In this document: positions 1-64,000 of the stretch, piece after piece
Layout of the letters: every line of letters begins with the position of its first letter
Numbering within the stretch: position 1 is the stretch's first letter
NCBI GenBank assembly: GCA_012690745.1
Contig: GCA_012690745.1_4086.2
Length of the DNA: 64,000 bases
DNA from: a phage
Strand: one strand, 5' to 3'
Made by a program: the position numbers and the translations under genes
The notes under the pieces: generated by a model
Database searches by the model: none
Seen by the model: the letters and a program-made list of their open reading frames with translations, nothing else
Told to the model about the DNA's origin: nothing

Positions 1-119
1 TACTAATACATATTTCGGCAGAGTATGCTACAATAATTGTATTCAAATGACTTTAAACGCAAATGAAGATGGTAACAGTACTAACCTGTACTCCGGCATC
101 ATAGGTATACTATTCCTGT

Positions 120-308
120 ATGAATAATTACAAAGACTTCTATTTGAATACACTACCTACTGTACTTTCTCTAAGTGCTCAATGTAAAATCCCGCTGGAT
201 AATGCTTACGCCAGATATAGCTATTCCATAACTGTTAATCGATGTATAGAGAATCATTGCAGTACTAACCAGTACTATAACATAATCCTACTTATATTCA
301 GGTACTAA
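120..308 (+). CDS. hypothetical small protein (tandem repeat unit 1)
   Basis: Track ORF; paralogous to 310..492 and 508..699; no clear RBS. Confidence 0.3.
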   Translation: MNNYKDFYLNTLPTVLSLSAQCKIPLDNAYARYSYSITVNRCIENHCSTNQYYNIILLIFRY

Positions 309-309
309 T

Positions 310-492
310 ATGAATAAAGAACATAAAGAATTCTATATACGAAAACTAACATTCGTCCCCGTAAGAATATATAAAGAATGCGACCCAAGATTATACCTAT
401 GGCACTTCAATGAGTGCATAAAAGATTCTATATACCCTAAGAACTATAAAGAACAATTGTGCTCAGTACTAACACTAGTACTATCATATTAA
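310..492 (+). CDS. hypothetical small protein (tandem repeat unit 2)
   Basis: Track ORF; paralog of neighbours. Confidence 0.3.
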   Translation: MNKEHKEFYIRKLTFVPVRIYKECDPRLYLWHFNECIKDSIYPKNYKEQLCSVLTLVLSY

Positions 493-507
493 TTAATAGA
501 GAATACT

Positions 508-699
508 ATGTATAAAAACTTCTATATAAGTAAACTAAAAGAAAATGAACAAGTATGGATTAGATCTATAATTCCACTGGCATTTAATAGATATGCATTT
601 AACAGATGTACCGAGATTGCTATAGACCCTTATAATATTAAAGAGAATGTACAGTATAATCAGTACTACTATATCTTAATGCTTATATATAGAAAGTAA
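508..699 (+). CDS. hypothetical small protein (tandem repeat unit 3)
   Basis: Track ORF; paralog of neighbours. Confidence 0.3.
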   Translation: MYKNFYISKLKENEQVWIRSIIPLAFNRYAFNRCTEIAIDPYNIKENVQYNQYYYILMLIYRK

Positions 700-1096
700 T
701 TAAACACAAGTAGACAGGGGAAGCTCCTAGTGAACAACCTTTATGTACAGGCGAATTGTTAAAATTCAGCCTGGACAAATGCGATCACTAGGATTCTCCC
801 CAGGCTAAACCTCGTAATCATAGGTAGTCATAAGTAATCATATATAAACATTTATATGAGCACCGTAGAATCACAGAATGATTATATATGATTCAGTACT
901 GATTAGTATAGACAAGATTGCTCAAGAATGCACGGAAATGTGTGTGAATGATTCAGTACTGATATGCCACTAAGTAGGCAGAGGAAGTCTGCCGTACTTT
1001 GTAGTTTCCAAGCTCCTTTTCCATTTTGCAAATTACATCAAATGTAATCAAAAGTAATCACGCAATGATTAGTACTGAATTATTACTTTCATCTTA

Positions 1097-1141
1097 ATTT
1101 CAATTACCCCTTTACCCTTCGGGGTAAAATTCAATTACCCC
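1097..1141. repeat. Direct repeat ttcaattacccct x2 flanking a small cccttcgggg hairpin
   Basis: Read directly from sequence. Confidence 0.5.
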
Positions 1142-1337
1142 TTGAGGCTCCAGCAAAAAGTTGGTTAGTACTCCATCCTAAATCTGGATCGTAAAAATTT
1201 TGGAGTACCTATGAAATAAAAGTTGGATCTTCGAAAGTTGAAATTTACGTTGGGACGTTTATGATTTGTGGGATATAATGATGATTGTAGTCGGGTAGTT
1301 CTCAAGAATATCAGTACTGAAAGATGAAAGAAAGTTA

Positions 1338-1365
1338 TTGACATTATGATTCAGTACTGTATAAT
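1338..1365 (+). promoter_or_regulatory. sigma70-like promoter
   Basis: -35 TTGACA 1338-1343, 16-nt spacer, -10 TATAAT 1360-1365; no ORF over 25 codons follows. Confidence 0.5.
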
Positions 1366-1548
1366 GTTCTACATAGAGAGATGAGTTGCTGCGAACAATT
1401 CATTTACTCTACCTCCTGTCGTGAGACAGTACAGAAAAGATAGTTCCTCCTGTGGTGGTACATCTTTTTGAACCTCATATGAAAATCGTAATAACAGTAC
1501 TGATATTAACAGAATGGTATTAGTACTGATTTTAATCTAAAGCATTAT

Positions 1549-1568
1549 GCCACCAGCACAAGCTGGTG
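1549..1568. repeat. Perfect 8-bp-stem hairpin ccaccagc-acaa-gctggtgg
   Basis: Perfect inverted repeat; same arms recur at 7908-7915 / 7970-7977. Confidence 0.6.
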
Positions 1569-1823
1569 GATTCCCTCTAACAGTATTCAGTACTACATGA
1601 TGGTCTTCATCCTCCTAGGGTAACATAGTGAGGGCTATGATGGCAGTACTGAATACTCCCTTTCAAAAGATAGATCTATGGTATAGTACTGACGGATTTT
1701 GGGTGTAGTTACCCTGGATGGATTTTGGGCGTAGATATGTCTAGCCCTCCAGAAGTCTGGAAGTAAAGATGGCTATCCATCTAGACGGCTAAACGGCTAG
1801 ATTTCTGGATGGCTAGACGTTTG

Positions 1824-1923
1824 GACGGCTAAACGGCTAGATGGTTACACGTCTGGAAGTATAGACGGCTAGACGGCTAAACGGCTAGATGGTTACACGT
1901 CTGGAAGTATAGACGGCTAAATC
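1824..1923. repeat. Tandem 40-bp direct repeats (two full copies 1824-1863 and 1872-1911 plus partial copies), ACGGCTA-rich
   Basis: gacggctaaacggctagatggttacacgtctggaagtata occurs twice identically; degenerate copies extend upstream to about 1777. Confidence 0.7.
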
Positions 1924-2540
1924 AAAATTTTATTTTGTTTTTTCCAATAGTTCCCCTACCGCGTCGGGGTAAATTCCCCAGCAGTATCGAACGTTAGATT
2001 TTTCTGAATCTGGAATCATTATCTTATAAACTGGGGGCAATGTCAACGGCCTGGACGGATATTTTTAAAATTTTTTTCAGTACTGAATTTTGGGCGTAAC
2101 TATGCACCCGGTGGGCTTGAGTCTTTCTCGACTTGATGGAACTATTATACAGTACTGAAAAAATAAAGCAATACCCTGGAAGCAAAAAAGTTTTAATTAA
2201 TTTGCTTGCTATCCTGGGCCGGACTATGGTACTATATTTCAGTACTGAGAAAGTGCGTTTACCTGCTAGGGTGCGGGAGTGTATCCTTTTTTTATATCTT
2301 GAATTTTGGGCGTAATTCCGCACCCTCTGGGGTTTCCGCTTTCTCACGTCTATGTAGTAATTATACGCTTTTTCAGGATCAAGTCAATACCTAAAAACAA
2401 AATAATTGAAAATAATTTAACGCGTTTAAACGGCCTGTAAAGCCCTGGAATGATTGGAATGGTGCAAATGTATAGCTTATGTGTATTAATGCGTTAGAAT
2501 GCGTCTGAGGCCGTTTTATGGGGTGTAGTAGTGATTTGGT

Positions 2541-2632
2541 TGATTCAGTACTGAATAATAGTACTCCTATATAGAAAGATAGTTCCCCTGGATTGATTCA
2601 GTACTGAATAATAGTACTCCTATATAGAAAGA
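2541..2632. repeat. 39-bp perfect direct repeat x2 (2541-2579, 2594-2632)
   Basis: tgattcagtactgaataatagtactcctatatagaaaga repeated; contains two AGTACT sites. Confidence 0.7.
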
Positions 2633-2663
2633 AAACTATTTTAAAAGTATTTGTAGAAAGTAC

Positions 2664-2691
2664 TTGCACCGTACTGATAAAAGCGTATAAT
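2664..2691 (+). promoter_or_regulatory. sigma70-like early promoter with downstream 5' hairpin (2705-2723)
   Basis: -35 TTGCAC 2664-2669, -10 TATAAT 2686-2691; hairpin agcgggaa-cac-ttcccgct. Confidence 0.7.
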
Positions 2692-2746
2692 GTTTTACAT
2701 CGAGAGCGGGAACACTTCCCGCTACACTTTAAGAGAGATTAATACG

Positions 2747-3109
2747 ATGGCAACTCAAATCACCAAAATTATTGCTAACCTGGTTAACTTCCGCGACGAG
2801 ATGAAAGATCTTCCGGCGGCGACGGTTAAAACTCACATTGACGCATACCGCGAACTGATTAAAATGCTGCCGCTTAAGCGTGAACAATACGCCGCTACCG
2901 TGATGCTTGATGCGATGATCCATAAGATGATCGCCAGTGATTTGACGATGGTTTATCAGTATATGGGCGAAAATTTCGCGGTGTGTAGTAAGCCAGTACC
3001 AGGGATGGCAACAACTGAGGAATTGCACGGCTTAAACTTAAAACAAGATGCATGGGATAATATGCCTCGTTTCCTGGTATGGGCTGACAGTGGCAAAATT
3101 TACAAATAA
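2747..3109 (+). CDS. hypothetical protein
   Basis: Track ORF 2690..3109 trimmed to ATG 2747 (track ATG lies in the -10 TATAATG); protein starts MATQITK. Confidence 0.6.
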   Translation: MATQITKIIANLVNFRDEMKDLPAATVKTHIDAYRELIKMLPLKREQYAATVMLDAMIHKMIASDLTMVYQYMGENFAVCSKPVPGMATTEELHGLNLKQDAWDNMPRFLVWADSGKIYK

Positions 3110-3123
3110 GTTTAATAAAGTAC

Positions 3124-3151
3124 TTGCAAACTATGTTTAATGGCGTATAAT
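3124..3151 (+). promoter_or_regulatory. sigma70-like early promoter with 5' hairpin (3163-3182)
   Basis: -35 TTGCAA 3124-3129, -10 TATAAT 3146-3151. Confidence 0.7.
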
Positions 3152-3204
3152 GTTTTACATCAGGTGGGGAATAGTTCCCCACTATATAAGAGGATTAAAA
3201 AAAA

Positions 3205-3444
3205 ATGGCTAAATCAAAAATGTTCTTAGGTCACAAAAACAAAACTCATTGGAATGTAAGCCTGTGGATTAATAACGATGAGGGATTGTATCGGTTGGCC
3301 CTGGACTTTATTGCCGCCAATACTAATCGCAATGATGCGGCCCGTCATATGATGTTATTTTTAGAACAGACTGGACAAGATAAAACACCGGACGGATTCA
3401 AATATAGCACTACTGCGATCCGTGCGGCGATGGTTGGAATGTAA
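3205..3444 (+). CDS. hypothetical protein
   Basis: Track ORF; RBS GAGGA upstream. Confidence 0.6.
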   Translation: MAKSKMFLGHKNKTHWNVSLWINNDEGLYRLALDFIAANTNRNDAARHMMLFLEQTGQDKTPDGFKYSTTAIRAAMVGM

Positions 3445-3464
3445 TAGAATTTATTTAAAGTACT

Positions 3465-3493
3465 ATCATTTTTTTGCGATAGTACTTTATAAT
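3465..3493 (+). promoter_or_regulatory. promoter-like element (good -10, poor -35)
   Basis: -10 TATAAT 3488-3493; flanks resemble the promoter at 15935. Confidence 0.3.
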
Positions 3494-3530
3494 AGTGTTT
3501 TATTCATACACCAACGATAAGGGCAACAGC

Positions 3531-3797
3531 ATGAATATTAAGTATTTTGCGACGCGTGAACAAGCTCGGATCGCCGCACGCCAGGACGGGGCAACGTTTA
3601 AAGATATGGGAGCGGGATCGGCAAGTGGTAAACGTTGGGCCATTGTAAAGCGTAGTACGGCCAGATCATTACAGTACTGGTTAGCGGCCTTAAAAAGTCC
3701 CGATAGTGTATCGCGTCGAGTGGTAGAAATAAAGCTCGACCGAAAGGGCAACCGCGTGACCGTGTACCGTACTAAAAAGATTGCAGTACTTGAATAA
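3531..3797 (+). CDS. hypothetical protein (paralog of 16012..16407)
   Basis: Trimmed from track 3495; shares FATREQARIAAR...TFKDMG...RW and DRKGNRVTVY with 16012..16407. Confidence 0.6.
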   Translation: MNIKYFATREQARIAARQDGATFKDMGAGSASGKRWAIVKRSTARSLQYWLAALKSPDSVSRRVVEIKLDRKGNRVTVYRTKKIAVLE

Positions 3798-3804
3798 AAA
3801 GTAC

Positions 3805-3832
3805 TTGCAAACTATGTTTAAAGGCGTATAAT
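3805..3832 (+). promoter_or_regulatory. sigma70-like early promoter with 5' hairpin
   Basis: -35 TTGCAA 3805-3810, -10 TATAAT 3827-3832; hairpin gagcgggaactcttcccgc follows. Confidence 0.7.
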
Positions 3833-3884
3833 GTTTTACATCGAGAGCGGGAACTCTTCCCGCCTATAACCTGGAGTAATAAAA

Positions 3885-4115
3885 ATGACTAATATGTATA
3901 TGACTGAAGTTAAAACCGTAAAAGATACTACCACGAATAAAACTACTTACTTACAGCGGATCTGTGGTGTATGGCAACGTATCAGCAAATCAAAGTACTT
4001 TAAATTAACATCATATGCAAACCGTTCTGATTCATTCAGTACTGAAATAAAAGGTAATAAAGTACACCAATACGGCACTTATTATTATTACAGCCTGGAC
4101 GCGATTGCAGTATAA
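3885..4115 (+). CDS. hypothetical protein
   Basis: Track ORF; RBS GGAG. Confidence 0.55.
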   Translation: MTNMYMTEVKTVKDTTTNKTTYLQRICGVWQRISKSKYFKLTSYANRSDSFSTEIKGNKVHQYGTYYYYSLDAIAV

Positions 4116-4145
4116 GCAGTTTACAAATCTTTACAATTGCCGGTA

Positions 4146-4174
4146 TTGACTTATTTTGTCAGTACTGGCATAAT
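4146..4174 (+). promoter_or_regulatory. promoter (TTGACT/CATAAT class) preceding inverted-repeat element pair
   Basis: -35 TTGACT 4146-4151, 17-nt spacer, -10 CATAAT 4169-4174. Confidence 0.55.
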
Positions 4175-4197
4175 GTATTCATTGGCAGATAAGCCGT

Positions 4198-4272
4198 AGC
4201 CCATAGGGTGCGGGAGTGTATCTATAGAAAAATTAGTTTAGTATAGTTACAATTGTGCACCCGGTGGGTTAG
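4198..4272. repeat. Inverted pair of the cccaYagggtgc element (A copy 4198-4227, inverted B copy 4241-4272)
   Basis: agcccatagggtgcgggagtgtatctatag and inverted gtgcacccggtgggttag; family also at 2104, 2265, 2328, 6333, 10644, 12327, 14679, 17987, 20241. Confidence 0.6.
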
Positions 4273-4364
4273 CTGTTGTCATGGGGTATATTATGCCAGT
4301 ACTTGATAATGCTGTCAATACTTTTTTTTACTATCCAGTACAGAAAACTATTTTTAAAAAGTAC

Positions 4365-4392
4365 TTGCAAACTATGTTTAAAGGCGTATAAT
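4365..4392 (+). promoter_or_regulatory. sigma70-like promoter driving a conserved ~80-nt leader / candidate small RNA (4395-4475)
   Basis: -35 TTGCAA 4365-4370, -10 TATAAT 4387-4392; leader near-identical to 14797-14875. Confidence 0.65.
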
Positions 4393-4394
4393 GT

Positions 4395-4475
4395 TTTACA
4401 TCAGGACGGGGAACGAAATAAGTAACTTCCCGTTAAGTAGCCCAGGAGTAAGGCACACGAAAAACTCCCCTGATA
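4395..4475 (+). ncRNA. candidate small RNA / structured leader (copy 1)
   Basis: Transcribed between two tandem promoters; near-identical copy at 14797-14875, divergent copy at 7262-7330; contains hairpin cgggaa-N13-ttcccg; no ORF. Confidence 0.35.
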
Positions 4476-4482
4476 AAATAGT

Positions 4483-4510
4483 TTGACAAATGTTTTTAAA
4501 AGCGTATAAT
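4483..4510 (+). promoter_or_regulatory. sigma70-like promoter
   Basis: -35 TTGACA 4483-4488, -10 TATAAT 4505-4510. Confidence 0.7.
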
Positions 4511-4542
4511 ACTTACATCAACTACTGAATGAGGGTTATAAA

Positions 4543-5154
4543 ATGAAAACTATCACTACTACTACTTTCGTTATGGATTTTTCTGAATTGAACGCAGAAC
4601 AACAAACGTCAGCTATCGAACTGGTTCGGGAACGTGAAAAAAACTCAAACGACAATTATTTTTCTGAAAGTGAAATTGAATACTATAAAGAAACAGTACT
4701 ACCGGAATATGGCATTAATGACGCTGAAATACAATTCAGTGGTTTTTGGTCCCAGGGTGACGGTGCATCAATCAGTACTGACCACGTTGACGCAGTGAAG
4801 TTTTTACGCAAGGTTAGAGCGTTAACTAAGTATCGCTCAATCCGTCACCTGCTGAATGAAGATGAATTATCTATGAGGGTACAGCGTTCTCAATCCCGCT
4901 ACTCACACGAAAACACTGTAAGCGGGTACATTGAATCGGGGTACACTGATTTAACAGCAAAACAGGAAGCGTTAGCCAATGAGCTTGAGGAATTGCTTAC
5001 TGTTACTATTCGTGAATTATCTCGCAAGTTGTACCGTGATTTAGAGAATGCATATGAGGATCAATTCACTACTGAGAACATCACGGCACTGATCGAGGGT
5101 AACGAGTATCAATTCAATGTTATTGATGGCGTAGTAGAATCAATCGCATATTAA
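4543..5154 (+). CDS. hypothetical protein (203 aa)
   Basis: Track ORF; RBS GAGGG; contains FSGFWSQGDGAS segment; family not identified. Confidence 0.7.
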   Translation: MKTITTTTFVMDFSELNAEQQTSAIELVREREKNSNDNYFSESEIEYYKETVLPEYGINDAEIQFSGFWSQGDGASISTDHVDAVKFLRKVRALTKYRSIRHLLNEDELSMRVQRSQSRYSHENTVSGYIESGYTDLTAKQEALANELEELLTVTIRELSRKLYRDLENAYEDQFTTENITALIEGNEYQFNVIDGVVESIAY

Positions 5155-5209
5155 TTTAGTACTGAGATAATGGCGGGGAATGGTTCCCGCCTTTACTGAG
5201 GAATATCTA

Positions 5210-5497
5210 ATGAGCAAAGTAATTAGCTATACAGTATTAAGCAAGTCATTATCTATTAGCCAGTGCACTGATGGTTATTGGCTTTATGATGAATCGCGTG
5301 GCATGAATTTAGCTATGCGTGCAAAAACTGCTGAGGCGGCGTATCTTGAGGCACTGGAATACTACCAGGAACGATTAAAGGAAGTAGAAAACGATTATAA
5401 TAACCTGAAAGCGAAAGTAGATCATTTCGTCGGGCAATTCGTTGACGATGACGAGGAAGACGGGCACTACTGCGACCGTTGCGGATCTTACAGTTAA
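5210..5497 (+). CDS. hypothetical protein
   Basis: Trimmed from track 5180 to ATG 5210 with RBS GAGGAA; track start lies in hairpin 5173-5192. Confidence 0.6.
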   Translation: MSKVISYTVLSKSLSISQCTDGYWLYDESRGMNLAMRAKTAEAAYLEALEYYQERLKEVENDYNNLKAKVDHFVGQFVDDDEEDGHYCDRCGSYS

Positions 5498-5514
5498 GTA
5501 CTAAGGATTATCTA

Positions 5515-5721
5515 ATGAGTGATTTAATTGAACGTATCAAAGAGCTTGAAGAAAAAGAATTACAGTTAATCGGATTGCGTAATAAAGTTTATTCAGAGCT
5601 TGGAGGCTTCATACAGGCTTGGGATAGTGGTGATCCTGATGCTTTACCTGCTAACCGCCAGGCGATGATCAATGATGTGAGAAGTGTCTTTGATTATGTT
5701 TTAAAAAGTACTGGACACTAA
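5515..5721 (+). CDS. hypothetical protein
   Basis: Trimmed from track 5479 to ATG 5515 (RBS AAGGA); starts just after upstream stop. Confidence 0.55.
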   Translation: MSDLIERIKELEEKELQLIGLRNKVYSELGGFIQAWDSGDPDALPANRQAMINDVRSVFDYVLKSTGH

Positions 5722-5739
5722 GCAATAAAGGCGTATAAT
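5712..5739 (+). promoter_or_regulatory. sigma70-like promoter with 5' hairpin (5751-5772)
   Basis: -35 TGGACA 5712-5717, -10 TATAAT 5734-5739. Confidence 0.6.
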
Positions 5740-5791
5740 ACTTTATATCGAGAGCGGGAATAGTTCCCGCTACTAATGAGGAATACTACAA

Positions 5792-5956
5792 ATGAATACT
5801 TTTACCTTCGCTCAATTGAACGCCCTGGATGTATTGTCTGATGCTTTGCGGGATGCAACTGAAAGCGGTTTATTTGACAATGTTGACATTCACCCTGATG
5901 TAATTAATAATTTTTGTGATGCTATCGCAGAAGTACTGGAAGATCTAAAAAAATAA
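5792..5956 (+). CDS. hypothetical small protein (54 aa; not in ORF track)
   Basis: ATG 5792 after RBS GAGGAA, downstream of promoter and hairpin; stop TAA 5954-5956. Confidence 0.45.
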   Translation: MNTFTFAQLNALDVLSDALRDATESGLFDNVDIHPDVINNFCDAIAEVLEDLKK

Positions 5957-5966
5957 TAGAAAGTAC

Positions 5967-5994
5967 TTGCAATTAGTTTTTAGTACTGTATAAT
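5967..5994 (+). promoter_or_regulatory. sigma70-like promoter with 5' hairpin (6007-6025)
   Basis: -35 TTGCAA 5967-5972, -10 TATAAT 5989-5994. Confidence 0.7.
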
Positions 5995-6044
5995 AGTTTA
6001 CATCAAGGGGAGAAATGGTTCTCCCTGGTAATGAGGAAAATAAA

Positions 6045-6266
6045 ATGGCTAATATCACTACTCTTTCCCAACTGGAAGCACTGGTTAAATCTATGCGGGA
6101 ACATGCCGACAATATCGGCGTAAAAGATCCAGCCGTTTGCTTCTGCGACGAAATGAATGATGATACACTGGTAATAGCAGAAGTACAAGATATTTCTAAC
6201 TATTCATCGCGTTACACTGGCGGCGTAGCAAATAAAGGTGACTTCTGTTTATACCTTACCAAATAA
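6045..6266 (+). CDS. hypothetical protein
   Basis: Trimmed from track 6015 to ATG 6045 with RBS GAGGAA. Confidence 0.6.
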   Translation: MANITTLSQLEALVKSMREHADNIGVKDPAVCFCDEMNDDTLVIAEVQDISNYSSRYTGGVANKGDFCLYLTK

Positions 6267-6271
6267 CAACG

Positions 6272-6301
6272 CGGGGAGATAATAACTCCCCGTTACTTTT
6301 T
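6272..6301 (+). terminator. rho-independent terminator
   Basis: Stem cggggag / ctccccg, loop ataataa, then T-rich ttacttttt. Confidence 0.6.
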
Positions 6302-6434
6302 CAGTACTGAATCATTTAATAGACGGATCTCGGCACCCTGTGGGTTAGTGACTGTATCGTCTTTATGTAGTAATTATGCCAGTACTGGATGCAGTTGTCA
6401 ACAATTATTTTTCAAATACTTTTTATTAAAATAC

Positions 6435-6462
6435 TTGCTATTAGTTTTTAAACGCGTATAAT
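6435..6462 (+). promoter_or_regulatory. sigma70-like promoter with 5' hairpin
   Basis: -35 TTGCTA 6435-6440, -10 TATAAT 6457-6462; hairpin ggggagcggttcccc. Confidence 0.65.
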
Positions 6463-6509
6463 GTTTTGCATAGGGGGAGCGGTTCCCCTGGTAACTAAGG
6501 AATAAGAAA

Positions 6510-6746
6510 ATGGTCGAACAAATCAAATCAACGTCTTCGAATGTAACGGGAACGGTAGCACACTTTACTAGTGATGAATCGCGGGGCGTTCCCTATTGTG
6601 CTGTACATGTAAACACTGAGGGTAACTACTGGTTTACGGTTTACGGATCATATTCATTTGGACGGCCAGGGCATCAAAAAATTCTGGATAAAGTACAACC
6701 AACGGGTAAAAATATCACTGCCGAAATGTTTTATAAAAAATCATAA
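6510..6746 (+). CDS. hypothetical protein
   Basis: Track ORF; RBS AAGGAA. Confidence 0.6.
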   Translation: MVEQIKSTSSNVTGTVAHFTSDESRGVPYCAVHVNTEGNYWFTVYGSYSFGRPGHQKILDKVQPTGKNITAEMFYKKS

Positions 6747-6751
6747 AGTAC

Positions 6752-6779
6752 TTGATAATAGTTTTTAGTACTGTATAAT
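6752..6779 (+). promoter_or_regulatory. sigma70-like promoter with 5' hairpin
   Basis: -35 TTGATA 6752-6757, -10 TATAAT 6774-6779; hairpin gggggagcggttccccc. Confidence 0.65.
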
Positions 6780-6830
6780 ATTTTACATCGCAAGGGGGAG
6801 CGGTTCCCCCTGGTAACTAAGGATAATCAA

Positions 6831-7130
6831 ATGAAAATTGCAATCATCGCCCTGGCTTTATCTGTTTCCTCTTTCGCTGTTAATGCGTCGTTAGATGTAA
6901 GTAGTGAAAAATTCATTCAGTGCACTGTAGCGATGACCAATGAAAGTACTGGCGAGATTGTTTTAAAGGATTTAGAGATCCAGCCCGAAGCATTTAAAAA
7001 CGGGCCGTTCCATGAAGAAGACGAAAACGGTAGCACAACAATTTATTACGATGCAAGTACTAAACGCGGTTCGGTCACTGTAATGGATACTGAGAAAGTA
7101 ACGCACACAGGAGTAATTAACTGTTTATAA
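6831..7130 (+). CDS. putative secreted/periplasmic small protein
   Basis: N-terminus MKIAIIALALSVSSFAVNA-S looks like a Sec signal peptide with AxA site; RBS AAGGA. Confidence 0.6.
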   Translation: MKIAIIALALSVSSFAVNASLDVSSEKFIQCTVAMTNESTGEIVLKDLEIQPEAFKNGPFHEEDENGSTTIYYDASTKRGSVTVMDTEKVTHTGVINCL

Positions 7131-7147
7131 TCTAGTACTGAATCACT

Positions 7148-7176
7148 AGCCCACTTATACAGTGGGCTTTTTTGTT
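7148..7176 (+). terminator. rho-independent terminator
   Basis: Stem agcccact / agtgggct, loop tatac, T6 tract. Confidence 0.75.
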
Positions 7177-7226
7177 TTTGTAGTATCGTAGTACTGCATA
7201 CTTTGAAAATAGTTTTAAAAAAGTAG

Positions 7227-7254
7227 TTGACATTACCAGGGAAAAGCGTAGAAT
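7227..7254 (+). promoter_or_regulatory. sigma70-like promoter followed by ~100-nt leader (divergent copy of the 4395-4475 leader)
   Basis: -35 TTGACA 7227-7232, -10 TAGAAT 7249-7254; leader begins catcaagacggggaac. Confidence 0.6.
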
Positions 7255-7368
7255 GTATTACATCAAGACGGGGAACATTAAGTAGACCGCCAGTAAGTCG
7301 AATGAAAAACTGGACACGTCAAACAAACTTTGATAAACTAACTTAAACTTTAATTGAGGATTTATAAA

Positions 7369-7851
7369 ATGGCTAATGTAAAATCATTTCTGAAAGCACT
7401 GATTTCTAACGATACTGTTATTGCTGCTGAATTGCTGGCTGACCTGGATAATGATACCATGAAAGCAGTACGCAACAATTTTAACATTGCTTACAGTGAA
7501 GCGAAAGAACTACAAGCCAAAAAGGTAGCAGAACTGGAAGAACAGAAAAAAGCCCGTGAAGCAGAACTGCAAGCAACAATAGAAAGTATTCAGGCGGCGG
7601 TGTCTGGTTTAGATCTGGAAGTGGTTATTGAAATGGCACATAAAGCCCTGGCGGTTAAGTACGGTGAAGATAAGCCGGAATCTAAGCCTAAAAAATGGAT
7701 TCAAGAACGTGTTACTGTTGTCCTTGATAACGGGGAAGAACATTTGATTCCTGTACGCGGTAACTGCATTGCGGTAGTACTGGATGCAATCAAAGAAAGC
7801 GGTATGACTCGCGAGGAATGGATCGAAGCTCACCGCAAAGTTGAAGCATAA
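7369..7851 (+). CDS. hypothetical protein (coiled-coil-rich, 160 aa)
   Basis: Trimmed from track 7354 (TTG) to ATG 7369 with RBS GAGGA. Confidence 0.65.
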   Translation: MANVKSFLKALISNDTVIAAELLADLDNDTMKAVRNNFNIAYSEAKELQAKKVAELEEQKKAREAELQATIESIQAAVSGLDLEVVIEMAHKALAVKYGEDKPESKPKKWIQERVTVVLDNGEEHLIPVRGNCIAVVLDAIKESGMTREEWIEAHRKVEA

Positions 7852-7872
7852 CAATTAAAGTACTGAATCACT

Positions 7873-7900
7873 AGCCCACTGTATAAGTGGGCTTTTTTGT
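7873..7900 (+). terminator. rho-independent terminator
   Basis: Stem agcccac / gtgggct, loop tgtataa, T6 tract. Confidence 0.75.
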
Positions 7901-7907
7901 GTTTATC

Positions 7908-8022
7908 GTTTACCAGGCCACCAGCACCGCCTAGAATCGATTCTAACGCATTAAACTGATTATCTGATGCATCGCCCTAGCTGGTGGCGTTAAGGTCGTT
8001 AGAATGCGATTGAGGACGTTTA
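7908..8022. repeat. Complex palindromic region: arms ccaccagc (7908-7915) / gctggtgg (7970-7977), 14-bp perfect palindrome tagaatcgattcta (7922-7935), and cgttagaatgcg motif (7987-7998)
   Basis: Read directly; cgttagaatgcg also at 2492-2503 and 12043-12054. Confidence 0.6.
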
Positions 8023-8052
8023 AAGTATTTTGCAAAAAGTAATAAAAAGTAC

Positions 8053-8080
8053 TTGCACGATTAAGAGATTAGCGTATAAT
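8053..8080 (+). promoter_or_regulatory. sigma70-like promoter with 5' hairpin
   Basis: -35 TTGCAC 8053-8058, -10 TATAAT 8075-8080. Confidence 0.7.
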
Positions 8081-8135
8081 GTTTTACATCGAGAGGGGGA
8101 AACGGTTCTCCTTCCAAATCAAAGGAATCAAAACA

Positions 8136-8363
8136 ATGGCTATCGTAATCGCTTATGTAACTGGTACTACTGGCACTTCTTCTACTGTTGCTGTAATTAC
8201 CAACAAGAAAGGTGCGGAATTACATTCTGCAATGGATACCTGGGCGGTAAATGAGTTCGGTCAGTGGGCAAGTGTAGCATATGTTGAAACCTATCAAGTG
8301 CCAACCATTAGCTTAACGGATCTCGGTGTAGATCGTATCCTTTGCCTGGATGAATTAAATTAA
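8136..8363 (+). CDS. hypothetical protein
   Basis: Trimmed from track 8079 (ATG in -10) to ATG 8136, RBS AAGGA; starts MAIVIAYV. Confidence 0.6.
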   Translation: MAIVIAYVTGTTGTSSTVAVITNKKGAELHSAMDTWAVNEFGQWASVAYVETYQVPTISLTDLGVDRILCLDELN

Positions 8364-8371
8364 AAAAGTAC

Positions 8372-8399
8372 TTGCAAAGTAAATCAGATAAAGTATAAT
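8372..8399 (+). promoter_or_regulatory. sigma70-like promoter with 5' hairpin (8412-8430)
   Basis: -35 TTGCAA 8372-8377, -10 TATAAT 8394-8399. Confidence 0.7.
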
Positions 8400-8449
8400 A
8401 CATTACATCAAGGGGAGAAATGGTTCTCCCTGATAATGAGGAAACTAAT

Positions 8450-8593
8450 ATGAAAACTTGTCAATGTGGTAAAAAATCTATTACTGGTTTAAAGCGGGGC
8501 GTTGCTCTTTGCCAGTACCATTATAATTTACAAGTATGGGGTAAAGAATGGGCCGACCAGGTGGAAGCAGCAAAGAAAGCAAAAAGTAAGTAA
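8450..8593 (+). CDS. hypothetical small Cys-rich protein (47 aa, possible zinc ribbon; not in ORF track)
   Basis: ATG 8450 after RBS GAGGAA; CQCG...CQYH spacing. Confidence 0.45.
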   Translation: MKTCQCGKKSITGLKRGVALCQYHYNLQVWGKEWADQVEAAKKAKSK

Positions 8594-8612
8594 AATTATT
8601 ATCACAGTACTA

Positions 8613-8641
8613 TTGACATAGATTGATAGTACTGGCATAAT
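8613..8641 (+). promoter_or_regulatory. sigma70-like promoter (TTGACA-N17-CATAAT class)
   Basis: -35 TTGACA 8613-8618, -10 CATAAT 8636-8641; same architecture at 11472, 11751, 12274, 19570. Confidence 0.65.
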
Positions 8642-8674
8642 AGATTTTATCAAGACAACTAAGAGGAAATTAAA

Positions 8675-9019
8675 ATGGCTAATATCAACACTATCGCAAA
8701 ACAAAATATCAACCTGTCTTCTGTTGAAGTTGTACATATTGCCGCTCGGCGTTGGTTCCAGGCTTCATATGGTAACACTTATTTCTCTTTAAGTGTAGAC
8801 GTAGAAATTGATGGTAATTTTATTGAAGTAGTAAACGTGCCGTTCCAATATGGATACGGGGATCACTTTGACACTGTAGCAATGGAAGAATTTAGCAAGG
8901 TTATTAATATGGAAGATAAAGAGTTTTTACGCGGTTCTTATCTTTCCCGTTTTTGCCGTGACAATAATATCACTGTTTACAGTTCGGTAACTGATGTTAA
9001 ACGCAAAAAAGATCTTTAA
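8675..9019 (+). CDS. hypothetical protein (paralog of 15589..15912)
   Basis: Track ORF; RBS AGAGGAA; shares GNTY...YGYG...DVKRKKD with 15589..15912. Confidence 0.6.
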   Translation: MANINTIAKQNINLSSVEVVHIAARRWFQASYGNTYFSLSVDVEIDGNFIEVVNVPFQYGYGDHFDTVAMEEFSKVINMEDKEFLRGSYLSRFCRDNNITVYSSVTDVKRKKDL

Positions 9020-9099
9020 TTAGCTTTACTTTATGCAGATACTTTGATACAGTGTCTGCATAGGGGAAAGAAATTAAATCAACTTAAGAGGATAGTAAA

Positions 9100-9369
9100 A
9101 TGAAAAATATCAGTACTTTAATCGATGCAGGTACACATGTTCGTCGGTCTATGGTTGCAACCAGTTCTACAAAACAAGTACCAAGCGGTTATCTTGTATT
9201 TGTGCACGATGGAAAACTCCTGGAACGTTCAATCAATTTTGATGTTAAAAACAATTGCCGTTTTATTATCTTTAAGCGTGAACAATATAAAATTGATTTG
9301 CCAGCGAAGCCCATTAGCGGGGCGTACAGCGTACAATCATTGTTTGAGCGTCAACCTTACACCTATTAA
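9100..9369 (+). CDS. hypothetical protein
   Basis: Track ORF; RBS AAGAGGA. Confidence 0.55.
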   Translation: MKNISTLIDAGTHVRRSMVATSSTKQVPSGYLVFVHDGKLLERSINFDVKNNCRFIIFKREQYKIDLPAKPISGAYSVQSLFERQPYTY

Positions 9370-9420
9370 TCAAAACATCGTTAGCGGTCGATTTAGGCCG
9401 CTTATATTGGGGATTATACC

Positions 9421-9693
9421 ATGAACGTTAATCAAGTACTGAATGAGATCGAAAGCATCATTAAACCGATGAAGCGTACTGATGCTATGTTAACACCGGA
9501 AGAATGCCGCCTTTATGAGCGTTACAGCGTCGAACAAGTCCAGGCAATGGCTATGGCTACCCCAGCCGTTTCACCGCCTGAGAATGCGTTACAGGACGTT
9601 ACAGGGGATTATATCATTAATCCAGTACTAGGGAAGATGACTGCAATCACCGAAGATCAAAAAGACTACTTAAGCCAGTACTTAAAAGGTTAA
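9421..9693 (+). CDS. hypothetical protein
   Basis: Track ORF; contains 20-bp segment identical to intergenic 12047-12066. Confidence 0.55.
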   Translation: MNVNQVLNEIESIIKPMKRTDAMLTPEECRLYERYSVEQVQAMAMATPAVSPPENALQDVTGDYIINPVLGKMTAITEDQKDYLSQYLKG

Positions 9694-9698
9694 TTAAT

Positions 9699-9908
9699 AT
9701 GCTTACTGTACAGGATAAGATCGACATCTTAAAGGTTAATATGTATGTGATTGATGCCGTACCTGGTAAAGTATTTGCATACGATGACACCACTGTAAGC
9801 AATTTCTACTATAGCCAGGACGTGGGGGATCTTTCTGTACAGTCGGTTATTGAAAATGTAGTTAATGCAGCGTATGAGCATTTACTTTCAAATAGTACTT
9901 GCAATTAG
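9699..9908 (+). CDS. hypothetical protein
   Basis: Track ORF; 3' end overlaps the next promoter -35. Confidence 0.5.
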   Translation: MLTVQDKIDILKVNMYVIDAVPGKVFAYDDTTVSNFYYSQDVGDLSVQSVIENVVNAAYEHLLSNSTCN

Positions 9909-9926
9909 TTTTTAAACGCGTATAAT
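9899..9926 (+). promoter_or_regulatory. sigma70-like promoter with 5' hairpin (9939-9958)
   Basis: -35 TTGCAA 9899-9904, -10 TATAAT 9921-9926. Confidence 0.7.
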
Positions 9927-9977
9927 GTTTTACATGAAGGGGAGAAATGATTCTCCCCACTAATTAAGGAATATGAA

Positions 9978-10124
9978 ATGAAAGCATCAAAAAAGAGTAA
10001 TACTAAGAAAGCATGTTCACCTTTCGCTGGGGTATTCCCTTTACGTTTCGTTGATGAAGTGGTTTCCTACCCGCCGGGCCTTACTCCTGAGATGGTAGAA
10101 AGTTTGCGTAAATCTAAAAAATAA
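9978..10124 (+). CDS. hypothetical small basic protein (48 aa; not in ORF track)
   Basis: ATG 9978 after RBS AAGGAA; stop TAA 10122-10124. Confidence 0.45.
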   Translation: MKASKKSNTKKACSPFAGVFPLRFVDEVVSYPPGLTPEMVESLRKSKK

Positions 10125-10127
10125 TAC

Positions 10128-10155
10128 TTGCAATTAGTTTTTAGTACTGTATAAT
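10128..10155 (+). promoter_or_regulatory. sigma70-like promoter with 5' hairpin
   Basis: -35 TTGCAA 10128-10133, -10 TATAAT 10150-10155. Confidence 0.7.
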
Positions 10156-10205
10156 TGTTTACATAGAGGGGGAAATGGTTCTCCCCTGATACAAGGAGAA
10201 TCAAA

Positions 10206-10358
10206 ATGAAACAATATAATGCTCGGTTTGATGTTACTATCGGTAACGGCAAAGGTCAATTTTCTTTCAGTACTCGACGCAGTTATACAGAAAACTTCCT
10301 GCGTAATTGTGCACTGACCGCCGCTCAAATTAAACATTATTTTCAGGCTAAAAAATGA
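10206..10358 (+). CDS. hypothetical small protein (50 aa; not in ORF track)
   Basis: ATG 10206 after RBS AAGGAGAA; stop overlaps next start (ATGA). Confidence 0.45.
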   Translation: MKQYNARFDVTIGNGKGQFSFSTRRSYTENFLRNCALTAAQIKHYFQAKK

Positions 10359-10444
10359 AATCATTAGCTTATTACAGTTCGGCCCTGGTCGGTGCATTGA
10401 TCGCGGCGTTGTTAGTAACCTATCTATTCTTTATGGTGATTTAA
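10355..10444 (+). CDS. hypothetical small hydrophobic peptide (29 aa)
   Basis: ATGA-coupled to upstream ORF; sequence MKSLAYYSSALVGALIAALLVTYLFFMVI is one hydrophobic helix. Confidence 0.35.
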   Translation: MKSLAYYSSALVGALIAALLVTYLFFMVI

Positions 10445-10582
10445 ATGAATCCTAACGGTATAATTTACAGTACTCCTAAAACGAAAGCAGATAAAGCGAA
10501 AGCACGTAAAGCGAAAGTAAAGGAGTACATCAAGCAAGGCATGACGCGAAAGGCGGCGATTCTGAAAGCTAAAAATAAATGA
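10445..10582 (+). CDS. hypothetical small lysine-rich protein (45 aa)
   Basis: ATG 10445 one nt after upstream stop; highly basic. Confidence 0.4.
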   Translation: MNPNGIIYSTPKTKADKAKARKAKVKEYIKQGMTRKAAILKAKNK

Positions 10583-10587
10583 AAAAG

Positions 10588-10674
10588 TGGTTGACTTCGG
10601 TCAGCCATTTTGCTATTATATATTCATTGAGAGATAGCTCACTAGCCCACAGGGTGCAGGAGTGTATCTATTGT
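10588..10674 (+). promoter_or_regulatory. Repeated intergenic module copy 1: terminator-like hairpin with embedded TTGACT-N17-TATTAT promoter, then cccacagggtgc element
   Basis: Hairpin tggttgac-ttcg-gtcagcca + TTTT (10588-10611); -35 10591-10596, -10 10614-10619; element 10644-10674. Confidence 0.55.
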
Positions 10675-10723
10675 ATAATGATTGAGTACAGAAAACTATT
10701 TTAAAGTATTTGATAAAAAGTAC

Positions 10724-10751
10724 TTGCATACTATCTCAATAGGCGTATAAT
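10724..10751 (+). promoter_or_regulatory. sigma70-like promoter with 5' hairpin
   Basis: -35 TTGCAT 10724-10729, -10 TATAAT 10746-10751. Confidence 0.7.
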
Positions 10752-10802
10752 GTTTTACATCGCAAGGGGAAACGGTTTCCCCTGGTAATAAGGAAACGAA
10801 TC

Positions 10803-11144
10803 ATGACTATTGCAATTGCTCAATCTAACTTTGAAAACGAAATCATCGCTCAGGCACTGCGTTTAAATGATGGTCGGGCCGAAATCAATTACGGTTTCAA
10901 TAGTGGTGGATGTGAAAAATATCAGTACTTTGTAACGGCTGATGGCTGTGTCCTGGGTATCAATACAGTTATTGTAAACATTCAGAAAATTAATTTCAAT
11001 GATCCAGACGATAGCCAGTTTTACATCACGGGCGTAGACGTGAACTATGAGGATGACTCACTAACTGATGATCACACTGGCGAGAAGTTAGAAAGTGCAT
11101 ACGGTGAAGATGATTATCAGTCCGGTCCAGAAGATTTCGAATAA
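10803..11144 (+). CDS. hypothetical acidic protein
   Basis: Track ORF; RBS AAGGAA. Confidence 0.6.
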   Translation: MTIAIAQSNFENEIIAQALRLNDGRAEINYGFNSGGCEKYQYFVTADGCVLGINTVIVNIQKINFNDPDDSQFYITGVDVNYEDDSLTDDHTGEKLESAYGEDDYQSGPEDFE

Positions 11145-11158
11145 TATTAAAAAATAGT

Positions 11159-11186
11159 TTGACAATAGTTTTTAGTACTGTATAAT
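11159..11186 (+). promoter_or_regulatory. sigma70-like promoter with 5' hairpin
   Basis: -35 TTGACA 11159-11164, -10 TATAAT 11181-11186. Confidence 0.75.
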
Positions 11187-11239
11187 AGTTTACATCAAGG
11201 GGAGAATAGTTCTCCCCACTAACAGAGAGAGAAAACAAA

Positions 11240-11452
11240 ATGGCTAATATCCGCACTGTACTGAAAAATGCAAAACAAGTTTTATTTTCTGATCATGAAA
11301 ATTTCAACAAGGATATCACTGGCGTTCGGAATATCAAAGATGTAAAAAATGTTATGGGTATCTATTGCAATATGAAACGTGTTGGCACGTTCGGCGATAA
11401 AGTACTATACCAGGCAGGGGATTACAATTTTACACTGACTATCATTAACTAA
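11240..11452 (+). CDS. hypothetical protein
   Basis: Track ORF; RBS GAGAGAGA. Confidence 0.55.
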   Translation: MANIRTVLKNAKQVLFSDHENFNKDITGVRNIKDVKNVMGIYCNMKRVGTFGDKVLYQAGDYNFTLTIIN

Positions 11453-11471
11453 AAATATTATCACAGTACTA

Positions 11472-11500
11472 TTGACAACGTTTGATAGTACTGGCATAAT
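11472..11500 (+). promoter_or_regulatory. sigma70-like promoter (TTGACA-N17-CATAAT class)
   Basis: -35 TTGACA 11472-11477, -10 CATAAT 11495-11500. Confidence 0.65.
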
Positions 11501-11543
11501 AACTTTTATCAAGACAACGCATATTAATTTAAGGAATACTAAA

Positions 11544-11723
11544 ATGGCTATTATCGCAAAAACTGAAATCATCGGCCTGGATTCTATCATCATGACGTTT
11601 GAAGATCAAAAAGGGATGTATGTAGTTTCCTATGGTGATTATGTTCGGGAGTATGAAACAGTAGACGAAGCCTTTGAAAGTTACATTCGCCAGGTTAATA
11701 AAGCATACGACGATTACCGCTAA
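11544..11723 (+). CDS. hypothetical protein
   Basis: Trimmed from track 11472 (TTG of the -35) to ATG 11544 with RBS AAGGAA. Confidence 0.5.
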   Translation: MAIIAKTEIIGLDSIIMTFEDQKGMYVVSYGDYVREYETVDEAFESYIRQVNKAYDDYR

Positions 11724-11750
11724 AATATATTACCAGTACTATTAAATCTA

Positions 11751-11778
11751 TTGACAATGTTTGATAGTACTGTATAAT
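11751..11778 (+). promoter_or_regulatory. sigma70-like promoter
   Basis: -35 TTGACA 11751-11756, -10 TATAAT 11773-11778. Confidence 0.7.
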
Positions 11779-11822
11779 AACTTTTATCAACAGTAGTTAA
11801 CTTAACCTAAGAGAGAAAAATC

Positions 11823-11966
11823 ATGACAGCATTAGATTCATTCATCGACGCAGTACTGGCAAAAACTGGCGAGGATCTGACCGCAGAACAATACGCGATG
11901 ATCGAGCAATGCCAGCAAAACGGTAAATCGGTGAAAGATACTGTTAAGATTATCCGCAAGATGTAA
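11823..11966 (+). CDS. hypothetical small protein (47 aa; not in ORF track)
   Basis: ATG 11823 after RBS AGAGAGA; stop TAA 11964-11966. Confidence 0.45.
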   Translation: MTALDSFIDAVLAKTGEDLTAEQYAMIEQCQQNGKSVKDTVKIIRKM

Positions 11967-11972
11967 GATTAT

Positions 11973-12001
11973 AGCCCACTGGTTAACGCTGGTGGGCTTT
12001 A
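11973..12001 (+). terminator. terminator-like hairpin
   Basis: Stem agcccac / gtgggct with 12-nt loop; short T run. Confidence 0.4.
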
Positions 12002-12071
12002 ATCATTTACCCTATACAATGCCAGTACTAAACCGTTTAACTCGTTAGAATGCGTTACAGGACGTTTAACA

Positions 12072-12269
12072 ATGATTAGCATGAAATCAGTACAAAAACA
12101 AATAGAAACATTATCAAAAATTAAACGTAAACAGTACTCCTTAGAATATACAATCAATGGTAACTATCATCTAATGAAAGAAAATAATTTTATAGTCATT
12201 GATGAATCATTGCAGATCATTAGTATAGTACTGAAAGCATTAATCAATGACAGAAAAAAGTTAAAATAA
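12072..12269 (+). CDS. hypothetical protein
   Basis: Track ORF; no strong RBS. Confidence 0.4.
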   Translation: MISMKSVQKQIETLSKIKRKQYSLEYTINGNYHLMKENNFIVIDESLQIISIVLKALINDRKKLK

Positions 12270-12273
12270 TCTA

Positions 12274-12360
12274 TTGACAAATTATGCCAGTACTGGCATA
12301 ATACTTACATCAAGACGAGAACGTCACTAACCCATAGGGTGCACAAATGTAACTATATAA
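12274..12360 (+). promoter_or_regulatory. Promoter (TTGACA-N17-CATAAT) followed by cccatagggtgc element (module variant)
   Basis: -35 12274-12279, -10 12297-12302; element 12327-12360. Confidence 0.55.
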
Positions 12361-12440
12361 TATCGATCAATAAATGATCAAAAAAGTACTGGATCAATTT
12401 AGCATAAGGCGTATAATTCTGATCAAATCTTGATCAAAGG
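12355..12440. repeat. GATC cluster: five GATCAA repeats within ~80 bp in a 250-bp ORF-free region
   Basis: cgatcaataaatgatcaaaaaagtactggatcaa ... ctgatcaaatcttgatcaaagg. Confidence 0.6.
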
Positions 12441-12598
12441 CAATAAACGTAGTTGAAATTATATAGAAAGTACAAAGGCGTTACCATTCGTGGTAATGCT
12501 GGGGAATATGTAGTATCATACGGTTTGAATAAAATCAGTACTAGTAGTATTATTGTAGCATTACAGTACTATAGTATTTTTATAATGAGGTTAAAATA

Positions 12599-12856
12599 AT
12601 GGCTGTTGGATTCGCGAAGGACGGGGCCGAGCAAGACGAGATTAACGCAGTGATTCAGGCCGCTGTAAACCACGCTAGAACGCAAATTAACGCACAAATA
12701 GAATCACTGATACATTGCCTCGACTGCGGCGATAAAATCCCTGAGAATCGCCGCCTGGCCGTTAAGGGGTGTAAGTACTGCATCACTTGCCAGGCTGATC
12801 ATGATAGCATATTCAAACGCAATCCCCGTAATTGTTGGCATAGATCTATGAGATAA
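12599..12856 (+). CDS. DksA/TraR-family C4-type zinc-finger protein
   Basis: CLDCG-DKIPENRRLAVKG-CKYCITCQ matches the four-Cys TraR/DksA finger; RBS GAGG. Confidence 0.7.
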   Translation: MAVGFAKDGAEQDEINAVIQAAVNHARTQINAQIESLIHCLDCGDKIPENRRLAVKGCKYCITCQADHDSIFKRNPRNCWHRSMR

Positions 12857-12862
12857 AAAGTA

Positions 12863-12890
12863 TTGACAGTGCTGTTAGTTAGTGTATAAT
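12863..12890 (+). promoter_or_regulatory. sigma70-like promoter
   Basis: -35 TTGACA 12863-12868, -10 TATAAT 12885-12890. Confidence 0.75.
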
Positions 12891-12919
12891 ATTTTATATC
12901 TTAACTGAGGATTGAAATC

Positions 12920-13276
12920 ATGGGTATACAACATATCACGCGTACTACAGACAATGGTGAGATCACTGGCTATCAAGTACAAGGCAAAGTAGCACAATTG
13001 CAGTACTGGTTTGTTAAACGTGGCATTGTTGCACCGGATCTTGATTATGATCGTGTAGCGTTTATTGATTCTCTTTATGTTGATCCCGATAATCGCGGTA
13101 ACGGTGAAGGTACTGAATTAATGAATGCCTTTATTGATGCCGCCGATGATTCAGATTGTATCATCTTAGAATGCGATACGGGAGAAGATAACGAGTTTAA
13201 TCTTAAAGAATGGTATGAAAGTTTTGGTTTTGAAGTACTGATTAACTGTGAATATCCTATAATGATTTTATCCTAG
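12920..13276 (+). CDS. putative GNAT-family N-acetyltransferase
   Basis: SLYVDPDNRGNGEGTELMNAF resembles GNAT motif A; RBS GAGGA. Confidence 0.5.
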   Translation: MGIQHITRTTDNGEITGYQVQGKVAQLQYWFVKRGIVAPDLDYDRVAFIDSLYVDPDNRGNGEGTELMNAFIDAADDSDCIILECDTGEDNEFNLKEWYESFGFEVLINCEYPIMILS

Positions 13277-13279
13277 TAC

Positions 13280-13307
13280 TTGCATTTAGTTTTAAGTACT
13301 GTATAAT
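13280..13307 (+). promoter_or_regulatory. sigma70-like promoter with 5' hairpin (13320-13338)
   Basis: -35 TTGCAT 13280-13285, -10 TATAAT 13302-13307. Confidence 0.7.
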
Positions 13308-13355
13308 AGTTTACATGAAGGGGAGAATAGTTCTCCCCACTACAAGGAAAGACAA

Positions 13356-13544
13356 ATGCAAAACTTATCAAGTATTTTAGTACAAGATGATTTTGGTAAT
13401 CCTGGAAGTGCTATCATCGTTCGGGGCAATAAGGCAACGTTTGTTATTGCTGGTGGACCTGTACAGCGTAGCATTAAAAACAATGCAGTTACAATCAATA
13501 ATGTTCGCTATCGCTTAGATAAAGAATTGATTCATAAACTGTAA
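13356..13544 (+). CDS. hypothetical protein
   Basis: Track ORF; RBS AAGGAAAGA. Confidence 0.5.
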   Translation: MQNLSSILVQDDFGNPGSAIIVRGNKATFVIAGGPVQRSIKNNAVTINNVRYRLDKELIHKL

Positions 13545-13571
13545 TATTAATTTAATAGAGGATAAAAATAA

Positions 13572-13895
13572 ATGTATATTCATACTACTATCACAAAAGA
13601 AGTTCGTTGTCAATTCGAAAGTATCCCTGGTGTATGTTTCATTACAGGCACTTTCTCACCTGGTGACCGTGATAATCCAGTACTGTTACAGTTACGCCAT
13701 CCATTATGGGATAAAGCATTTGATCTGCCGTTGAATGAATTCGCAACCACTGCTGATAAGTACATTAAAAATATTCGCGAGAATGATTGCCTATTCATTA
13801 ATGCTTTTAGTGATGCCGCGTTAAGTGAGATCCATGCTGTATTGGTTGCAATCATGGAATCAATGGAGAAAACTAAATTCAAACAAGGTGAATAA
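13572..13895 (+). CDS. hypothetical protein
   Basis: Track ORF; RBS AGAGGA. Confidence 0.55.
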   Translation: MYIHTTITKEVRCQFESIPGVCFITGTFSPGDRDNPVLLQLRHPLWDKAFDLPLNEFATTADKYIKNIRENDCLFINAFSDAALSEIHAVLVAIMESMEKTKFKQGE

Positions 13896-13901
13896 AAACT
13901 A

Positions 13902-13929
13902 TTGACAATGTAATCTAGTACTGTATAAT
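13902..13929 (+). promoter_or_regulatory. sigma70-like promoter with 5' hairpin (13942-13961)
   Basis: -35 TTGACA 13902-13907, -10 TATAAT 13924-13929. Confidence 0.75.
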
Positions 13930-13978
13930 AGTTTACATGAAGGGGAGAAATGATTCTCCCCACTAAGAGGAAAGAAAC

Positions 13979-14191
13979 ATGCAAGGTCAACTAATCGTTC
14001 GTAAATGGTCTGATACTAACGAAAAACCGTGGGATGTTCAATATATCGGACCGGACGGTGTTTCACGTTATCAACCTGGCGTAACGCATAGTACTGAGCA
14101 ATATGCCGCCGCTCACCGTGAACGCCTGTTAGAATCTATGAAACAGGGATTCTGTGAAAAATTCATTCAAGATCATTGGCTGAAAGATTAA
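13979..14191 (+). CDS. hypothetical protein
   Basis: Track ORF; RBS AAGAGGAAA. Confidence 0.55.
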   Translation: MQGQLIVRKWSDTNEKPWDVQYIGPDGVSRYQPGVTHSTEQYAAAHRERLLESMKQGFCEKFIQDHWLKD

Positions 14192-14208
14192 TAGAAGGAG
14201 TACAGCTT

Positions 14209-14301
14209 ATGCAAATGAATCCGATGATTGTTGTGTTAGCTGTACTTATGATCATTCATGCCATCGTAGAAGTACTAACACAATCAGGAGTAATACAATG
14301 A
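14209..14301 (+). CDS. hypothetical small hydrophobic peptide (30 aa)
   Basis: ATG 14209 after RBS AAGGAG; MQMNPMIVVLAVLMIIHAIVEVL; stop overlaps next ATG. Confidence 0.35.
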   Translation: MQMNPMIVVLAVLMIIHAIVEVLTQSGVIQ

Positions 14302-14468
14302 TCCAAGTAGAATTATCAGTACTGAAAGATCTGTTTTATCGGTTAGGCACTACTGGCGAATACCCTAAAGGGGATACTGCTAAACTATACATTGCATTGG
14401 ATGTATGGCAACGTAATGAACTGGCTAACGCCTGGCGTAAAGGTAAATCAGAGGGGATTGCAGCATGA
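14298..14468 (+). CDS. hypothetical small protein (56 aa)
   Basis: ATGA-coupled to neighbours. Confidence 0.4.
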   Translation: MIQVELSVLKDLFYRLGTTGEYPKGDTAKLYIALDVWQRNELANAWRKGKSEGIAA

Positions 14469-14614
14469 AAGAATTCTTATTCGAAGTAGTGTTCCAGGGC
14501 GTAGGAAGTAACCAACTGATTCGATCAAGTGGTTACAATGTTAACCAGGCATGGAATAACATTAAACAAATGTACCCGAACGCTATCACATATCGCAACC
14601 CAAAACAAGTTTAA
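14465..14614 (+). CDS. hypothetical small protein (49 aa)
   Basis: ATGA-coupled; stop TAA 14612-14614. Confidence 0.4.
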   Translation: MKEFLFEVVFQGVGSNQLIRSSGYNVNQAWNNIKQMYPNAITYRNPKQV

Positions 14615-14628
14615 AAAGATTTAAAAAA

Positions 14629-14713
14629 GGGATTGACTCCGGTCAGTCCCTTTGCTATTATATATGCATAGAAACAATCTAACCCACAGGGTGCATAAAT
14701 GTATCTATTATAT
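14629..14713 (+). promoter_or_regulatory. Repeated intergenic module copy 2
   Basis: Hairpin gggattgac-tccg-gtcagtccc + TTTG; -35 TTGACT 14633-14638, -10 TATTAT 14656-14661; element 14679-14713. Confidence 0.55.
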
Positions 14714-14761
14714 GCTGGTGGCTAGTACTATCAAGTACTGAAAACTATTTTTAAAAAGTAC

Positions 14762-14789
14762 TTGCATTGTACTTAGAATCAAGTATAAT
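14762..14789 (+). promoter_or_regulatory. sigma70-like promoter driving conserved leader / candidate small RNA (14797-14875)
   Basis: -35 TTGCAT 14762-14767, -10 TATAAT 14784-14789. Confidence 0.65.
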
Positions 14790-14796
14790 GTTTTAC

Positions 14797-14875
14797 ATCA
14801 GGACGGGGAACGAAATAAGTAACCCCGTTAAGTAGTCCAGGAGTAAGACATACGAAAACCTCCCCTGATAAAATA
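14797..14875 (+). ncRNA. candidate small RNA / structured leader (copy 2)
   Basis: Near-identical to 4395-4475 with a few substitutions; again followed by a second promoter. Confidence 0.35.
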
Positions 14876-14877
14876 GT

Positions 14878-14905
14878 TTGACAATAGAAATTAAACGAGT
14901 ATAAT
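14878..14905 (+). promoter_or_regulatory. sigma70-like promoter
   Basis: -35 TTGACA 14878-14883, -10 TATAAT 14900-14905. Confidence 0.7.
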
Positions 14906-14935
14906 ACTTACATCAACCACAAAGAGGAATACAAA

Positions 14936-15136
14936 ATGAAACATTTTACTTTCGGTGTAGTAGGCTTTACAGTATCCAGCGGCGTTTATAAATCAGAACG
15001 CGGTGCTAAAAATGCAGCAAGTCGGGCGTATGGTTCACAGCGTGACTTACAGGTCGGTTATATTAGTAACATTAATAACATGTTTATTCCTGTTTCACAG
15101 CGTAAAGCGGGTAACATGAAATGGGAAACAATTTGA
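14936..15136 (+). CDS. hypothetical protein
   Basis: Track ORF; RBS AAGAGGAA. Confidence 0.5.
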   Translation: MKHFTFGVVGFTVSSGVYKSERGAKNAASRAYGSQRDLQVGYISNINNMFIPVSQRKAGNMKWETI

Positions 15137-15145
15137 TAAAATAGT

Positions 15146-15173
15146 TTGACAATAGTTTTTAGTACTGTATAAT
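15146..15173 (+). promoter_or_regulatory. sigma70-like promoter with 5' hairpin (15186-15204)
   Basis: -35 TTGACA 15146-15151, -10 TATAAT 15168-15173. Confidence 0.75.
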
Positions 15174-15225
15174 ATTTTACATCAAGTGGGGAATAGTTCC
15201 CCACCTAACAAAGAGAGAAATTAAA

Positions 15226-15501
15226 ATGCGGATTCTACTGACAGCTAACGAAATCGAGCAAGTACTGACTACTAACCTGGAAGACTGGAAACGTGATGCA
15301 GATATCCAGGCGGTGCAATGGCTCAATGATAAGTTAACGCCGGATGATTTAAGTAAGATTGTAGATCCACAATTCTATGAAGATATTCACGACACGGCTT
15401 TAAGCGTCGAGGATGTACTTGATAAGCACTACATTGATACTGATTTACATGTTTACGGTCGTAAAAACTTTATCACTATTCACGACATTTACAATACTTA
15501 A
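15226..15501 (+). CDS. hypothetical protein
   Basis: Track ORF; RBS AAGAGAGA. Confidence 0.55.
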   Translation: MRILLTANEIEQVLTTNLEDWKRDADIQAVQWLNDKLTPDDLSKIVDPQFYEDIHDTALSVEDVLDKHYIDTDLHVYGRKNFITIHDIYNT

Positions 15502-15504
15502 GTA

Positions 15505-15532
15505 TTGACAAAGTATCTTAGTACTGTATAAT
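15505..15532 (+). promoter_or_regulatory. sigma70-like promoter with 5' hairpin
   Basis: -35 TTGACA 15505-15510, -10 TATAAT 15527-15532. Confidence 0.75.
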
Positions 15533-15588
15533 AGTTTACATCAAGTGAGGGGAATGGTTCCCTTCCTAACAAAAAGAGAGAAATTAAA

Positions 15589-23011: not shown

Positions 23012-23316
23012 AACACTTAACTGATGATGAATTTGAAACTATAATTCGTAAACTAACCCCCATCACAAGGATAGTCTACGGTGACCCCAGCCTTACATGG
23101 AACCAAATGCGAGCTAAAGTTAATGAGCTATGGTTGCTGTACTTTATGGGGACTCAATATCAAGATAAGTTTTGCACAGAATATATCGAACAATTAACGA
23201 ATGTTATACAGGATAAACTAGATGATTATTTGCTCACAAAACATGAAGATTTTATCAGGAGTGGAGTATCAGACTGCCCTCTTCTCTCTTCTAAACACCC
23301 TCCGCACGAACAATAA
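23002..23316 (+). CDS. small paralog family member 7 (C-terminally extended)
   Basis: Motif FMGTQYQDKFC; the usual stop at the ctATGA junction is absent, so frame reads on ~30 codons over next gene. Confidence 0.5.
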   Translation: MQMKHLTDDEFETIIRKLTPITRIVYGDPSLTWNQMRAKVNELWLLYFMGTQYQDKFCTEYIEQLTNVIQDKLDDYLLTKHEDFIRSGVSDCPLLSSKHPPHEQ

Positions 23317-23494
23317 ACTTTATAATTCCCGTGAAGCTGATATCGTCAACGCTGATGTATATCTTAATAAATTCATAGGGACTAACTATCAAGAACTGTT
23401 CACTCTACGATATATCGCTGCATTGAGAAACGAAATATCAGATAAAACCCGTCAAGCCAGAAGAGAATGGAATAAACAATGCGACACAGACTAA
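23222..23494 (+). CDS. small paralog family member 8
   Basis: Starts MII like other members; motif FIGTNYQELFT. Confidence 0.55.
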   Translation: MIICSQNMKILSGVEYQTALFSLLNTLRTNNKLYNSREADIVNADVYLNKFIGTNYQELFTLRYIAALRNEISDKTRQARREWNKQCDTD

Positions 23495-23727
23495 ATCACA
23501 AAATGTATTGTAAACTATTACAGACACTGGCACAGAAACACTATGACACGGTATCTGGAATATTACCCTATGATATCATGCGTTTACTTCACTGTGAGGC
23601 CGAGATGCTTGTACTGATGACAGGCACTGATAAAACAGCAATCGCCAGATCGATAGAGCAATATATTGATGCACACTGCCAACACATGAGAACCGAAATC
23701 TGGAGGAAAGAGAATGATAATTCTTAA
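23479..23727 (+). CDS. small paralog family member 9 (divergent)
   Basis: N-terminus fits family; motif region divergent (MTGTDKTAIA). Confidence 0.5.
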   Translation: MRHRLNHKMYCKLLQTLAQKHYDTVSGILPYDIMRLLHCEAEMLVLMTGTDKTAIARSIEQYIDAHCQHMRTEIWRKENDNS

Positions 23728-23929
23728 TGAGTATCAGTATCATTGGAGGTTACAAACTATCAAATCAAAAGTGTATAGTATTGTGTTAAACAAATCTATT
23801 GCACAAGAGGACAAATGTGTTATAATAGCTGAAATGAAGTTGGGTGTATTCGTAGGGACAAACTATCAAAACATCTACACTGACGTATTATTAAGTTCCT
23901 TACGTAACAAGGTGGTATCCAAAATATGA
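23714..23929 (+). CDS. small paralog family member 10
   Basis: Motif FVGTNYQNIYT. Confidence 0.6.
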   Translation: MIILNEYQYHWRLQTIKSKVYSIVLNKSIAQEDKCVIIAEMKLGVFVGTNYQNIYTDVLLSSLRNKVVSKI

Positions 23930-24144
23930 GAAATTTACAAGGCTTTGAATACATCAGACTCCTGAAAACATGTGGAAGCAGAAGGAGAATGATATCAAGC
24001 GATAAGAGCATCCAAGCTAACCTTAAGCACGCACTAGTAACTGAACTTTATGTAGGTGCACTCTTAGGCACAAACTATCAACAAATGTATGTAGATCTAT
24101 GGATTGACGCTCTACAGAAAGAGGTTAAAAGTAAATGCAAATGA
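23926..24144 (+). CDS. small paralog family member 11
   Basis: ATGA overlap; motif LLGTNYQQMYV. Confidence 0.6.
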   Translation: MRNLQGFEYIRLLKTCGSRRRMISSDKSIQANLKHALVTELYVGALLGTNYQQMYVDLWIDALQKEVKSKCK

Positions 24145-24353
24145 TTAATTTAAGTAAAGACGAATTTTATGTTATACTGGCGAAAACTTATCCAGCACGT
24201 AAGGCCGTTTATGATAGTCACATTATTGAACCCTCAAAGAAGTTGATTTTAGTAAATGAGATAAAGATGCTTTCAGTCTTAGGAACAAACTATCAAGAGA
24301 ATGCTGTACTGATGTTAATTGATGCCCTCCAGCGAGAGGTTAAACGTAAATGA
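24135..24353 (+). CDS. small paralog family member 12
   Basis: Motif LGTNYQENAV. Confidence 0.6.
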   Translation: MQMINLSKDEFYVILAKTYPARKAVYDSHIIEPSKKLILVNEIKMLSVLGTNYQENAVLMLIDALQREVKRK

Positions 24354-24580
24354 AAATGATTCATTTAACTTACCATGAATATCAAAAACGTTTAAATGCA
24401 TCCAGAGATATAAGGATTCAAATATTCAATAACAAAAGATTGAAGCCTGATATCAGGAAAATCAAAATCATAGAAGCCGTGTTGTGCAACTTCCTAGGGA
24501 CTAACTATCAGGAAGGTAAGGTAGAAAACTATCTTATAGAACTCATGAATAGTATTGAAAATAAATGTAAGGGTAATTAA
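24350..24580 (+). CDS. small paralog family member 13
   Basis: ATGA overlap; motif FLGTNYQEGKV. Confidence 0.6.
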   Translation: MKMIHLTYHEYQKRLNASRDIRIQIFNNKRLKPDIRKIKIIEAVLCNFLGTNYQEGKVENYLIELMNSIENKCKGN

Positions 24581-24581
24581 C

Positions 24582-24821
24582 ATGAAAATGATTAAATTAT
24601 CTCAAGCAAAATATAAAGAACGCCTGGTAAAAATTGCACCTGGACTTAATGAAATCCATCACGGAGAAGTCATTAAACACGGAAATAAGATGATTATGAA
24701 ACTTGAGTTAAAGGTGGGTGCATTCATAGGAACAAACTATCAGGAGTATTATGTAGATGAATACATAATCGCACTTAAGAGATACATTGGAAGAAAACTA
24801 TATCTACAAACTAAAGAATAG
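24582..24821 (+). CDS. small paralog family member 14
   Basis: Trimmed from track 24555 (TTG) to ATG 24582; motif FIGTNYQEYYV. Confidence 0.55.
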   Translation: MKMIKLSQAKYKERLVKIAPGLNEIHHGEVIKHGNKMIMKLELKVGAFIGTNYQEYYVDEYIIALKRYIGRKLYLQTKE

Positions 24822-24850
24822 TATTGAAAATAAATGTGAGGTTGATGAAC

Positions 24851-25114
24851 ATGCAAATGATCAATTTAAGTAAAGATGAATATACCGAGCGTATGACAAA
24901 AATTACGCACAAACGTAATACAATCTATCACAACCCAGAAATTCAACACAGTAAGAAAATGATTATGATGCGTGAGTTAAAGATGGGTGTATTCTTAGGA
25001 ACAAACTATCAAGATACAGAAGTAAATCGCTTAATCGCGGAGTTACTACTGGAAATCAAAGGTAAGCTGTACTTTTATCAAATGACCCAACCACTAAGGT
25101 GTACTAAGAAATGA
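24851..25114 (+). CDS. small paralog family member 15
   Basis: Trimmed from track 24824 to ATG 24851; motif FLGTNYQDTEV; preceded by duplicated segment agtattgaaaataaatgt. Confidence 0.55.
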   Translation: MQMINLSKDEYTERMTKITHKRNTIYHNPEIQHSKKMIMMRELKMGVFLGTNYQDTEVNRLIAELLLEIKGKLYFYQMTQPLRCTKK

Positions 25115-25326
25115 TCAACATCACATTGCAAGAAAGATTCATCCGAATCAACTATGCAATTACCAAATTAGATGCTACTATAGGCAACCAAAGTTTACCG
25201 TTCAAAACAAGAATGATATTAGAGTGCGAAGCCAAGTTAGGTGTACTGTTAGGGACGCAACACCAACAACGATATGTGGAAATCTGGATTGATCTTTTAA
25301 CCCAAAATGCACATGAGAGAATGTAA
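25111..25326 (+). CDS. small paralog family member 16
   Basis: ATGA overlap; motif LLGTQHQQRYV. Confidence 0.55.
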   Translation: MINITLQERFIRINYAITKLDATIGNQSLPFKTRMILECEAKLGVLLGTQHQQRYVEIWIDLLTQNAHERM

Positions 25327-25557
25327 ATGCAAAAGGAAATGATATACTTAACACATGATGAATTTCAAGAGAAGATGTTAAAAGCCAATAACATTACTCT
25401 TAAGTTCGTTCCAAATCAATCAATATATGAAATGTCTGCGAATGTATTGTTTCAGAAGCTACCATACGTTCTTGGAACTGATAAACAAGAATTTATGGTT
25501 CAAAATATGATTGAGCATCTTGCAATGAGTATTATGGAAAAAGTAAATGCAAAATGA
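25327..25557 (+). CDS. small paralog family member 17
   Basis: Motif VLGTDKQEFMV. Confidence 0.55.
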   Translation: MQKEMIYLTHDEFQEKMLKANNITLKFVPNQSIYEMSANVLFQKLPYVLGTDKQEFMVQNMIEHLAMSIMEKVNAK

Positions 25558-25807
25558 AATGAAATACTTAACATATAATGAATACGTCGAGAGATTAGTT
25601 CGTGCCAAGAGATATACCAATAAACGTCCAATTGACCTAAACCAAACCCCAGCAGAAAGGAGTGCAGAAGTATTATTCCAATCACTACCATATCTTCTGG
25701 GAACTGATAGACAAGAGGAATATGTTGCACGTATGATTAGATATCTTAAAATCACTATTAAGGAAAAAGTAAATGCAAATGCAAATGAAATACTTAACAG
25801 ACGATGA
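25547..25807 (+). CDS. small paralog family member 18
   Basis: Motif LLGTDRQEEYV; reads through the usual junction stop. Confidence 0.55.
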   Translation: MQNEMKYLTYNEYVERLVRAKRYTNKRPIDLNQTPAERSAEVLFQSLPYLLGTDRQEEYVARMIRYLKITIKEKVNANANEILNRR

Positions 25808-26030
25808 GTTAAAAGAACGATTAATTAAATCCAGAAAACTTACAAATCAACTTCCAAACGACACAAACAAGTCACATGCCGAAAGGAGTGCAGAAGTTTT
25901 ATACATTCAACTCCTGTACTTTCTTGGAACTGACAGACAAGAGTATTACATTGAAAGTATGCTTCGATATCTTAAATTCTCTATAAAGGAAAAGGTACAT
26001 GCTCAAGAATTTAAAAATCCTAACAGTTAA
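25773..26030 (+). CDS. small paralog family member 19
   Basis: Motif FLGTDRQEYYI; start may be the 2nd or 3rd ATG of atgcaaatgcaaatg. Confidence 0.5.
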   Translation: MQMQMKYLTDDELKERLIKSRKLTNQLPNDTNKSHAERSAEVLYIQLLYFLGTDRQEYYIESMLRYLKFSIKEKVHAQEFKNPNS

Positions 26031-26241
26031 TGAATATCATAAGATTGTAATGAAGACTAATAGTGCTTACGCTAAAAAATCAAACCCAAAGTACATACTG
26101 GAACACACATTCGAAGAACGTCAATTAGCTCTAGTTGAAGCAAAACTTCTTGCACTCCTAGGAACAAACTATCAGGAAGAATACATCAGAAAACTAATAT
26201 ACCTTTTAACTAAACACATCAGGAAAAGAAAAAAAGCATGA
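25999..26241 (+). CDS. small paralog family member 20
   Basis: Motif LLGTNYQEEYI. Confidence 0.55.
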   Translation: MLKNLKILTVNEYHKIVMKTNSAYAKKSNPKYILEHTFEERQLALVEAKLLALLGTNYQEEYIRKLIYLLTKHIRKRKKA

Positions 26242-26468
26242 AACACTTGACAGATGATGAACATGGGCTTATAGTAATGGATGTAATCAACATCGAATAC
26301 AAAAAGTTGATACGCTATCGTTGTTATGAAGATAAGCAACTCGTTCTAGCAGAACAGAAGTTGTTTCGACTCTTAAACACAAACTACCAAGCACAATACG
26401 AAGAATCGTACATGTACCTTTTGGCGAGGAAAGCAAAAAGAGATTATGAAAATTTTAAGCAAAGGTGA
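26238..26468 (+). CDS. small paralog family member 21
   Basis: ATGA overlap; motif LLNTNYQAQYE. Confidence 0.55.
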   Translation: MKHLTDDEHGLIVMDVINIEYKKLIRYRCYEDKQLVLAEQKLFRLLNTNYQAQYEESYMYLLARKAKRDYENFKQR

Positions 26469-26667
26469 TTCAGTAATATTACTTATAGAGAGTTCAAGTA
26501 AATTCTTAAACATAACACTGTCTGATATAGATGAAGATGACAAAGAAGTACTGAGAGCAGATTTAAGAGTACTGTTACATCTCGGAACAAACCTACAAGA
26601 AGAATATGTAGAGTGCTACATCAATGAACTTAAAGAATCAGTACTGAGAAGATGCAAATGCGAATGA
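26446..26667 (+). CDS. small paralog family member 22
   Basis: Motif HLGTNLQEEYV. Confidence 0.55.
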   Translation: MKILSKGDSVILLIESSSKFLNITLSDIDEDDKEVLRADLRVLLHLGTNLQEEYVECYINELKESVLRRCKCE

Positions 26668-26879
26668 TTACCGACGAAGAATACCTAACAATTATAAATG
26701 GATTGTTTTTGAAGTTGTTTGTTATTAACACATCAGATATACCAGATATGGATAAAATTATTAAGAGAAATGAAATCTATGTTCAAGCTACACTAGGGAC
26801 TAACTATCAAGAATGCTATATTAATGATTATATTAATACACTTAAACGAGCGATTGAACTAAAATGCCAAAACCACTAG
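26652..26879 (+). CDS. small paralog family member 23
   Basis: Motif TLGTNYQECYI. Confidence 0.55.
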   Translation: MQMRMITDEEYLTIINGLFLKLFVINTSDIPDMDKIIKRNEIYVQATLGTNYQECYINDYINTLKRAIELKCQNH

Positions 26880-27079
26880 GAACAGCAGAATACATTGAAC
26901 TCATGGGATTACACTTCTCATCCTTTCAGAAACTTATGCGAGATTCAAAGAATGATTTAGAATATACCATCAGAAGTTCAGAATTAAGAATGCTTCTCAC
27001 CCTAGACACAGATTCCCAAGAGCGTTTTGTCAATGAGCACATTAGAGCACTTTTAATGGAAATTAAAAGTAAACTATGA
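26864..27079 (+). CDS. small paralog family member 24
   Basis: Motif TLDTDSQERFV. Confidence 0.55.
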   Translation: MPKPLGTAEYIELMGLHFSSFQKLMRDSKNDLEYTIRSSELRMLLTLDTDSQERFVNEHIRALLMEIKSKL

Positions 27080-27291
27080 AGATAATATCAAACCAAGAGT
27101 ACTTGGCACTATTCAGAAAGAATAATCACAAATTTATGGCACTTGATTCAAGAACTGATATAAGTGAACTTGAAAAAAATCTTTTGCGTTCAGATATGAT
27201 AGTACTGACACTCTTAGGAACACAGCATCAAGAGAGAACTGTTAATTCACACATAGGTATTCTTATACAGATTGTACAGGAAAAGATATGA
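27076..27291 (+). CDS. small paralog family member 25
   Basis: ATGA overlap; motif LLGTQHQERTV. Confidence 0.55.
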   Translation: MKIISNQEYLALFRKNNHKFMALDSRTDISELEKNLLRSDMIVLTLLGTQHQERTVNSHIGILIQIVQEKI

Positions 27292-27509
27292 GAATCATAT
27301 CACAACAAGATATTCTTAAGTTCACAAGGGTTCATGCATCTGAATTTGATGCTATATTATCAAAAAGTTACAATGACCCTTATACACAAGATGTACATTA
27401 CAGTGAATTATGGATGTATATACTTTTAGGTACAAATAAGCAAGAGCAAGCCGTACAGAAGTATTTGACAGCTTTACGTGATGCTACAGCTAATGGAGTA
27501 TGTGTTTAA
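27288..27509 (+). CDS. small paralog family member 26
   Basis: ATGA overlap; motif LLGTNKQEQAV. Confidence 0.55.
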   Translation: MRIISQQDILKFTRVHASEFDAILSKSYNDPYTQDVHYSELWMYILLGTNKQEQAVQKYLTALRDATANGVCV

Positions 27510-27510
27510 T

Positions 27511-27753
27511 ATGAAAGTACTGACAGAACTAGAAATGTATCATAGATTTAATAAGTACTATCATTTACTTAAGCCTATACAGAGGATTAAATGTCCATTT
27601 GAAGAGAAACAGGTTTTAATCTATGAGCACAAGTTCTTTGTATCATTAGGTACAGATCAACAAGAGTACTATTTGACGTTGTACTTGATTACATTAATAG
27701 ATTTAATTCACTATAAAACCAAACAAGCTAATAAAGAGAAATATGAAAACTAA
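27511..27753 (+). CDS. small paralog family member 27
   Basis: Trimmed from track 27478 to ATG 27511; motif SLGTDQQEYYL. Confidence 0.55.
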   Translation: MKVLTELEMYHRFNKYYHLLKPIQRIKCPFEEKQVLIYEHKFFVSLGTDQQEYYLTLYLITLIDLIHYKTKQANKEKYEN

Positions 27754-28087
27754 TATACAACTCAAGGTATATAAATCATTTGAACATACATATATCAAAA
27801 GTAGTCTATGTAGAGATGTAATGGATTACAAGGGTAAGCCATTCACAATTACCTATGATTCTTATGTTAGTGATTTATATATATCATTTGTTAATTACGA
27901 AAATAAAATATACAAGCACGTTGATATTAAAGATTTAAGTACTTTATCACCAGAGGAATACTTTCAGGAATCATTAGTATGGGATTTAGAGTTTCCTATG
28001 CCATTAGTACATAAGATGATAGTACTAATGAAAGAATCTAAACAGGAGCCTAATGGTGATTATGAAGAACACACAGTTGAGTATTAA
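27743..28087 (+). CDS. EYFQ-motif paralog family member
   Basis: Track ORF; motif SPEEYFQESLVWD. Confidence 0.6.
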   Translation: MKTNIQLKVYKSFEHTYIKSSLCRDVMDYKGKPFTITYDSYVSDLYISFVNYENKIYKHVDIKDLSTLSPEEYFQESLVWDLEFPMPLVHKMIVLMKESKQEPNGDYEEHTVEY

Positions 28088-28457
28088 AAGTACTGATAAT
28101 ACTAAGAGTTATACAAGCTCAAGTACTGTGACAATCGAAGTGAATTCTATTAATGCTGGTAATGCAGTAGATAAGTTCTTTATTGCTCAAGGGTACAGGA
28201 AAGATATTCATCAATACTGTTCAGTATATGGGGAGTACAATTCTACTGAAGATATAATTTATTGGTCAACACATCAAGATTATATAACTAAAATTGGCGT
28301 TCCAGATGTTAGTACTTTATCTGAAGAAGAATACTTTCAGTACAGCTTAGTACATGATGTACCTATACCTTTAGAGTTGCTCAAGGGTATACAGGAAGAG
28401 GTTCATAAGCTTAAATCCATGAGTTCAGGTACTTTCATTAGAACAGTGCAATACTAG
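28053..28457 (+). CDS. EYFQ-motif paralog family member
   Basis: Track ORF; motif SEEEYFQYSLVHD; start uncertain (35-nt out-of-frame overlap). Confidence 0.5.
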   Translation: MVIMKNTQLSIKSTDNTKSYTSSSTVTIEVNSINAGNAVDKFFIAQGYRKDIHQYCSVYGEYNSTEDIIYWSTHQDYITKIGVPDVSTLSEEEYFQYSLVHDVPIPLELLKGIQEEVHKLKSMSSGTFIRTVQY

Positions 28458-28458
28458 C

Positions 28459-28487
28459 TTGACAGTACTTTTCATTACTGATATAGT
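28459..28487 (+). promoter_or_regulatory. sigma70-like promoter inside the array
   Basis: -35 TTGACA 28459-28464, 17-nt spacer, -10 TATAGT 28482-28487. Confidence 0.55.
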
Positions 28488-28516
28488 ACTTGTACGTTAA
28501 TCATAGGGTAAAAATT

Positions 28517-28762
28517 ATGTTAAATTTTTTAAATTTCCTTATCGTTTTGTGTATTGTTCTTGGGATTGCACCATTTGTATTGTATTTCATGGATTCAGAT
28601 GAAATGCAGAAGATGAATTGCACAAGGACAGGACAGAGTAGAGAAGAGACGATTCTTATGCCTGTTACGGTTATTGTTAACAACATGCCCATTACAAACA
28701 TGGTCCCTACCCTAACGACAACGTACCAGTACTCTTGTACAGATGGAGAGAGGTGGAGATGA
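28517..28762 (+). CDS. hypothetical small membrane protein
   Basis: Trimmed from track 28490 to ATG 28517 (RBS AGGG); N-terminal hydrophobic helix. Confidence 0.5.
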   Translation: MLNFLNFLIVLCIVLGIAPFVLYFMDSDEMQKMNCTRTGQSREETILMPVTVIVNNMPITNMVPTLTTTYQYSCTDGERWR

Positions 28763-29079
28763 AATTTAATATAGCAAAAACATCTAATATATGTATATTT
28801 GGTTATGCCGAAGAGTTGGGTGATATTGACATTCTTTTGTACAAAAAAGATGGTGTTATGCATTTCAAGTACCAGGATGAAGAGGCAGACAATTATTCTT
28901 TACCTAATTTAGTACAAATGCAGGAAGAGGAATTATTCCAGTACAGCTTAGTATATGACATTGATATTTGCACGATGCCAGTACTAATTAATATTCAAAA
29001 AGTGATGCTCGATGTGTTTGATAGGCTAATACAAGGCACACAAGGAAGAACCATATATGTCAATGTACAAGACAATTAA
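28759..29079 (+). CDS. EYFQ-motif paralog family member
   Basis: Trimmed from track 28735 to ATG 28759 (ATGA overlap); motif QEEELFQYSLVYD. Confidence 0.55.
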   Translation: MKFNIAKTSNICIFGYAEELGDIDILLYKKDGVMHFKYQDEEADNYSLPNLVQMQEEELFQYSLVYDIDICTMPVLINIQKVMLDVFDRLIQGTQGRTIYVNVQDN

Positions 29080-29272
29080 TCAAGAATGGAAGACCCAAAA
29101 GTACAGGGAATTCAGTACTAGTTTAACAAAAGATGCATTGAATTTAAAAAGAACAGAGTTTGATATGTTTATTTTTCTTGGAACACGTTCACAGGAACAA
29201 TACATTCATTATTATATAAGTTCATTGCGAACGGAGATCGTATGCAAAACACAGGGTATTATAAAAAAGTAA
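29057..29272 (+). CDS. small paralog family member interleaved in large array
   Basis: Motif FLGTRSQEQYI. Confidence 0.5.
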   Translation: MSMYKTINQEWKTQKYREFSTSLTKDALNLKRTEFDMFIFLGTRSQEQYIHYYISSLRTEIVCKTQGIIKK

Positions 29273-29508
29273 ACCAATATTTGTACGCATCGAAGTACAG
29301 GGATTTTTGTTTAAAGGGTGGTGATGAAGATTTTTCTTTGCGATTATCAGAATTTAATCTGTTATTTTATCTTGGTACAAAAGAACAAGAAGAAATGGCA
29401 CAGAAATTTATCAAGCACCTTTTACAAAAAATTAATATGCAAATTTTGATGCTTAAGTTACAGAATGAGATAAATGAATATGAATCCAGAAATAGTTCAG
29501 GATCTTAA
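29242..29508 (+). CDS. small paralog family member (divergent)
   Basis: Motif YLGTKEQEEMA. Confidence 0.5.
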   Translation: MQNTGYYKKVNQYLYASKYRDFCLKGGDEDFSLRLSEFNLLFYLGTKEQEEMAQKFIKHLLQKINMQILMLKLQNEINEYESRNSSGS

Positions 29509-29866
29509 AAAAGTAATATTTCTTTTGAATACCAGAAGTGAATTGTATACAGAGTTAAAAGAGATTAATGCATTTTATCAGAATTTTGTAATCCAAGAGA
29601 TCAGTGATTTAATTACAGATGCATTATTTGAATTATCGGAGAAATACAAAGGAACAGAGTTCAGTGTTAAGAATGTTATTCGTCCAATTACAAGGAAAAT
29701 TATATTATCACATTTTACATTTGACAATAAAGATTTATTCAGTCATAATCCAAGTACAGCTTTATATTTTATTCCTGATTCAGACAAAAATCATCCTATT
29801 CATTACGGATGGATTTTGTCGTACATAGTACAAGGAAAGGAGTATCCTATTAAATGGAACGATTAG
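29474..29866 (+). CDS. hypothetical protein
   Basis: Track ORF; no clear family motif. Confidence 0.45.
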   Translation: MNMNPEIVQDLKKVIFLLNTRSELYTELKEINAFYQNFVIQEISDLITDALFELSEKYKGTEFSVKNVIRPITRKIILSHFTFDNKDLFSHNPSTALYFIPDSDKNHPIHYGWILSYIVQGKEYPIKWND

Positions 29867-30015
29867 GGCGATTAGATTATTACACAATTAATACAAATTA
29901 TTTGTTGCGTAATATAAAATCCGATTACAAAATATGGATAAAGAACAGAGATAGTATGTGTTATGAATTTTATTTAGATTATGCCATCAAACGCTTTTTA
30001 AGAGAAGAACATTAA
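29854..30015 (+). CDS. hypothetical small protein (53 aa; not in ORF track)
   Basis: ORF filling the gap; stop overlaps next ATG. Confidence 0.3.
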   Translation: MERLGRLDYYTINTNYLLRNIKSDYKIWIKNRDSMCYEFYLDYAIKRFLREEH

Positions 30016-30206
30016 TGCACACACCGCACAAAGAGCACAAAAATACAAAAACGATAAATGTTTTAAATGATTCTTTATTGGTGAGTATAAATTTATATTA
30101 TAAAATTCATTTAAATGGTGGTATTGAAAATTTTAGTTATTATTTGAGTGCAATATCGCAAGAGCATTTAATATACCAAGATCATTTATTGCACCCGAAT
30201 CCATAA
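30015..30206 (+). CDS. hypothetical protein
   Basis: Track ORF. Confidence 0.4.
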   Translation: MHTPHKEHKNTKTINVLNDSLLVSINLYYKIHLNGGIENFSYYLSAISQEHLIYQDHLLHPNP

Positions 30207-30214
30207 GGCAAATT

Positions 30215-30760
30215 ATGAATGATATAGAATTATTAGCACACAAGATTAGTACAATAATGCTTATCCTCAATAACAACCATCCTATATCGCAGATAGATGG
30301 AATCCTGAGTCAGAGGACAGGTGGTAGTTTATATTTGACATTAACAGAGGTTATCGCAAGGAATTACATTGATATTGAAATCGAGAACAGTGATGCATCA
30401 GGAAAGGTTGATGTAGGTGCATTAATCAGTTCAAATCCAGTATCAGCATCACCATTGACAAGAAATGTAAGTACAGGATTCGAAGGGTATTTGTGGTACA
30501 ATACCAATGATGATTATTTTATATATCAGCATTCCAATACAAATTATGATGAAGACAAATTTCAGTTCATAGACCCTTATGATGAAGCTGAAGTATTTCA
30601 AAAATCATTAATCACAAAACCGCATGAGATGATGTATCTAATGTTATTCAGTACAATGCATTTGAATCCATTAATTAAAGGTTTAAAATTTTATATTCAA
30701 TTGAATTTAGTCCATGTAGTTTATGATTTATTAATGCAAGGATATAGTTATGAAGTATAA
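30215..30760 (+). CDS. EYFQ-motif paralog family member
   Basis: Motif DEAEVFQKSLI. Confidence 0.55.
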   Translation: MNDIELLAHKISTIMLILNNNHPISQIDGILSQRTGGSLYLTLTEVIARNYIDIEIENSDASGKVDVGALISSNPVSASPLTRNVSTGFEGYLWYNTNDDYFIYQHSNTNYDEDKFQFIDPYDEAEVFQKSLITKPHEMMYLMLFSTMHLNPLIKGLKFYIQLNLVHVVYDLLMQGYSYEV

Positions 30761-31067
30761 AATGCTTAATACAGCATCAGGGATATATGTAGAATTAGAA
30801 TCCGATTATTCAGATGGATGGAATTTTATTAAACGACACGATAGAAATACATGGTACATGGCACATTTGGATAATGACGTAATAATAGATAATTTTGTCG
30901 ATTTTAATACATTATCAGAAGAAGAATTTTTCCAAATGCAATTTGTGCTTGATACAAATGGATTTGATTTGCTATTATTAAGGAATATTCAGAAAGCGGT
31001 TAATGAATTCATAATCCAAAATAATTCAGGTAAAATGGGGATGTTCCATGATCTGGAAGTACAATGA
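30750..31067 (+). CDS. EYFQ-motif paralog family member
   Basis: Motif SEEEFFQMQFVLD. Confidence 0.55.
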   Translation: MKYKMLNTASGIYVELESDYSDGWNFIKRHDRNTWYMAHLDNDVIIDNFVDFNTLSEEEFFQMQFVLDTNGFDLLLLRNIQKAVNEFIIQNNSGKMGMFHDLEVQ

Positions 31068-31623
31068 AAGCAATGATTACAATGAAATTCAGTACACCTA
31101 CGCTAATGCAATCCTTATGGGACAAAAGTTAGCTTGTATTGTTGCAGCCTTATATAATGCCCAGAAATATCACAAGCGTCATTTCCACAAATGTATTGGT
31201 ATTATTCCATCGAAGTACAATACATATATTGCGTGCACGAGTCATTTTGATAAACGATTCAATACACCTGATACCCCAAATTCCTGTAGTGTTATTGGTC
31301 TTTTGGATTTCGCACCTGGTGCTGTTATTGGAAAGAATGATTTAGAGTACGCATGGTATAATAAAAATGCCCCGTTAGTAATGGTAAAATATGATACAGA
31401 AACGAATAAAACAATAGAGTACAATACATATAAATCAGAGGAAGAATTTTTCCAAGGTTCATTGCTTGTACCAGTGCGTTTGTTATTTTATAATGTCATA
31501 ATGAGTACAGTACACAATAGTCCATTACACAAGAATCACAAAATTAATTTCAATTTTTGTGCTTATGCGATTGATGGTGTGTATGAGTGTTTAATGGAGG
31601 TATTGAGTTATGAAGCTGAATAA
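31048..31623 (+). CDS. EYFQ-motif paralog family member
   Basis: Motif SEEEFFQGSLLV. Confidence 0.55.
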   Translation: MIWKYNESNDYNEIQYTYANAILMGQKLACIVAALYNAQKYHKRHFHKCIGIIPSKYNTYIACTSHFDKRFNTPDTPNSCSVIGLLDFAPGAVIGKNDLEYAWYNKNAPLVMVKYDTETNKTIEYNTYKSEEEFFQGSLLVPVRLLFYNVIMSTVHNSPLHKNHKINFNFCAYAIDGVYECLMEVLSYEAE

Positions 31624-31951
31624 TACATTTGATATTAATAAGTTAAGAGAATGGTTTTATAGTATTGAAATTGAAGCCATCCCGTATCATAGATATGAAC
31701 AATATAATTTAACCAGTATTGATATCAGTGAGTTGTACGCGTATTATCAAAGTGCATTAGAGATGCATAAGTTATTTTTGAGTACAGATTTTGTTCTAAA
31801 TTACAATTTTGAGGAATTTAAAAATTATAATTTAGTACAGAAATATGTAGTAGCAAAGTACATGTACCTTCAAGGAATTACAAGTAATTTGGAATTCAAT
31901 ACAGTCCTTGCTTTAGTTGAGGTAATTTTATGCAGTACATGTATGATTTAG
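31610..31951 (+). CDS. EYFQ-motif paralog family member (divergent)
   Basis: Variant motif SELYAYYQSALEM. Confidence 0.45.
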   Translation: MKLNNTFDINKLREWFYSIEIEAIPYHRYEQYNLTSIDISELYAYYQSALEMHKLFLSTDFVLNYNFEEFKNYNLVQKYVVAKYMYLQGITSNLEFNTVLALVEVILCSTCMI

Positions 31952-32436
31952 AGTTTAGTTTAGATGCTGCCTTTAAATTTGTTCACAAGATAGAAACAAT
32001 ATACAGTACATTATGTGCAATACAATCAGTATCATCTGAGTTTGATGTTGGTGAAAAATATCAGGTATGGAATAATACATTTCTAAACAAAGAACGTTGC
32101 TCTACGGGGTTTAATATTTTAACATTTAATCCCAGCAATTGTTACCCAGAGAAGCATGAACGTTATCCGAATGACGACATGTGGTTTGATTACACAAAAG
32201 ATGGTGATATGTCATCCCTTGTAGTTCCTGATGATTTTAATGCCGAAGATTTAACGGAAGAGTGGTGGTTTCAACAGAATTTAGTACACGATGATATTGA
32301 TTTATTTTTTTATGTAGTATTTAAAATGCTTTACCACAACAATATATTAAAAGATAGTGTGTTTTTTTCATGTCTATATATTGATGATTTGTACAATGAA
32401 ATCCAAATCAACATTCCCAGCACGCCTGTATCGTAA
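31930..32436 (+). CDS. EYFQ-motif paralog family member
   Basis: Motif TEEWWFQQNLVHD. Confidence 0.55.
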   Translation: MQYMYDLEFSLDAAFKFVHKIETIYSTLCAIQSVSSEFDVGEKYQVWNNTFLNKERCSTGFNILTFNPSNCYPEKHERYPNDDMWFDYTKDGDMSSLVVPDDFNAEDLTEEWWFQQNLVHDDIDLFFYVVFKMLYHNNILKDSVFFSCLYIDDLYNEIQINIPSTPVS

Positions 32437-32461
32437 GATATGGGCTTTTTTCGTTTTGGTA

Positions 32462-32490
32462 TTGACAAAGAAGTGCAAAGCTGTTATCAT
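32462..32490 (+). promoter_or_regulatory. sigma70-like promoter inside the array
   Basis: -35 TTGACA 32462-32467, 17-nt spacer, -10 TATCAT 32485-32490. Confidence 0.5.
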
Positions 32491-32518
32491 GTGTAATCAT
32501 TTTAAAGGAGAACATATA

Positions 32519-33031
32519 GTGAGTTTCATAATCCCAAGTACATACGAAGATGCATCAAGTGCAGTTCATAAGATTCATTATATTTTTAATTTAATTATTA
32601 GATCTGCAAAAATTAAAATGTATGCACCTCTTGTGGAATACGATAAAAATGAGGAAATTTTTGTTAGCACAGACCAAATTATTTTTCCATATTTCAATGA
32701 AGATAGATTGTGGTTCATGCATTTAGCTGCATTACAAAAATATAAAATGTCAATTCGTAATAATTTGGATATACCGTTATATCATCCTGATATTGGAGAG
32801 GATGAATATTTTCAGTACAGTACAGTACACCGCCATGAAGATATCTTTGTTGCTATGCTTATTGCTAAATTGAATACCGTTGATTTGGAGCAGTACAAAT
32901 ACAATAATAAATCATGTAAGATCATAATCCCTGCATTCATAGCTCTTTATGATTATGTGGTGCATAACAAAAAAGATGATACATATGCTTTCAATGAAGA
33001 GTATTTGAATTTTTTTAAGGAGAACATATGA
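32519..33031 (+). CDS. EYFQ-motif paralog family member
   Basis: Start moved to GTG 32519 (RBS AAGGAG 8 nt upstream); motif GEDEYFQYSTVH. Confidence 0.5.
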   Translation: MSFIIPSTYEDASSAVHKIHYIFNLIIRSAKIKMYAPLVEYDKNEEIFVSTDQIIFPYFNEDRLWFMHLAALQKYKMSIRNNLDIPLYHPDIGEDEYFQYSTVHRHEDIFVAMLIAKLNTVDLEQYKYNNKSCKIIIPAFIALYDYVVHNKKDDTYAFNEEYLNFFKENI

Positions 33032-33555
33032 GCAGTGAAGTGCTGAAATCAATGACATTCAATGAAATTGGTACATTTAAAGATAAGATCATTGATTGCA
33101 TTGAATACATGATTTGTAGTAATATCGAAAGTATCGAGATATTTAACAAGACAAATCGCTCTTACCATATGATGTACATTGCAAACAATAATGGTATCAT
33201 TCCATTTATTTCGGATAGTACAATATGGTACGCATGTGATACGAAAAAAACCACAATAGGTTTACATTCATTTGAGACACATTATGATCTAATTATTCCT
33301 GAACATTGTATGCAAGAAGAAGAATATTTTCAAATGCAATGTATACATTCACCATTAGTGTTGTTTAGTTTATATATTATACCTTATATCACCAAATGTG
33401 TTCATGAGAATAAAGCTCCGTGGAATCATGAATTTGTATCGTTGAAGTTATTGTATAATGTATTAGTAGAATATTATGATTACAGGCACAATGGTACAAT
33501 CAGTGATGTATGGGATTTTGAATCGCTAAGGGTGAAAACATACACAGGTGAATGA
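33028..33555 (+). CDS. EYFQ-motif paralog family member
   Basis: ATGA overlap; motif QEEEYFQMQCIH. Confidence 0.55.
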   Translation: MSSEVLKSMTFNEIGTFKDKIIDCIEYMICSNIESIEIFNKTNRSYHMMYIANNNGIIPFISDSTIWYACDTKKTTIGLHSFETHYDLIIPEHCMQEEEYFQMQCIHSPLVLFSLYIIPYITKCVHENKAPWNHEFVSLKLLYNVLVEYYDYRHNGTISDVWDFESLRVKTYTGE

Positions 33556-34171
33556 TATGACCAGAATTAAAATGTATGATTTGATGCTGTACAGTAAAAT
33601 TGCCATTCCAGTGCTTAATAAAGTGCTGGATGCATTCATTGCCAAATACCCTGAGAATTCAGTGTTATGTATTCCATTTAGTGTTCCAGATAAAGATGAT
33701 ATATTCCAAGTGAATGTCAGTACACGTGGTATTACATTGCAGCAGAAATATATGGATACGGAATATTATGGAATAAAGTTGGATTCAGTACAGGGTTCTA
33801 AATCAGCCTATGATTTTTTTGTTCCTAATAACATCGAGTCATGGGAAACAAACATTTCAAAGAAAGATGAAAATGATGTTCCTATTAGTGGTGTGTTCAA
33901 CAATAAAGTTTTTTATTATTACGAAACCGACAAATTCCCTGAAGAGTTATATTACAATTCAGAAATGAATGAAGATGTAGATGCATTCATGTTTCAATTA
34001 TCGTTAGTACATGATATCATTGATGTTCAAGAGTTAAGAGCAGAAATCAATTTAGCTAAAGAGTTATCGGACATGCTCCCACCGTTTAGTATGCTTTTTT
34101 GTGAAGGAGGTTATTTTTCAAAAGAAGTGTTTGAACATTTCGTAGATGTTGTAAAAGGGTTGGATATATAG
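33548..34171 (+). CDS. EYFQ-motif paralog family member
   Basis: Motif DAFMFQLSLVHD. Confidence 0.55.
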   Translation: MNDMTRIKMYDLMLYSKIAIPVLNKVLDAFIAKYPENSVLCIPFSVPDKDDIFQVNVSTRGITLQQKYMDTEYYGIKLDSVQGSKSAYDFFVPNNIESWETNISKKDENDVPISGVFNNKVFYYYETDKFPEELYYNSEMNEDVDAFMFQLSLVHDIIDVQELRAEINLAKELSDMLPPFSMLFCEGGYFSKEVFEHFVDVVKGLDI

Positions 34172-34172
34172 T

Positions 34173-34367
34173 ATGCTTATAATTGATATTAAACAAAAAT
34201 ACCGTAAGTTTGATTGGTTCACCGATAGTTTCCAGCTTGAATTATTACATATGAATATCAGTGAAACATTATGTGCAGAAACACAAGATGAATTTGATGA
34301 TAGAGTGATGAACATAGTAATGCTTTCTTGCTTTAAACATTTTGGTTATTTTTTCGGACAGTATTGA
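34173..34367 (+). CDS. hypothetical small protein
   Basis: Track ORF; no family motif. Confidence 0.4.
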   Translation: MLIIDIKQKYRKFDWFTDSFQLELLHMNISETLCAETQDEFDDRVMNIVMLSCFKHFGYFFGQY

Positions 34368-34375
34368 GGTAAAAA

Positions 34376-34891
34376 ATGCATCAACACAAGCATCATTCAT
34401 ATGATTTTGCAATTAACATTATGAAGTTTATTCGAGCGTTGGAGGATGGGAAGCTTAGTCATAAGTACAGGAAAGAGGGTAACAATTGGTTCAGAAATGA
34501 TTCCGAGTTCAGTTGTCATAAAATCGTGTATAGTAATCAGTACAGTGCCAATTACCTACAAGATGTAGTGATGTGTTTTGAATACGTGTTGCAGTTCAGG
34601 GGTTCAATCCAAGATGAGTTGATGGAGAACATGTACATCCGATACCTTCCAATGCTCAAAGATGAAAATGTATTATTAAATTCAATATACCAACGAGTTC
34701 GTGAAATTGAGTGCAGGGATATATTAGATACAGAAGAATCGTATTTCCAGCAATCCCTGATTTATTCACCTGATTTATTACAGGTACATAATTTGTTTAA
34801 TACATTACGTCAGAACATCAGTACAGACATATTTTTGTCATTATCGGATTATGATACATTTGTCAAAGATTTAGAGGAAATAGGTTTATGA
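34376..34891 (+). CDS. EYFQ-motif paralog family member
   Basis: Motif TEESYFQQSLIY. Confidence 0.55.
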   Translation: MHQHKHHSYDFAINIMKFIRALEDGKLSHKYRKEGNNWFRNDSEFSCHKIVYSNQYSANYLQDVVMCFEYVLQFRGSIQDELMENMYIRYLPMLKDENVLLNSIYQRVREIECRDILDTEESYFQQSLIYSPDLLQVHNLFNTLRQNISTDIFLSLSDYDTFVKDLEEIGL

Positions 34892-35232
34892 GTCGATTTT
34901 CGGTTTATATAGTAAACGTCAGTAAAGATGGTAGTTTAATTGAATTTGATGTAGTTGATAACAATGATAATTCATATGGTATTAAGGTACAGGACAATGA
35001 TGTACAGTTCAGTACAAGGACAAATTTTGAGAATCCAGTCCAAGTTCCGAATTTCATAGAAGATGAAGCTGCACGATTCCAATACGAAACGGCCTTTGAT
35101 AATGTACATATGCATATTATTATGCAACAAAGTTTAGTTCAATTAGTTCCTTTGTTCAGACAAAATATATATGTACATGAAGTGTCGATTAATGGCATTC
35201 AAAGTTCCGTATTGTTCGATACAAATATGTAA
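34888..35232 (+). CDS. EYFQ-motif paralog family member (divergent)
   Basis: ATGA overlap; motif DEAARFQYETAFD. Confidence 0.5.
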   Translation: MSRFSVYIVNVSKDGSLIEFDVVDNNDNSYGIKVQDNDVQFSTRTNFENPVQVPNFIEDEAARFQYETAFDNVHMHIIMQQSLVQLVPLFRQNIYVHEVSINGIQSSVLFDTNM

Positions 35233-35242
35233 GGAAAGTACA

Positions 35243-35794
35243 ATGAGTTCAATGAGTTTATTAGATACATTAGAAAAAGACAGAAGTGCAATTAAGCGTT
35301 TAAAAGAGCAAGTACAAAAGATTGTATACAACGTTGATAAGTTTGAGGTTCCCGGAAGATTTGGTGATATTTCCCATACGGAGATCAAATCCCTTAAGTC
35401 AGATTTGTTGATTAAAAATAAAAATGGGTTGATTTTAGTTTTGAGTTCAGATATGATGGGGGCAACACATAGTTATAATGCCGTATCGGTGCGTTCCGAG
35501 TGTGAAGGTATATATCTATCACAGGGTTTCAATAGCGAGACACAGGTTTGTTTTTGTGATGCAGTACATGACCCTATGAAGTTCACGAGAAGTGAAGCCC
35601 AAGCGTTATTAGAGCTATCAGACGAGAGTTTGTTTCAGTACAGTACAATGTATGACAATGATAAGCTTCGTTGTATGTACGCTGTAAAGCATTATACACA
35701 GGAGTTTTCTGGATTTGCATACCTTTTAGTTAGAACCAATACCAGATATATTGATATGTTAGAAGATTACATCGATAAAGTTGTTAATGTATGA
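35243..35794 (+). CDS. EYFQ-motif paralog family member
   Basis: Trimmed from track 35171 to ATG 35243 (RBS AAGGAAAG); motif DESLFQYSTMYD. Confidence 0.55.
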   Translation: MSSMSLLDTLEKDRSAIKRLKEQVQKIVYNVDKFEVPGRFGDISHTEIKSLKSDLLIKNKNGLILVLSSDMMGATHSYNAVSVRSECEGIYLSQGFNSETQVCFCDAVHDPMKFTRSEAQALLELSDESLFQYSTMYDNDKLRCMYAVKHYTQEFSGFAYLLVRTNTRYIDMLEDYIDKVVNV

Positions 35795-35814
35795 TTTTGT
35801 GATGGGATGGGATA

Positions 35815-35982
35815 ATGCTGATGAAAGAGTTATTTGAAGATCAGTTCAATACATATGTGGATAATATTCTTTATTCCAGCCGTGCTAGTCAACGAGGAAA
35901 TCGTGCTTACAATATAGATTACCTATTAGTGGTGCTGAGTTCACAGTACACCTACGCTGTACAGAGGACATATTATGAATAA
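35815..35982 (+). CDS. hypothetical small protein (55 aa; not in ORF track)
   Basis: ORF in gap; 3' end overlaps next start. Confidence 0.35.
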   Translation: MLMKELFEDQFNTYVDNILYSSRASQRGNRAYNIDYLLVVLSSQYTYAVQRTYYE

Positions 35983-36178
35983 TTTTAGAGATGTTGCTAA
36001 GGAGAAGTTCAAGTGCAGTTTAGATTTTGGGTTAAATGATTTTCTGACATGCACAATGTACAGGAATGATGATTATGAGCAATCCGTAATTTCGTTGCAC
36101 AGATATTTCGAAATAATTTACGCAAGATATCTTAGAAGGTTAGAGGGAATAGGGGATTGGAATTATGATTACGTTTGA
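35975..36178 (+). CDS. hypothetical small protein
   Basis: Track ORF. Confidence 0.4.
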   Translation: MNNFRDVAKEKFKCSLDFGLNDFLTCTMYRNDDYEQSVISLHRYFEIIYARYLRRLEGIGDWNYDYV

Positions 36179-36389
36179 AGAGCCGGAAGTGGCATATTGC
36201 TTTAGTGTGAAAGGTTTTGAATTCATGATGGATTCTATTTTGAAGGATACATATTTGGTTCAGATTGCAGTTGCAGATAATACAGATAATGCATTACAGC
36301 GAGTATTGAATATATACGAGAGGACGAGTCGAAGGCTTTGTGCAATGAAAAGGATTGAAGAAATCAAGGTTTCTAGGCTGAATAAATAG
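36165..36389 (+). CDS. hypothetical small protein
   Basis: Track ORF. Confidence 0.4.
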   Translation: MITFEEPEVAYCFSVKGFEFMMDSILKDTYLVQIAVADNTDNALQRVLNIYERTSRRLCAMKRIEEIKVSRLNK

Positions 36390-36585
36390 AGACGTTTCAT
36401 TTTGACAGGCCGCAGGGGGGTCAAAAAAATTTCCGCTGAAAAACATGCTAAGGTATATGTTTAATATAAAGTTTTATATTGTGTTTTTCAGAGTACAGTT
36501 CATGTTTCCTGAAACAAAAAATACCCCGCCGCCGAACGTTCTCCTTATATTGGAGTTTACCTTATTAATTATAGTAGAGATTAAG

Positions 36586-36963
36586 ATGGAAATAAAATAT
36601 AATGAATTTTGTGCAAGGACATGGATGTACACTGGTGAGTTAGTTACGCACTCTAACTTATACAAGGGTGATTTAAACTACGCTAGGGACAAGATTTTAA
36701 AGTACTGGAATGCTGACTTTTATTTGATGGATTTTAGTACTGGGTTTAGGGGTAAAGCAACCGAGATGTTGGACTATACAGTACTTGATGATGCTACACT
36801 GTTTCAGGCGGCATTAGTATTTGATAAGAAGTACATCTGTACATTAGAAGAGATGATTGAATTACAGCGTAGAATTAAATGTATTCACAGGGAATGTATA
36901 GATATCTGGTGCAGTACTGGTGAAGATGATTTTTGTAATCATTTCAATCTAGGGGAAGTGTGA
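36586..36963 (+). CDS. EYFQ-motif paralog family member
   Basis: Trimmed from track 36445 to ATG 36586 (RBS GAGA); motif DATLFQAALVFDKKYICTLEEM. Confidence 0.55.
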   Translation: MEIKYNEFCARTWMYTGELVTHSNLYKGDLNYARDKILKYWNADFYLMDFSTGFRGKATEMLDYTVLDDATLFQAALVFDKKYICTLEEMIELQRRIKCIHRECIDIWCSTGEDDFCNHFNLGEV

Positions 36964-37124
36964 TGGAATTTGATTTTTTAATATCAGTACATTCTTTTAA
37001 GCACAGTTATCAGTACTTTTGTAATTTAAACAAAGGTGATTTGATTATGGATACAGATACAGAGGCTGTATACAGTTCTAATATTCTGTACAAATTCAGT
37101 ACTAATCTGAAGGAGATTTTATGA
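36963..37124 (+). pseudogene. truncated N-terminal duplicate of the 37492 paralog (53 codons)
   Basis: MEFDFLISVHSFKHSYQYFCNLNKGDL is near-identical to N-terminus of 37492..37848 but ORF ends after 53 codons. Confidence 0.45.
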
Positions 37125-37492
37125 AAAAAGAAATTAGAATTCAATTCGGTATGAGGAAAAAAGAGGTCATCTGTACACTGAATCATGCGGTCGTGGAAAG
37201 CCTTGGTGGTGCATTACAAAAATTCTCCCATTTTGTTCTTGTACTATATGAAAATGGGTCTTTTAAAATCTTCACATATGATGATTCAAAAAATTACCGT
37301 AATGATTTTGTAAATCTGACAGTACTGTCAGAAGAGGAATTCTTTCAGGAAAGTACTGTCTGGAATTTACCAGGAGCACCAATTGAATACGTCCGTGCTA
37401 CACAGGCAGAAATGATCAAAGTAATGCAGAACTATCCAGAAGATTATATGACTAAGTTTCCTGAATCTATTTATGTAGAGGTTGAGTACTGA
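37121..37492 (+). CDS. EYFQ-motif paralog family member
   Basis: ATGA overlap; motif SEEEFFQESTVWN. Confidence 0.55.
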   Translation: MKKEIRIQFGMRKKEVICTLNHAVVESLGGALQKFSHFVLVLYENGSFKIFTYDDSKNYRNDFVNLTVLSEEEFFQESTVWNLPGAPIEYVRATQAEMIKVMQNYPEDYMTKFPESIYVEVEY

Positions 37493-37848
37493 TGGAATTT
37501 GATTTTTTAATATCAGTACATACTTTCAAGCACAGTTATCAGTACTTTTGTAATTTAAACAAAGGTGATTTAATGCACAGTGCAAATGAGTATATTCATT
37601 ACACTCAGGGTAAATTTACATTCATTGATTACAGTTCATTACAGTATCCACACCAAGATATGCCGGACTATACATTAATGGATACCGCAGAACTATTCCA
37701 AGAATCATTAGTATTTGATAAGAAGTACTTGTGTACATTTGAAGAAGTTATTGCAATACAAAATGAAATGAAAGAGTATGCTGCTTTGCATAAACCCAAT
37801 GCAAGTATTAATCAAGAATACAAATTCAATTTAGGAATTCAAGAATGA
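37492..37848 (+). CDS. EYFQ-motif paralog family member
   Basis: Motif TAELFQESLVFDKKYLCTFEE. Confidence 0.55.
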   Translation: MEFDFLISVHTFKHSYQYFCNLNKGDLMHSANEYIHYTQGKFTFIDYSSLQYPHQDMPDYTLMDTAELFQESLVFDKKYLCTFEEVIAIQNEMKEYAALHKPNASINQEYKFNLGIQE

Positions 37849-38204
37849 CATATGATTATTCTATGTACTATTATAAGTTACCTAAAGGATGGGACTTGTG
37901 CTGTAATCTTATTAAGGGCGACTCGGAACATGAGTTGAGTTTATATATGCATTACAAAGATTCTTGTTTTAAATTTATTCATGTATCACATGACGACTAT
38001 GACTATGAATCTGAGAGTCTTATAGATTATACAGTACTGGACGATGGTGAACTATTTCAGGCTGCATTAGTGTTTGATAAGAATAAGTACTCCTGTACAT
38101 TTGAAGAAATGGTTTCTTTGCAAAATGAAATGAAGAGATTTGAAAAAGAAAACGTATTTAATCCATCCCCATCAAGAACGAATAATTATTATTTCAATAT
38201 ATGA
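37845..38204 (+). CDS. EYFQ-motif paralog family member
   Basis: ATGA overlap; motif DGELFQAALVFDKNKYSCTFEE. Confidence 0.55.
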   Translation: MTYDYSMYYYKLPKGWDLCCNLIKGDSEHELSLYMHYKDSCFKFIHVSHDDYDYESESLIDYTVLDDGELFQAALVFDKNKYSCTFEEMVSLQNEMKRFEKENVFNPSPSRTNNYYFNI

Positions 38205-38213
38205 GATTATAAA

Positions 38214-38705
38214 ATGACATTACAGAGTTCATTGGAAAAAGCAAAGAAGATTCATGAGTACATGAATATGGCAAAAGAAGGTTCAGTTTACGGTGTTTTC
38301 AAAGACACAAGTACTCAATATTATGTACCGGATAACCTCCTTTATAATGACTGCTCAGATACAGAAACGTGCGTACTGGATACAGAAACGTGCATACTAG
38401 ATACCGACCCTAATGATTATGAATGCTTCATTAATATGCATAATGAGTACATGGTCTATATTAATGATACAGATACCATCAACAGTACTGACAGCGATTC
38501 CAATGACATTATAATTCCGAGTGAAGTACTGGAAGGTCCGTGGGATAGTGAAGAGTATTACTTCCAACAAAGTACTGTATATGATAATGAAGTACTTGAT
38601 GTTATTATAATTATGTGGTACTTTAAAAGTATTGGTTCTGGGAACTTCTATTTCGATTACAAATACGTAAAGAAAACTGTAGATAACGGTATTAACAGGG
38701 GTTGA
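38214..38705 (+). CDS. EYFQ-motif paralog, MSLQSAL subfamily
   Basis: Motif LEGPWDSEEYYFQQSTVYD. Confidence 0.6.
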   Translation: MTLQSSLEKAKKIHEYMNMAKEGSVYGVFKDTSTQYYVPDNLLYNDCSDTETCVLDTETCILDTDPNDYECFINMHNEYMVYINDTDTINSTDSDSNDIIIPSEVLEGPWDSEEYYFQQSTVYDNEVLDVIIIMWYFKSIGSGNFYFDYKYVKKTVDNGINRG

Positions 38706-38706
38706 A

Positions 38707-39177
38707 ATGAGTTTAGAAAGAGCATTAGAGATTGCGAAGTTAATTGATTTATGCAGCAAAGAAATTGTAGCAAATTGTCTTAATGGATATCTATTCAAGG
38801 AAGGTAAATCATATTGTCGAATGAGATACGATGACAGTAGTGAGTACATTCACATGTATGAAGAAAACTTAGATTCTTCTGAAACAACACTCAATGGGTG
38901 TGATGTTAATTTGGAAGATAATTACATGTACTTCTGTCGTGATGCTGATATTTTAATACAAGATTCTGACATTATATCTGGTGCAGCAGAGAAACATCTT
39001 CCGTATTCAGTACTGGATAATGACTGGGGAAGTGAAGAGTACTACTTCCAGCAGAATACTATCTACGAGGAAGATGTACTTGACAAGCTTGTCATTCTGT
39101 GGTACTTTAATAATACAGATTGTCCTAGCTTCTATTTGGACTTGGATCTACTACGAGTTATTAAAGAGGATATATGA
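38707..39177 (+). CDS. EYFQ-motif paralog, MSLQSAL subfamily
   Basis: Motif NDWGSEEYYFQQNTIYE. Confidence 0.6.
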   Translation: MSLERALEIAKLIDLCSKEIVANCLNGYLFKEGKSYCRMRYDDSSEYIHMYEENLDSSETTLNGCDVNLEDNYMYFCRDADILIQDSDIISGAAEKHLPYSVLDNDWGSEEYYFQQNTIYEEDVLDKLVILWYFNNTDCPSFYLDLDLLRVIKEDI

Positions 39178-39617
39178 GTTTAGCAAGTGCACTTGAACTA
39201 GCACACAGAATACATCACTTCCACGATAACATAAAAAGTGGGTTCTATGGTGATAAAGTAAGTGCATTTGGTGATGAGTATTATCTATCAGGTATAAAGA
39301 CATACTCTGATGATATTTTACTTATGGGACAGGATAAAGACAATACTATACAGTACTCTTCATGTAGTCAATATACTAATTTTTTTGTATATATTCCAGG
39401 TACTAAGATTACTTTTGACACAACAAATACACCTGTTGACTTCGGGGTACTTGATGGCCCGTGGGGTACTGAAGAGTATTACTTCCAACAGAGTCTCATT
39501 TTTAACCAAGAAATTCTTGATTCCTTGGTTGTGTTGTGGTACTTTAAGGAATTGAATTTTGAACCATTCTTTCTTGACTGGGGAGCATGTGAATATTTAA
39601 GTACAGGGGATTTGTAA
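39174..39617 (+). CDS. EYFQ-motif paralog, MSLQSAL subfamily
   Basis: ATGA overlap; motif DGPWGTEEYYFQQSLIFN. Confidence 0.6.
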   Translation: MSLASALELAHRIHHFHDNIKSGFYGDKVSAFGDEYYLSGIKTYSDDILLMGQDKDNTIQYSSCSQYTNFFVYIPGTKITFDTTNTPVDFGVLDGPWGTEEYYFQQSLIFNQEILDSLVVLWYFKELNFEPFFLDWGACEYLSTGDL

Positions 39618-40105
39618 TGTCATTACAAAGTGCATTGAAAGAAGCAAAGAAGATTCATGAGTACATGATTATGGTACAGGAAGGTTCAGTACCAGGTGTA
39701 TATAAAACATCTGATACTGAATTTTTTGTAAAAGACCGTGACGATTATGACGAGTCCGAGATATGTGCAGAAACATTAGTACTGCACACTGATACTGGTG
39801 ACAGTGATAACTGTGAATATCATATGTACAATCAGTACATTAGTTATTGCCGTAATGAAGATATTACCATCTACAACACAGATAGTGATGCTGATGACAC
39901 TATCATTCCTTATTCAGTACTGGAAGGACCGTGGGATAGTGAAGAATATTACTTCCAGAATAGTACGTTGTACAATGAAGAAGAATTAGATGTTATTGTA
40001 ATTATGTGGTATTTCAAAAGTATTGACTCCAGTAGTTTCTATTTTGATTATGAATATGTAGAGAATACTGTAGGAGAAGGTAATGTCATTACAAAGTGCT
40101 CTTGA
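39617..40105 (+). CDS. EYFQ-motif paralog, MSLQSAL subfamily
   Basis: Motif LEGPWDSEEYYFQNSTLYN. Confidence 0.6.
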   Translation: MSLQSALKEAKKIHEYMIMVQEGSVPGVYKTSDTEFFVKDRDDYDESEICAETLVLHTDTGDSDNCEYHMYNQYISYCRNEDITIYNTDSDADDTIIPYSVLEGPWDSEEYYFQNSTLYNEEELDVIVIMWYFKSIDSSSFYFDYEYVENTVGEGNVITKCS

Positions 40106-40535
40106 AAAAGCAAAAGAACTACATGGATACTTTGAAGATATAAAGGCAGGAAAGTTCAAAGAAGTGTACAAAGCCGAGAACGGCAACTACTACAAGGATG
40201 AAATGTATAATAACTCCGTTGGTGTAAGGGTTATTCTTGGGTTGAATTCCAATAGTCCTATATCGTTTTCTGAATACAATAGAGATGCAGAATTTATTAG
40301 TTATGTTGAAAATGGTAGCATTCGTTTTATTAATCGCAAAAAACCATTAATTTTGAATTATGAAGTACTGGAAGGTCCGTGGGATAGTGAAGAGTATTAC
40401 TTCCAAAACAGTACTGTTTACGATGATGAAGTACTTGAAGCATTAGTTATTATGTGGTACTTAAAGAGTGTTAACTGTCCTCGATTTTATTTGGATTTCG
40501 AAGAACTTCGTAAAGATCCAGAAGGTATAGAATGA
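40083..40535 (+). CDS. EYFQ-motif paralog, MSLQSAL subfamily
   Basis: Motif LEGPWDSEEYYFQNSTVYD. Confidence 0.6.
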   Translation: MSLQSALEKAKELHGYFEDIKAGKFKEVYKAENGNYYKDEMYNNSVGVRVILGLNSNSPISFSEYNRDAEFISYVENGSIRFINRKKPLILNYEVLEGPWDSEEYYFQNSTVYDDEVLEALVIMWYLKSVNCPRFYLDFEELRKDPEGIE

Positions 40536-40846
40536 AAAACTTATTCAGTGTTCAGTACGTCCCTGGTGAAATTAGTTTATTGTATCTGTTTGATCATGAT
40601 AATTCATTATTACTAGTAGTAAAGAAATGCCAAGCTAGTTCGTTTGTTGAATACATTCACGATAGTGAATATATACCTGATTTTTTAGAGTGTGATTATT
40701 ACGATGAACATGAATCATTTATTTTCCAGGAATCTCTCGTATGGGATAAATCGATCAACTTCTTTACGTTAATTGAATTACAAAAGCAGGTGAAGTATCA
40801 TTGGGATTATTTAATCACACAGGATTACATTGAGATAGAAATATAA
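40532..40846 (+). CDS. EYFQ-motif paralog family member
   Basis: ATGA overlap; motif HESFIFQESLVWD. Confidence 0.55.
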   Translation: MKNLFSVQYVPGEISLLYLFDHDNSLLLVVKKCQASSFVEYIHDSEYIPDFLECDYYDEHESFIFQESLVWDKSINFFTLIELQKQVKYHWDYLITQDYIEIEI

Positions 40847-41154
40847 TGACTAAAAATGAATTTGATTCACTTTGTACGGTTTATAATTCATTGACAGAAA
40901 TACCTGACTTTATTAATTACATTTCAGCTTTAAATCAAATTATGCATAGTTTTGAACAATCGTTTGAAGAGAAATATGCTGGTAGAAAAGTTCTATGTCA
41001 TATGTCAATGTACTTAGGAGATGGTGAGCCTTACACTACAAGTACTACATGTGAAATAAAAAAATATAATATATTATTGGGGACAATAGAATTCACAGTA
41101 TCCAATGGTGGTAGTTATATGTACTTTAGAGATGGAGTGGTTGAATTATTATGA
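40846..41154 (+). CDS. hypothetical protein
   Basis: Track ORF; no family motif. Confidence 0.45.
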   Translation: MTKNEFDSLCTVYNSLTEIPDFINYISALNQIMHSFEQSFEEKYAGRKVLCHMSMYLGDGEPYTTSTTCEIKKYNILLGTIEFTVSNGGSYMYFRDGVVELL

Positions 41155-41600
41155 GTTACGAAAGTGCAATCAAGAAAGCAAATGATATTCTACGCGTCGT
41201 TAAATTCTTCAAAGAAAATCCTGAATACTTAGCTGATGAAAACCATGATCACGATGAGAGATTGAGACGAAAAATTGTCGCTTTATTTGACACTAATGCG
41301 GATAATTATAGTCTAATTGAGTTAGCATACGATTATATTTCATTGAACCGAAACGGCAATATAGTTAATATAGAAAGACATGCAACTGAAGAATCTTTTA
41401 AAATTTCAGATATTTTATCCCTGAGTACTGAAGAAGGGTACTTCCAGGGTAGTACTGTTTATGAACAAGGAACACTTGACAATCTATGCACATTCAGTGT
41501 AATATATCAGAAATCTGTACTAGATGTATTTTATCTTGACACTGCTGAACTGGATACACTAACCAATTTTGTTACTACTGAAGAGGCTACATTCGAGTGA
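41151..41600 (+). CDS. EYFQ-motif paralog (MSYESAI N-terminus, related to MSLQSAL subfamily)
   Basis: ATGA overlap; motif TEEGYFQGSTVYE. Confidence 0.55.
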   Translation: MSYESAIKKANDILRVVKFFKENPEYLADENHDHDERLRRKIVALFDTNADNYSLIELAYDYISLNRNGNIVNIERHATEESFKISDILSLSTEEGYFQGSTVYEQGTLDNLCTFSVIYQKSVLDVFYLDTAELDTLTNFVTTEEATFE

Positions 41601-42133
41601 TGAAAGTTAACATCAATGACTTTGATGCATTACAAGATTTATCAAAAAAGATTCGCACCATTGTACCAGTACTCAAAAAATGCAGTACTGGTTTAATCGA
41701 TCCTAGTACTGTTGTTAATGAGAAGTACAATTTTCATTATGTATTACAGGGTACTGGGGCATTCCAGAAGTGTGAGGTGCGTGAGACACACGTAATTGAT
41801 ACATCATTGTTTTCTATTGGTGCACCTGTGTCGAATAATACTATTTTCCTAGACAACGCTGGAAATATTCAACAATTAACATTTAAGAAAAGGAAAAAGA
41901 ACAATAACATTGGTGTGTATGCGATGAAGTGGGGTCAACCTGATTTGAAGCGTGAAATTCACATCCCTAAGTACAATTACAATGCATTTGACGAACAGTG
42001 TTTTCAACTATCGTGTACTGACCCTGACTATGCTATCATTCAGTTCTATATGGAATTGCAGATAGCATTTAACAGTAATTTGTATATTAACTTATTGGCG
42101 ATTAACATTGATGAAGTATTCAAAAACATTTAA
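41597..42133 (+). CDS. EYFQ-motif paralog family member (divergent)
   Basis: ATGA overlap; motif DEQCFQLSCTDP. Confidence 0.5.
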   Translation: MMKVNINDFDALQDLSKKIRTIVPVLKKCSTGLIDPSTVVNEKYNFHYVLQGTGAFQKCEVRETHVIDTSLFSIGAPVSNNTIFLDNAGNIQQLTFKKRKKNNNIGVYAMKWGQPDLKREIHIPKYNYNAFDEQCFQLSCTDPDYAIIQFYMELQIAFNSNLYINLLAINIDEVFKNI

Positions 42134-42329
42134 TCGAATTGAATACATGAGAACTGTGAGTGCAGTGTGGGACATATGGTTCACTACTAAACCAAAAATG
42201 GATTACCATGACTTTAAGCTCTTGTTCTTCGTTGGCTCTAACAAACAGGATGTTGCAATGAAGGGTTATATTCAGCACTTACAGGAACTAATCCAGAAGA
42301 GAATATATGAAAATAATAGACCAAAATGA
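42108..42329 (+). CDS. small paralog family member interleaved in large array
   Basis: Motif FFVGSNKQDVAMKGYIQHL; start uncertain. Confidence 0.45.
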   Translation: MMKYSKTFNRIEYMRTVSAVWDIWFTTKPKMDYHDFKLLFFVGSNKQDVAMKGYIQHLQELIQKRIYENNRPK

Positions 42330-42498
42330 CATTGCTAAACTATTCAATATATATTCTACTAGAATGATGCAAACAGACTCATATAGTACTGAATTCAAAG
42401 AGTTGAAAGTCCTGATGTACTTGGGAACCCAATATCAGGAACAAGTTATTTTGGAATATATTAATTCGCTGAAGAAGGATATCCGTTATGTACGATGA
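42307..42498 (+). CDS. small paralog family member interleaved in large array
   Basis: Starts MKII; motif MYLGTQYQEQVI. Confidence 0.5.
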   Translation: MKIIDQNDIAKLFNIYSTRMMQTDSYSTEFKELKVLMYLGTQYQEQVILEYINSLKKDIRYVR

Positions 42499-43048
42499 TT
42501 TAGATATTGCGTTTGAACGTATGGTAATTTTAATGCAATGTGCAGAAATGCATGAAACAATCCGTCGCACCAAAGGGATTGAATATACAAGTAAACTATT
42601 CTCATACGAAAGTCGTCGAGGGATGGATCATTTTTACTGCACTGATTGTTCAAAGTTTTCAGTACTGAAATATTATCATCCTACTGTTTCCAATAATAGT
42701 TTAATATCCACATATGACGGTGATCTGTTTAGTGTAATGTATGACACATTACATCCATCAATTTCAATCTATAAAGATTGCGATAGTAGTTTATCGTATA
42801 TAATTGAAGATTACTTATCTCCTAATACTGAAGAGAATATTTTTCAGAACAGTGTGTTGCATGATGAATTAAGTATAAAATGCATCTATATGTTCAATAA
42901 GTTAAAAGAGTACGCCGATAATAATTACTTAATTGATAAGTTAGCAGTATTGTCTGTTTCCGTTTTTAATACAAATGACATTGATATGAAATACTATAAT
43001 GAGATTTGTAAAGTACATCATATGTATAAGGAACTATTATGTCAATAA
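42488..43048 (+). CDS. EYFQ-motif paralog family member
   Basis: Motif TEENIFQNSVLHD. Confidence 0.55.
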   Translation: MYDDLDIAFERMVILMQCAEMHETIRRTKGIEYTSKLFSYESRRGMDHFYCTDCSKFSVLKYYHPTVSNNSLISTYDGDLFSVMYDTLHPSISIYKDCDSSLSYIIEDYLSPNTEENIFQNSVLHDELSIKCIYMFNKLKEYADNNYLIDKLAVLSVSVFNTNDIDMKYYNEICKVHHMYKELLCQ

Positions 43049-43641
43049 ATGCAAATAAATGTTGTAGTGCAGATGTGCATTTGTTTTTTAAGAAATTAGC
43101 AAATGATATTATATATATGCAGGAAATGATTTATCACAAACGAGCGGATTTAGAAAAAGCATTAGTACAGTTCTCATTTATGCTTGATGGTGATATATTT
43201 CTAGAGAGTGATGCATTGCGAATAGTATTAGACAAAAATGCTAAAAGATTTTTATTTCATATAGATAATAAATTATGTTCCTCCGTATGTCGTACTTTTT
43301 ATAATCGTGATTCGGACTTATATCAATTCCTTTATTCTAAAGGTGCAGTAGAAGCATCATATGGTGATGGTTATGCCCTAGGAAAGAGTATTCCATTTAT
43401 GAAATCATTTAAAATAGAACACATCAGTACTGATGAAGATGCAATGTTCACAAATGATATAACTATGGGACGTGAAGATGCAATGCGATATATTACAAAT
43501 TCTATGCATACATTCTTTCAACGAACAGAATTTGATAATGTATATATATCAAATGTAAATATTTTCAATGACCTGTGTCAGTACTTGAGAAGTGTTTGTG
43601 ATTTTGATGAAAGCTATTGTAAGCTTTATACTGAGGTATAA
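43039..43641 (+). CDS. hypothetical protein (weak family resemblance)
   Basis: Track ORF; degenerate motif EDAMFTNDITMG. Confidence 0.45.
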   Translation: MSINANKCCSADVHLFFKKLANDIIYMQEMIYHKRADLEKALVQFSFMLDGDIFLESDALRIVLDKNAKRFLFHIDNKLCSSVCRTFYNRDSDLYQFLYSKGAVEASYGDGYALGKSIPFMKSFKIEHISTDEDAMFTNDITMGREDAMRYITNSMHTFFQRTEFDNVYISNVNIFNDLCQYLRSVCDFDESYCKLYTEV

Positions 43642-43646
43642 AACAA

Positions 43647-44009
43647 ATGAACACATTAAGTATTACATACTATACAACTAAAAAATTAGTTACTTGTTTA
43701 ATATCATTGAAGACAAACCATGATGATATGTTTGATATGGCTGCATATGAATTAGAATTATCAGAAGATGGCTTCAAGAGCTATGAAGTATATAGCTATG
43801 TTCGTGAAGATGTAATTGACACTACACTAATGCAAGAGGATGAGTTATTCCAAGAAAGTTTAGTATGGGATAATAAGTACGATTGTAACTTTGATTTCTT
43901 ATGTTTAATCCAGAAAGAAATGAAAAGAATCTTTGATAATTATCCAGTGAAGAGATTGAGTACTGGACCGGAGCAGTACAGGAGAATTTTATTCCGTTAT
44001 GAAGACTGA
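43647..44009 (+). CDS. EYFQ-motif paralog family member
   Basis: Motif QEDELFQESLVWD. Confidence 0.55.
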   Translation: MNTLSITYYTTKKLVTCLISLKTNHDDMFDMAAYELELSEDGFKSYEVYSYVREDVIDTTLMQEDELFQESLVWDNKYDCNFDFLCLIQKEMKRIFDNYPVKRLSTGPEQYRRILFRYED

Positions 44010-44334
44010 ATTAGTGAAAGTAATGTACGCTACTCATATTAAACTACTACTTGTGAAATTTGATTATAATAAAAAACATAATGATTTCTATACTTTAATT
44101 CGTGATGAAAATACATTCTCCTTGCGATGCAACAATATACCGTTGAAGATAAATGATTTTACTTCACTTGACGAGGGTGAATTATTTCAAGAATCATTAG
44201 TTTTTAATAGTAATATAAAAATTGATATAGAAGTTATTAAAAAATACCAGATTTTATTGAACAAAATTATGAATTGTTATCCATGTGAAATAGGAGGTCA
44301 TATGCAGTTCAAATCAAAAATGTATGAATTATGA
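43999..44334 (+). CDS. EYFQ-motif paralog family member
   Basis: Motif DEGELFQESLVFN. Confidence 0.55.
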   Translation: MKTELVKVMYATHIKLLLVKFDYNKKHNDFYTLIRDENTFSLRCNNIPLKINDFTSLDEGELFQESLVFNSNIKIDIEVIKKYQILLNKIMNCYPCEIGGHMQFKSKMYEL

Positions 44335-44878
44335 GGTTTATATGTTAGATGAAAAAATGAACAATGGAACACAATATAATCATCTTAAGTTGGATACATT
44401 CGAATCAGCTATCAGTACTGCACAAGATATAATTGATATTATCAAGTTCATTAAAGAAAATAAGTTCAAATGTTTGAAAATACTAAATCGTTCAATGTAC
44501 CGTGATAAAAATATTCATGTATCAGTACGTAGACCGAAAGATCAAGAAAGTGGGAGAGATTTCTATAACAACAGTGAGCAGTTCGAATGTGAATATGATC
44601 CAGAATTCAGAGGCGGTTTCATGTGTTACAGTATAAAGGATACCTCACACATTGAGATACGTTCATCGAAAGGTGGCATACGTACATTAGAGTTCATTGA
44701 TATAGTTTTAAATCAGGAATACTACTTTCAACTATCATTATTGTTTCCTGCATACGATTTAGGAGTTCTATTCATGTATAAGTACTTTCATGAGCACTGG
44801 AATGAAGACTTCTATCTGGACTTAGAAGATTACCAATTAGTTTGGAAAGAAATGGTAGAACTTCGCAATCCCTCTTGA
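44324..44878 (+). CDS. EYFQ-motif paralog family member
   Basis: Motif NQEYYFQLSLLF. Confidence 0.55.
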   Translation: MNYEVYMLDEKMNNGTQYNHLKLDTFESAISTAQDIIDIIKFIKENKFKCLKILNRSMYRDKNIHVSVRRPKDQESGRDFYNNSEQFECEYDPEFRGGFMCYSIKDTSHIEIRSSKGGIRTLEFIDIVLNQEYYFQLSLLFPAYDLGVLFMYKYFHEHWNEDFYLDLEDYQLVWKEMVELRNPS

Positions 44879-44904
44879 CACCCACCGATTCTTTGTGATA
44901 TAAT
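44875..44904 (+). promoter_or_regulatory. sigma70-like promoter inside the array (extended -10)
   Basis: -35 TTGACA 44875-44880, 18-nt spacer, TGaTATAAT with -10 at 44899-44904; hairpin cccttta...taaaggg follows. Confidence 0.6.
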
Positions 44905-44937
44905 CCCTTTATATTAATTGTAAAGGGTTATAACACA

Positions 44938-45414
44938 ATGTCCAACGAACTCACATTCACCAATGCACAAAAAATAGCAAAAGACATTATCAGGGTTTAT
45001 AAATTCCTTGCGAATGTTACTGAAGATTTTTTAATTGATAAAAATAAAGTTATTAAACGAAATGGATACCTTTCCTTTATGGATGGGTTACTCTATAGTT
45101 CAGATGAATCATCTTGTGGTATTAGAGTACTTGATACTGTACCAAACGGAGATTTTATTTCATACCATTTTCCAAGTTCAGATAATTTCAAATACTACAA
45201 TAGTATTCTCATAGGAGAATACTTTGATACGATTGTAATTAACAATGAAGAAGAGTTCTTCCAGTACAGTACTGTGTATCCAGAGAGGATTGTTTTCAGT
45301 TCAGTGATTTTAACAGCCCTTAAAAATGAACTAAATTCCGATAGTGATCATTTCTACTTGGACCTGAACAATGTCGATTGTATTATTGAGTACCTGGAGA
45401 AAAATGGTTTATGA
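44938..45414 (+). CDS. EYFQ-motif paralog family member
   Basis: Motif NEEEFFQYSTVYP. Confidence 0.55.
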   Translation: MSNELTFTNAQKIAKDIIRVYKFLANVTEDFLIDKNKVIKRNGYLSFMDGLLYSSDESSCGIRVLDTVPNGDFISYHFPSSDNFKYYNSILIGEYFDTIVINNEEEFFQYSTVYPERIVFSSVILTALKNELNSDSDHFYLDLNNVDCIIEYLEKNGL

Positions 45415-45896
45415 TTACTACAGAATATGATTACTATGGTGTTTTAGAATTTACAGAAAATATCTATCGCATTGCAAAGGAGTTCAGAAGTCCTAAGCCT
45501 TTTGGTGGAATGCCTTTTGGTGGTATGTTTCAATACGATGAGTTCAGTTCATCTAAAGGAAGACTAGCATTTACTAATGGTAGAGGTAATCAAATCTACG
45601 CGGAGTACTTTGATGATAATGACTTTCATTACAAAGCCGAATACATTTCATATTGCCCTGGGTCTGATTTGAAGATTAATATTGATACATTTAGAGAAGC
45701 AGTATTTGTTCCGTATAATGATTTAGTCTTCATGTCAGAGGAAATGTACTTTCAGGGTTCTTGTATTCATGATGTAAAAGTACTTAATGCTATGTTATTT
45801 TATGGTGCACTACTTAATCATTACAAATACAATCAACGATTCTTTTTAGATTTAGCAGTCTACTATAAATGCGTGGATTATTTGAATGCAAAATAA
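45411..45896 (+). CDS. EYFQ-motif paralog family member
   Basis: ATGA overlap; motif SEEMYFQGSCIHD. Confidence 0.55.
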   Translation: MITTEYDYYGVLEFTENIYRIAKEFRSPKPFGGMPFGGMFQYDEFSSSKGRLAFTNGRGNQIYAEYFDDNDFHYKAEYISYCPGSDLKINIDTFREAVFVPYNDLVFMSEEMYFQGSCIHDVKVLNAMLFYGALLNHYKYNQRFFLDLAVYYKCVDYLNAK

Positions 45897-46248
45897 GAAA
45901 ACAATTCAGTACATGACTGATGGTTCTGAATACTTTGTTTCAAGATATGTAATCAACTACAACCATTATGTAACCTATATTCCAGAGTACAATCAATTTT
46001 ATATTCAGATTTATCAAAATAATGGAAAGATAAATGATATATATTCAGAAATAAAAATCCCTGATTATAGTACTTTATCAGAAGAGGAATTGTTTCAGGA
46101 GAACACTATAAGTACTGAAGATGTGTACGAAATAATGGAATACCAAAAGGTACTTAAACATTTTCATGAAGCAAATGATATACAAATAGATATTGTTAAA
46201 CCGTGGTGTTACAATACATATGAGGTAAATTATGTTAGAAATGATTAA
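45886..46248 (+). CDS. EYFQ-motif paralog family member
   Basis: Motif SEEELFQENTIS. Confidence 0.55.
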   Translation: MQNKKTIQYMTDGSEYFVSRYVINYNHYVTYIPEYNQFYIQIYQNNGKINDIYSEIKIPDYSTLSEEELFQENTISTEDVYEIMEYQKVLKHFHEANDIQIDIVKPWCYNTYEVNYVRND

Positions 46249-46645
46249 AATTATGCAACGCTGTCTTGTTGATCAACACGGGGTATATGGATATCGTTTA
46301 AGTGCTCCTATTGACAAAAATAAAACAACCTATGTAAGCTATAATGCTGTACATGGATTTGATATATTCATTGATGCCAACAATAAAATCAAACAAGCTA
46401 AGGATGTGTCTATAATGACCCCTGATGAGTTATTCCAGTACAGCTTAGTTCTTCCTACATGTATCGATTTACAACGTCTAGGAGCGATACAGAAGGTTTT
46501 ACGCGAACATAAAGTACAACCCAATAAAGTCACACACATTCCAGAAACAATCTTCAAAACCATAGAAGTAGAAACTCCTGATTATATGTTAAGTGATGAT
46601 GAGTACTACGAAAAACACTTCCCTGGTAAAGTTTGGAGAGACTAA
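46232..46645 (+). CDS. EYFQ-motif paralog family member
   Basis: Motif TPDELFQYSLVLP. Confidence 0.55.
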   Translation: MLEMIKIMQRCLVDQHGVYGYRLSAPIDKNKTTYVSYNAVHGFDIFIDANNKIKQAKDVSIMTPDELFQYSLVLPTCIDLQRLGAIQKVLREHKVQPNKVTHIPETIFKTIEVETPDYMLSDDEYYEKHFPGKVWRD

Positions 46646-47136
46646 TGAACCGAAAGTACAGAGAAACTATGAAGTTCGCTAAGGAGTGTTTAGAAGTGTT
46701 TGAGTTCATCAATGCTCATAAAGATTTATTCCATAGATACATTGCAATCAGTGAGACAGATGACCATAGGTACATATGTTCTCGAATTCAAGATAAGATA
46801 TATAAGATTGTGTTCTCGGAAACATACACAGATACATCTAATTCACTATATGATTTTGCACGTACTGATTACGTTTCATACAAATCTTGGTCTGATAGTA
46901 TTAAAATTGTGCACAAGCAAAATACATTTTATTCTTTTCTTACGGACATTTCCGAAGAAAGTTACTTTCAAAACAGTTTAATTTATACAGAAAAAGAACT
47001 CAAAATGTTATTCATAATGTCGTACTTTAAAAAGTACTGCAAATTTAATACATTATCTTTTGAGATTTCTGCAATGAAAGTATTCATTAAAAATGTAAAA
47101 GAATTAAAGAGGGCTTTTAATGTACATAGAAAATGA
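46633..47136 (+). CDS. EYFQ-motif paralog family member
   Basis: Motif SEESYFQNSLIYT. Confidence 0.55.
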   Translation: MERLMNRKYRETMKFAKECLEVFEFINAHKDLFHRYIAISETDDHRYICSRIQDKIYKIVFSETYTDTSNSLYDFARTDYVSYKSWSDSIKIVHKQNTFYSFLTDISEESYFQNSLIYTEKELKMLFIMSYFKKYCKFNTLSFEISAMKVFIKNVKELKRAFNVHRK

Positions 47137-47662
47137 GAATGTAAAATGCATTACTGACATTTGTATAAAATTAATGAAAATTTTCATTAACCCAAAATAC
47201 AAGACTCGTTCTTTACGTCATAATATTGATGAGCATTGTACCATTAATATACTAGGTAGTATTCTTGATGTAAAATATGATGGTAAAATGTTATTCGGTA
47301 TAAGAGAAGAGAAGATAGATGATGCATTCTTTTCTTCTAAAGATAAATTTGAACCTTCTGATTATAAAGTGATTATTCGTGATGATAGCATCTATATTAG
47401 TAGTGATTATTCAAATTACTTCGATAAAATATACACTGAAAACGTTGACTACCATTATGAAATGATTGATTTACCAGTAACAGACATTGATATGGAGAGA
47501 ATCAAATTTTCATTATCAGATAATGAGTACTTAGGTATACAAACATATTATTCACTACAAGGAAAGATTCCACCTGCTATGTATATAAGGATTGAGATTG
47601 GTAATGTATTCAATGATAAGGTTATATCAATTGCTGATAAAATATTGGGGGTTGAATTATGA
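47120..47662 (+). CDS. hypothetical protein (array member, motif not evident)
   Basis: Track ORF; contiguous with array. Confidence 0.45.
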   Translation: MYIENENVKCITDICIKLMKIFINPKYKTRSLRHNIDEHCTINILGSILDVKYDGKMLFGIREEKIDDAFFSSKDKFEPSDYKVIIRDDSIYISSDYSNYFDKIYTENVDYHYEMIDLPVTDIDMERIKFSLSDNEYLGIQTYYSLQGKIPPAMYIRIEIGNVFNDKVISIADKILGVEL

Positions 47663-48222
47663 ATATCAATGATTACCAATTTCATAGGCTTGAATTTCGT
47701 CATTGTGTTGCATTTGCAAAAACATTGATGTGCATCATTGACACTCTTTCATCCAAACAATTTCGTAAGGATAATGATTTATTTCTGAAAAAAGGTCGTG
47801 TAACATCATCCGATATCTGTGTTGAACTATTTGTTGATATCAGTGTTGATACCGGAGACAGTACAAGGGTTGGTTGTATAGGTCATATTGGTACACATTG
47901 CTTCACATGGAATCCAAATACAAGTCAAGTACGAATTGATTATAGAAATTCACGTTGGGTTGATCTTAGTACTGAATCCGATTTAGAATCAGCTATGTTC
48001 CAGCTAAGTTTAATTCACAATCCTAATGAACTTCTTTACATTATTACTTTCAGTTATCTGTTACAAAACTACGATAAACCATCAGGGTTTTTCATAGAAT
48101 CGGATATAGAAGAAATTATGGAAGAGTTTCCTAGTTTAAAGGATATTCTGGTAGAAAAAGATTTCTATGAAGACTTCAGAGATTTATACGACATGCACTT
48201 GGAGTTATTTAAGAATGGATAA
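47659..48222 (+). CDS. EYFQ-motif paralog family member
   Basis: ATGA overlap; motif LESAMFQLSLIHN. Confidence 0.55.
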   Translation: MNINDYQFHRLEFRHCVAFAKTLMCIIDTLSSKQFRKDNDLFLKKGRVTSSDICVELFVDISVDTGDSTRVGCIGHIGTHCFTWNPNTSQVRIDYRNSRWVDLSTESDLESAMFQLSLIHNPNELLYIITFSYLLQNYDKPSGFFIESDIEEIMEEFPSLKDILVEKDFYEDFRDLYDMHLELFKNG

Positions 48223-48733
48223 AGATGATATTCTAATTAGACTAATCAACAGTCTGTTAAATTTCGTGAATAGTGCCAGTGATACACACAATATAGGTGA
48301 CATTGAATTCAAATCATTTGGAATGTACGGTGAGGAAAAAACATATTATGCATCAATGAAATTCCAAGATTATTATGAAATGTTAGTTTCATTATCATAC
48401 GAAGATGTGGACCCAAGATGGAGTTCCAGTATTTCACTATCGAGAATGGTAATTCGTAGTAAACATCGTTACATTTCGTCAAAGAATACTCCCAACTTGT
48501 TTGATATTGTTTTAAATGAAAATACCAATCCTATATCTAAACATGATATCGTACCTTTAACTGATGAAGTACTTTTTCAATTGAGTACCATTTGTGATGA
48601 AGATGTGATATCATGTATGAAAATTTATGAGAAGGTTGGGAGTGATATTCCCATGAACTATTACCTAACGATAGATGGAACATACCTCAGAGATGAAGCT
48701 CTAGCGTACATTGACAGTGTTTTACCAAAATAA
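48215..48733 (+). CDS. EYFQ-motif paralog family member
   Basis: Trimmed from track 48167 to ATG 48215 (RBS GGAG); motif TDEVLFQLSTICD. Confidence 0.55.
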   Translation: MDKDDILIRLINSLLNFVNSASDTHNIGDIEFKSFGMYGEEKTYYASMKFQDYYEMLVSLSYEDVDPRWSSSISLSRMVIRSKHRYISSKNTPNLFDIVLNENTNPISKHDIVPLTDEVLFQLSTICDEDVISCMKIYEKVGSDIPMNYYLTIDGTYLRDEALAYIDSVLPK

Positions 48734-48755
48734 AGACCCTTATGGGTCTTTTTGT
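48734..48755 (+). terminator. rho-independent terminator
   Basis: Stem agaccc / gggtct, loop ttat, T tract. Confidence 0.7.
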
Positions 48756-48764
48756 GTTTATGTC

Positions 48765-48793
48765 TTTACAGTAGCATTTAGATGTGTTATAAT
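48765..48793 (+). promoter_or_regulatory. sigma70-like promoter inside the array
   Basis: -35 TTTACA 48765-48770, 17-nt spacer, TGtTATAAT with -10 at 48788-48793. Confidence 0.6.
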
Positions 48794-48820
48794 CGCTTTT
48801 AATAGAGGATAGGAGAAGAT

Positions 48821-49387
48821 ATGAGTACTGAATTAATTAAAGAAGTTACCTTACTTCTGAAGCATTGTTTTAAGTTCATTCCTGATACTGGTTCACGCCA
48901 GTACATTAAAGTTAATGAGAAATATAACATCAATATCCTTGTATCTGAAACTGCGAGCAGTTATGCTAACATTGAGTTGGATTCTGAAGAAAAATATACA
49001 GTATTACAAATCATAGCAGATGTACAACGTAAACAAGATTATCGTTCTTCATTTTACAACGATTATCTGTGTGTTTGCTCAAACTTCAGTGAGAATAAAA
49101 TTGTGTATAAGAATTTATACACACATGAAGTGATTGATACATATAATTATAAAATTTCATCTGATGAATACAATGTGCTAATGTTCAACGCAAACCTTTT
49201 GTATGATGCCAGTACTGTACGCTGTTTAGAGTTAGCATATAAAATTCCAAAGATCATGGAAAGAAAAGATTTGATTCACTTTAAAACTATTTTAAAATAC
49301 AGTACAAAAGAATTAGAGGATTTAGTACAGGCTCTTAAGAATTTCATTAATGAACATGTACCTGTTAAATTCGAGGATGCACAATGA
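48821..49387 (+). CDS. hypothetical protein (array member, degenerate motif)
   Basis: Track ORF; RBS AGGAGAAG. Confidence 0.5.
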   Translation: MSTELIKEVTLLLKHCFKFIPDTGSRQYIKVNEKYNINILVSETASSYANIELDSEEKYTVLQIIADVQRKQDYRSSFYNDYLCVCSNFSENKIVYKNLYTHEVIDTYNYKISSDEYNVLMFNANLLYDASTVRCLELAYKIPKIMERKDLIHFKTILKYSTKELEDLVQALKNFINEHVPVKFEDAQ

Positions 49388-49968
49388 ACCATATCAGAAC
49401 TAAAATTTTGAGACTCATGCATGACATTGCAGAACTTTCAGAGATTCATGACATTACAGAAATTGTTGAATTTGATAATTATCGACTGAAAATTGAAAAC
49501 AAATCCAAACATCGTTTTGGTTCAGTTCAGTTGGATGTATATAAAACTTATGAATTTTCTAAAAAAATTAAAAGTTCATGGGATACGATTACTATGTACA
49601 TTCGCACATCCAGAAATCGTGAACGTATTGGTTCTATTTCTTATAATATGGTATTTGCGAATGCATTACATGAAAAAATGAATAAAATTGTAGAATCTAA
49701 TTTCAGTGAAGATGATGGTTTTATTGGGTTGGATGTTCCACCAGAATTAGACCAAAGTGAAGATATTCGAGATGCATTCATTTTCCAGAAATCCTTGTTG
49801 GACAATTACAAAGAATTCGAGTACTTAATGCTTTGTTACGATACTGCAAAAATTCTTGATTGTGGTGAACTAGTTATGTACAATGATTTTATCAATTGCA
49901 AGACTGATGTTCTGAATACACTACTTCAAAATATAGAATCTGTTAAGGAAAAATATGAACGCTTATAG
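49384..49968 (+). CDS. EYFQ-motif paralog family member
   Basis: ATGA overlap; motif RDAFIFQKSLLDN. Confidence 0.55.
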   Translation: MNHIRTKILRLMHDIAELSEIHDITEIVEFDNYRLKIENKSKHRFGSVQLDVYKTYEFSKKIKSSWDTITMYIRTSRNRERIGSISYNMVFANALHEKMNKIVESNFSEDDGFIGLDVPPELDQSEDIRDAFIFQKSLLDNYKEFEYLMLCYDTAKILDCGELVMYNDFINCKTDVLNTLLQNIESVKEKYERL

Positions 49969-50536
49969 TTATATGACAGAACGCCATCAGTTATTATATG
50001 ATATCAGTAAAAAAATGCTATCAATTGTTGGTAGTGCGAAAGAAATTGAAAAACAATATCTCATCCGTGATGTATCAATTTCATCCAAATGTTGGTCAAA
50101 TGAATATTACGACCACGGTATTCTTACTATTTCTGGGGCTAGAAATATTTGTATTGTAAAAAATAAAAGTAAAAGTAATGAAGAGTGTGAGATTAGAACC
50201 GATATACAAATTAAGGATGATGGAAGTTTTTCACATCACCCATTCCATATTAGTACTATTGGTGTTTTATATAATATTAAAGTACTATTCGGTGATGAAG
50301 AGTATGTGTTAAAAGCTATCAATCCAGATTCAAGTACAGTTGAAGAAGAACTGTTCCAGATGAGCACTGTTATACCTGAAGAGGTTCTTAGTACTGTTGT
50401 TTTTTGTAGTTTAATTTATCATACATACAAAAAGAACCAATTCGATTTCCACATTTTAGGAACGTACATCTTCAATACTTTGAATGTTGATCGTTTAAAA
50501 GCATTAAATGCAGCAATGGATAAGGTGCTACAATGA
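49955..50536 (+). CDS. EYFQ-motif paralog family member
   Basis: Motif VEEELFQMSTVIP. Confidence 0.55.
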   Translation: MNAYSYMTERHQLLYDISKKMLSIVGSAKEIEKQYLIRDVSISSKCWSNEYYDHGILTISGARNICIVKNKSKSNEECEIRTDIQIKDDGSFSHHPFHISTIGVLYNIKVLFGDEEYVLKAINPDSSTVEEELFQMSTVIPEEVLSTVVFCSLIYHTYKKNQFDFHILGTYIFNTLNVDRLKALNAAMDKVLQ

Positions 50537-50961
50537 CAAGAGATGATTGTTTGTACATATGGGATATAATTGAAACTACACTTTCAAATCCAGAAAATTA
50601 TAAAACAAAAAAAAGACAACGACACAAAATATGGATAGATTTGTTCGTTGAGGGCATACACGCAGTGACTATTTGGGATTCACCGAGGGCATCAGCATCT
50701 ACTCTATTGGACAATGAATGCATTGATTGCATTAATTCCACTTTTCATCTCTACGGTACTACATTTTTCGGTACATTTCTGGATATTGAAAGTAAAGATG
50801 ATATTGATTCACTTGCGTTACAATACCAAGTACTGTATAATACTAAATTAATTTACGATTTAGTACTAGCTTCTTATGTGTATAAATTAATGATGAAATA
50901 TAATCATATTTCTGTTTCAGTTTATACTAAGGATATTCTTTCATTAAGAGACAAAACATGA
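50533..50961 (+). CDS. hypothetical protein (array member, weak motif)
   Basis: ATGA overlap; weak LALQYQVLYN. Confidence 0.45.
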   Translation: MTRDDCLYIWDIIETTLSNPENYKTKKRQRHKIWIDLFVEGIHAVTIWDSPRASASTLLDNECIDCINSTFHLYGTTFFGTFLDIESKDDIDSLALQYQVLYNTKLIYDLVLASYVYKLMMKYNHISVSVYTKDILSLRDKT

Positions 50962-51467
50962 GTTTATTAAATGCACGCGAATTAGTTGAGATGTATGAGA
51001 TTTTGTCTTCATATAAAAATTCTCATGGAGATGTGATTCTCGACAAAAAGTTCAATGTCAGTGTTGAACATATATCAAATATAGATATGATTTCTTTGGT
51101 GGAAAGTAATAAGTCAGGTCTTGAACGCGATATCATGCGTTTGATTTATATTCCCAAACCATCATATACTAATGATAGTTCAATTAGTAATGAGACATTC
51201 ATGTATAGTCCTGGTACGGATTCTACTATAGTATCGCTGTCCAATAAATCAATGGGTACTTTCCAATTCATCTATACCAGTACTGATAACATTGAAGAAA
51301 TTGAATTTCAAAACAATACATTAAGTCCATGTAGTAGTGTTATAACCTTTATGTCATATCTATGGTCAACTAAAACAAGTGCTGTTGTATATAGTTCAAA
51401 TTATACACAAGATAGTATTGTTGAATCATATAAAGTTCTAAAGGAATACTATGAAAATAACAAATGA
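50958..51467 (+). CDS. EYFQ-motif paralog family member
   Basis: ATGA overlap; motif IEEIEFQNNTLSP. Confidence 0.5.
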   Translation: MSLLNARELVEMYEILSSYKNSHGDVILDKKFNVSVEHISNIDMISLVESNKSGLERDIMRLIYIPKPSYTNDSSISNETFMYSPGTDSTIVSLSNKSMGTFQFIYTSTDNIEEIEFQNNTLSPCSSVITFMSYLWSTKTSAVVYSSNYTQDSIVESYKVLKEYYENNK

Positions 51468-52032
51468 TTTTATTAAAAGTGTAGTACACCCTATGCTTAG
51501 TATTATGAAAAAAATACAGAATCTACCGGAAGATAACGATTACAAGTTTAATCGTTTTGATTCAGATGTGTTTTGTATTGAAATTGAAATTAATAACAAT
51601 CGTAATTTACATTTAAAATTCAAAGAATCTTCGAGTCCGTACTACAACTTTGATATGAATTTTAAAATAGATACTGACATTGAAGAAAACGTAATATCAA
51701 ATCATACTAGCAAAAATGGTTTTATGCATAGAACTACTATGTACAATAATAAAAATAGTATTGTATCTAAATGGAATCATCAATTCACTAAAATTTGTGA
51801 AATTGAATATAATGATTTTGGTGAAGAACATTACTTTCAGTTAAGTACAATTCATGAACTTCCACCATATGATTATGTTAAAACATGGTTTGATATTCAT
51901 AATATAATTGATGATGCAATCAAACTTCCATTTGGTGTGTCAATATCATATACTGCACCTAAAACATTTGTTTTTACTGAAGATATGATTATGAAAAAGA
52001 TATGGGCAATCATCCCACTTATGATGGATTAA
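51451..52032 (+). CDS. EYFQ-motif paralog family member
   Basis: Motif GEEHYFQLSTIHE. Confidence 0.55.
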   Translation: MKITNDFIKSVVHPMLSIMKKIQNLPEDNDYKFNRFDSDVFCIEIEINNNRNLHLKFKESSSPYYNFDMNFKIDTDIEENVISNHTSKNGFMHRTTMYNNKNSIVSKWNHQFTKICEIEYNDFGEEHYFQLSTIHELPPYDYVKTWFDIHNIIDDAIKLPFGVSISYTAPKTFVFTEDMIMKKIWAIIPLMMD

Positions 52033-52038
52033 ATTTGT

Positions 52039-52064
52039 ACCAGGGGTTGACTCTGGTTTTTTTG
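52039..52064 (+). terminator. rho-independent terminator
   Basis: Stem accag / ctggt, 9-nt loop, T7 tract. Confidence 0.6.
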
Positions 52065-52093
52065 TATGATACATTGTCCTAAAGGAGAATTTT

Positions 52094-52645
52094 ATGAACT
52101 ACAATCATGATCTTTTTACATTATGTGCATCCAAATGTGTTGATGGATGGACAGATAAAATCAATACCATAATTCATCGATATCTGGTCTTTAGTTCTCG
52201 TGCACGAAGTGAGGGGGCTATGGATTTCAAATATACACTATCTATTGATGGTGTAACTATCCATGCAGACGAAGAACGTCTGAGCATTAATTTGTATGAT
52301 TCCTGTGTATTTGCTATTCACCAAAAGATGGGGAAAGGATGGGGTTGTAATAACATTAACTCAAAAGCTATCTTTTGGGTTGGTCACCACCAGACAGTAC
52401 TTGATCCTTCAATCAAATCTAATCTTTTATCCGATAATATGGTTTATGATTTATTGTACTCCGAAGAACAACATTTTCAGTTAAGTACATTACATGATCT
52501 GGCACAGTACGAGGATTGTTACAAAACATTAGAACTATGCCATTCCCTTGAACTTAAAGATAAATTGATACAAGTTTACCCTTCATTCTTTCATGAAGAA
52601 GTACAAAGTACACTAGATCATATTTTATATGGATACGATAAATGA
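52094..52645 (+). CDS. EYFQ-motif paralog family member
   Basis: RBS AAAGGAGAA; motif SEEQHFQLSTLHD. Confidence 0.6.
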   Translation: MNYNHDLFTLCASKCVDGWTDKINTIIHRYLVFSSRARSEGAMDFKYTLSIDGVTIHADEERLSINLYDSCVFAIHQKMGKGWGCNNINSKAIFWVGHHQTVLDPSIKSNLLSDNMVYDLLYSEEQHFQLSTLHDLAQYEDCYKTLELCHSLELKDKLIQVYPSFFHEEVQSTLDHILYGYDK

Positions 52646-53244
52646 GAAAAAGTTATCAAGAAGCTATTGACTTAATTCGTGAAGTTATCAAGGTGGCTCC
52701 TGCTGCTATTGAGTTCAAGAAGTCCATATACAAGAAGTATGGTTCAATGTCGAGTATGTGCTTTCAAAAGAAACGTAGAGCATTCACTACCCAGTACTGG
52801 AATGATTCTATCATCCTGAGCAATGAGACTCAGCGTATTTTAACACTAGAATCTGAACCTAATGAGTACGGGGAAGGGAACATTTGTGTACCTGAATATG
52901 ATGAAATTAACTTCAACTGCGGTGATTTTGAAACAACATTATTACTTCATGAGGGTTATCCAGAAGGTGATGTATTAGCTGAGTACAATCCAAAAACTAA
53001 AATTCTCAAAAGAGGAATCCAGTTCACTATTAATAACAAAGATGATGTTCAAGCAGCACTGATGCAACTGAGTACAAGTGAACCTATCACTATTAGTGTA
53101 GAAGAGTTATGGGGAATTATTTCAGTACTCAATGAGTGCTACAAAGTAAAATCATTGCGTAATCACACCCTTATATTGCATACTAATATGGCAAATATAA
53201 AATGTAAGCACATTCAAGAAATGGTGGTTCCAGATGGACTTTAA
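52642..53244 (+). CDS. EYFQ-motif paralog family member (divergent)
   Basis: ATGA overlap; motif VQAALMQLSTSEP. Confidence 0.5.
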   Translation: MRKSYQEAIDLIREVIKVAPAAIEFKKSIYKKYGSMSSMCFQKKRRAFTTQYWNDSIILSNETQRILTLESEPNEYGEGNICVPEYDEINFNCGDFETTLLLHEGYPEGDVLAEYNPKTKILKRGIQFTINNKDDVQAALMQLSTSEPITISVEELWGIISVLNECYKVKSLRNHTLILHTNMANIKCKHIQEMVVPDGL

Positions 53245-53818
53245 AGAAATTGAAAGTAAATTAAAGTACTTCAAAGATATCAAACTTCTTTGGGAAAAGT
53301 ATAAAGTTGATTACAATTTCAGTGATGATGAGACAATAAAATACATTGAGATTAATATCAAAATCAAGTTCAAGAATAATAATTATGGTGAAGTAACCTT
53401 AAATCATACTGGTATATCACTCAAGGACTATGATGGTTCAACACTCGCATATTTTGACTTCACACCAGAACCAGGTGAAACACTACTTAGTGAGATAAAT
53501 TCCTATGACATGGAAGTGTTCGGCGGGAATCCGTTACTGTTCCGACTTTCTGAAGAGTGGAGTGAAGAGTACTACACTTACAAAGATGGTGTAGTACTTG
53601 ATATTCATGGAGAAGTTGTGAATGACTTGGAAGAACGTTTGTTCCAAGAATTGTGTGTTTCAAATACTTCATATGCATACAATCATATCCTTGACATGTT
53701 TGATTTATATAGTAAAATAGATGCTGAAATGAAGGCACATGGTATTCATTACCTTACAATTAACGACTATGCTCAACTCGAAACCGCTGTGAAAGCATTG
53801 ACTAAAGTACTGAAATAG
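53234..53818 (+). CDS. EYFQ-motif paralog family member
   Basis: Motif LEERLFQELCVSN. Confidence 0.5.
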   Translation: MDFKEIESKLKYFKDIKLLWEKYKVDYNFSDDETIKYIEINIKIKFKNNNYGEVTLNHTGISLKDYDGSTLAYFDFTPEPGETLLSEINSYDMEVFGGNPLLFRLSEEWSEEYYTYKDGVVLDIHGEVVNDLEERLFQELCVSNTSYAYNHILDMFDLYSKIDAEMKAHGIHYLTINDYAQLETAVKALTKVLK

Positions 53819-53827
53819 GAATGAAAT

Positions 53828-54241
53828 ATGAAACTGTATCATGCGAGTACTGTAAAAATTGATAACTTTTATATCCCGTATGGTGGTCTTCATATGGGAG
53901 GTAAACACAGTGCTTTGGAAGCTGCATTACGCAAGCTGAGAAGCCCACTGAACGTAGTAGACGCATGTACAGTATACTTGCATACCTTAGAAGTTGATGT
54001 TGATAACGTGCTTCTGTGTGAAGATTTAGGCAGTAATGATGAGTGGCGTTCACTTATTGAGAATTGCACTGCTCAAGGTTATGATGCTGTTCAGTACAAA
54101 AATGATTACGAGCCAGACAATGTTCCTAGCTTTATGATTTGGGATGCATCTAAAGTTCGCATCATTGAAGTTGATGCTATGCATATGGATGAAGCTGAAA
54201 TGATTATCGAAGATTTTCTTGATGAATATGAAGGTGTATAA
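53828..54241 (+). CDS. hypothetical protein (not a family member)
   Basis: Track ORF. Confidence 0.5.
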   Translation: MKLYHASTVKIDNFYIPYGGLHMGGKHSALEAALRKLRSPLNVVDACTVYLHTLEVDVDNVLLCEDLGSNDEWRSLIENCTAQGYDAVQYKNDYEPDNVPSFMIWDASKVRIIEVDAMHMDEAEMIIEDFLDEYEGV

Positions 54242-54777
54242 TGTCTGAACCGATGGTAGCACTGGCACGTACAAAATTACTATTAAAGATTGGTGAGATT
54301 TTTACGGTTCTTCTGTCCAATAATATTGATATTACTGAGCTAGATATTAAGCAACCGTGGGAAGTGACTATGTTCTCGGCGTTCCACCGATTGTCATATA
54401 AAGGTGAAAGTGTTCTTGATTTTAACCCTAAAGCAAAATTCATAGATTATGCTGCGTTGTACAGAGAGTTGCACAGAAATATTTATTCCGGTTGTATAAC
54501 CAATAACTTCAAAGAAATTAAAGTTCAAACTGCATCACATGAGTTCAATGATTTACTTTATCCAGAATTTAATCTAACGGAAGAATTACTCTTTCAGTAC
54601 TCGTTAATTCTCACAAATCTCGAAACACTAGAGTTCTACAAAGAGTTAGTAGATATTTTTATGAATACACGACTTTCAAAAGATATTGTGATATTCTGGT
54701 ATACAGAGCATGTTACGGAGGAATTGCTTACTGAATTTCTTCTAAATATGACAGCTATAAAGGAGAAGTTATGTTAG
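54241..54777 (+). CDS. EYFQ-motif paralog family member
   Basis: Motif TEELLFQYSLILT. Confidence 0.55.
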   Translation: MSEPMVALARTKLLLKIGEIFTVLLSNNIDITELDIKQPWEVTMFSAFHRLSYKGESVLDFNPKAKFIDYAALYRELHRNIYSGCITNNFKEIKVQTASHEFNDLLYPEFNLTEELLFQYSLILTNLETLEFYKELVDIFMNTRLSKDIVIFWYTEHVTEELLTEFLLNMTAIKEKLC

Positions 54778-55244
54778 ATATTTTAGGAAACATCGATACT
54801 GCAAATTATTTTATCCAGGACGCACTGTTCAATACAGTTCAACAAGGATTAGAAGTTCGTCATAACGTTTACCAAGGTGATGGTTATTTCGTTGATATTG
54901 TTGAGGCACGAAAGAATACGTTTAATGTTAACATTACAACACTGGGTAGACAGAACATTGCACGAATTTTAGTAAGTAAAGATGAAATTGTATTGAGATA
55001 CAGTGCTAAGTTTATGTTGACTTATAAGAAAAAAACTGATATGTTCAGTACTAATTTATTTGATGAGCCATTTGACCTTGAAGATATTGAAGCTACTTTC
55101 TTTACTCAAAGTACTATGGTAAAATACACTGATGTTCAATTTTCTGCTGATGTAATGTCAGAAACATTACAAATGATCAAGGTATTATTTTATGCATTTG
55201 AGCAATTTAGAGAAGAAAGAAACAAGGTTAACAACCACAGATGA
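54771..55244 (+). CDS. EYFQ-motif paralog family member (divergent)
   Basis: Motif IEATFFTQSTMVK. Confidence 0.5.
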   Translation: MLDILGNIDTANYFIQDALFNTVQQGLEVRHNVYQGDGYFVDIVEARKNTFNVNITTLGRQNIARILVSKDEIVLRYSAKFMLTYKKKTDMFSTNLFDEPFDLEDIEATFFTQSTMVKYTDVQFSADVMSETLQMIKVLFYAFEQFREERNKVNNHR

Positions 55245-55605
55245 ACTAATAGAGGCGATCACTAAGGAGTCAAAATACCACAAAGGGATTCGTCTATATT
55301 TTATAGATATTGGTTCAATGGAAGGCATATACATTTATGGTTCACAATCTTTATCTTATGATGTAATGCCAAAAAAACATGTAAAAATCTTTTTAGGTTC
55401 AGATAAAAAAACTTTCTTGACAATTAATGATAAAAACGTTATTATGAATTCGTTGGGTCATGATAAGGTGGAAATTGATCTAAACACACTGGAGGATATT
55501 GATTTTTTTCAATACGAGTGTTTAGGTGTTGACTTACATGGCATTAGTAGCGATATGATAAAATCATTAATCAAATATTTCGAAGGTGTTCATAAATGTA
55601 TCTAA
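55192..55605 (+). CDS. EYFQ-motif paralog family member (divergent)
   Basis: Motif EDIDFFQYECLGVD; 52-nt out-of-frame overlap with upstream gene, start uncertain. Confidence 0.45.
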   Translation: MHLSNLEKKETRLTTTDELIEAITKESKYHKGIRLYFIDIGSMEGIYIYGSQSLSYDVMPKKHVKIFLGSDKKTFLTINDKNVIMNSLGHDKVEIDLNTLEDIDFFQYECLGVDLHGISSDMIKSLIKYFEGVHKCI

Positions 55606-56093
55606 CTAAATCAATGAAAAATTCATTTGATAAAATCAAGAGTTGTCTTGATGGGGAAAATATTACAAGTGTTACACAAACTGCTGACCAAATTCAAAGC
55701 AGTTCAAGTGATTGTACTGTTATTTTAGGTTTACATAGTCTACGTTTATCAATAGTAAATAATATTGACAACACTGCTATTGTAATCACACCATGCCATA
55801 TTCAAAATGAGAATGGTGTATATCTTCATCACATGGGAACAGTATTTCATATTTTCAATACAAACGAAAACATTGTTAAGGAATACAAATCTCTTAATAT
55901 TGATTCAGGTGAATTATTTCAAATGAGTACTTTGTACTCATGTAATTTTACAGATACTTCATGTATTTTGCCATTTTTCTTGGAAATTATTAAGAAAATG
56001 GAAAATTTAAAACTTGAATACAATAAAGAAATGGTTCCTGAAGCTATATTAAATATTACTAATGCTATAGAGAAGTATAATGCAGTGACTTAA
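55596..56093 (+). CDS. EYFQ-motif paralog family member
   Basis: Motif DSGELFQMSTLYS. Confidence 0.55.
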   Translation: MYLTKSMKNSFDKIKSCLDGENITSVTQTADQIQSSSSDCTVILGLHSLRLSIVNNIDNTAIVITPCHIQNENGVYLHHMGTVFHIFNTNENIVKEYKSLNIDSGELFQMSTLYSCNFTDTSCILPFFLEIIKKMENLKLEYNKEMVPEAILNITNAIEKYNAVT

Positions 56094-56135
56094 TAAAAAC
56101 GCACATGGAGTGCATTAGAAGATCAAGGATAGATC

Positions 56136-56609
56136 ATGGAGATTAAAACTGTTGAAAATGGGAAAATTGATGACATTTTAGAGTTGGACGCATTCAAAGT
56201 TCATGATATAATGTTTAATGTGAAGGACATTATTCAATGTCTATTTTTGTGTAGCAAGACAATGCATGATTTTTTTCACAACCCAAATACTAACGTTTTT
56301 ATACTAACAATCAGTACTGAAAACTCGTTTATCATGGGTATGCCTATGAGTACAAATGAACAATATATTGATTGTGTTATTCGTAATAACGATAGTATTA
56401 CGCCACAATCTGAAGTACGTAAAAAGAAAAACACATACACAATCAAAGATGATAAAATTATGATGTGCTGTAGTAAAGGGTTTATATTAGATAATTTTAT
56501 CGTCAAAGACAGTTATCACGACTTTAAAGTGTCTGAAAATCAATCCAATGTAGTTCTTTATGCGAGTGACATAGAAAGTCTAACAGTTAAAGATCCCAGT
56601 TTGGAGTAA
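56136..56609 (+). CDS. hypothetical protein
   Basis: Track ORF; no family motif. Confidence 0.5.
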   Translation: MEIKTVENGKIDDILELDAFKVHDIMFNVKDIIQCLFLCSKTMHDFFHNPNTNVFILTISTENSFIMGMPMSTNEQYIDCVIRNNDSITPQSEVRKKKNTYTIKDDKIMMCCSKGFILDNFIVKDSYHDFKVSENQSNVVLYASDIESLTVKDPSLE

Positions 56610-56611
56610 GT

Positions 56612-56743
56612 ATGGCTAAGAAAGTAAACAATTTCGTACAGAAACACATGAATGAGTTTAACAAGCCTCAGACACATGTGGATCGTAAAAAAGAAATGAA
56701 AAATGGTAAAGTAAAACACAAGTCGAGATTTATTCTCGACTAA
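56612..56743 (+). CDS. hypothetical small basic protein (43 aa; not in ORF track)
   Basis: ATG 56612 after RBS GGAG; lysine-rich; followed by terminator. Confidence 0.4.
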   Translation: MAKKVNNFVQKHMNEFNKPQTHVDRKKEMKNGKVKHKSRFILD

Positions 56744-56750
56744 TTTTTTG
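56722..56750 (+). terminator. rho-independent terminator
   Basis: Stem gtcgaga / tctcgac, loop tttat, T6 tract. Confidence 0.65.
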
Positions 56751-56766
56751 TCTAAATTTATGAGGA

Positions 56767-57621
56767 TTGTATATGTTAGACATTTCAGATTTTCTTAATT
56801 TTAAAAAGTATTCAGTGCTTGAACATATCAACGAATTTCTGAATTCTACTACACCATTTGGTATCAGTACATCAGATGCATACGATGGATATACAATCTT
56901 CCCATACAATGACTTTCAAATTTCCGTCAAAAAAGGTTTTACAAAAGAAGTTGCAATTCGTGATGTAGTAATGTATAGCGATTCTTCTATTTCTTACTGT
57001 CATGACGTGAACAAGTTTGAATCTCTTTCAACACCTAATTGTTCATACTACAAATCCCATGACACGATGATGTATAAAGAACAACATATTAATGGTGTTT
57101 CGTTCTATAAAACTAGCAGTGATAAATCATATACATCTAGAGATGATTTTGGAAAATACACATGTACTATGCACACGGATAATGAAAAAACAAATTACAC
57201 TCATTCATTCGAGTCCAAATTCCAAGAGAGTGAAGTTTCAAATATCACTATACAAGAACAGGTTTCAGAAGGCATTGTATATCGTAGTACTGCATTCTTT
57301 CGCATGAAAGATATTGCCACAGGCAGACCAATGATGTACAATATTGACATATACATGAAAGGTGATATATCCGAAGTAGTGATTAGTACTGGTTATCGTG
57401 AAAAATATACAGTTACAATGGAATCACCAGATGCATCATTAGTTCACCTCTTTAACAATTTATATACATTCCAATTCGAACTTAGTTTCGATCCAAATGA
57501 ATATCAAATATTTGATATATTAAAAAGTAATATTATTAATAAGTTAGAATATTACTACAAGTTAGGTGGTAAGATGTGCATAGTTAATACTATGTTACAT
57601 AACATAAAAGAAACATTATAA
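56767..57621 (+). CDS. hypothetical protein (284 aa)
   Basis: Track ORF. Confidence 0.6.
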   Translation: MYMLDISDFLNFKKYSVLEHINEFLNSTTPFGISTSDAYDGYTIFPYNDFQISVKKGFTKEVAIRDVVMYSDSSISYCHDVNKFESLSTPNCSYYKSHDTMMYKEQHINGVSFYKTSSDKSYTSRDDFGKYTCTMHTDNEKTNYTHSFESKFQESEVSNITIQEQVSEGIVYRSTAFFRMKDIATGRPMMYNIDIYMKGDISEVVISTGYREKYTVTMESPDASLVHLFNNLYTFQFELSFDPNEYQIFDILKSNIINKLEYYYKLGGKMCIVNTMLHNIKETL

Positions 57622-57637
57622 ATCTGGAGGATTTGGT

Positions 57638-57931
57638 ATGGATACTAAATTCAAAATTATTTTTAAAACTAAGCCGTATATTCCACATACAGCAGAACGT
57701 TTTATACCACATGGTGCTGAGGAAATTATTCACCAAGATGGTACTAAGTTATACCTTGTTCCTTGTTCTTATGAACGTGCAGTAGAAATGTTACTAATGA
57801 ATGCTAGACTATGCAAAAACAAGTACATTAGTTACCTATACAATGAACATATTTTAGATTTCAATGATGAAAATATGTTCATTCTAGCAATTGAGGATTT
57901 TGATAACTGGTACAATATTATTAAAATCTAA
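57638..57931 (+). CDS. hypothetical protein
   Basis: Track ORF; RBS GGAGGA. Confidence 0.55.
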   Translation: MDTKFKIIFKTKPYIPHTAERFIPHGAEEIIHQDGTKLYLVPCSYERAVEMLLMNARLCKNKYISYLYNEHILDFNDENMFILAIEDFDNWYNIIKI

Positions 57932-57940
57932 TGAAAATAA

Positions 57941-57987
57941 TGTGAACATATTAGATTCTTGTGATATAATGTTCACATCTTTTTTTG
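57941..57987 (+). terminator. terminator-like long-loop hairpin (loop carries TGnTATAAT)
   Basis: tgtgaacat (57941-57949) pairs with atgttcaca (57969-57977), then T7 tract; -10-like TATAAT 57965-57970. Confidence 0.4.
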
Positions 57988-58002
57988 ATAACGGAGATAT
58001 AG

Positions 58003-58389
58003 ATGAATACAAGTTCAGTCCTAAAAGCAATTGGTGGTGTTTTACTCATTGAAGTAAAAGGTGAGCCAAAGCTATGCTGTTTAGAAGATATGAAGAATAC
58101 AAAACACTTCAGTACTGGTCAGATTTTCAATGCCATTCGTATTCTAAATGACAAATCCATTGCTGATTATGGAAAAGTTTGGCCTGTATATCAAAATGCT
58201 GATGGTGATATCAGTACTGATTGGAAAACAATTGAGGCGGTACGACAAAGTTGTGAGAGTGATTGGGACTTCATTGTTGAAGTTTGTGATCAACTACAAG
58301 AAGATGTTCCAGAAATTGTTGAACGAAAAGAAGTTCTAGCACGACTTGAAAAATTCCGTCACGGAACACTACAGTATGACACAATCTAA
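58003..58389 (+). CDS. hypothetical protein
   Basis: Track ORF; RBS ACGGAGA. Confidence 0.55.
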   Translation: MNTSSVLKAIGGVLLIEVKGEPKLCCLEDMKNTKHFSTGQIFNAIRILNDKSIADYGKVWPVYQNADGDISTDWKTIEAVRQSCESDWDFIVEVCDQLQEDVPEIVERKEVLARLEKFRHGTLQYDTI

Positions 58390-58438
58390 TCTGCTTATTA
58401 AAAATATCTAATTAACATTATATAAAAGGAATTTAAAA

Positions 58439-58744
58439 ATGGAAGACAATGGAATGAAATTTGATATGTTTGAAGGTGTACCAGAGTTCGATTTCAACAA
58501 ACTTGAAGAAGGTGAGGAATCAGAACTAGTTAGTGTTACACTTAAAGCAGATTCTAAAAAGAAATATTCATCATCAGTACGTTCACGTTCACAAGAAGAA
58601 TACGAAACATTTATTGAAAGTATTCATTATGAAACATTCCATCACGCAGATGGAACTCCATATGAAGTACGTGTAACAGTACTGAAGCCTGAAGTAAATC
58701 CAATGGAAAATCTACGTCCTGTTTACTGCTGGGCAAGTCACTAA
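58439..58744 (+). CDS. hypothetical protein
   Basis: Track ORF; RBS AAAGGAA. Confidence 0.55.
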   Translation: MEDNGMKFDMFEGVPEFDFNKLEEGEESELVSVTLKADSKKKYSSSVRSRSQEEYETFIESIHYETFHHADGTPYEVRVTVLKPEVNPMENLRPVYCWASH

Positions 58745-58752
58745 TAAACCAA

Positions 58753-58784
58753 AGGACGGGATTTGTTATCTCGTCCTTTTTTTG
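58753..58784 (+). terminator. rho-independent terminator
   Basis: Stem aggacg(gg) / (at)cgtcct, T7 tract. Confidence 0.7.
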
Positions 58785-58795
58785 TCTGGAGATGT

Positions 58796-59650
58796 ATGAA
58801 ACTTTATCTAATCGTTGACTACAATAAGGATTATGCTGGTAACTTCACCGAAGATTCGGATGGATATTGCACATCGACTAATGTCAATGTACGTAGCAGT
58901 AGTGCTCATGAACATGAATCTTGTAAAAATCTAAAAGATTTTATCGCATACCGAGCATTTGAAAAGAACTTCTGCCGCAGTAGATATTCGAAGTTTGAGT
59001 ACCCGTTAATTGATGTTCCTGATGATTTAATGTTCCAGTTAATGTTGACTGGAGTTCAAGATTATGATTACATAGCGTATAATCATATTACTAAGAAAAT
59101 TTATATTGGTACATCATCACATGACACTTCTATGTATGCATCATGCCCAGATGATCGAATGAATGATAGAAAATCATACTATAGTGGGTCAGTTGGTTTA
59201 AATGATTCATTAAATAAAAATTCATTCTTTGAGTATGTTTATGATTACCATCATGAGAAAAAAGAACGTGAAGATTACTGTATAGCAATTGATAGTACTA
59301 ATGGTTATGAAGACGTGAAAGAAGCACTTATGCCGTACATTATTGAAAAGTACTACAAAGATTTTCAGTACTGTAGTAATTTTCTAATCAGAAATTCTAT
59401 TATAATCGGTCGCCAATCTAGTGCATACTCTCAGTACTACAACGATTCACCAGTAGCATCGGCAAATGAAATGTGTGATATTTTACAAATTCCACGTGAA
59501 GATATGACATTTATTTTTACGTCTTTTATTGAAGATGATGAGTTGTATATTAAAAATAAACATCGTTTCATGCCAAGCAGGATTGAGGTTATTCGAAGTT
59601 TTAGTGTTGATATACTAACAAATTTCACAGAAAAAACCGAATATAACTGA
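58796..59650 (+). CDS. hypothetical protein (284 aa)
   Basis: Trimmed from track 58763 to ATG 58796 (RBS GGAG); weak family-like PDDLMFQLMLTGV. Confidence 0.55.
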   Translation: MKLYLIVDYNKDYAGNFTEDSDGYCTSTNVNVRSSSAHEHESCKNLKDFIAYRAFEKNFCRSRYSKFEYPLIDVPDDLMFQLMLTGVQDYDYIAYNHITKKIYIGTSSHDTSMYASCPDDRMNDRKSYYSGSVGLNDSLNKNSFFEYVYDYHHEKKEREDYCIAIDSTNGYEDVKEALMPYIIEKYYKDFQYCSNFLIRNSIIIGRQSSAYSQYYNDSPVASANEMCDILQIPREDMTFIFTSFIEDDELYIKNKHRFMPSRIEVIRSFSVDILTNFTEKTEYN

Positions 59651-59679
59651 GACAAATGATAAGTTAATGATATAATATA

Positions 59680-59714
59680 AGGTGACAACATAATATGTTA
59701 GTCACCTTTTTTTA
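59680..59714 (+). terminator. rho-independent terminator
   Basis: Long stem aggtgacaacat / atgttagtcacct, 3-nt loop, T7 tract. Confidence 0.8.
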
Positions 59715-60250
59715 ATCCTGAAAGGTTCCCATAAGGAAATGATTAAAAGCCTAATCCACTCGAAAATGTAGAGGGTAGATGAGTAGTCCTTTCAGTACGA
59801 ACAGCAGATGAAACCCGTTAGATGATGGCATAGTTTGAACCACTCACGGCAATGCGGCTGTATAAAGAACTCCAATAGGATAAAGAGAGTTCCTCGATAG
59901 ACATATAAGGATCGCACCTTACCAATTATCTAAGGGAGATTTCATAAGAAATATGCGGTCGGAATTATACAATATAGTTGCGTCCAAATTTTGTGAAATC
60001 AAATACAAGTACTGGTCATATGGTATTTGTATTATGTGTCGGGATGTTTAAGACCGACGACCGTTGCTACAAGAACCGCGATAGAGAGAAACAGAGCAAC
60101 CCGCTTTCGTCTCATAAGAGAATTCGTGATATGAACTATGTGAAGGCCACCAGCGTCAAATTTTTTTGTTCTTTCCCCTGCGGGGGGATGAAATATGCTC
60201 AAGCAAACCCCGTCAATATTAATTAAAAGAAAATAGTACTTGTAGAATTA
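59715..60250 (+). other. ORF-poor, visibly GC-richer 540-bp region; candidate structured noncoding RNA or regulatory region
   Basis: Only one weak ORF (59978..60226) without RBS; local hairpins such as cccctgcgggggg. Confidence 0.3.
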
Positions 60251-60328
60251 GACATGCGTAGCATGATAATTCTACTGATGTTGATGCAATCAACGTCACG
60301 TATATTCATTGATGTTTCCATAGGAATA

Positions 60329-60874
60329 ATGATGGCATTTATTAGAAAAGAAAAAACTGTTACTTATAAAACTTTGAATTTTGATGATTGCATTAATCAA
60401 TCACAAGACGAAGATATCTTTACTGGATATGTGGTTATTAAAGAAAAAGGATGCATTTCTTATATAAAGGAATTACAAAATGGAATTGAAGTGACTTCAG
60501 TTAAATTACTTCCTACTCAAAAACCAACAATATCAAAAGCCCAGTATGGTAATTATTTTGAAGAAAGATATAGTAATAATTCAATAAGTGTTAAGGCTCA
60601 TATTATTAAAGGAGAACTAGAAGGAGAATATAGAAAATACAACCCACAAGGAAAATGTGTTTGGGTTAAATACTTCAATTCAGGATATGATGTAACATCT
60701 GAAATTATAGAATTCTTGGGTTTAAAATGTACCCCTGAGACTATTCATGATTACAAGTTCAATACTGAAGAAGAGTTTAATCTGATGATGCGTTACGGTT
60801 CACATTTTAAATTTTTATATGAATATAACATTGACAGTAGTACTTTTGATAAGATAGTACACAACTGTCTCTAA
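60329..60874 (+). CDS. hypothetical protein with possible MORN/YwqK-like repeats
   Basis: Trimmed from track 60254 to ATG 60329 (RBS AGGAA); GELEGEYRKYNPQGKCVWVKYFNSGYDV resembles MORN-type repeats. Confidence 0.45.
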   Translation: MMAFIRKEKTVTYKTLNFDDCINQSQDEDIFTGYVVIKEKGCISYIKELQNGIEVTSVKLLPTQKPTISKAQYGNYFEERYSNNSISVKAHIIKGELEGEYRKYNPQGKCVWVKYFNSGYDVTSEIIEFLGLKCTPETIHDYKFNTEEEFNLMMRYGSHFKFLYEYNIDSSTFDKIVHNCL

Positions 60875-60890
60875 CAAAAGGAATTATATA

Positions 60891-61412
60891 ATGTCGAAGA
60901 AGGATGCTTCGAAAAAACATTCAGTACATTTCAGTACTGGAAAAGATAACTGGACAACTCCCAAAGATTTCTTTGAAGATTTGGATGAGTTATGGGGATT
61001 TACACTTGATGCTGCTTGTGTTGATGAGACTGCATTGTGTGATAATTTTTTCACTCCAGAAGATGATTCACTATCACAGGATTGGGGAAATAATATAGTT
61101 TGGTTGAATCCACCATACAGTGACTTGAAAACTTGGTTATCTAAAGCAGTAGATGCATATAATAACGGGGCAACTGTAGTTATTCTTGTACCCTCAAGAA
61201 CCGACACAATTGCTTTTCAGGATTATGCTGCTAAAATATGTGATTGTATTTGTTTTATTAAGGGAAGATTACGATTTGGTATACCAGAAGAACCCGATAA
61301 GAAAACAGATTCAGCACCATTTCCTTCGTGTCTGATAGTACTGGATAAGTACTTAACCACTGCTAAAATCAATTATCTTAAATCTCTTGGATTGGTGATG
61401 AAGAATTTATGA
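60891..61412 (+). CDS. dam: DNA N6-adenine methyltransferase (phage Dam-type)
   Basis: WTTPKDFFEDLDELWGFTLDAAC followed by catalytic NPPY; overall phage Dam-like; RBS AAGGAA. Confidence 0.8.
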   Translation: MSKKDASKKHSVHFSTGKDNWTTPKDFFEDLDELWGFTLDAACVDETALCDNFFTPEDDSLSQDWGNNIVWLNPPYSDLKTWLSKAVDAYNNGATVVILVPSRTDTIAFQDYAAKICDCICFIKGRLRFGIPEEPDKKTDSAPFPSCLIVLDKYLTTAKINYLKSLGLVMKNL

Positions 61413-61942
61413 AAGAAACATGTGTATTAACGTTTGGTCGTATTAATCCTGTACATCGTGGACATGGTTTAGTTTTTGAAAAGGCCAAAACATTACAAGA
61501 ACAGTACAATGCTGATTTAAAAATATATCTAAGCACCAGTACTGACAATATAAAAAACCCACTCCCACCTGAACTAAAAATGTATTATACAGAGGGATTC
61601 TATCCTTCAGTGCAAGAGAACATCTACACAGAAGACAATCTATTTGATATAATGAGAGAACTGGATGGAAAGTACTTAGATGTTCTTTTCATTTGTGGTT
61701 CTGACCGTATTGATTCTTTTCAAAAAACTCTTGACATGTACAATGGTAAGTTGTATAATTTTTGTAGTATAAAAGCAATTCAGGCAGGTATTGACCGTAA
61801 TGTAAGTCAATATAGCTCAACACAAATGCGTAACTTCGCAAAAAATGAAGATTTTGATAGTTTTCGTGAGTTTTTACCTGGAAATGACGAGGACTTAAAA
61901 ATACAATTATTTGAAGACGTTATAAAATACATGAGGAAATAA
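61409..61942 (+). CDS. cytidylyltransferase-superfamily nucleotidyltransferase, NMN adenylyltransferase-like
   Basis: N-terminal TFGRINPVHRGH (HxGH nucleotidyltransferase motif) and SSTQMR (ISSTxxR-like); ATGA overlap with dam. Confidence 0.6.
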   Translation: MKETCVLTFGRINPVHRGHGLVFEKAKTLQEQYNADLKIYLSTSTDNIKNPLPPELKMYYTEGFYPSVQENIYTEDNLFDIMRELDGKYLDVLFICGSDRIDSFQKTLDMYNGKLYNFCSIKAIQAGIDRNVSQYSSTQMRNFAKNEDFDSFREFLPGNDEDLKIQLFEDVIKYMRK

Positions 61943-61944
61943 TT

Positions 61945-64000: not shown

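Follow-up and report, generated by a model that had tools for sequence, protein, structure and literature searches.

The window analysed here, a stretch of 64,000 nucleotides, comes from a 121Q/phAPEC6-like jumbo coliphage (Asteriusvirus) and carries several copies of a short sequence element (Table 1), all of them within the phage's long terminal repeat, which carries early genes. Three full copies, which we call sites A, B and C, are all intergenic and spread over 10 kb; they correspond to positions 1491, 7484 and 11797 of the annotated 21,525-bp direct terminal repeat of vB_Ec-M-J, and the position of the motif is conserved across Asteriusvirus genomes. Site A precedes the first early promoter and falls within the ~1.7 kb of non-coding DNA at the terminal repeat's left end. 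Site B is found 17 nt past a Chi site, which is an associated feature of the motif by position alone, and ~30 nt upstream of a TTGCAC-N17-TATAAT promoter-like site; a paralogous promoter module, with TTGCAC at 2664, TATAAT at 2686 and the same leader, GTTTTACATCGAGAG, follows site A. Site C, whose position is kept in five relatives, is preceded by a gene that closes with a hairpin (AGCCCAC...GTGGGCT) and places an AGGA 9 nt upstream of the ATG of ORF 12072-12269. The partial copy within ORF 12920-13276 may be due to chance.

Table 1. Copies of the element in the window and the features beside them
Feature	Coordinates	Strand	Details
Site C, full element	12029..12073	+	aaaCCGTTTAACTCG-TTAGAATG-CG-TTAC-AGG-A-CGTTTAAC; nhmmer E = 8.6e-9
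Site C, sub-parts			TTAGAATG at 12045-12052; 20-mer of the earlier note at 12047-12066
Site B, full element	7987..8028	+	TTAGAATG at 7999-8006; nhmmer E = 8.1e-7; conserved in relatives
Site A, full element	2483..2523	+	TTAGAATG at 2494-2501; nhmmer E = 1.4e-7
Embedded copy	9573..9600	+	in ORF 9421-9693; ACCGCC-TGAGAATGCGTTACAGGACGTT; nhmmer E = 4.8e-5
Diverged inverted copy at site B	7925..7958	-	GCGTTAGAAT-CGATTCTAGGCGG; nhmmer E = 1.3, weak
Inverted copy, 3' half only	2421..2443	-	TTACAGGCCGTTTAAACG; ~65 nt upstream of site A; nhmmer E = 0.12
Weak partial copy	13160..13182	+	TCTTAGAATGCGATACGGGAG; in ORF 12920-13276; nhmmer E = 0.043
Chi site	7980..7987	+	GCTGGTGG; directly upstream of site B; reverse complement at 7918-7925
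Chi site	11988..11995	+	in 3' arm of hairpin 11973-11998, 50 nt upstream of site C
Promoter-like site TTGCAC-N17-TATAAT	8052..8080	+	downstream of site B; read from sequence

An earlier note on this DNA had reported a 20-bp identity between a coding and an intergenic site, with a related core at two more loci, and had taken it for a cis-acting site rather than chance. The 20-mer, AGAATGCGTTACAGGACGTT, is indeed exact at 9581-9600 (within ORF 9421-9693) and at 12047-12066, where 5 nt separate its end from the ATG at 12072; a third copy with 3 mismatches is present at 8001-8020. The shuffled-control search that the note had named as a check reproduced the 20-mer match in none of 100 dinucleotide-preserving shuffles. 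The related core is likewise present at both of the further loci, as CGTTAGAATGCG is exact at 2492, 7997 and 12043, on the + strand each time; allowing up to 2 mismatches yields 7 matches where 2.6 are expected, a count reached in 3 of 100 shuffles. The larger inverted-repeat region described around the 7997 site was also recovered: its arms are GCCACCAGC at 7917-7925 and GCTGGTGGC at 7980-7988, the inverted copy between them contains the perfect palindrome TAGAATCGATTCTA (7932-7945), and + strand positions 7934-7947 are complementary to 7997-8011 (14 bp, one bulge).

Furthermore, an nhmmer profile trained solely on instances from outside the window phage's genus finds four sites in the 64 kb, at 12039-12069, 2488-2521, 7991-8025 and 9576-9600, with E-values of 9e-9, 1e-7, 8e-7 and 5e-5 respectively; it also picks up weak partial or inverted copies, and no further match has an E-value better than 0.04. 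Next to no credence can thus be given to the idea that the repeats are functionless products of chance or of a simple recent duplication in the window genome. Such an origin would suit the identity of the two 20-mers and the placement of sites A and B in paralogous promoter modules, but it is already refuted by the shuffles, by the homology to phage T5 described below and by the recovery of the same four sites with a profile trained on other phage families; the element is, moreover, present in unrelated flanks in many families.

The embedded copy has GAG in place of TAG and is translated as E-N-A-L-Q-D-V. The gene that holds it is small and mosaic, with some alleles lacking the motif and others neutralising the stop differently; the copy is a captured one in which TAG was changed to GAG. 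Being a captured copy in a mosaic gene, it offers no independent evidence of selection within the gene. Chance is nevertheless excluded, and the element proves to be a conserved non-coding one of many phage families. Judged from the sequence, the motif agrees with the cis-acting site that had been inferred, which is to this extent partly supported.

The element is, at ~34 nt, longer than previously described and not specific to the window phage. Its consensus, AAAAC(C)GC-TTAGAATG-SS-TT-NN-AGR-GCG-TTTTAG, is asymmetric, with an A-tract on one flank and a T-tract on the other, and includes three to four CGTT/TTAGA-like units spaced 10-11 bp; inverted pairs occur occasionally. The invariance of TTAGAATG is partly an artefact, because the patterns used to collect instances held that block fixed. 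T5-like phages, RaK2, phi92 and EP335 have the same 34-nt block in unrelated flanks, as do Vibrio genomes, numerous contigs of uncultured phages and one E. coli island. In 5,426 E. coli genomes the block hardly occurs; 11 of 20,395 E. coli records have a match, and the three looked at more closely comprise an island with an integrase and small MobQ plasmids. When 185,579 species genomes were scanned with a pattern that excluded the G-TTAGAATG and AGA subtypes, 8 matches came up, among which only the Vibrio ones look real.

Where it occurs, the element occupies non-coding inter-operon spacers, often 20-100 nt past a terminator, and mostly runs in the direction of local transcription. The RaK2 copy is antisense to the genes on either side and has a terminator hairpin directly 3'; one T5-like copy lies in a gap between divergently oriented genes and is probably not transcribed, since the corresponding gap in T5 holds annotated divergent promoters. 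The motif lies 7.7% of the way into the T5 genome and 8.1% into that of phi92, where the early block running inward from the left end finishes; the EP335 copy is 2.8 kb away from one record end and directly precedes a 1.9 kb non-coding stretch.

The element has a counterpart in phage T5. By blastn, a 48-mer from the window (12028-12075) matches several hundred T5-like records and T5 positions 9343-9374, within the annotated injection stop signal (iss) and at the start of IRD' (9332-9462); IRD/IRD' is an inverted repeat of this first-step-transfer region (naming: Wang et al.; Davison, bioRxiv 10.1101/866236). With T5-likes included in the profile, the window sites score E = 1e-7 to 1e-9. On these alignments, the element is homologous to the start of the T5 IRD' repeat. 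Next to the motif, T5-likes have paired DnaA boxes and a LexA-box-like palindrome that is near consensus; publications on T5 regard the repeat as a feature of T5-like phages without assigned function and have directed their attention to the DnaA boxes. A non-exhaustive literature search found no report of the IRD' repeat in other phage families, a search on the motif string returned nothing relevant, and the promoter motifs described in a paper on the related jumbo phage CBB are other ones only.

An all-against-all BLASTP of ORFs around the motif in more than 20 phage groups found no protein family common to more than two of them, so that no phage-encoded partner is evident; neither a mobile gene cassette nor the operator of a phage-encoded regulator is supported by a conserved coding neighbour. 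Could the block itself serve in recombination? A short homology 'linker', spread by horizontal transfer and kept because it promotes or marks exchange at module boundaries during co-infection, is, in our estimation, unlikely. The minimal length for RecA-dependent exchange is close to ~34 bp, and the element stands at borders of gene blocks that vary among relatives; Chi adjoins two of the three intergenic window copies and also site A in 121Q, and the gene with the embedded copy is mosaic around the motif. However, the motifs are not where similarity between the window and its relatives breaks off, and different phage families have neither related flanks nor common neighbouring genes. A + strand Chi acts on RecBCD arriving from the right and should stimulate exchange leftward, away from the motif. 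A passive linker, finally, would not retain an asymmetric 34-nt consensus across such distant phages.

A promoter function was weighed as well. At a stringent threshold, 4 of 33 non-redundant instances have a strong sigma-70 promoter within 200 nt, and a nearby strong promoter was rejected as a general rule. The element might itself be a compact promoter for host RNA polymerase, with TAGAAT as -10, a start ~7 nt on and no canonical -35, giving a short leader or small RNA. Indeed, TAGAAT agrees with the -10 consensus at 5 of 6 positions; a start near 12058 at site C would give a leader of 13-15 nt with the AGGA in place before the ATG, no other promoter is found between the upstream hairpin and the gene after site C, and the RaK2 element followed by its terminator would yield an RNA of ~40 nt. 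We nevertheless regard this as very unlikely: no lineage has a -35-like hexamer at 16-18 bp or a TGn extension, the conservation of all eight TTAGAATG bases and of the downstream AGRGCGTTTT is unlike the pattern of a -10 element, and the Shine-Dalgarno/ATG arrangement is found at site C alone. In keeping with these points, a promoter scan calls no window site, and the aligned instances have no conserved -35. A mini-ORF, ATG-CGN/GCT-NNN-AGR-NCG-TTT(-stop) with product M-R/A-x-R-x-F, was also considered; several differences between copies are synonymous in its frame (CGT/CGA, AGG/AGA, CTG/TTG), but it was rejected because it has no Shine-Dalgarno sequence, its stop position is unconserved and the in-gene copies are in another frame.

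Possible, although we remain doubtful of it, is action as RNA, in which the element would punctuate early-operon ends as a terminator-derived or protein-binding hairpin. The hairpin's stem would come from the A-tract/GC and GC/U-tract flanks and would expose a conserved UUAGAAUG...AGR loop; alternative folds would arise in some phages through sequestration of this loop by an upstream anti-sequence. The AAAACnGC and GCGTTTT flanks do form an inverted repeat, and the non-Watson-Crick pairs between them are G.U on the + strand. Long-range complements of 12 bp are found at two paralogous loci that have diverged in the sequence between the complements, and one of 14 bp at window site B; the prevailing co-orientation with transcription, the frequent position past a terminator and the RaK2 arrangement of element and hairpin point the same way. 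The layout, moreover, resembles that of an intrinsic (bidirectional) terminator, with A-tract, GC clamp, loop, GC clamp and T-tract; good terminator hairpins are formed by three relatives with the same flanks (L141, L147 and L152), and a phi92 terminator has the palindrome TAGAATCGATTCTA in its stem. The canonical motif differs from such terminators in having a 17-nt unstructured, sequence-conserved 'loop', and the three intergenic window copies are without a stem; a terminator scan (criterion: a GC-rich stem of at least 5 bp, a short loop, then a T-run) calls no window copy, and their folds are weak and inconsistent.

The alignment does not bear the stem out. Across 38 distinct sequences, 66.8% of cells in the flank stem are paired against 66.0% in the shuffled control (158 of 500 shuffles were as high), and the covariation score is 0.125 against 0.126 in shuffles; a conserved hairpin from the flanks, having no support from compensatory changes, was rejected. 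A hairpin internal to the 17-nt core was rejected too, because the GCG, GGC and GCC subtypes, read by eye, need different pairing registers. The upstream anti-sequence is real in some lineages only; as a general feature it was dismissed, with a mean best pair run of 7.3 against 7.2 and 6.7 in two controls. There are no Rfam matches at gathering scores in the window or T5-like loci, and at permissive thresholds none overlaps the element (E <= 5 in window 2300-12400, E <= 1 in ten other loci); ARAGORN finds no tRNA in the window. At least one copy in a gap between divergent genes and one antisense to its neighbours also speak against an RNA.

In the reading we tentatively prefer, the motif acts in cis: a conserved host factor would recognise it as double-stranded DNA, and it would mark the boundary of early DNA. 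What the analysis shows is the sequence family with its distribution and positions, whereas action as DNA, a host protein as reader and the boundary role are inferences. The reader would be a factor that the phage does not bring along, likeliest a conserved DNA-binding protein of Enterobacterales and Vibrionales. Phages would place one to four copies in the inter-operon spacers of the DNA that enters first, namely the long terminal repeat in the window phage and the first-step-transfer DNA in T5, and the 10-11 bp phasing of the units could allow a protein oligomer to bind one face of the helix. Binding may serve to mark or organise the early-DNA boundary, for example through control of adjacent early promoters or, in line with what has been suggested for the injection stop of T5, by anchoring or pausing the DNA as it enters.

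Reading as DNA by a host factor is favoured by a motif far above chance, conserved in position across Asteriusvirus and set in unrelated flanks in many phage groups, together with the lack of an evident phage-encoded partner and its near absence from E. coli genomes. The T5-like copies lie within a cluster of sequences matching host DNA-binding sites, and the divergent-gap copy, the antisense RaK2 copy, the flank stem without covariation and the lack of Rfam matches all suit a DNA site. Against it, no candidate protein emerged from the analysis, and the likenesses to known operators are presumptive. Several lineages have an upstream 12-14 bp complementary to TTAGAATGSS, with G.U pairs on the + strand only, which speaks for RNA; relatives with the same flanks and other loops look like true intrinsic terminators, site C lies in a gene's probable 5' leader and provides its Shine-Dalgarno sequence, and proximity to sigma-70 promoters is not general.

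The arrest of T5 transfer after 8% of the genome has been an open question since the 1960s, and papers from 2026 still describe its mechanism as unexplained. That a 34-bp block from the stop region is found also in jumbo myoviruses, phi92-like and EP335-like phages, Vibrio elements and uncultured phages suggests that whatever reads it belongs to the host and not to T5. A long shot, which we put forward for its consequences, is that the TTAGAATG element forms the cis-acting core of a host-factor-bound boundary or pause signal on incoming phage DNA, so that T5-type staged entry, or a comparable early-block checkpoint, would be used by many unrelated phages; if true, a host factor common to Enterobacterales and Vibrionales binds the element on the first few kilobases that enter. 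Being short and well defined, the block lends itself to use as a probe in pull-down, footprinting and mutagenesis work. Should its role be transcriptional punctuation only, it would still be an unannotated, widely shared early-region signal that could be used as an annotation marker.

Several known systems bear comparison. There are resemblances, which we take to be partial or non-conserved, to RfaH ops, boxA, DeoR, Cra and RcsAB operators and the CsrA SELEX motif, to the type I-F CRISPR repeat (handle and hairpin, in permuted order) and ToxI repeats, and to sigma-54, sigma-E and sigma-32 promoters. Operator arrays of the OmpR/PhoB family (OmpR, ArcA) probably share the asymmetric layout of three to four units 10-11 bp apart, and the element likewise stands upstream of some early promoters; however, no known consensus matches, conservation of the motif is far tighter than is typical of regulator sites, ArcA sites have a unit spacing of 11 bp against 10 bp here, and E. 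coli chromosomes, which contain the targets of such regulators, yielded no copies. The PeSL cassettes of T4-type phages and the 'boundary sequences' of mosaic phages are also short, conserved and non-coding, and sit between small early genes in hyperplastic regions near promoters or terminators. Those are kept within one phage group and thought to act via recombination, whereas the element is common to several families, with unrelated flanks and with breakpoints elsewhere. The T5 iss differs in that T5-likes have the LexA-box-like palindrome, the paired DnaA boxes and a fixed 52-bp spacer to IRC', which the window copies are without (no DnaA box, TTWTNCACA, or LexA box is found within 10 kb of sites A-C), and in that the window has its three intergenic copies over 10 kb. 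In both phages, however, small early genes and a terminator precede the element, which lies in the long terminal repeat, and the inverted pair seen at window site B is present in most T5-likes.

The earlier note had reported a 20-bp sequence shared between a coding region and an intergenic site, and this 20-mer, AGAATGCGTTACAGGACGTT, is indeed found exactly at 9581-9600 and 12047-12066, with a third copy carrying 3 mismatches at 8001-8020. The related core that it described is likewise borne out, as exact matches to the 12-mer CGTTAGAATGCG stand at 2492, 7997 and 12043, on the + strand in every case; furthermore, the 7997 site does lie inside a larger inverted-repeat region, whose arms (GCCACCAGC and GCTGGTGGC) flank a diverged inverted copy of the motif (7925-7958) that includes the perfect palindrome TAGAATCGATTCTA. 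Dinucleotide-preserving shuffles of the window gave zero matches to AGAATGCGTTACAGGACGTT, and we consider chance a negligible explanation for its recurrence. When the 64 kb were scanned with a profile made solely from instances in other phage groups, three intergenic sites (A, B and C) and the copy inside ORF 9421-9693 were recovered (see table); the other matches were weak fragments only, at 13165, 2440 (- strand) and 7952 (- strand). Five relatives carry sites A-C and the in-gene copy at the same positions as the window.

Motif copies and other short sites in the window
Feature	Position	Strand	Profile E
Site A	2488-2521		1e-7
Site B	7991-8025		8e-7
Copy inside gene	9576-9600		5e-5
Site C	12039-12069		9e-9
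Chi	1562, 7980, 11988, 13449, 14714, 17097, 18504, 20301	+	
Chi	1550, 7918	-	
AGTACT (examples)	2546, 2597, 8048, 9623, 9678, 12023		

Jumbo coliphages of the genus Asteriusvirus, among them 121Q, phAPEC6 and SP27, share 91-95% identity with the window. The record of one such phage, vB_Ec-M-J, carries an annotated direct terminal repeat of 21,525 bp; homology to this phage puts the physical left genome end near window position 973, and the terminal repeat placed in this way holds every motif copy of the window. This region is dense in small + strand ORFs and, with ten perfect TTGACA-N16/17-TATAAT promoters within 16 kb, is a host-polymerase early region. In vB_Ec-M-J, ~1.7 kb of non-coding DNA rich in short GGCTAGA/GGACG-type repeats follows the left end and precedes the first early promoter (equivalent to window ~973-2690). 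There are 11 copies of the E. coli Chi sequence GCTGGTGG in the window against 0.55 expected, 10 of the 11 within the first 20 kb (inside the terminal repeat) and 8 of those 10 on the + strand, with a back-to-back pair ~600 bp inside the physical left end; vB_Ec-M-J shows the same pattern, and this clustering may protect linear ends from RecBCD. Also extremely over-represented is the palindrome AGTACT (255 in 64 kb against ~16 expected under a first-order Markov model), with site consensus (C)AGTACT(G), which occurs in coding and non-coding DNA, 36% of sites falling in the 17% outside long ORFs. Weak, sub-threshold matches to Rfam 'Trp_leader' at 7836-7900 and 7090-7175 were rejected as leaders, since they are just the AGCCCAC...GTGGGCTTTTTT terminators of the region, which look like the trp attenuator hairpin.

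Beyond this genus, blastn with 48 nt around site C matched 559 phage records, spanning Asteriusvirus, several hundred T5-like phages, phi92-like, rV5-like and EP335-like phages, RaK2 and one Serratia jumbo phage. Further instances came from exact-pattern scans of viral, genomic and metagenomic collections: many uncultured contigs of 38-240 kb, an integrase-bearing island of a few E. coli strains, and two Vibrio genomes, in one of which two copies stand in tandem. The 48-mer matched in only 11 of 20,395 E. coli records, and the three inspected comprised an integrase-bearing island and small MobQ plasmids. This cross-family survey suggests a general role for the block as a signal of phage early regions; the literature searched yielded no paper reporting it in phage families beyond the T5-likes, a weakly informative absence. 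One distant relative, a 47-kb uncultured viral contig, has the motif at 2938 and homologues of the T5 pre-early genes A2, A1 and dmp at 4211-7037, in a single rightward block 1.3-4 kb downstream of it, indicating that the element goes together with the T5-type first-step-transfer gene set far outside the classical T5-like genera.

Across 26 non-redundant instances aligned by their core, information content is limited to ~34 nt, AAAAC(C)GC-TTAGAATG-SS-TT-NN-AG-R-GCG-TTTT-AG, in which CGTT/TTAGA-like units recur every 10-11 bp. The invariance of TTAGAATG is partly an artefact of collection, as the patterns used had fixed it; flank-only patterns retrieve related elements with other loops (TCAGAG..., CTAGAA..., TTAGAATCGATTCTAGA), some of them good terminator hairpins. 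The block typically follows a terminator by 20-100 nt, in a non-coding spacer (T5, EP335, phi92, several contigs, sites B and C). In phi92, whose linear genome has a 343-bp terminal repeat, the motif at 11,992 ends a rightward block of 36 early genes, at 8.1% of the genome as against 7.7% in T5. Orientation mostly follows local transcription, with exceptions: in RaK2 the copy runs antisense to the genes on either side, and one T5-like copy lies between divergently oriented genes, in a gap where T5 itself has annotated divergent promoters. Some instances have a strong promoter after them, as in the paralogous TTGCAC-N17-TATAAT modules downstream of sites A and B, but this is not general (4 of 33 instances at a stringent threshold); that the element itself is a compact -10-only promoter strikes us as quite improbable. 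The modules after sites A (2640-2700) and B (8025-8100) each contain an AT-rich stretch, this promoter, GTTTTACATCGAGAG and a short hairpin, pointing to duplication of a motif-promoter-leader unit. Between site A and its promoter lie two ~38-nt direct repeats (TTGATTCAGTACTGAATAATAGTACTCCTATATAGAAAGA; 2541-2578 and 2593-2630), each with two AGTACT sites, which are missing from the site B module.

Tentatively, we propose that the element is a double-stranded DNA recognition site, which a conserved host factor would read at operon boundaries within first-entering DNA. This possibility draws on its tight primary-sequence conservation without covariation, the sequences matching a LexA box and DnaA boxes that neighbor it in T5-like phages, its occurrence in probably untranscribed and antisense settings, and the helical phasing of its units. 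Motif neighborhoods across phage groups share no common protein family, so a trans-acting reader is more likely the host's. It is somewhat unlikely that the element acts instead as RNA, either as a punctuation element or as a protein-binding hairpin. Such a role would fit two paralogous loci of one uncultured phage, in both of which a 12-bp upstream segment is complementary to TTAGAATGGC, with G.U pairs on the + strand only, and a 14-bp upstream complement at site B; however, a complement of this kind is not general among instances, and the flank stem is entirely missing from all three intergenic window copies. The flanks AAAACnGC/GCGTTTT could pair, yet among 38 distinct sequences the resulting 10-bp helix had 66.8% of cells paired against 66.0% in shuffles, and covariation was not above shuffles. 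Rfam gave no match to the element, and no tRNA was found.

Copies inside genes appear to have been captured or tolerated. ORF 9421-9693 encodes a 90-aa protein whose family is conserved over the N-terminal 45 residues and mosaic at the C-terminus; the window allele has TAG changed to GAG in the motif, the metagenomic allele P0041 (locus L132) carries the complete consensus, AAAACGGC and CGTTTTAGAC included, with TAG to TAC, and other alleles either lack the motif or stop before it. In small MobQ plasmids the motif lies within mobQ and is read in the same frame, TAG having become CAG; two E. coli plasmids of roughly 4 kb carry the near-consensus CTCAGAATGCGTTACAGGACGTTTTAGACG in the 3' part of this relaxase gene (L062, 2495-2525; L063, 20-50), ~400 bp upstream of rep. 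The conserved T that would make a stop codon is replaced in each, and the window, P0041 and mobQ copies all read as (E/Q/Y)NALQDV, from which we infer capture or tolerance. For the element as a whole, a function as recombination linker seems improbable.

Judged by its sequence, the element is a member of the T5 IRD/IRD' repeat family; the injection-stop mechanism was still called poorly understood as of 2026. T5-like phages usually have a second, inverted copy 2-4 kb off, and their order is motif, palindrome, paired DnaA boxes. This palindrome (CTGTATAAATATACAG) matches the LexA box consensus, as does that of the T5 injection-stop region, TACTGTATAAATATACAGTA (record L004, 1925-1945; T5 ~9424-9444). 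The latter is placed between motif and DnaA boxes, with a counterpart at ~1582-1597 in record L001, and in two distant T5-like contigs (L088, L102) a box resembling it separates the motif from a TTGACT/TTGACA promoter. The T5 match to our motif, at 9343-9374, makes up the opening stretch of both the annotated "injection stop signal" and IRD', an inverted repeat at T5 9332-9462 (Davison, bioRxiv 10.1101/866236). There, the LexA-box-like sequence was treated only as a palindrome, and IRD/IRD' were described for T5-like phages only (Davison, bioRxiv 10.1101/866236); to this family the window contributes new members, in a jumbo myovirus.

Follow-up and report, generated by a model that had tools for sequence, protein, structure and literature searches.

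The cluster of GATC sites described here lies in a 64,000-nucleotide stretch of phage DNA, referred to below as the window. The 3-kb region around the cluster matched jumbo coliphages of the genus Asteriusvirus, and the window was 121Q-like: positions 12200-12900 (701 bases) were 99.6% identical to positions 146533-147233 of phage 121Q, the closest relative, and also matched positions 11080-11780 of fEgEco12. In records with known genome ends, the locus is located about 11-12 kb inside a direct terminal repeat of roughly 21 kb, which is annotated as repeat_region 1-21525 in the vB_Ec-M-J record and has a length of 20,993 bp in fEgEco12 (PMC13070987). The locus is surrounded by typical early-region DNA with dozens of small ORFs on the plus strand, each having a near-consensus sigma-70 promoter 28-56 nt before its start codon. 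The features of the locus, with positions counted along the window, are as follows.

12260-12270, plus strand: left copy of an 11-bp direct repeat (GTTAAAATAAT), consisting of the end of gp292 and its stop codon
12271-12600, plus strand: 330-bp accessory cassette with P_E, the leader, the GATC palindromes, P2 and the 48-aa gene
12274-12302, plus strand: predicted early promoter P_E of sigma-70 type, TTGACA-17-CATAAT with an upstream TG, 11/12 matches
12309-12355, plus strand: leader, 98% identical between the 121Q type and the PBECO4 type
12356-12361, plus strand: first TATAAT, 3 nt before site A and inside a 27-nt direct repeat
12365-12379: site A, GATCA-ATAAA-TGATC, made of GATC 1 and GATC 2 and kept in every cassette variant seen
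12390-12417, plus strand: P2, predicted internal sigma-70 promoter, TGGATC-16-TATAAT, with its -10 element at 12412-12417
12392-12397, plus strand: lone GATCAA (GATC 3), half-site remnant of site B, overlapping the P2 -35 hexamer
12421-12435: site C, GATCA-AATCT-TGATC, made of GATC 4 and GATC 5 and found in 121Q-type cassettes only
12453-12599, plus strand: 48-aa ORF (121Q gp293, phrog_38664) with a TTG start, GTG in PBECO4
12590-12600, plus strand: right copy of the 11-bp direct repeat, the other cassette boundary
12599-12856, plus strand: DksA/TraR-type C4 zinc-finger gene (PF01258, E = 2e-11), next in the transcription unit
60891-61412, plus strand: Dam-family N6-adenine DNA methyltransferase gene (PF05869, E = 7e-32)

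Phages of the 121Q and PBECO4 types carry the cassette, and phAPEC6 and G17 do not. In the latter two, the deletion junction falls exactly at the 11-bp repeat, and the stop codon of the upstream gene overlaps the ATG of the DksA-like gene. In the window, the upstream gene stops at 12269 and the DksA-like ATG is at 12599, a gap of 329 bp, and it is the stop codon of gp293 that overlaps this ATG. The gp293 ORF is probably a real gene; its differences between the window and PBECO4 were distributed over the three codon positions as 10/7/20. A 19-aa micro-ORF at 12373-12432 was rejected as coding, being stopped after two codons in the PBECO4 type. The ORF-free stretch, given as 250 bp in the earlier note on this DNA, actually measured 183 bp (12270-12452). 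The same note had placed the cluster upstream of the DksA/TraR-like gene; the position is correct, but the 48-aa ORF intervenes, and the sites relate to its predicted internal promoter and not to the DksA-like gene as such. In the distant relatives 7t3, Munch and EJP2, the DksA-like gene lies directly behind another gene and has no such region before it. On the basis of these three phages, the idea that DksA-like genes are generally preceded by GATC clusters was rejected.

Judged by its sequence, the predicted promoter P_E is strong, with a predicted start near 12309. Its distance from the gp293 start (150 nt) is unusually large compared with the 28-56 nt of other consensus early promoters. 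The 5' part of the leader (CACTAACCCAYAGGGTGC) recurs behind two further P_E-type promoters on the minus strand (6400 to 6260 and 4312 to 4240). Hairpin promoters resembling those of the PeSL cassettes mentioned at the end of this text also occur near the cassette in the window.

Five GATC sites were located at 12365, 12376, 12392, 12421 and 12432, and all of them read GATCAA on the plus strand, which confirmed the claim of five such hexamers within about 80 bp. With GATCAA included, the cluster extends from 12365 to 12437; the five GATCs themselves occupy 71 bp, with start-to-start spacings of 11, 16, 29 and 11 bp. This was the tightest GATC cluster of the window, in which the runner-up five-site span is 206 bp, and the same cluster was the tightest one genome-wide in 121Q, the whole genome of which (348,532 bp) was used for the genome-wide GATC and palindrome counts. 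The probability of five GATCs in a 67-bp start-to-start span was 0.002 for the window and 0.004 over the whole genome, and it was still 0.009 when the local background, richer in GATC with 86 sites in 22 kb, was used. The cluster stood far above background, contrary to the refuting condition set in the earlier note, a GATC density no higher than that of the genome. GATC was under-represented in the window (141 sites vs 206 ± 13 expected) and depleted in 121Q (620 seen vs about 1090-1180 expected). The depletion was uneven, with an observed/expected ratio (O/E) of 1.15 in window positions 1-22000 and 0.45 in 22001-64000. The hexamer GATCAA occurred 26 times in the window, five of them in the cluster. 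The GATC cluster is real, non-random and associated with promoters, the promoters being predicted ones.

Both GATC pairs spaced by 11 bp are exact 15-bp palindromes (GATCA-N5-TGATC), namely sites A and C. A TATAAT precedes each of them at 3 nt, and the whole arrangement forms the 27-nt direct repeat TATAAT-N3-GATCAA-N5-GATCAAA (12356-12382 and 12412-12438; 74% identical). No -35 element was recognisable for the first TATAAT at 12356-12361. Site B, which is represented in the window by GATC 3, is a full palindrome (GATCAATACTTGATC) in PBECO4-type phages.

The exact palindrome is rare. The window contains two copies vs 0.14 expected, and two or more were reached in 0/100 dinucleotide-preserving shuffles; the whole of 121Q contains three copies vs about 0.4 expected. 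The third copy, at 121Q 215908, has a terminator on one side and gene 467 on the other, and lies directly against TATATAAG. All three 121Q copies are intergenic, and 3/3 touch -10-like hexamers. The gene-467 site is conserved in phAPEC6, PBECO4 and fEgEco12, where the half-sites are intact and the centres are AAAAA, TATTT and AAAAT. It is degenerate in Turkey5 and JNE01 (GTACAAAAATTGTCA), both GATCs being lost. Site A and the gene-467 site were identical at 18/19 positions. The palindrome copies might share descent, either by local duplication or as the likeness of site A to the gene-467 site suggests, and this possible common descent makes the copy counts less independent. The number of one-mismatch palindromes in 121Q equalled chance and was thus uninformative. 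None of these was accepted as an extra site: one (121Q 204978) is a terminator hairpin, another (121Q 189214, window 56121) covers a start codon and a ribosome-binding site, and two more lie inside genes.

We then compared half-sites and centres over six variants of four sites, pooling orthologous and paralogous variants. The half-sites had changed at 0/60 positions and the centres at 15/30 (Fisher 3e-9). The inner flank alone, that is, the A of GATCA and the T of TGATC, had changed at 0/12 positions (P = 0.003 vs the centre), and the centres were A/T-rich, with G/C at 2/30 positions (P = 0.002). Half-sites and inner flanks are invariant while centres vary, indicating that the constrained unit is larger than GATC.

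The palindromes abut or overlap -10-like or -35-like hexamers of predicted promoters. P2 was not listed by the promoter scan of the window, where its -35 element matches at 3/6 positions; in PBECO4, it reads TTGATC-16-TATAAT, with 10/12 matches. The segment GTATAATTCT (12411-12420) was 100% conserved between the 121Q type and the PBECO4 type, whereas its flanks were only 35-62% identical. Between the end of the -10 element and the gp293 start there are 35 nt, as is normal for this region, and the predicted P2 start is near 12424. Relative to this predicted start, site A is centred near -52, about 50 bp upstream, and site C spans about -3 to +12. GATC 3 falls in the P2 -35 element, and GATC 4 lies at the predicted start.

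The second palindrome has moved among the phages. The 121Q-type cassettes contain exact palindromes at offsets 0 and 56. The PBECO4-type cassettes contain four GATCs at offsets 0, 11, 16 and 27, which form exact palindromes at 0 and 16; the latter overlaps the -35 element of P2, and no GATC follows the -10 element. Both main cassette types therefore carry two palindromes, with the second one on the P2 core in different places. As judged from the sequences, palindrome turnover of this kind is what selection on shifting binding sites would be expected to produce. Among IMG/VR sequences only 121Q itself was found, and a metagenome scan gave one further variant, with the first palindrome and a half-site only. 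Site C is broken in Turkey5 (TTGTTC). Co-loss of the palindromes in one lineage was rejected, because JNE01, with the same degenerate gene-467 site as Turkey5, keeps sites A and C intact. Loss of the cassette in phAPEC6 and G17, the broken site C of Turkey5 and the one-site metagenomic variant indicate that any function is accessory.

The best explanation, which we hold tentatively and a little short of calling it probable, is that the palindromes serve as operators at which a dimeric DNA-binding protein controls P2, perhaps with sensitivity to methylation. GATCA-N5-TGATC would be the functional unit, with 5-bp half-sites one helical turn apart, the usual geometry for a dimer. A dimer bound there would stop RNA polymerase at P2 and impede read-through from P_E, and the 48-aa gene and the DksA-like gene would be switched off or timed. 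Because each half-site holds a Dam target, methylation may alter binding, which may then differ between fully methylated injected DNA and hemimethylated replicated DNA. The half-sites are inverted and kept at a fixed spacing, and among orthologous sites they are conserved around a variable spacer, as in operators. A cognate regulator among the neighbouring genes was looked for and rejected: no DNA-binding Pfam domain was found in the 61 early-region ORFs, nor in gene 467. The palindromes also satisfy the needs of SeqA and Fis, so sequence alone cannot name the reader, which may be a phage or a host protein.

A role of methylation is possible; it is neither necessary nor sufficient for the sequence pattern. 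The gene at 60891-61412, described earlier as encoding a Dam-type methyltransferase, is a genuine PF05869 member, and its product is 100% identical to 121Q gp417. This family includes both GATC-specific and relaxed-specificity adenine methyltransferases, and the phage enzyme was about 32% identical to Dam enzymes from Stx phages and from T1-like phages; its target, and hence a specificity for GATC, cannot be inferred from these data. E. coli Dam would methylate the GATCs of the cluster in any case. In the fEgEco12 paper, ClaI and NruI were the only restriction enzymes informative for GATC methylation, and no anomalies were reported.

A simpler Dam-dependent explanation, possible but on the unlikely side, needs no other factor: dimers of host SeqA on hemimethylated GATC pairs would occlude P2 and P_E read-through until remethylation by the host or phage Dam. 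The in-vivo preference of SeqA is for GATCs separated by about 10 or 20 bp, within a limit of about 50 bp (PMC2912659), and the spacings of the cluster fit it. All GATC tetramers are conserved across the cassette variants, two of them lie on the -35 element and the predicted start of P2, the retained cluster stands out from a genome that is depleted of GATC over most of its length (O/E 0.45-0.55), and a Dam-family methyltransferase is encoded in the window. The earlier note had stated that clustered GATCs serve methylation-dependent control or SeqA binding at origins and some promoters, and the present explanation is the promoter form of that idea; the promoter setting holds and the 11-bp pair spacing suits SeqA, but the origin part fails, as described below. 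However, SeqA and Dam require GATC alone, and here the inner flank is invariant in 12/12 half-sites, the full sites are always spaced by exactly 11 bp and the centre is A/T-rich. Thus, spacing and density are those of a pure SeqA/Dam cluster, whereas the flanks, which such a cluster would leave free, are not. In addition, the early region itself is not GATC-depleted, a GATC target cannot be assumed for the phage methyltransferase at about 32% identity to those Dam enzymes, and fast remethylation by a phage Dam would shorten the hemimethylated window.

An extended form of this idea, which we consider unlikely, is a replication-coupled epigenetic switch in a lytic jumbo phage, operated through paired-GATC palindromes. 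The sites would be free on fully methylated injected DNA, and the operon for the 48-aa protein and the DksA-like factor would be expressed; after replication, hemimethylation would allow a dimeric reader (SeqA or a phage protein) to bind and turn the operon off. The phage Dam-family enzyme would set the timing, and GATC avoidance elsewhere would be the other side of the same coin.

Host Fis was also considered as the reader. The palindromes would then be high-affinity Fis cores at which the DNA is bent around P2, coupling the cassette to the growth state of the host, and we regard this as quite unlikely. In a high-affinity Fis site, the core of 15 bp is bounded by G at -7 and C at +7 and has an A/T-rich centre with a narrow minor groove (Hancock et al., 2016; PMC4784862), together with pyrimidine-purine steps at ±(3-4), no T at +4 and no G at -8 (PMC4784862). 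Both palindromes conform to these rules, with G -7/C +7, CA and TG steps and G at +4; their centres, ATAAA and AATCT, are A/T at 5/5 and 4/5 positions, and site C carries the bases preferred at -8 (T) and +8 (A). GATCA further agrees with the information-theory consensus GGTTA...TAACC at -7, -5 and -3 (PMC2018646), and even the degenerate gene-467 site of Turkey5 and JNE01 keeps G -7 and both pyrimidine-purine steps. However, Fis tolerates many sequences at ±6, ±5 and ±4, whereas 8/8 independent half-sites are exactly GATCA, a more specific pattern. Fis-like cores (G..YA-W5-TR..C) were not enriched in 121Q (16 vs about 35 in shuffles), site A being the only one in the early region. Site A has C rather than T at -8, and the C in two of the centres lowers affinity.

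The palindromes could also have no function of their own and have arisen when a short A/T-rich stretch was duplicated locally, the GATCs being carried along, in a cassette that is mobile and recombines fast. Duplication is suggested by the 27-nt direct repeat, mosaic breakpoints between the cassette types fall within the cluster, the cassette is dispensable, being absent from phAPEC6 and G17, and Turkey5 tolerates a broken site C. We find this explanation very doubtful, because it does not fit invariant half-sites around centres that have diverged at half of their positions, the gain of a second palindrome at a different place in PBECO4-type phages, or the third exact copy, which is conserved with three different centres in an unrelated promoter region; two exact copies were also never reached in the 100 shuffles.

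Action at the RNA level appeared highly improbable. The P_E transcript would form GAUCA...UGAUC hairpins, and pairing of 12353-12364 with 12455-12466 would hide the gp293 start codon. Both the site C hairpin and the long-range helix (inverted repeat I12) appear in the predicted fold of 12309-12470, which has z = -2.1, but this z is modest, a fold as good was obtained in 7/200 shuffles, the hairpins are just 5-6 pairs long, and PBECO4-type cassettes are without both the long-range helix and site C. No Rfam family matching the locus and no tRNA was found.

A replication origin with an oriC/P1 oriR-like GATC unwinding element, or a P1-like pac site, is scarcely credible: the motif likeness of (T)GATCA hexamers clustered in A/T-rich DNA behind a strong promoter stands alone against the lack of DnaA and IHF boxes in a consensus scan of 12100-12800, an A/T content not exceptional for this intergenic DNA, natural deletion of the element in phAPEC6 and G17, and, for pac, a position about 11 kb inside the terminal repeat and not at a genome end. 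FNR (TTGAT-N4-ATCAA), Fur and CsrA were rejected, since the sites, compared by eye, did not fit the consensus sequences; the same applied to IHF (WATCAA-N4-TTR), of which none was found in the scan either.

The scheduling of the hundreds of small early genes in Rak2/121Q-like jumbo phages is almost wholly undescribed, and a literature search found no paper linking 121Q, jumbo phages and GATC. A defined 15-bp operator in three copies per genome, if that is what the palindromes are, would offer a probe for the regulator and a promoter for tests in dam, seqA and fis hosts. If binding depends on methylation, the locus would illustrate Dam-coupled timing by a virulent phage; otherwise, it would be an ordinary operator in an accessory cassette.

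The putative operators can be compared with several known systems. The lambda and 434 Cro/CI operators are short palindromes whose half-sites are conserved and whose centre varies, present in several copies on -35, -10 and +1. The palindromes described here share this layout on a predicted promoter, but they number three copies per 350-kb genome, and no cognate helix-turn-helix protein was found in the 61 early ORFs or gene 467. The pac site of P1 reportedly contains seven TGATCA/G hexamers, whose methylation controls cleavage by terminase. The likeness lies in (T)GATCA hexamers clustered in two groups on phage DNA; Dam-dependent protein recognition is a feature of pac itself, whereas the present cluster lies away from any packaging end, sibling phages do not have it, and its five sites are arranged as palindromic pairs. 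The 'promoter-early stem-loop' (PeSL) elements are said to be mobile regulatory cassettes of T4-type phages. They resemble our locus in context, not in GATCs: an early promoter and a small gene form a movable module with short-repeat bounds in a hyperplastic early region. The cassette differs in being bounded by an 11-bp direct repeat and in having a long leader and putative operators instead of a stem-loop.

Fis sites have in common with the palindromes the G/C-bounded 15-bp core, the pyrimidine-purine steps at ±(3-4) and the A/T-rich centre (PMC4784862), but the half-sites are invariant where Fis reads loosely, and Fis-like cores are not enriched in the phage. Closer in logic are promoters at which GATCs lie inside sequence-specific regulator sites, such as OxyR at agn43, with Mu mom and opvAB (PMC4856963), and Fur at the sci1 T6SS promoter (PMC3145626); at the OxyR and Fur sites, methylation and regulator binding compete (PMC4856963; PMC3145626). 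The cluster matches neither consensus, and heritable phase variation has no evident use in a lytic phage. The SeqA clusters at E. coli dnaA P2 and oriC likewise have GATCs about one helical turn apart on a promoter in a Dam+ host (PMC2912659); here the setting is a lytic jumbo phage, and the five GATCs belong to exact 15-bp palindromes whose inner flanks are conserved, a comparison made from sequence only. We withhold the label of a pure SeqA/Dam cluster or of a Dam-overlapping operator because sequence alone does not name the reader and the flanks are not free. By analogy, the element may work like a Dam-overlapping operator or like the SeqA-controlled dnaA promoter, and would thus belong to a known kind of regulatory site.

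The predicted strong sigma-70-type early promoter P_E, joined to the start of its conserved leader (CACTAACCCAYAGGGTGC), has two further copies in the window:

6400->6260, minus strand, P_E promoter with the start of the conserved leader
4312->4240, minus strand, P_E promoter with the start of the conserved leader

From the P_E copy at 6400, about 105 nt without an ORF lead to a rho-independent terminator, GGGGAGTTATTATCTCCCC with a T-run behind it, and the unit is therefore a candidate early small RNA. Among the promoter-leader copies, the ACCC/GGGU hairpin varied in its loop, which reads AUA, ACA or ACC.

The 15-bp palindrome of the GATC cluster, GATCA-N5-TGATC, has a third exact copy in the genome of 121Q, the closest relative:

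121Q 215908-215922 (outside the window), GATCA-N5-TGATC between a terminator and gene 467

After this copy come TATATAAG and a conserved, late-promoter-like CTAAATACC. The half-sites of this copy are kept in the related phages phAPEC6, PBECO4 and fEgEco12; Turkey5 and JNE01 carry a degenerate version of the site; and in UE-S1 and A4, where another gene replaces gene 467, the site is absent.

GATC avoidance differed by region, with an observed/expected ratio of 1.15 in window positions 1-22000 versus 0.45 in 22001-64000. GC content was 37.9% in the former segment, the early region within the terminal repeat, versus 32.3% in the next 42 kb. Along the 121Q genome, the mean density was about 18 GATC sites per 10 kb, and the 140-150 kb bin reached 49. 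Several 6-bp palindromes were wholly absent from 121Q: CCATGG, CAGCTG, AGGCCT and AGCGCT (0 copies each versus about 31 expected each), and likewise CCCGGG, CCGCGG and further ones, which suggests strong avoidance of restriction sites.

A separate observation concerns the palindrome AGTACT, which is in massive excess throughout the window (255 copies, e.g. at 12227, 12289 and 12385) and occurs 903 times in the 121Q genome versus 118 expected (7.6-fold). A structural-gene segment had 91 copies versus 15 in shuffles, and all three reading frames were used (64/43/63). Intergenic sequence was enriched, with 85 of the 255 copies falling within 14% of the window. AGTACT was also found in terminator loops and in promoter spacers, as in P_E (CCAGTACTGG), and its favoured context was CAGTACTG. 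A literature search for this excess returned no match.

Pfam analysis of the 61 early-region ORFs (window 120-22793) matched one to a ParE-like toxin domain (PF24732, E = 3e-10) and others to DUF7249 and DUF7247. A long back-to-back series of similar-sized ORFs (about 65-75 aa), with overlapping stop and start codons, spans 21745-29500; these ORFs correspond to 121Q genes of about 210-230 bp and are possibly a tandem paralogue array. The following gene lies 3' of the Dam-family methyltransferase gene:

61409-61942, whose 121Q annotation is 'NrdB ribonucleotide reductase A'

This annotation looks doubtful, because the only Pfam matches were weak ones, cytidylyltransferase-like and FAD-synthetase (E ~0.005).

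Terminator-like hairpins and similar promoters were also found:

10584-10619, terminator-like hairpin with the -35 element TTGACT within its stem, then TATTAT
14626-14661, terminator-like hairpin with the -35 element TTGACT within its stem, then TATTAT
17936, 20195 and 21717, promoters similar to those of the two hairpins

Both hairpins are predicted to be terminator and promoter in one, a combination that recalls the PeSL elements of T4-type phages.

Follow-up and report, generated by a model that had tools for sequence, protein, structure and literature searches.

Genome setting of the array

Direct terminal repeats (DTRs) of approximately 20.5-21 kb have been reported for phages BF17 and fEgEco12, and that annotated for vB_Ec-M-J covers positions 1-21,525. 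The stretch of DNA analysed here (64,000 nt, referred to as the window) corresponds to the left genome end of an Asteriusvirus, a Rak2-like jumbo coliphage, and the end of the vB_Ec-M-J repeat aligns at approximately position 21,677 of it. From left to right, the window carries a probable DTR of approximately 21.7 kb, in which each small gene possesses its own promoter-hairpin cassette, followed by a 6-kb tandem array of small paralogs (family A) and a 28.4-kb array of a second family, referred to here as FQ (Table 1). A gene at the 3’ side of the FQ array delimits it in every Rak2-like phage examined, with synteny in RaK2, GAP32 and CBB; tblastn matched this anchor gene in 72 records, the phages concerned infecting hosts of 10 genera.

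Family A was identified as a BLASTP cluster of 30 ORFs, with 31 members in the window by HMM. Its typical paralog is approximately 70 aa in length, matches phrog_4148 and is predicted to fold as a three-helix bundle (AF2, pLDDT 97.3). Four family A stragglers (29057, 29242, 42108, 42307) lie inside the FQ array.

Table 1. Features of the left genome end, in window coordinates
Feature	Coordinates	Strand	Basis
Probable DTR, small genes	1..21677	+	alignment to annotated vB_Ec-M-J DTR
Promoter-like TTGACT-16-TATTAT, just 5’ of first family A gene	21717..21744	+	
Family A tandem array, 27 consecutive paralogs, 66-104 aa	21745..27753	+	BLASTP cluster, family A HMM
FQ array, whole, 28,351 bp, 67 ORFs (>=40 aa)	27743..56093	+	
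FQ member, short type, 114 aa, SPEEYFQES; first of array	27743..28087	+	HMM
FQ member, 134 aa, SEEEYFQYS	28053..28457	+	HMM
Promoter-like TTGACA-17-TATAGT with TG, in 32-nt gap	28459..28487	+	
FQ member, 114 aa	28735..29079	+	HMM
FQ member, 181 aa	30215..30760	+	HMM
FQ member, 105 aa	30750..31067	+	HMM
FQ member, 191 aa	31048..31623	+	HMM
FQ member, 168 aa	31930..32436	+	HMM
FQ member, longest ORF, 224 aa	32357..33031	+	HMM
Terminator-like hairpin, then T-run	32424..32445	+	
Promoter-like TTGACA-17-TATCAT with TG	32462..32490	+	
FQ member, 175 aa	33028..33555	+	HMM
FQ member, 207 aa, DAFMFQLS	33548..34171	+	pooled HMM; borderline in one other analysis
FQ member, 171 aa	34376..34891	+	HMM
Possible FQ member, 114 aa, EAARFQYE	34888..35232	+	large HMM E=5e-4; hhalign P=0.009
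FQ member, 207 aa	35171..35794	+	HMM
Promoter-like TTGACA-17-AAAAAT, in 55-nt gap	36402..36430	+	
FQ member, 172 aa	36445..36963	+	HMM
Partial copy of gene 37492 N-terminus, truncated, 54 aa	36960..37124	+	BLASTP, DNA repeat
FQ member, 123 aa	37121..37492	+	HMM
FQ member, 118 aa	37492..37848	+	HMM
FQ member, 119 aa	37845..38204	+	HMM
FQ member, 163 aa, first of five recent, very acidic duplicates	38214..38705	+	HMM, DNA repeats
FQ member, 156 aa	38707..39177	+	HMM, DNA repeats
FQ member, 147 aa	39174..39617	+	HMM, DNA repeats
FQ member, 162 aa	39617..40105	+	HMM, DNA repeats
FQ member, 150 aa	40083..40535	+	HMM, DNA repeats
FQ member, 104 aa	40532..40846	+	HMM
FQ member, 149 aa	41151..41600	+	HMM
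FQ member, 178 aa, DEQCFQLS	41597..42133	+	pooled HMM
FQ member, 186 aa	42488..43048	+	HMM
FQ member, 120 aa	43647..44009	+	HMM
FQ member, 111 aa	43999..44334	+	HMM
FQ member, 184 aa	44324..44878	+	HMM
Promoter-like TTGACA-18-TATAAT with TG, perfect consensus (12/12), before 59-nt gap	44875..44904	+	
FQ member, 158 aa	44938..45414	+	HMM
FQ member, 161 aa	45411..45896	+	HMM
FQ member, 120 aa	45886..46248	+	HMM
FQ member, 137 aa	46232..46645	+	HMM
FQ member, 167 aa	46633..47136	+	HMM
Probable FQ member, 180 aa, degenerate motif	47120..47662	+	hhalign P=2.7e-6
FQ member, 187 aa	47659..48222	+	HMM
FQ member, 188 aa	48167..48733	+	HMM
Terminator-like hairpin (8 bp), then T-run	48732..48751	+	
Promoter-like TTTACA-17-TATAAT with TG (11/12)	48765..48793	+	
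Probable FQ member, 188 aa	48821..49387	+	hhalign P=5.4e-4
FQ member, 194 aa, DAFIFQKS	49384..49968	+	pooled HMM
FQ member, 193 aa	49955..50536	+	HMM
Probable FQ member, 142 aa	50533..50961	+	hhalign P=7.9e-5; A4 orthologue a member
Possible FQ member, 169 aa, EEIEFQNN	50958..51467	+	hhalign P=1.4e-3
FQ member, 193 aa	51451..52032	+	HMM
Terminator-like hairpin, then T7	52039..52057	+	
FQ member, 183 aa	52094..52645	+	HMM
Possible FQ member, 200 aa, AALMQLS	52642..53244	+	hhalign P=5.9e-3
FQ member, 194 aa, EERLFQEL	53234..53818	+	pooled HMM
FQ member, 178 aa	54241..54777	+	HMM
Probable FQ member, 137 aa, EDIDFFQYE	55192..55605	+	hhalign P=3.7e-4; A4 orthologue a member
FQ member, 165 aa, last of array	55596..56093	+	HMM
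Conserved anchor gene 3’ of FQ array	56136..56609	+	tblastn, synteny

Membership and organization of the FQ family

A sequence-only reading of the window had described a giant tandem array of about 50 consecutive paralogs, derived from a single amplified and diversified family, and the first and last members identified here start and end exactly at its limits. The FQ family is a genuine lineage-specific multigene family of small proteins. All-vs-all BLASTP alone linked ORFs of the array in groups of 16, 9, 4 and 2, while an iterative HMM searched against the 171 + strand ORFs of the window joined 38 of them (E<1e-3), with 0 matches at E<=10 among 1,710 shuffled proteins. Pooling in ORFs of two other Asteriusviruses raised membership to 42, again with no shuffled matches. 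Four further ORFs (47120, 48821, 50533, 55192) were regarded as probable members because of a profile-profile match to the motif region (P<1e-3), an orthologue that is itself a member, or both (the lowest P among approximately 55 control ORFs being 0.025). For ORF 47120, the A4 orthologue is an HMM member and phmmer gave 2.6e-4 to member 48167; the match of ORF 48821 covers 59 columns comprising the motif and the following helix. ORFs 34888, 50958 and 52642 are possible members, the large-HMM score of the first being reached by 0 of 6,650 shuffles. The single family was thus upheld, while its size is better given as about 42-49 (42 certain, four probable and three possible members among the 67 ORFs).

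A strict form of the motif ([DE][DE].[FYWH][FY]Q.[SN]) was present in 17 of the 67 array ORFs versus 0 of 104 ORFs elsewhere in the window, with a mean of 0.02 in 1,000 shuffles, so that the motif cannot be attributed to AT-rich composition. Similarity is also not confined to the motif of approximately 8 residues, as HMM alignments of members span 100-160 residues, with pairwise identity between paralogs of approximately 15-20%.

As approximately 18-25 unrelated small ORFs (the family A stragglers among them) lie between members, these are not strictly consecutive. The tight packing described earlier was borne out, with 60 of 66 gene junctions overlapping or having a gap of <=10 nt, 15 of them being ATGA. 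Shine-Dalgarno-like sites were found 5’ of 21 of 42 FQ starts versus a background of 8%. The true start of ORF 32357 is likely to be a GTG at 32519, 3’ of an AAGGAG site, giving 170 aa; with this N-terminal over-extension trimmed, members are 104-207 aa in length, which corrects the earlier range of 100-225 aa. Close DNA repeats in the array were limited to an 85-nt partial duplication (36961-37045 and 37490-37574, 96% identical) and a sub-array at 38.2-40.5 kb that is 60-78% identical.

Sequence and predicted fold of FQ proteins

The N-terminal and beta-strand regions of FQ proteins are highly variable, while the C-terminal core is conserved. This core consists of a short helix with EE-x-[YFL]-F-Q, followed by S-[LT]-V-x-D and a long amphipathic helix. 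Of 160 members, 100% carry the Q, 99% the F and 84% the S, and approximately 70% have E at the -5/-4 positions. This invariance is to some extent circular, since HMM membership is itself driven by the motif. Column occupancy was lowest, and entropy highest, in the beta region. In the model of member 38214 (163 aa), the motif forms part of a helix in the folded core, predicted with pLDDT above 90. Members have a median pI of 4.96 (below 5.5 in 79%) and a median net charge of -9, reaching -14 to -26 in subfamily 38214-40105, and no transmembrane segments were found among them. FQ proteins are soluble, mostly acidic alpha/beta proteins. The family had not been recognised from sequence, and it remained unmatched in Pfam, NCBIfam, PADLOC, PDB sequences and PDB folds, with no similarity to known anti-defence or takeover proteins.

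Distribution and evolution

The array had been considered an expansion in one genome. It is instead a conserved feature of Rak2-like jumbo phages, situated between the right boundary of the left repeat and the anchor gene: A4 has 43 copies, EC.P1 45, Klebsiella phage RaK2 at least 30, GAP32 8 and CBB 6, upstream of the same anchor gene in every phage compared. In vB_Ec-M-J and CBB, the copies begin immediately past the annotated end of the DTR. The family grew by repeated tandem duplication, rising from approximately 6-8 copies in Mimasvirus to at least 30 in Alcyoneusvirus and approximately 45 in Asteriusvirus, with copy number stable at 42-45 within the last genus. In 16 of 42 members, similarity to a collinear protein of RaK2 exceeds that to every paralog in the same genome, indicating that much of the expansion is ancient, and many paralogs predate the split between Asteriusvirus and Alcyoneusvirus. 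The last member (55596) is the positional counterpart of the last member of RaK2.

Calculation of dN/dS, which had been suggested as a check, gave a median of 0.24 for members against EC.P1 (n=33), a value of approximately 0.24 holding even with synonymous sites saturated; right-flank genes gave 0.095. FQ ORFs are intact in A4 and EC.P1. Positional orthologues in the window and A4 are 25-40% identical and flanking genes 85-99%; across 36 Asteriusvirus records, the share of the 25-kb array covered by megablast fell from 100% to 2%. FQ copies are thus maintained by purifying selection, although their proteins change several times faster than adjacent core genes, and related phages exchange FQ alleles. 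Stable copy number, ancient paralogs and dN/dS well below 1 are compatible with non-redundant functions retained over long periods as much as with an arms race.

Transcription signals and virion association

Five near-consensus sigma-70 promoter-like sites, a number agreeing with the earlier estimate although the total count of such sites is not above that of shuffled sequence, and three terminators (not two, as had been estimated) were identified in or beside the few intergenic gaps of the array. The virion proteome of phAPEC6 (PMC7247149) contains no FQ member and nothing between gp347 and gp549. GAP32_048-057 and CBB gp053-060 carry no virion annotation, though a neighbouring gene has one.

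Proposed role of the array

The FQ array is tentatively proposed to be an early repertoire of acidic cytoplasmic binders, transcribed by host RNAP, for host takeover or counter-defence. Its genes would be transcribed by the sigma-70 RNA polymerase of the host, in about six polycistronic, translationally coupled operons, probably early in infection since the array adjoins the terminal repeat, a timing derived solely from array position and promoter type. The products would remain cytoplasmic and not be packaged in virions. The invariant FQ-centred site may serve as a common scaffold or contact a common partner, with the variable region directing each paralog to a separate host target (a takeover target or a defence protein, for example). 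As a binder repertoire, the array would be comparable to the multigene families at the genome ends of poxviruses and asfarviruses. The putative decoy role suggested earlier is close to this best guess. The invariant FQ is equally compatible with one shared activity instead of many targets.

An unlikely alternative is that the approximately 45 paralogs, co-expressed at fixed ratios by translational coupling, build or chaperone one intracellular structure that is not part of the virion, for example a compartment for replication or assembly. Tight gene coupling, stable copy number with many ancient paralogs and an interface-like motif common to all members are consistent with this, but copies vary from 6 to 45 across genera with similar virions and life style, and the low identity of positional orthologues within one genus is hard to reconcile with a fixed assembly.

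Somewhat less probable is that the proteins are DNA mimics or other anti-restriction proteins, acting as acidic decoys for DNA-binding defence enzymes, which is a special case of the binder repertoire; the acidity of most members, the strong negative charge of subfamily 38214-40105 and a location suggestive of early expression favour it.

It is improbable that the array is genome filler, with tandem duplication only enlarging the genome for a bigger capsid (the ‘ratchet’ idea of Hua et al. 2017) and single copies having no individual function. Salmonella-infecting relatives with smaller genomes do have only partial array coverage, but the dN/dS values, the intact ORFs in all genomes examined, the preserved motif and the many paralogs kept collinear since before the split of the two genera argue against this.

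TEV/3C-type proteases recognise the pattern E-x-x-Y-x-Q. The core E-E-x-Y-F-Q-x-S fits this pattern, and such strict retention of F and Q is unusual for purely structural residues, so that members could be substrates or decoys, with a protease of phage or host origin cutting after the Q. This is very doubtful, as the motif lies inside a confidently predicted core helix instead of an exposed linker, a search of the window gave no 3C-like protease, and the residue after Q is variable, with S one position further. To our knowledge, a protease substrate or decoy array has no phage precedent.

Least credible is the earlier suggestion of a diversity-generating or dosage array, in which high divergence outside the short core would reflect a dedicated mutagenic mechanism or copies would be held for gene dosage, since near-identical template/variable repeat pairs are absent, the two longest ORFs of the window (the two long enough to encode a reverse-transcriptase domain) lack one, copies at such low pairwise identity are not interchangeable, making a dosage role unlikely, and the divergence is ancient.

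Census of the FQ array

All-vs-all BLASTP of the array region resulted in clusters of 16, 9, 4 and 2 ORFs. An iterative HMM seeded with nine of these grouped ORFs (E<1e-3, search space of the 171 non-nested ORFs of the window, all on the + strand) converged on 38 members of the FQ family, the diverged small proteins that share the core EE-x-[YFL]-F-Q. HMM alignments were found to cover 100-160 residues, extending beyond the motif, and a shuffled control gave no match at E<=10 among 1,710 proteins. Pooling with ORFs of two other Asteriusviruses, A4 and EC.P1, gave 42 members in the window, 43 in A4 and 45 in EC.P1, with the shuffled controls again empty. The remaining array ORFs, each aligned with its own orthologues, were examined by profile-profile comparison. 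Four of them (47120, 50533, 55192 and 48821, named by start coordinate) matched the family at the motif and following helix with P values of 2.7e-6 to 5.4e-4, while P was never below 0.025 for approximately 55 control ORFs; for three of the four, the A4 orthologue is itself an HMM member. ORFs 34888, 50958 and 52642 are weaker candidates for membership.

A strict regular expression for the motif matched 17 of the 67 array ORFs and none of the 104 ORFs outside, with 0.02 expected from shuffles, which rules out the motif being an artefact of (AT-rich) composition. Genes were found to be tightly packed, with 60 of 66 junctions being an overlap or a gap of 10 nt or less (ATGA at 15). Shine-Dalgarno-like motifs precede 21 of the 42 longest-ORF starts, against a background of 8%.

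The sequence-only reading had described some fifty consecutive, closely packed paralogs within one genome. The tandem array of diverged paralogs was confirmed by BLASTP, HMM and motif search, as was its packing; the count is corrected from about 50 to 42-49. Its members are not all consecutive, as approximately 18-25 unrelated small ORFs are interspersed among them, including four stragglers of family A (the neighbouring array of ~70-aa paralogs, phrog_4148). Two embedded genes (28490-28762 and 53828-54241) were observed to be much better conserved than their array neighbours. Nor is the family confined to one genome, copies being present in A4, EC.P1, RaK2, GAP32 and CBB. The array is thus real, and its scope is wider than was first thought, since an entire group of phages shares it as a conserved, graded feature.

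Features of the FQ array and its surroundings in the window
Feature	Position (nt)	Strand	Remarks
Probable direct terminal repeat (DTR)	1 to ~21.7 kb		mapped from the vB_Ec-M-J annotation
First tandem family (family A)	21,745-27,753	+	~70-aa proteins
FQ array	27,743-56,093	+
Conserved gene (anchor)	56,136 (start)		directly after the array
Sigma-70-like promoter	28459-28487		11/12, with TG
Sigma-70-like promoter	32462-32490		11/12, with TG
Sigma-70-like promoter	36402-36430		near-consensus
Sigma-70-like promoter	44875-44904		12/12, with TG
Sigma-70-like promoter	48765-48793		11/12, with TG
Terminators (hairpin and T-run)	32424, 48732, 52039
Small hydrophobic protein, unrelated to FQ	28490-28762		99% identical to EC.P1, dN/dS 0.06
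Truncated duplicate, non-FQ array ORF	36960-37124		54 aa
Unrelated 137-aa protein, phrog_11632	53828-54241		88-90% identity in EC.P1 and A4, dN/dS 0.09-0.18

Distribution among Rak2-like phages

DTRs of approximately 20.5-21.5 kb have been published for BF17, fEgEco12 and vB_Ec-M-J. The annotated DTR end of vB_Ec-M-J aligned at window position ~21,677, giving a layout of DTR, family A, FQ array and anchor gene. The anchor (56136-56609, phrog_16362) has conserved counterparts in 72 phage records spanning ten host genera, with identities of 54-100% in most records and as low as 25-35% in the most distant; this wide conservation makes it a usable synteny marker across all Rak2-like phages. Upstream of it, at least 30 HMM members were identified in Klebsiella phage RaK2 (Alcyoneusvirus), eight in Cronobacter phage GAP32 (Mimasvirus) and six in Pectobacterium phage CBB (Mimasvirus), so that copy number across genera is 6, 8, at least 30 and 42-45. 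The annotated terminal repeat of CBB ends at 22,456 and is separated from the anchor by eight genes, six of them FQ members; the repeat-to-anchor interval of the window is 34.4 kb. Here, the FQ members begin 6 kb past the DTR boundary, placing 42-49 of them in tandem near the genome terminus.

For 16 of the 42 window members, a RaK2 protein gives a better score than any paralog in the window does, and the order is collinear (55596 pairs with the last RaK2 member; 54241, 51451, 47659 and 45411 pair with their counterparts). This indicates that much of the expansion predates the split of Asteriusvirus and Alcyoneusvirus and has been retained since.

Selection and recent change

EC.P1 array DNA is approximately 86% identical to that of the window, and the median dN/dS of the FQ genes among 33 reciprocal-best orthologues was 0.24, compared to 0.095 for 17 genes right of the array and 0.37 for family A. 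All whole-gene values were below 1 and so gave no indication of positive selection. The FQ ORFs are real genes under selection. Within the same genus, collinear FQ orthologues of the window and A4 are 25-40% identical, against 85-99% for flanking genes. In 36 Asteriusvirus records, DNA matches to a 25-kb part of the array covered from 100% to as little as 2% of it, with identity of no more than 97.8%, identifying the region as a mosaic hot spot. The 37-45 kb part of the window showed 95-99% identity to Asteriusvirus phages including BF17, CRJP21, G17, phAPEC6, PBECO4 and 121Q, in which the genes under the match are all annotated as hypothetical.

Recent blocks include 36445-38204 and 38214-40535. 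Five tandem copies with a DNA identity of 60-78% lie at 38.2-40.5 kb. An 85-nt direct repeat (96% identical), located in the region 36960-37124 and at 37490-37574, gave rise to truncated ORF 36960, which repeats the N-terminus encoded by gene 37492. This truncated copy adjoins gene 37121, whose A4 orthologue (93% identical) is situated elsewhere in the A4 array. The repeat and the moved orthologue are a trace of recent recombination or shuffling.

Protein anatomy and predicted structure

Identity of FQ members to one reference member was 11-57%, typically 15-20%. Among 160 members from four phages, the motif retains its Q in 100% and its F in 99%; the S behind them is found in 84% and the two E residues ahead of them in 71-74%. 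This invariance is partly circular since the motif drives HMM membership; outside the motif almost nothing but the hydrophobic pattern is kept. A long type (147-207 aa) and a short type without the N-terminal helix (104-137 aa) can be distinguished.

An AlphaFold2 model of ORF 38214, built on a 56-sequence alignment, was confident (pLDDT 84.7, pTM 0.81). It predicts an N-terminal helix followed by a five-stranded beta region with low-confidence loops, then a short helix bearing EEYYFQQ, a long amphipathic helix and a short C-terminal strand and helix. The hydrophobic stretch previously remarked upon after the motif corresponds to this long helix. In the family alignment, occupancy is lowest and entropy highest in the beta region; occupancy peaks, and entropy is at its minimum, in the motif and long helix. 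The proteins are soluble. Most are acidic, with a median pI of 4.96, a median charge of -9 and 79% below pI 5.5; charges reach -14 to -26 in sub-array 38214-40105, and some members are basic. Membrane or secreted proteins were considered and rejected, no hydrophobic segments being found except in one ORF over-extension.

Relatives in databases

The family had not been recognised from sequence, and database searches bore this out. No Pfam family was matched by more than one of the 38 members scanned, none of these members had a match at curated cut-off in Pfam, NCBIfam or PADLOC, and a PDB sequence search gave no match. Foldseek against BFVD returned Rak2-like phage proteins only (121Q and SP27, followed by lower-scoring RaK2, GAP32 and Serratia phage BF). 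Among PHROGs, nine of ten FQ members tested gave full-length matches (E 1e-50 to 1e-135) and the tenth a partial one (2e-8), the groups matched being phrog_9317, 12674, 13866, 15629, 19795, 34516, 34636, 33775 and 38478. The family is therefore split by PHROGs into at least nine small groups, all of unknown function, and weak cross-matches from group to group (E 1e-3 to 1e-13) reveal a single superfamily.

Only 141 clusters were matched at E<=1e-3 when the profile was run against 1.84 billion cluster representatives; all are of 65-200 aa and most have the same motif. Named sources were Asteriusvirus phages or E. coli assemblies with ~350 kb contigs, the remainder being metagenome contigs. A tblastn search with the HMM consensus sequence found nothing, and IMG/VR searched with a sub-alignment of the short type returned the 121Q contig only. 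Homology to family A was rejected (hhalign P=0.43; a three-helix bundle versus an alpha/beta domain).

Expression signals and virion location

Promoter-like matches in total showed no enrichment over shuffles; near-consensus sigma-70 sites sit in the few intergenic gaps of the array. The five promoter-like sites and three terminator-like hairpins agree with the earlier estimate of about five promoters and two strong terminators. Their positions would imply that host RNA polymerase reads the array as approximately six long operons with translational coupling. Promoter type and position beside the terminal repeat suggest that the array is expressed early.

In the virion proteome of phAPEC6 (PMC7247149), nothing was detected between gp347 and gp549, a range that includes FQ family member gp442c. 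Similarly, GAP32_048-057 and CBB gp053-060 are without virion annotation, while a gene further upstream in the same locus has one.

Comparison with known multigene loci

The FQ array falls within a known class, that of lineage-specific multigene families arranged in tandem in large viruses. Terminal multigene families are found among large eukaryotic DNA viruses, namely MGF110/360/505 of ASFV and the terminal host-range families of poxviruses. As in these, dozens of diverged tandem paralogs lie near a genome end next to terminal repeats, encode non-structural proteins with a conserved short core and variable remainder in each family, evolve fast and vary in copy number with lineage. The FQ family differs in having a bacterial host and a copy number that is stable within the genus, and shares no sequence or fold relationship with them. 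The SPO1 terminal-redundancy module and T5 pre-early region are gene blocks for host takeover that lie within or beside the terminal repeats of large virulent phages. They likewise hold many small non-structural genes of no assigned function with host-type promoters at a genome end, but consist of unrelated genes rather than one expanded family. In the polyimmunity loci of bacteria, diverged immunity genes of polymorphic toxin systems are arranged in tandem, and their products are believed to act against a variety of protein effectors. These loci resemble the array in their small, highly diverged tandem paralogs; the FQ array is, in contrast, phage-encoded, without an adjacent toxin gene and without a Pfam immunity-family match.

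Lineage-specific tandem expansions have also been noted in jumbo phages, with a remark on 121Q, of the same genus as the window, by Hua et al. 2017 (PMC5646251) and some 35 zinc-ribbon copies in phage G (Iyer et al. 2021, PMC7824862). The array remarked upon in 121Q is most probably family A (31 copies, 21745-27753) and not FQ, as family A members are visibly similar and FQ members far more diverged. The RaK2 paper states that ~10% of gene products are paralogues, with nothing further on them, and the CBB paper lists 22 paralogous ORFs. A literature search turned up neither a paper describing the FQ family nor a transcriptome for these phages.

Possible role of the FQ proteins

Taken together, the FQ genes are an ancient, tandem-expanded, selectively retained, fast-evolving, non-virion multigene family at the DTR junction of Rak2-like jumbo phages. 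Their products could tentatively be viewed as an early cytoplasmic repertoire of binders for host takeover or counter-defence, although the case for this falls somewhat short of even. In this view, all members would have a scaffold or a partner site in common through the invariant FQ-centred core, and the variable beta region would address paralog-specific targets. A further proposal, somewhat less probable, is that the locus is the bacterial-virus counterpart of the pox/asfarvirus terminal families, expandable at the terminal-repeat junction, with the invariant FQ site of its roughly 45 paralogs docking one common partner while beta regions capture different host takeover or defence proteins, thereby setting host range.

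A rival to the binder repertoire is that the proteins build a single multi-component intracellular assembly. Another is anti-restriction by DNA mimicry of the Ocr/ArdA type; the median pI of the family is 4.96, but some members are basic, and charge alone is not diagnostic. No fold likeness to a known mimic was found. Proteases of the TEV type recognise the pattern E-x-x-Y-x-Q, a TEV/3C-type cleavage site having a small residue after it and lying in an exposed linker. The core E-E-x-[YF]-F-Q-x-S fits the recognition pattern and agrees in part with the sequence of such a site, so that the FQ proteins might be protease substrates; the fit is probably coincidental, as the prediction places the motif in a helix within the folded core. 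The residue after Q is variable. Pure genome filler is argued against by dN/dS, intact ORFs and ancient retention of the paralogs. The diversity-generating and dosage roles suggested from sequence are rejected, the former because the window has no template/variable repeat pair and no reverse-transcriptase domain in its largest ORFs, the latter because the copies are only 15-20% identical.

In a genome of roughly 350-380 kb, the array accounts for approximately 8% and is the largest gene family; its proteins match no known fold. A defined family and profile are now provided along with a confident structural model, as is an evolutionary series of 6, 30 and 45 copies upstream of one conserved anchor beside the terminal-repeat boundary. 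These pose a tractable question, namely what selection keeps dozens of paralogs, long retained yet evolving quickly, at the leading end of such a genome. Should the FQ proteins turn out to bind host components, many new inhibitors of bacterial proteins or defence systems would be obtainable from them, and they would be a host-range determinant for phages in therapy development.

Terminal repeat and flanking regions

On its right side, the DTR ends at ~21677, just upstream of the family A promoter; the first gene of family A follows 68 nt later. Within the probable DTR (1-21677), approximately 25 copies of an ~80-nt cassette were identified ahead of nearly every small gene. Each combines a sigma-70-like promoter, in which AAAGTACTTGCA or TTGACA is followed by N16-17 and GTATAAT, with a GC hairpin that is transcribed (CATCAAGGGGAGAATAGTTCTCCCCAC) and a ribosome-binding site. 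Promoter-early-stem-loop cassettes are known from T4-type phages, and those of the window resemble them. Near the left genome end, an ORF-free stretch of 1.5 kb (700-2205) was found to contain tandem ~40-nt units (TAGACGGCTAAACGGCTAGATGGTTACACGTCTGGAAGTA) and to be rich in CAGTACTG/AGTACT motifs; it may be linked to packaging or replication.

No tRNA was identified in the window, and an Rfam scan of it returned no RNA family. Functional hints were limited to three ORFs, namely 17276-17917 (a weak match to protein kinases; several relatives have it annotated as a Ser/Thr kinase), 60891-61412 (a Dam-type N6-adenine methyltransferase, Pfam E=7e-32) and 61409-61942 (a weak cytidylyltransferase-like match). 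At the right edge of the window (63160-64000), the adjacent ORFs 63160, 63432 and 63689 are mutually paralogous and constitute another small tandem family.

Follow-up and report, generated by a model that had tools for sequence, protein, structure and literature searches.

Old duplications and apparent purifying selection in an Asteriusvirus-specific branch of a large jumbo-phage family of small proteins

Introduction

Tandem arrays of paralogous genes have been reported in jumbo phages including 121Q and phage G (Hua et al. 2017) and phAPEC6 (Wagemans et al. 2020), and in RaK2 'nearly 10% of gene products are paralogues' (Simoliunas et al. 2013). These three papers give the arrays one or two sentences each. 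The locus described here belongs to the same phage lineage and presents the same phenomenon, namely small genes annotated without a function and duplicated in tandem. No published account of the family motif, fold, selection regime, expression class or function was found in the searchable literature, where the genes received passing remarks only (for Asteriusvirus, 121Q and PBECO4). In PHROGs, the superfamily is split among many families for which no function, motif or fold is given; neither the link between these families nor the count of approximately 40 copies nor the invariant motif appears in that database. What is new here is the family motif, its extent in the analysed DNA and in RaK2, the selection regime, the likely early, non-virion status of the products and the finding that the predicted fold matched no solved structure.

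Results

Source phage and extent of the family

The window (the whole 64,000-nucleotide stretch of DNA analysed) came from an Asteriusvirus, a 121Q/PBECO4-like jumbo coliphage; it was 98.9% identical to phage BF17 and matched 36 Asteriusvirus records. No tRNA genes were found in the window. Iterative HMM searches within the window recovered a superfamily of about 40 ORFs (104-224 aa) with the common motif E-E-x-F-Q-x-S, the most distant of which were included by an iterative procedure that can drift. Comparison of the long-type and short-type profiles gave a probability of 88.5% and an E-value of 2.7e-6 over just 49 columns. The superfamily was also expanded in the Klebsiella phage RaK2 (22-26 copies), and an HMM made solely from window sequences retrieved 26 RaK2 ORFs with the same motif from the syntenic region. 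One metagenomic contig carried several distant homologues. A search of 1.84 billion representatives gave no more than 92 clusters of homologues, all of them 39-202 aa long and without extra domains, and every named homologue was annotated as 'hypothetical protein'. Judged by these sequence searches, the family does not extend beyond Rak2-like jumbo phages and uncultured relatives of these.

The six genes and their neighbours

All six ORFs named in the initial annotation were present on the + strand (Table 1; genes are named by their first nucleotide). Their homology was far above chance, with HMM E-values of 1e-25 to 1e-32 within the window, and pairwise amino-acid identity among the six ranged from 22 to 58%, the highest value being that between 38214 and its sister 39617. 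Five of them (38214, 38707, 39174, 39617 and 40083) matched phrog_9317 (PHROGs v4) over nearly the whole profile, with E-values of 2.3e-55 to 8.9e-66. The sixth, 41151, matched phrog_12674 together with a further window ORF at 45411-45896 (E 1e-63), and cross-matches connected the two PHROGs. Both are labelled 'unknown function', and the short-type relatives are phrog_15629 and phrog_13866. These end-to-end matches indicated that the proteins of the six genes are ones that PHROGs had grouped before, from published genomes of Rak2-like phages. A shared N-terminal start was indeed present, although it was looser than had been proposed (38214, MTLQSSLEKAKKIHEY; 38707, MSLERALEIAKLIDLC; 39174, MSLASALELAHRIHHF).

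Genes in the array overlapped or abutted; the start codon of 39174 overlapped the stop codon of 38707 (ATGA), and 40083 overlapped the 3' end of 39617 by 23 nt. Two further ORFs lay between 40083 and 41151, one a short family member and the other a non-member. The reciprocal best match of the latter was a RaK2 ORF (locus 2553-2834, annotated ORF368), and a 444-nt ORF was found at its position in ph0011 and EC.P1. The RaK2 counterparts of the five close copies were ORF417, ORF419 or ORF420. In the tree the five copies formed a clade that excluded these three, indicating a lineage-specific expansion. On this sequence evidence, the six genes form a branch that is old, specific to Asteriusvirus and nested in a large paralogue family of small proteins.

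Table 1. Coordinates of the genes, repeats and regulatory elements in the window
Feature	Position	Strand	Evidence or remark
Whole superfamily array	27743..56093	+	Iterative HMM; the six genes are one branch
Terminator-like hairpin	32424-32445		Directly 5' of the promoter at 32462..32490
Sigma-70-type promoter, TTGACA-17-TATCAT with TG	32462..32490	+	Nearest strong one upstream of the six genes
Paralogue 1 (38214), 163 aa, pI 4.05	38214..38705	+	phrog_9317, E 6.5e-64; AF2 pLDDT 85.8
21-bp tandem duplication, 2.3 copies, encoding DTETCVL/DTETCIL	38357..38404	+	TRF score 82, 88% matches
Paralogue 2 (38707), 156 aa, pI 4.10	38707..39177	+	phrog_9317, E 5.5e-59
Paralogue 3 (39174), 147 aa, pI 4.25	39174..39617	+	phrog_9317, E 2.3e-55
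Paralogue 4 (39617), 162 aa, pI 4.05, net charge -26	39617..40105	+	phrog_9317, E 8.9e-66; AF2 model
Motif DNA (S-E-E-Y-Y-F-Q-N-S-T-L-Y in 39617)	39937..39990	+	Direct-repeat family D4
Motif DNA equivalents	38546-38599, 39030-39083, 39467-39520, 40385-40438, 41426-41479	+	D4
Paralogue 5 (40083), 150 aa, pI 4.68	40083..40535	+	phrog_9317, E 1.9e-59
Short-type superfamily member, 104 aa, motif ESFIFQESLVWD	40532..40846	+	Window HMM, E 1.5e-11
Array-interrupting ORF, 102 aa, non-member	40846..41154	+	Not recovered by iterative HMM
Paralogue 6 (41151), 149 aa, more distant (22-32% identity)	41151..41600	+	phrog_12674, E 1.5e-53
Perfect extended sigma-70 promoter, TTGACA-18-TG-TATAAT	44875..44904	+	First real intergenic gap 3' of the cluster

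Conserved motif and predicted structure

The conserved C-terminal block was confirmed in all six copies, with an EEYYFQ motif around which 54 nt were 70-91% identical in all of them. At the DNA level this segment was direct repeat D4, with six 54-nt copies at 70-100% identity and a spacing equal to gene length. The superfamily motif was [ST]-E-E-x-[YFH]-F-Q-x-S-[TL]-[IVL]-[YH]; it was near-invariant and carried by all six ORFs. Among 93 homologues, F was conserved in 100%, Q in 98%, the second E in 94% and S in 91%, and the four polar residues (E, E, Q and S) were kept at 82-98% while the homologues were otherwise 20-30% identical. Beta strands preceded the motif and an amphipathic helix followed it. 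It could be that the polar motif does no more than nucleate folding, as a helix capped by Ser/Thr at its N-terminus and acidic in its first turn. A cleavage site for a protease of the TEV/NIa or 3C type has the consensus E-x-x-Y-x-Q-G/S, which the segments EEGYFQGS in 41151 and EEMYFQGS in 45411 fit; the P1' residue in other copies was Q, N, L, Y or E, and in the models the segment was a confident helix (pLDDT 94-95). This TEV-like resemblance, and that of Q-x-S-L-x-F to a sliding-clamp-binding sequence, were considered as readings but not adopted.

Mean pairwise identity among the five close paralogues was 46% at residues 1-22, 23% at residues 23-94 and 50% at residues 95-150. Conserved termini and a variable middle were thus recovered for these five, but a middle with dN/dS below 1 did not behave as the hypervariable, diversifying region that had been envisaged. 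The AlphaFold models of 39617 (m781330dee154; pLDDT 85.1, pTM 0.81) and 38214 were confident (pLDDT 85-86). The initial annotation anticipated a variable loop on a conserved scaffold; in both models the middle was instead predicted as a beta region of six to seven strands, with block-mean pLDDT of about 78-90 except in one or two loops. Each protein is a soluble, mostly acidic single domain, predicted to consist of an N-terminal helix, this beta region and, at the C-terminus, a helical block carrying the motif. No solved structure matching the predicted fold was found, nor was a C-type-lectin or Ig-like fold. For the six proteins, of 147-163 aa, pI was 4.05-4.68, GRAVY negative and net charge -10 to -26. 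Taken alone, the middle segments carried net charges between -16 and +2 (+2 in 40083), and several superfamily members had a pI of 6 to 9, i.e., were neutral or basic.

Age of the copies and selection

The family had been described as recently amplified, a view contradicted by the low amino-acid identity and by whole-gene dS, which was 0.95 in one pair of the six paralogues and above 1, up to saturation, in the other 14. In the tree, the orthologues of each copy from other Asteriusvirus genomes formed a separate clade, with members in 121Q, EC.P1, ph0011 and A4 (that of 38214 was absent in ph0011). Saturated dS and orthologues in other Asteriusvirus genomes showed that the duplications are old. 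Orthologues have been kept since before the A4 split and part of them since the RaK2 split. Their identity in 121Q-clade phages was mostly 84-100%; 40083 and 41151 were at 69-74% in ph0011, EC.P1 and WPEC3, and 38707, at 84-100% in 121Q-clade phages, fell to 57.5% in Turkey5. A true orthologue of 38214 occurred in 26 of the 36 Asteriusvirus records and was missing in 10 (ph0011 and WPEC3 included), indicating dispensability and turnover. The 5' ends of 38214 and 39617 (86% nt identity; dS 0.23 across 22 codons) hint at gene conversion, but the sites are too few to sustain it.

Orthologue dN/dS over the whole gene was 0.18-0.46. Positive selection had been proposed for the central segment, yet its dN/dS among orthologues was 0.20-0.64 in all six genes (Nei-Gojobori, segment level) compared with 0.16-0.34 in the C block, giving middle to C-block ratios of 1.1-2.9 and indicating relaxed purifying selection rather than positive selection. 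Sliding-window dN/dS approached 1 (about 0.95) only in the loop of 38707 at residues 71-100. Only two windows exceeded 1, both in 38214, where dS was 0.02-0.04 and the ratio is unreliable. The six genes therefore appear to be under ordinary purifying selection and not to encode a rapidly diversifying binder.

The Cys/Asp/Thr-rich insert DTETCVLDTETCILDTD (DTETCVLDTETCIL) was found at about 38358-38408 in 38214, as first reported, but it corresponded to a 21-bp tandem duplication and was not a signal of diversification. Copy number of the 21-bp unit varied between phages, with a single copy in A4 and UE-S1. In the 38214 model, the first copy was placed in a loop with pLDDT<50 (residues 50-54) and the second in a strand (residues 58-63). 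The insert is best read as a slippage duplication. No ORF was large enough for a reverse transcriptase, the longest in the 64-kb window being 295 aa, and ten queried ORFs had no significant Pfam match. No template/variable repeat pair was found in 37800-41800, where the direct repeats were limited to the 21-bp duplication and to coding segments shared between the paralogues, at 60-91% identity. With old duplications, dN/dS below 1, a structured middle, a slippage insert and no parts of a diversity-generating retroelement (DGR), the recently amplified, diversifying binding protein of the initial annotation was not upheld. The family instead evolves by birth and death, with old tandem duplications, long retention under purifying selection, occasional loss and small slippage indels, and with constraint relaxed in the beta region and loops.

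Transcription and virion status

Near-consensus sigma-70 promoters numbered 28 on the + strand and 4 on the - strand compared with 0.8 expected, and lay mostly 30-57 nt 5' of start codons. The T4-type late promoter TATAAATA did not occur in the region (0 occurrences versus 14 +/- 3 expected). The promoter immediately 3' of the terminator-like hairpin is the probable start of a transcript spanning the six genes; between 32490 and 44875 the + strand had no other near-consensus promoter, only a weaker site (10/12) at 36402-36430. We infer from these consensus motifs that the host sigma-70 RNA polymerase produces long polycistronic messages from the genes at an early stage. The searchable literature yielded no Asteriusvirus transcriptome. 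The virion proteome of phAPEC6 (62 proteins) includes none between gp347 and gp549 (PMC7247149), and the phAPEC6 orthologues of the six genes (gp435c and gp438c-gp442c) fall within this range. Absence from the virion refers to this one proteome, with which low-copy packaged proteins are compatible. The products thus presumably act inside the infected cell and not in the virion.

Scans of Pfam, NCBIfam and PADLOC gave no significant match (for PADLOC-DB, 0 families at E <= 1 with eight proteins). Sub-threshold matches to DUF6051 (E 0.046), DNA_Packaging_2 (E 0.32) and LuxQ (E 0.085) were treated as chance, and the single match of a PDB-sequence profile search (E 0.71) was rejected. A 'peptidase' assignment for 44324-44878 (phrog_15439, E 0.003) was not significant for ten proteins against 38,880 families. 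No support was found for the label 'amidohydrolase 3' of phAPEC6 gp447c (locus 587-964, the counterpart of window ORF 36445-36963 in its 3' part) or for the label 'DNA ligase' of A4_348, upstream of the array.

Discussion

The six genes belong to an old family, kept by purifying selection and shaped by gene birth and death, and we consider it moderately probable that its members are early intracellular accessory proteins of host takeover or counter-defence. The conserved helix-motif core would be a common scaffold or a shared interaction or active site, the diverged surface of the beta sheet would give each paralogue a different target, and the array would serve as a collection of accessory effectors for taking over the host or countering its defences. 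Context and analogy point to an effector or adaptor as the most likely role.

The motif itself invites another explanation, in which E-E...Q...S is a catalytic or metal-binding site of small enzymes and the beta sheet picks substrates such as host macromolecules or signalling nucleotides. Four polar residues held at 82-98% against a background of 20-30% identity fit a functional site better than a hydrophobic core. All of these residues belong to a single short helix and are not brought together from separate elements, no enzyme family was matched in Pfam, NCBIfam or PDB sequences and no structure was matched; about 40 catalytic paralogues in one genome would also be unusual, and we regard this explanation as quite unlikely. 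Acidity (pI 4.05-4.68, net charge -10 to -26 in the six proteins) and an apparently early gene region would suit DNA-mimic decoys of the Ocr/ArdA/Arn kind, i.e., acidic imitators of DNA that keep restriction enzymes, or other defence proteins that bind DNA, from acting. The acidity is uneven, given the +2 middle of 40083 and the superfamily members with pI 6 to 9, the invariant motif consists of aromatic and polar residues and is no carboxylate array, and neither Pfam (Ocr and ArdA families included) nor PDB sequences or structures gave a match, making such decoys very unlikely.

Diversifying binders, in which a conserved scaffold bears a hypervariable middle positively selected to follow changing ligands, would account for a middle that is least conserved among paralogues (23% versus 46-50% at the ends), for its dN/dS of 1.1-2.9 times that of the C block among orthologues and for the value of about 0.95 in the 38707 loop. 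Segment dN/dS was always below 1, 121Q-clade orthologues are mostly 84-100% identical, the middle is confidently predicted as a beta region and not as a loop, slippage explains the low-complexity insert, and neither a template/variable repeat nor a reverse transcriptase-sized ORF exists. The proteins were also not found in the virion, which argues against receptor binding. At the segment level the idea is largely refuted, and overall it is highly improbable. The ratchet idea (Hua et al. 2017) would make the copies largely functionless duplicated DNA that filled an enlarged jumbo-phage capsid, with no specific role for any single copy. Single copies are dispensable, as the loss of 38214 from 10 of 36 records illustrates; still, each copy tested is an intact ORF with dN/dS of 0.18-0.46, orthologues persist since before the A4 split and partly since the RaK2 split, and the motif is kept in 93 diverged homologues. 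Capsid filling is very improbable indeed.

In jumbo phages of the Rak2/121Q group, one uncharacterised family appears to take up a considerable fraction of the genes. With the family defined, its block of 'hypothetical proteins' becomes a specific target, the study of which could explain part of the large genome size.

The likeness of the six genes to DGR targets and other hypervariable phage binders is superficial: both pair a constant frame with one segment that varies more. DGR systems have a reverse transcriptase, a template/variable repeat and a C-type-lectin or Ig fold, all of which the six genes lack; here, virion detection is absent and dN/dS is below 1. A closer parallel may lie among eukaryotic viruses, in which multigene families (MGF110/360/505 of ASFV, and the ankyrin and Bcl-2-like families of poxviruses) modulate host range and immunity. 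As in those families, dozens of tandem paralogues seem to occupy one region, to be gained and lost between close strains, and to be non-structural and individually dispensable. It is conceivable, though unlikely, that the family of about 40 copies is the phage counterpart of these immune-evasion families, with the E-E-x-Y-F-Q-x-S helix docking a common host or phage hub or serving as a catalytic or processing site, and the beta face of each paralogue capturing a different target among host defence or housekeeping functions. If so, a previously unmatched fold would be involved, and the array would help to set host range. The two sets of proteins differ in having no sequence or structural kinship, and the host here is bacterial; the likeness would thus lie in a likely mode of action and not in membership.

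Shape of the six ORFs

All six ORFs were present exactly where the initial annotation had placed them and aligned with one another over their full length. The conserved ends and divergent middle that it described were also recovered. Averaged over pairs of the five close copies, identity was 46% in the N-terminal helix (residues 1-22), 23% in residues 23-94 and 50% in residues 95-150, demonstrating that the pattern is real. The 54 nt surrounding the E-E-x-F-Q-x-S motif were 70-91% identical at the DNA level in all six copies and recurred at gene-length spacing. The N-terminal consensus reported for the group was present, but it was looser than stated. The insert reported in ORF 38214 was real, lying at about 38358-38408, and consisted of 2.3 tandem copies of a 21-bp unit.

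Opposite the 309-nt non-family ORF that precedes ORF 41151, a 444-nt ORF was observed in phages ph0011, EC.P1 and WPEC3; this is gene-content variation within the array.

Positions of the six ORFs (named by start, all on the + strand), of the ORFs between the fifth and sixth copies, and of the 444-nt ORF in other phages
Feature	Sequence	Position
ORF 38214, close copy	window	38214-38705
ORF 38707, close copy	window	38707-39177
ORF 39174, close copy	window	39174-39617
ORF 39617, close copy	window	39617-40105
ORF 40083, close copy	window	40083-40535
Short family member, between 40083 and 41151	window	40532-40846
Non-member ORF, between 40083 and 41151	window	40846-41154
ORF 41151, distant copy	window	41151-41600
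444-nt ORF	ph0011 (L003)	4770-5213
444-nt ORF	EC.P1 (L004)	3848-4291
444-nt ORF	WPEC3 (L005)	2643-3086

Source phage and window layout

Positions 36000-44500 were 98.9% identical to Escherichia phage BF17, whose record was shifted by only ~29 nt relative to the window. The same interval matched 36 records, each from a 121Q/PBECO4-like jumbo coliphage or a closely related Salmonella phage; those with a full taxonomy line were classified as Asteriusvirus. Genes of the six-ORF region were annotated as 'hypothetical protein' in every deposited genome inspected. ORFs of at least 90 aa were all on the + strand, except for a few reverse-strand ORFs nested within + strand ORFs. The longest ORF of the window encoded 295 aa, and no tRNA genes were found in the window.

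Other small families were observed. Within the first 21 kb, several ORFs (starts 2690, 8079, 18064, 18941 and 20789) carried MFYIE[RS]G at or near the N-terminus, and further two-member families were formed by 16723/17002, 3495/16003 and 8675/15589. A separate BLASTP-linked family of 29 ORFs (63-104 aa, about 70 aa) occupied 21745-29508, directly upstream of the E-E-x-F-Q-x-S array and slightly interleaved with it, with a stray copy at 42307-42498 and weak relatives in the syntenic region of phage RaK2. One published remark on paralogue arrays may concern this 29-ORF family rather than the E-E-x-F-Q-x-S family.

Extent and distribution of the superfamily

An iterative HMM seeded by the six ORFs converged at 40 ORFs spanning 27743-56093, which BLASTP alone split into several groups; E-E-x-[YF]-F-Q-x-S-x-[VIL] was common to all 40. 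The two size classes of the superfamily, long-type and short-type, matched each other in a profile-profile comparison covering the last strands and the motif (88.5% probability, E 2.7e-6). Among 93 long-type homologues, F was conserved in 100%, Q in 98%, the second E in 94%, S in 91% and the first E in 82%. An independent test was made with the window-only HMM on 40 kb of syntenic sequence from Klebsiella phage RaK2: it recovered 26 ORFs carrying this motif, and a broader HMM recovered 22.

Only 92 clusters, all of 39-202 aa and without added domains, were returned when 1.84 billion representative proteins were searched with a profile. A word-indexed search of 5.8 billion proteins gave 34 matches, and each named one was a 'hypothetical protein' from a 121Q-like phage or from a ~350-kb phage contig filed under E. 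coli. Distant representatives were found on metagenomic contigs, several of them sharing one contig. Only the 36 Asteriusvirus-type records were reached by tBLASTN with one copy as query, and a distant metagenomic member also reached RaK2 and K64-1. The genes tested had no match in Pfam, NCBIfam, PADLOC or PDB sequences; PHROGs assigned the genes to phrog_9317 and phrog_12674, two families of unknown function.

From ~47 kb, the window (47120-63113) was largely collinear with RaK2 (22111-37869 of locus L011) by reciprocal best hits, including family members and downstream genes annotated in RaK2 as dam methylase and cytidyltransferase. Family members upstream of this stretch mapped many-to-few, so the array has stable parts next to parts with fast turnover. 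Two members, with EEGYFQGS (41426-41479) and EEMYFQGS (the 45411-45896 ORF), fit the TEV/NIa protease consensus E-x-x-Y-x-Q-G/S, and the motif in both loosely resembled clamp-binding motifs (Q-x-S-L-x-F); these resemblances are probably coincidental.

Predicted structure

AlphaFold2 models of 39617 (10-sequence alignment; pLDDT 85.1, pTM 0.81) and 38214 (32 sequences; pLDDT 85.8, pTM 0.82) had the same topology. A helix at residues 3-21 was followed by six or seven strands over about 28-97, two short helices, 99-103 and 109-115 (the latter being the motif, with E109, E110, F113, Q114 and S116 in 39617 numbering), a helix at 121-135, a strand at 141-144 and a helix at 145-154. Only one or two loops were modelled with low confidence. 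For the duplicated heptapeptide of 38214, the first copy fell in a loop with pLDDT below 50 (50-54) and the second was modelled as strand 58-63; the heptapeptide was single-copy in phages A4 and UE-S1. BFVD matches were only uncharacterised proteins of 121Q, SP27, GAP32, RaK2, Serratia phage BF and Yersinia fHe-Yen9 phages, and the family matched no solved structure.

Age of the copies and selection

The branch had been described as recently amplified, a view that the divergence of the copies contradicted. Pairwise amino acid identity among the six ORFs was 22-58%, and whole-gene dS was 0.95 in one pair and ranged from above 1 to saturation in the other 14. Each paralogue was matched by a separate orthologue (69-100% identity) in 121Q, EC.P1, UE-S1, ph0011, WPEC3 and A4, except that no 38214 orthologue was found in ph0011 or WPEC3 and none of 40083 or 41151 was detected in A4. 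A true 38214 orthologue was present in 26 of the 36 records; its place in ph0011 and WPEC3 was taken by an unrelated 61-aa ORF. In a neighbour-joining tree, every copy grouped with its own orthologues and internal branches were long; even the youngest pair, 38214 and 39617, predated the divergence of phage A4.

The RaK2 counterparts of the five close copies were just ORF417, ORF419 and ORF420 (about 30-50% identity, partial alignments). Because the five copies map to three RaK2 genes and form a clade that excludes them, the branch is an expansion within the Asteriusvirus lineage, but one that took place long ago. Over their initial 22 codons (38214-38279 and 39617-39682), 38214 and 39617 were 86% identical in nucleotides with a dS of 0.23, against dS above 1 elsewhere in these genes, and the A4 orthologue of 38214 (4001-4480 of locus L006) had an N-terminus of the 39617 type, MSLESALKEAKKIHEY. 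Gene conversion may have acted on these 5' ends.

Pooled across orthologues (Nei-Gojobori), dN/dS was 0.18-0.46 for whole genes; by segment, it was 0.11-0.44 in the N-terminal helix, 0.20-0.64 in the middle and 0.16-0.34 in the C-terminal block. Windows of 20 codons approached 1 only in a loop of 38707 (residues 71-100). Only two windows exceeded 1, both in 38214, and these ratios are unreliable since dS there was 0.02-0.04. The genes are under purifying selection with constraint relaxed in the middle, and the proposal of a diversifying binding protein, drawn from that divergent middle, did not hold at the dN/dS values found there.

Expression context and virion status

The + strand of the window contained 28 TTGACA-N16-18-TATAAT sites (at least 5/6 matches in the -10 element), compared with 4 on the - strand and about 0.8 in mononucleotide shuffles. 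Most were intergenic, with a start codon 30-57 nt downstream. Many shared a fixed layout relative to the start codon; the sites were found on the + strand at 1338-20375 and also at 28459, 32462 and 44875, roughly one per gene in the first 20 kb and very few in the paralogue arrays. Upstream of the six-ORF cluster, a terminator-like hairpin preceded a promoter at 32462-32490; a perfect extended promoter lay downstream, at 44875-44904, and a weaker site was present at 36402-36430. ATGA and TAATG junctions were seen where adjacent genes overlapped or abutted. The T4-type late-promoter octamer TATAAATA occurred 0 times on both strands of the window when 14 +/- 3 were found in shuffles, suggesting that it is a functional signal in the phage that was purged from this region. 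The published virion proteome of phAPEC6 held nothing between gp347 and gp549 (PMC7247149), and the phAPEC6 orthologues of the six genes were gp435c and gp438c-gp442c. Early transcription of the cluster is predicted from this context.

A 224-aa GTG-start ORF (32357-33031) enclosed both the hairpin (32424-32445) and the 32462-32490 promoter. Because it spans these elements, the 32357 start is likely an artefact of choosing the longest ORF, and the true start is probably downstream of the promoter.

Interpretation

Overall, the picture is of an old family of small, individually dispensable proteins, probably early and non-virion, that has evolved through birth and death and combines a conserved core with surfaces that have diverged. 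The initial annotation had described the shape correctly and misread it as recent and diversifying. The invariant polar residues of the motif would argue for a shared functional site, and they could equally form a folding nucleus. The proteins of the six ORFs were acidic (pI 4.05-4.68) and hydrophilic, and their middle segments varied widely in net charge among paralogues (-16 to +2). From context, we infer that an accessory host-takeover or counter-defence repertoire is the best-supported functional reading; a set of DNA mimics, an enzyme family, neutral filler and a diversifying binder are less well supported.

No description of the family's motif, extent, fold or selection regime was found in the literature searched. 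Paralogue arrays of this lineage are mentioned only in passing in published genome papers; for RaK2 it was stated that 'nearly 10% of gene products are paralogues' (PMC3622015). The feature is real and ordinary in kind, a lineage-specific expanded gene family of a jumbo phage, and is of moderate interest as a very large, uncharacterised family without a match among solved structures. In its proposed role, the array would be analogous, but not related, to multigene families found in large eukaryotic DNA viruses.
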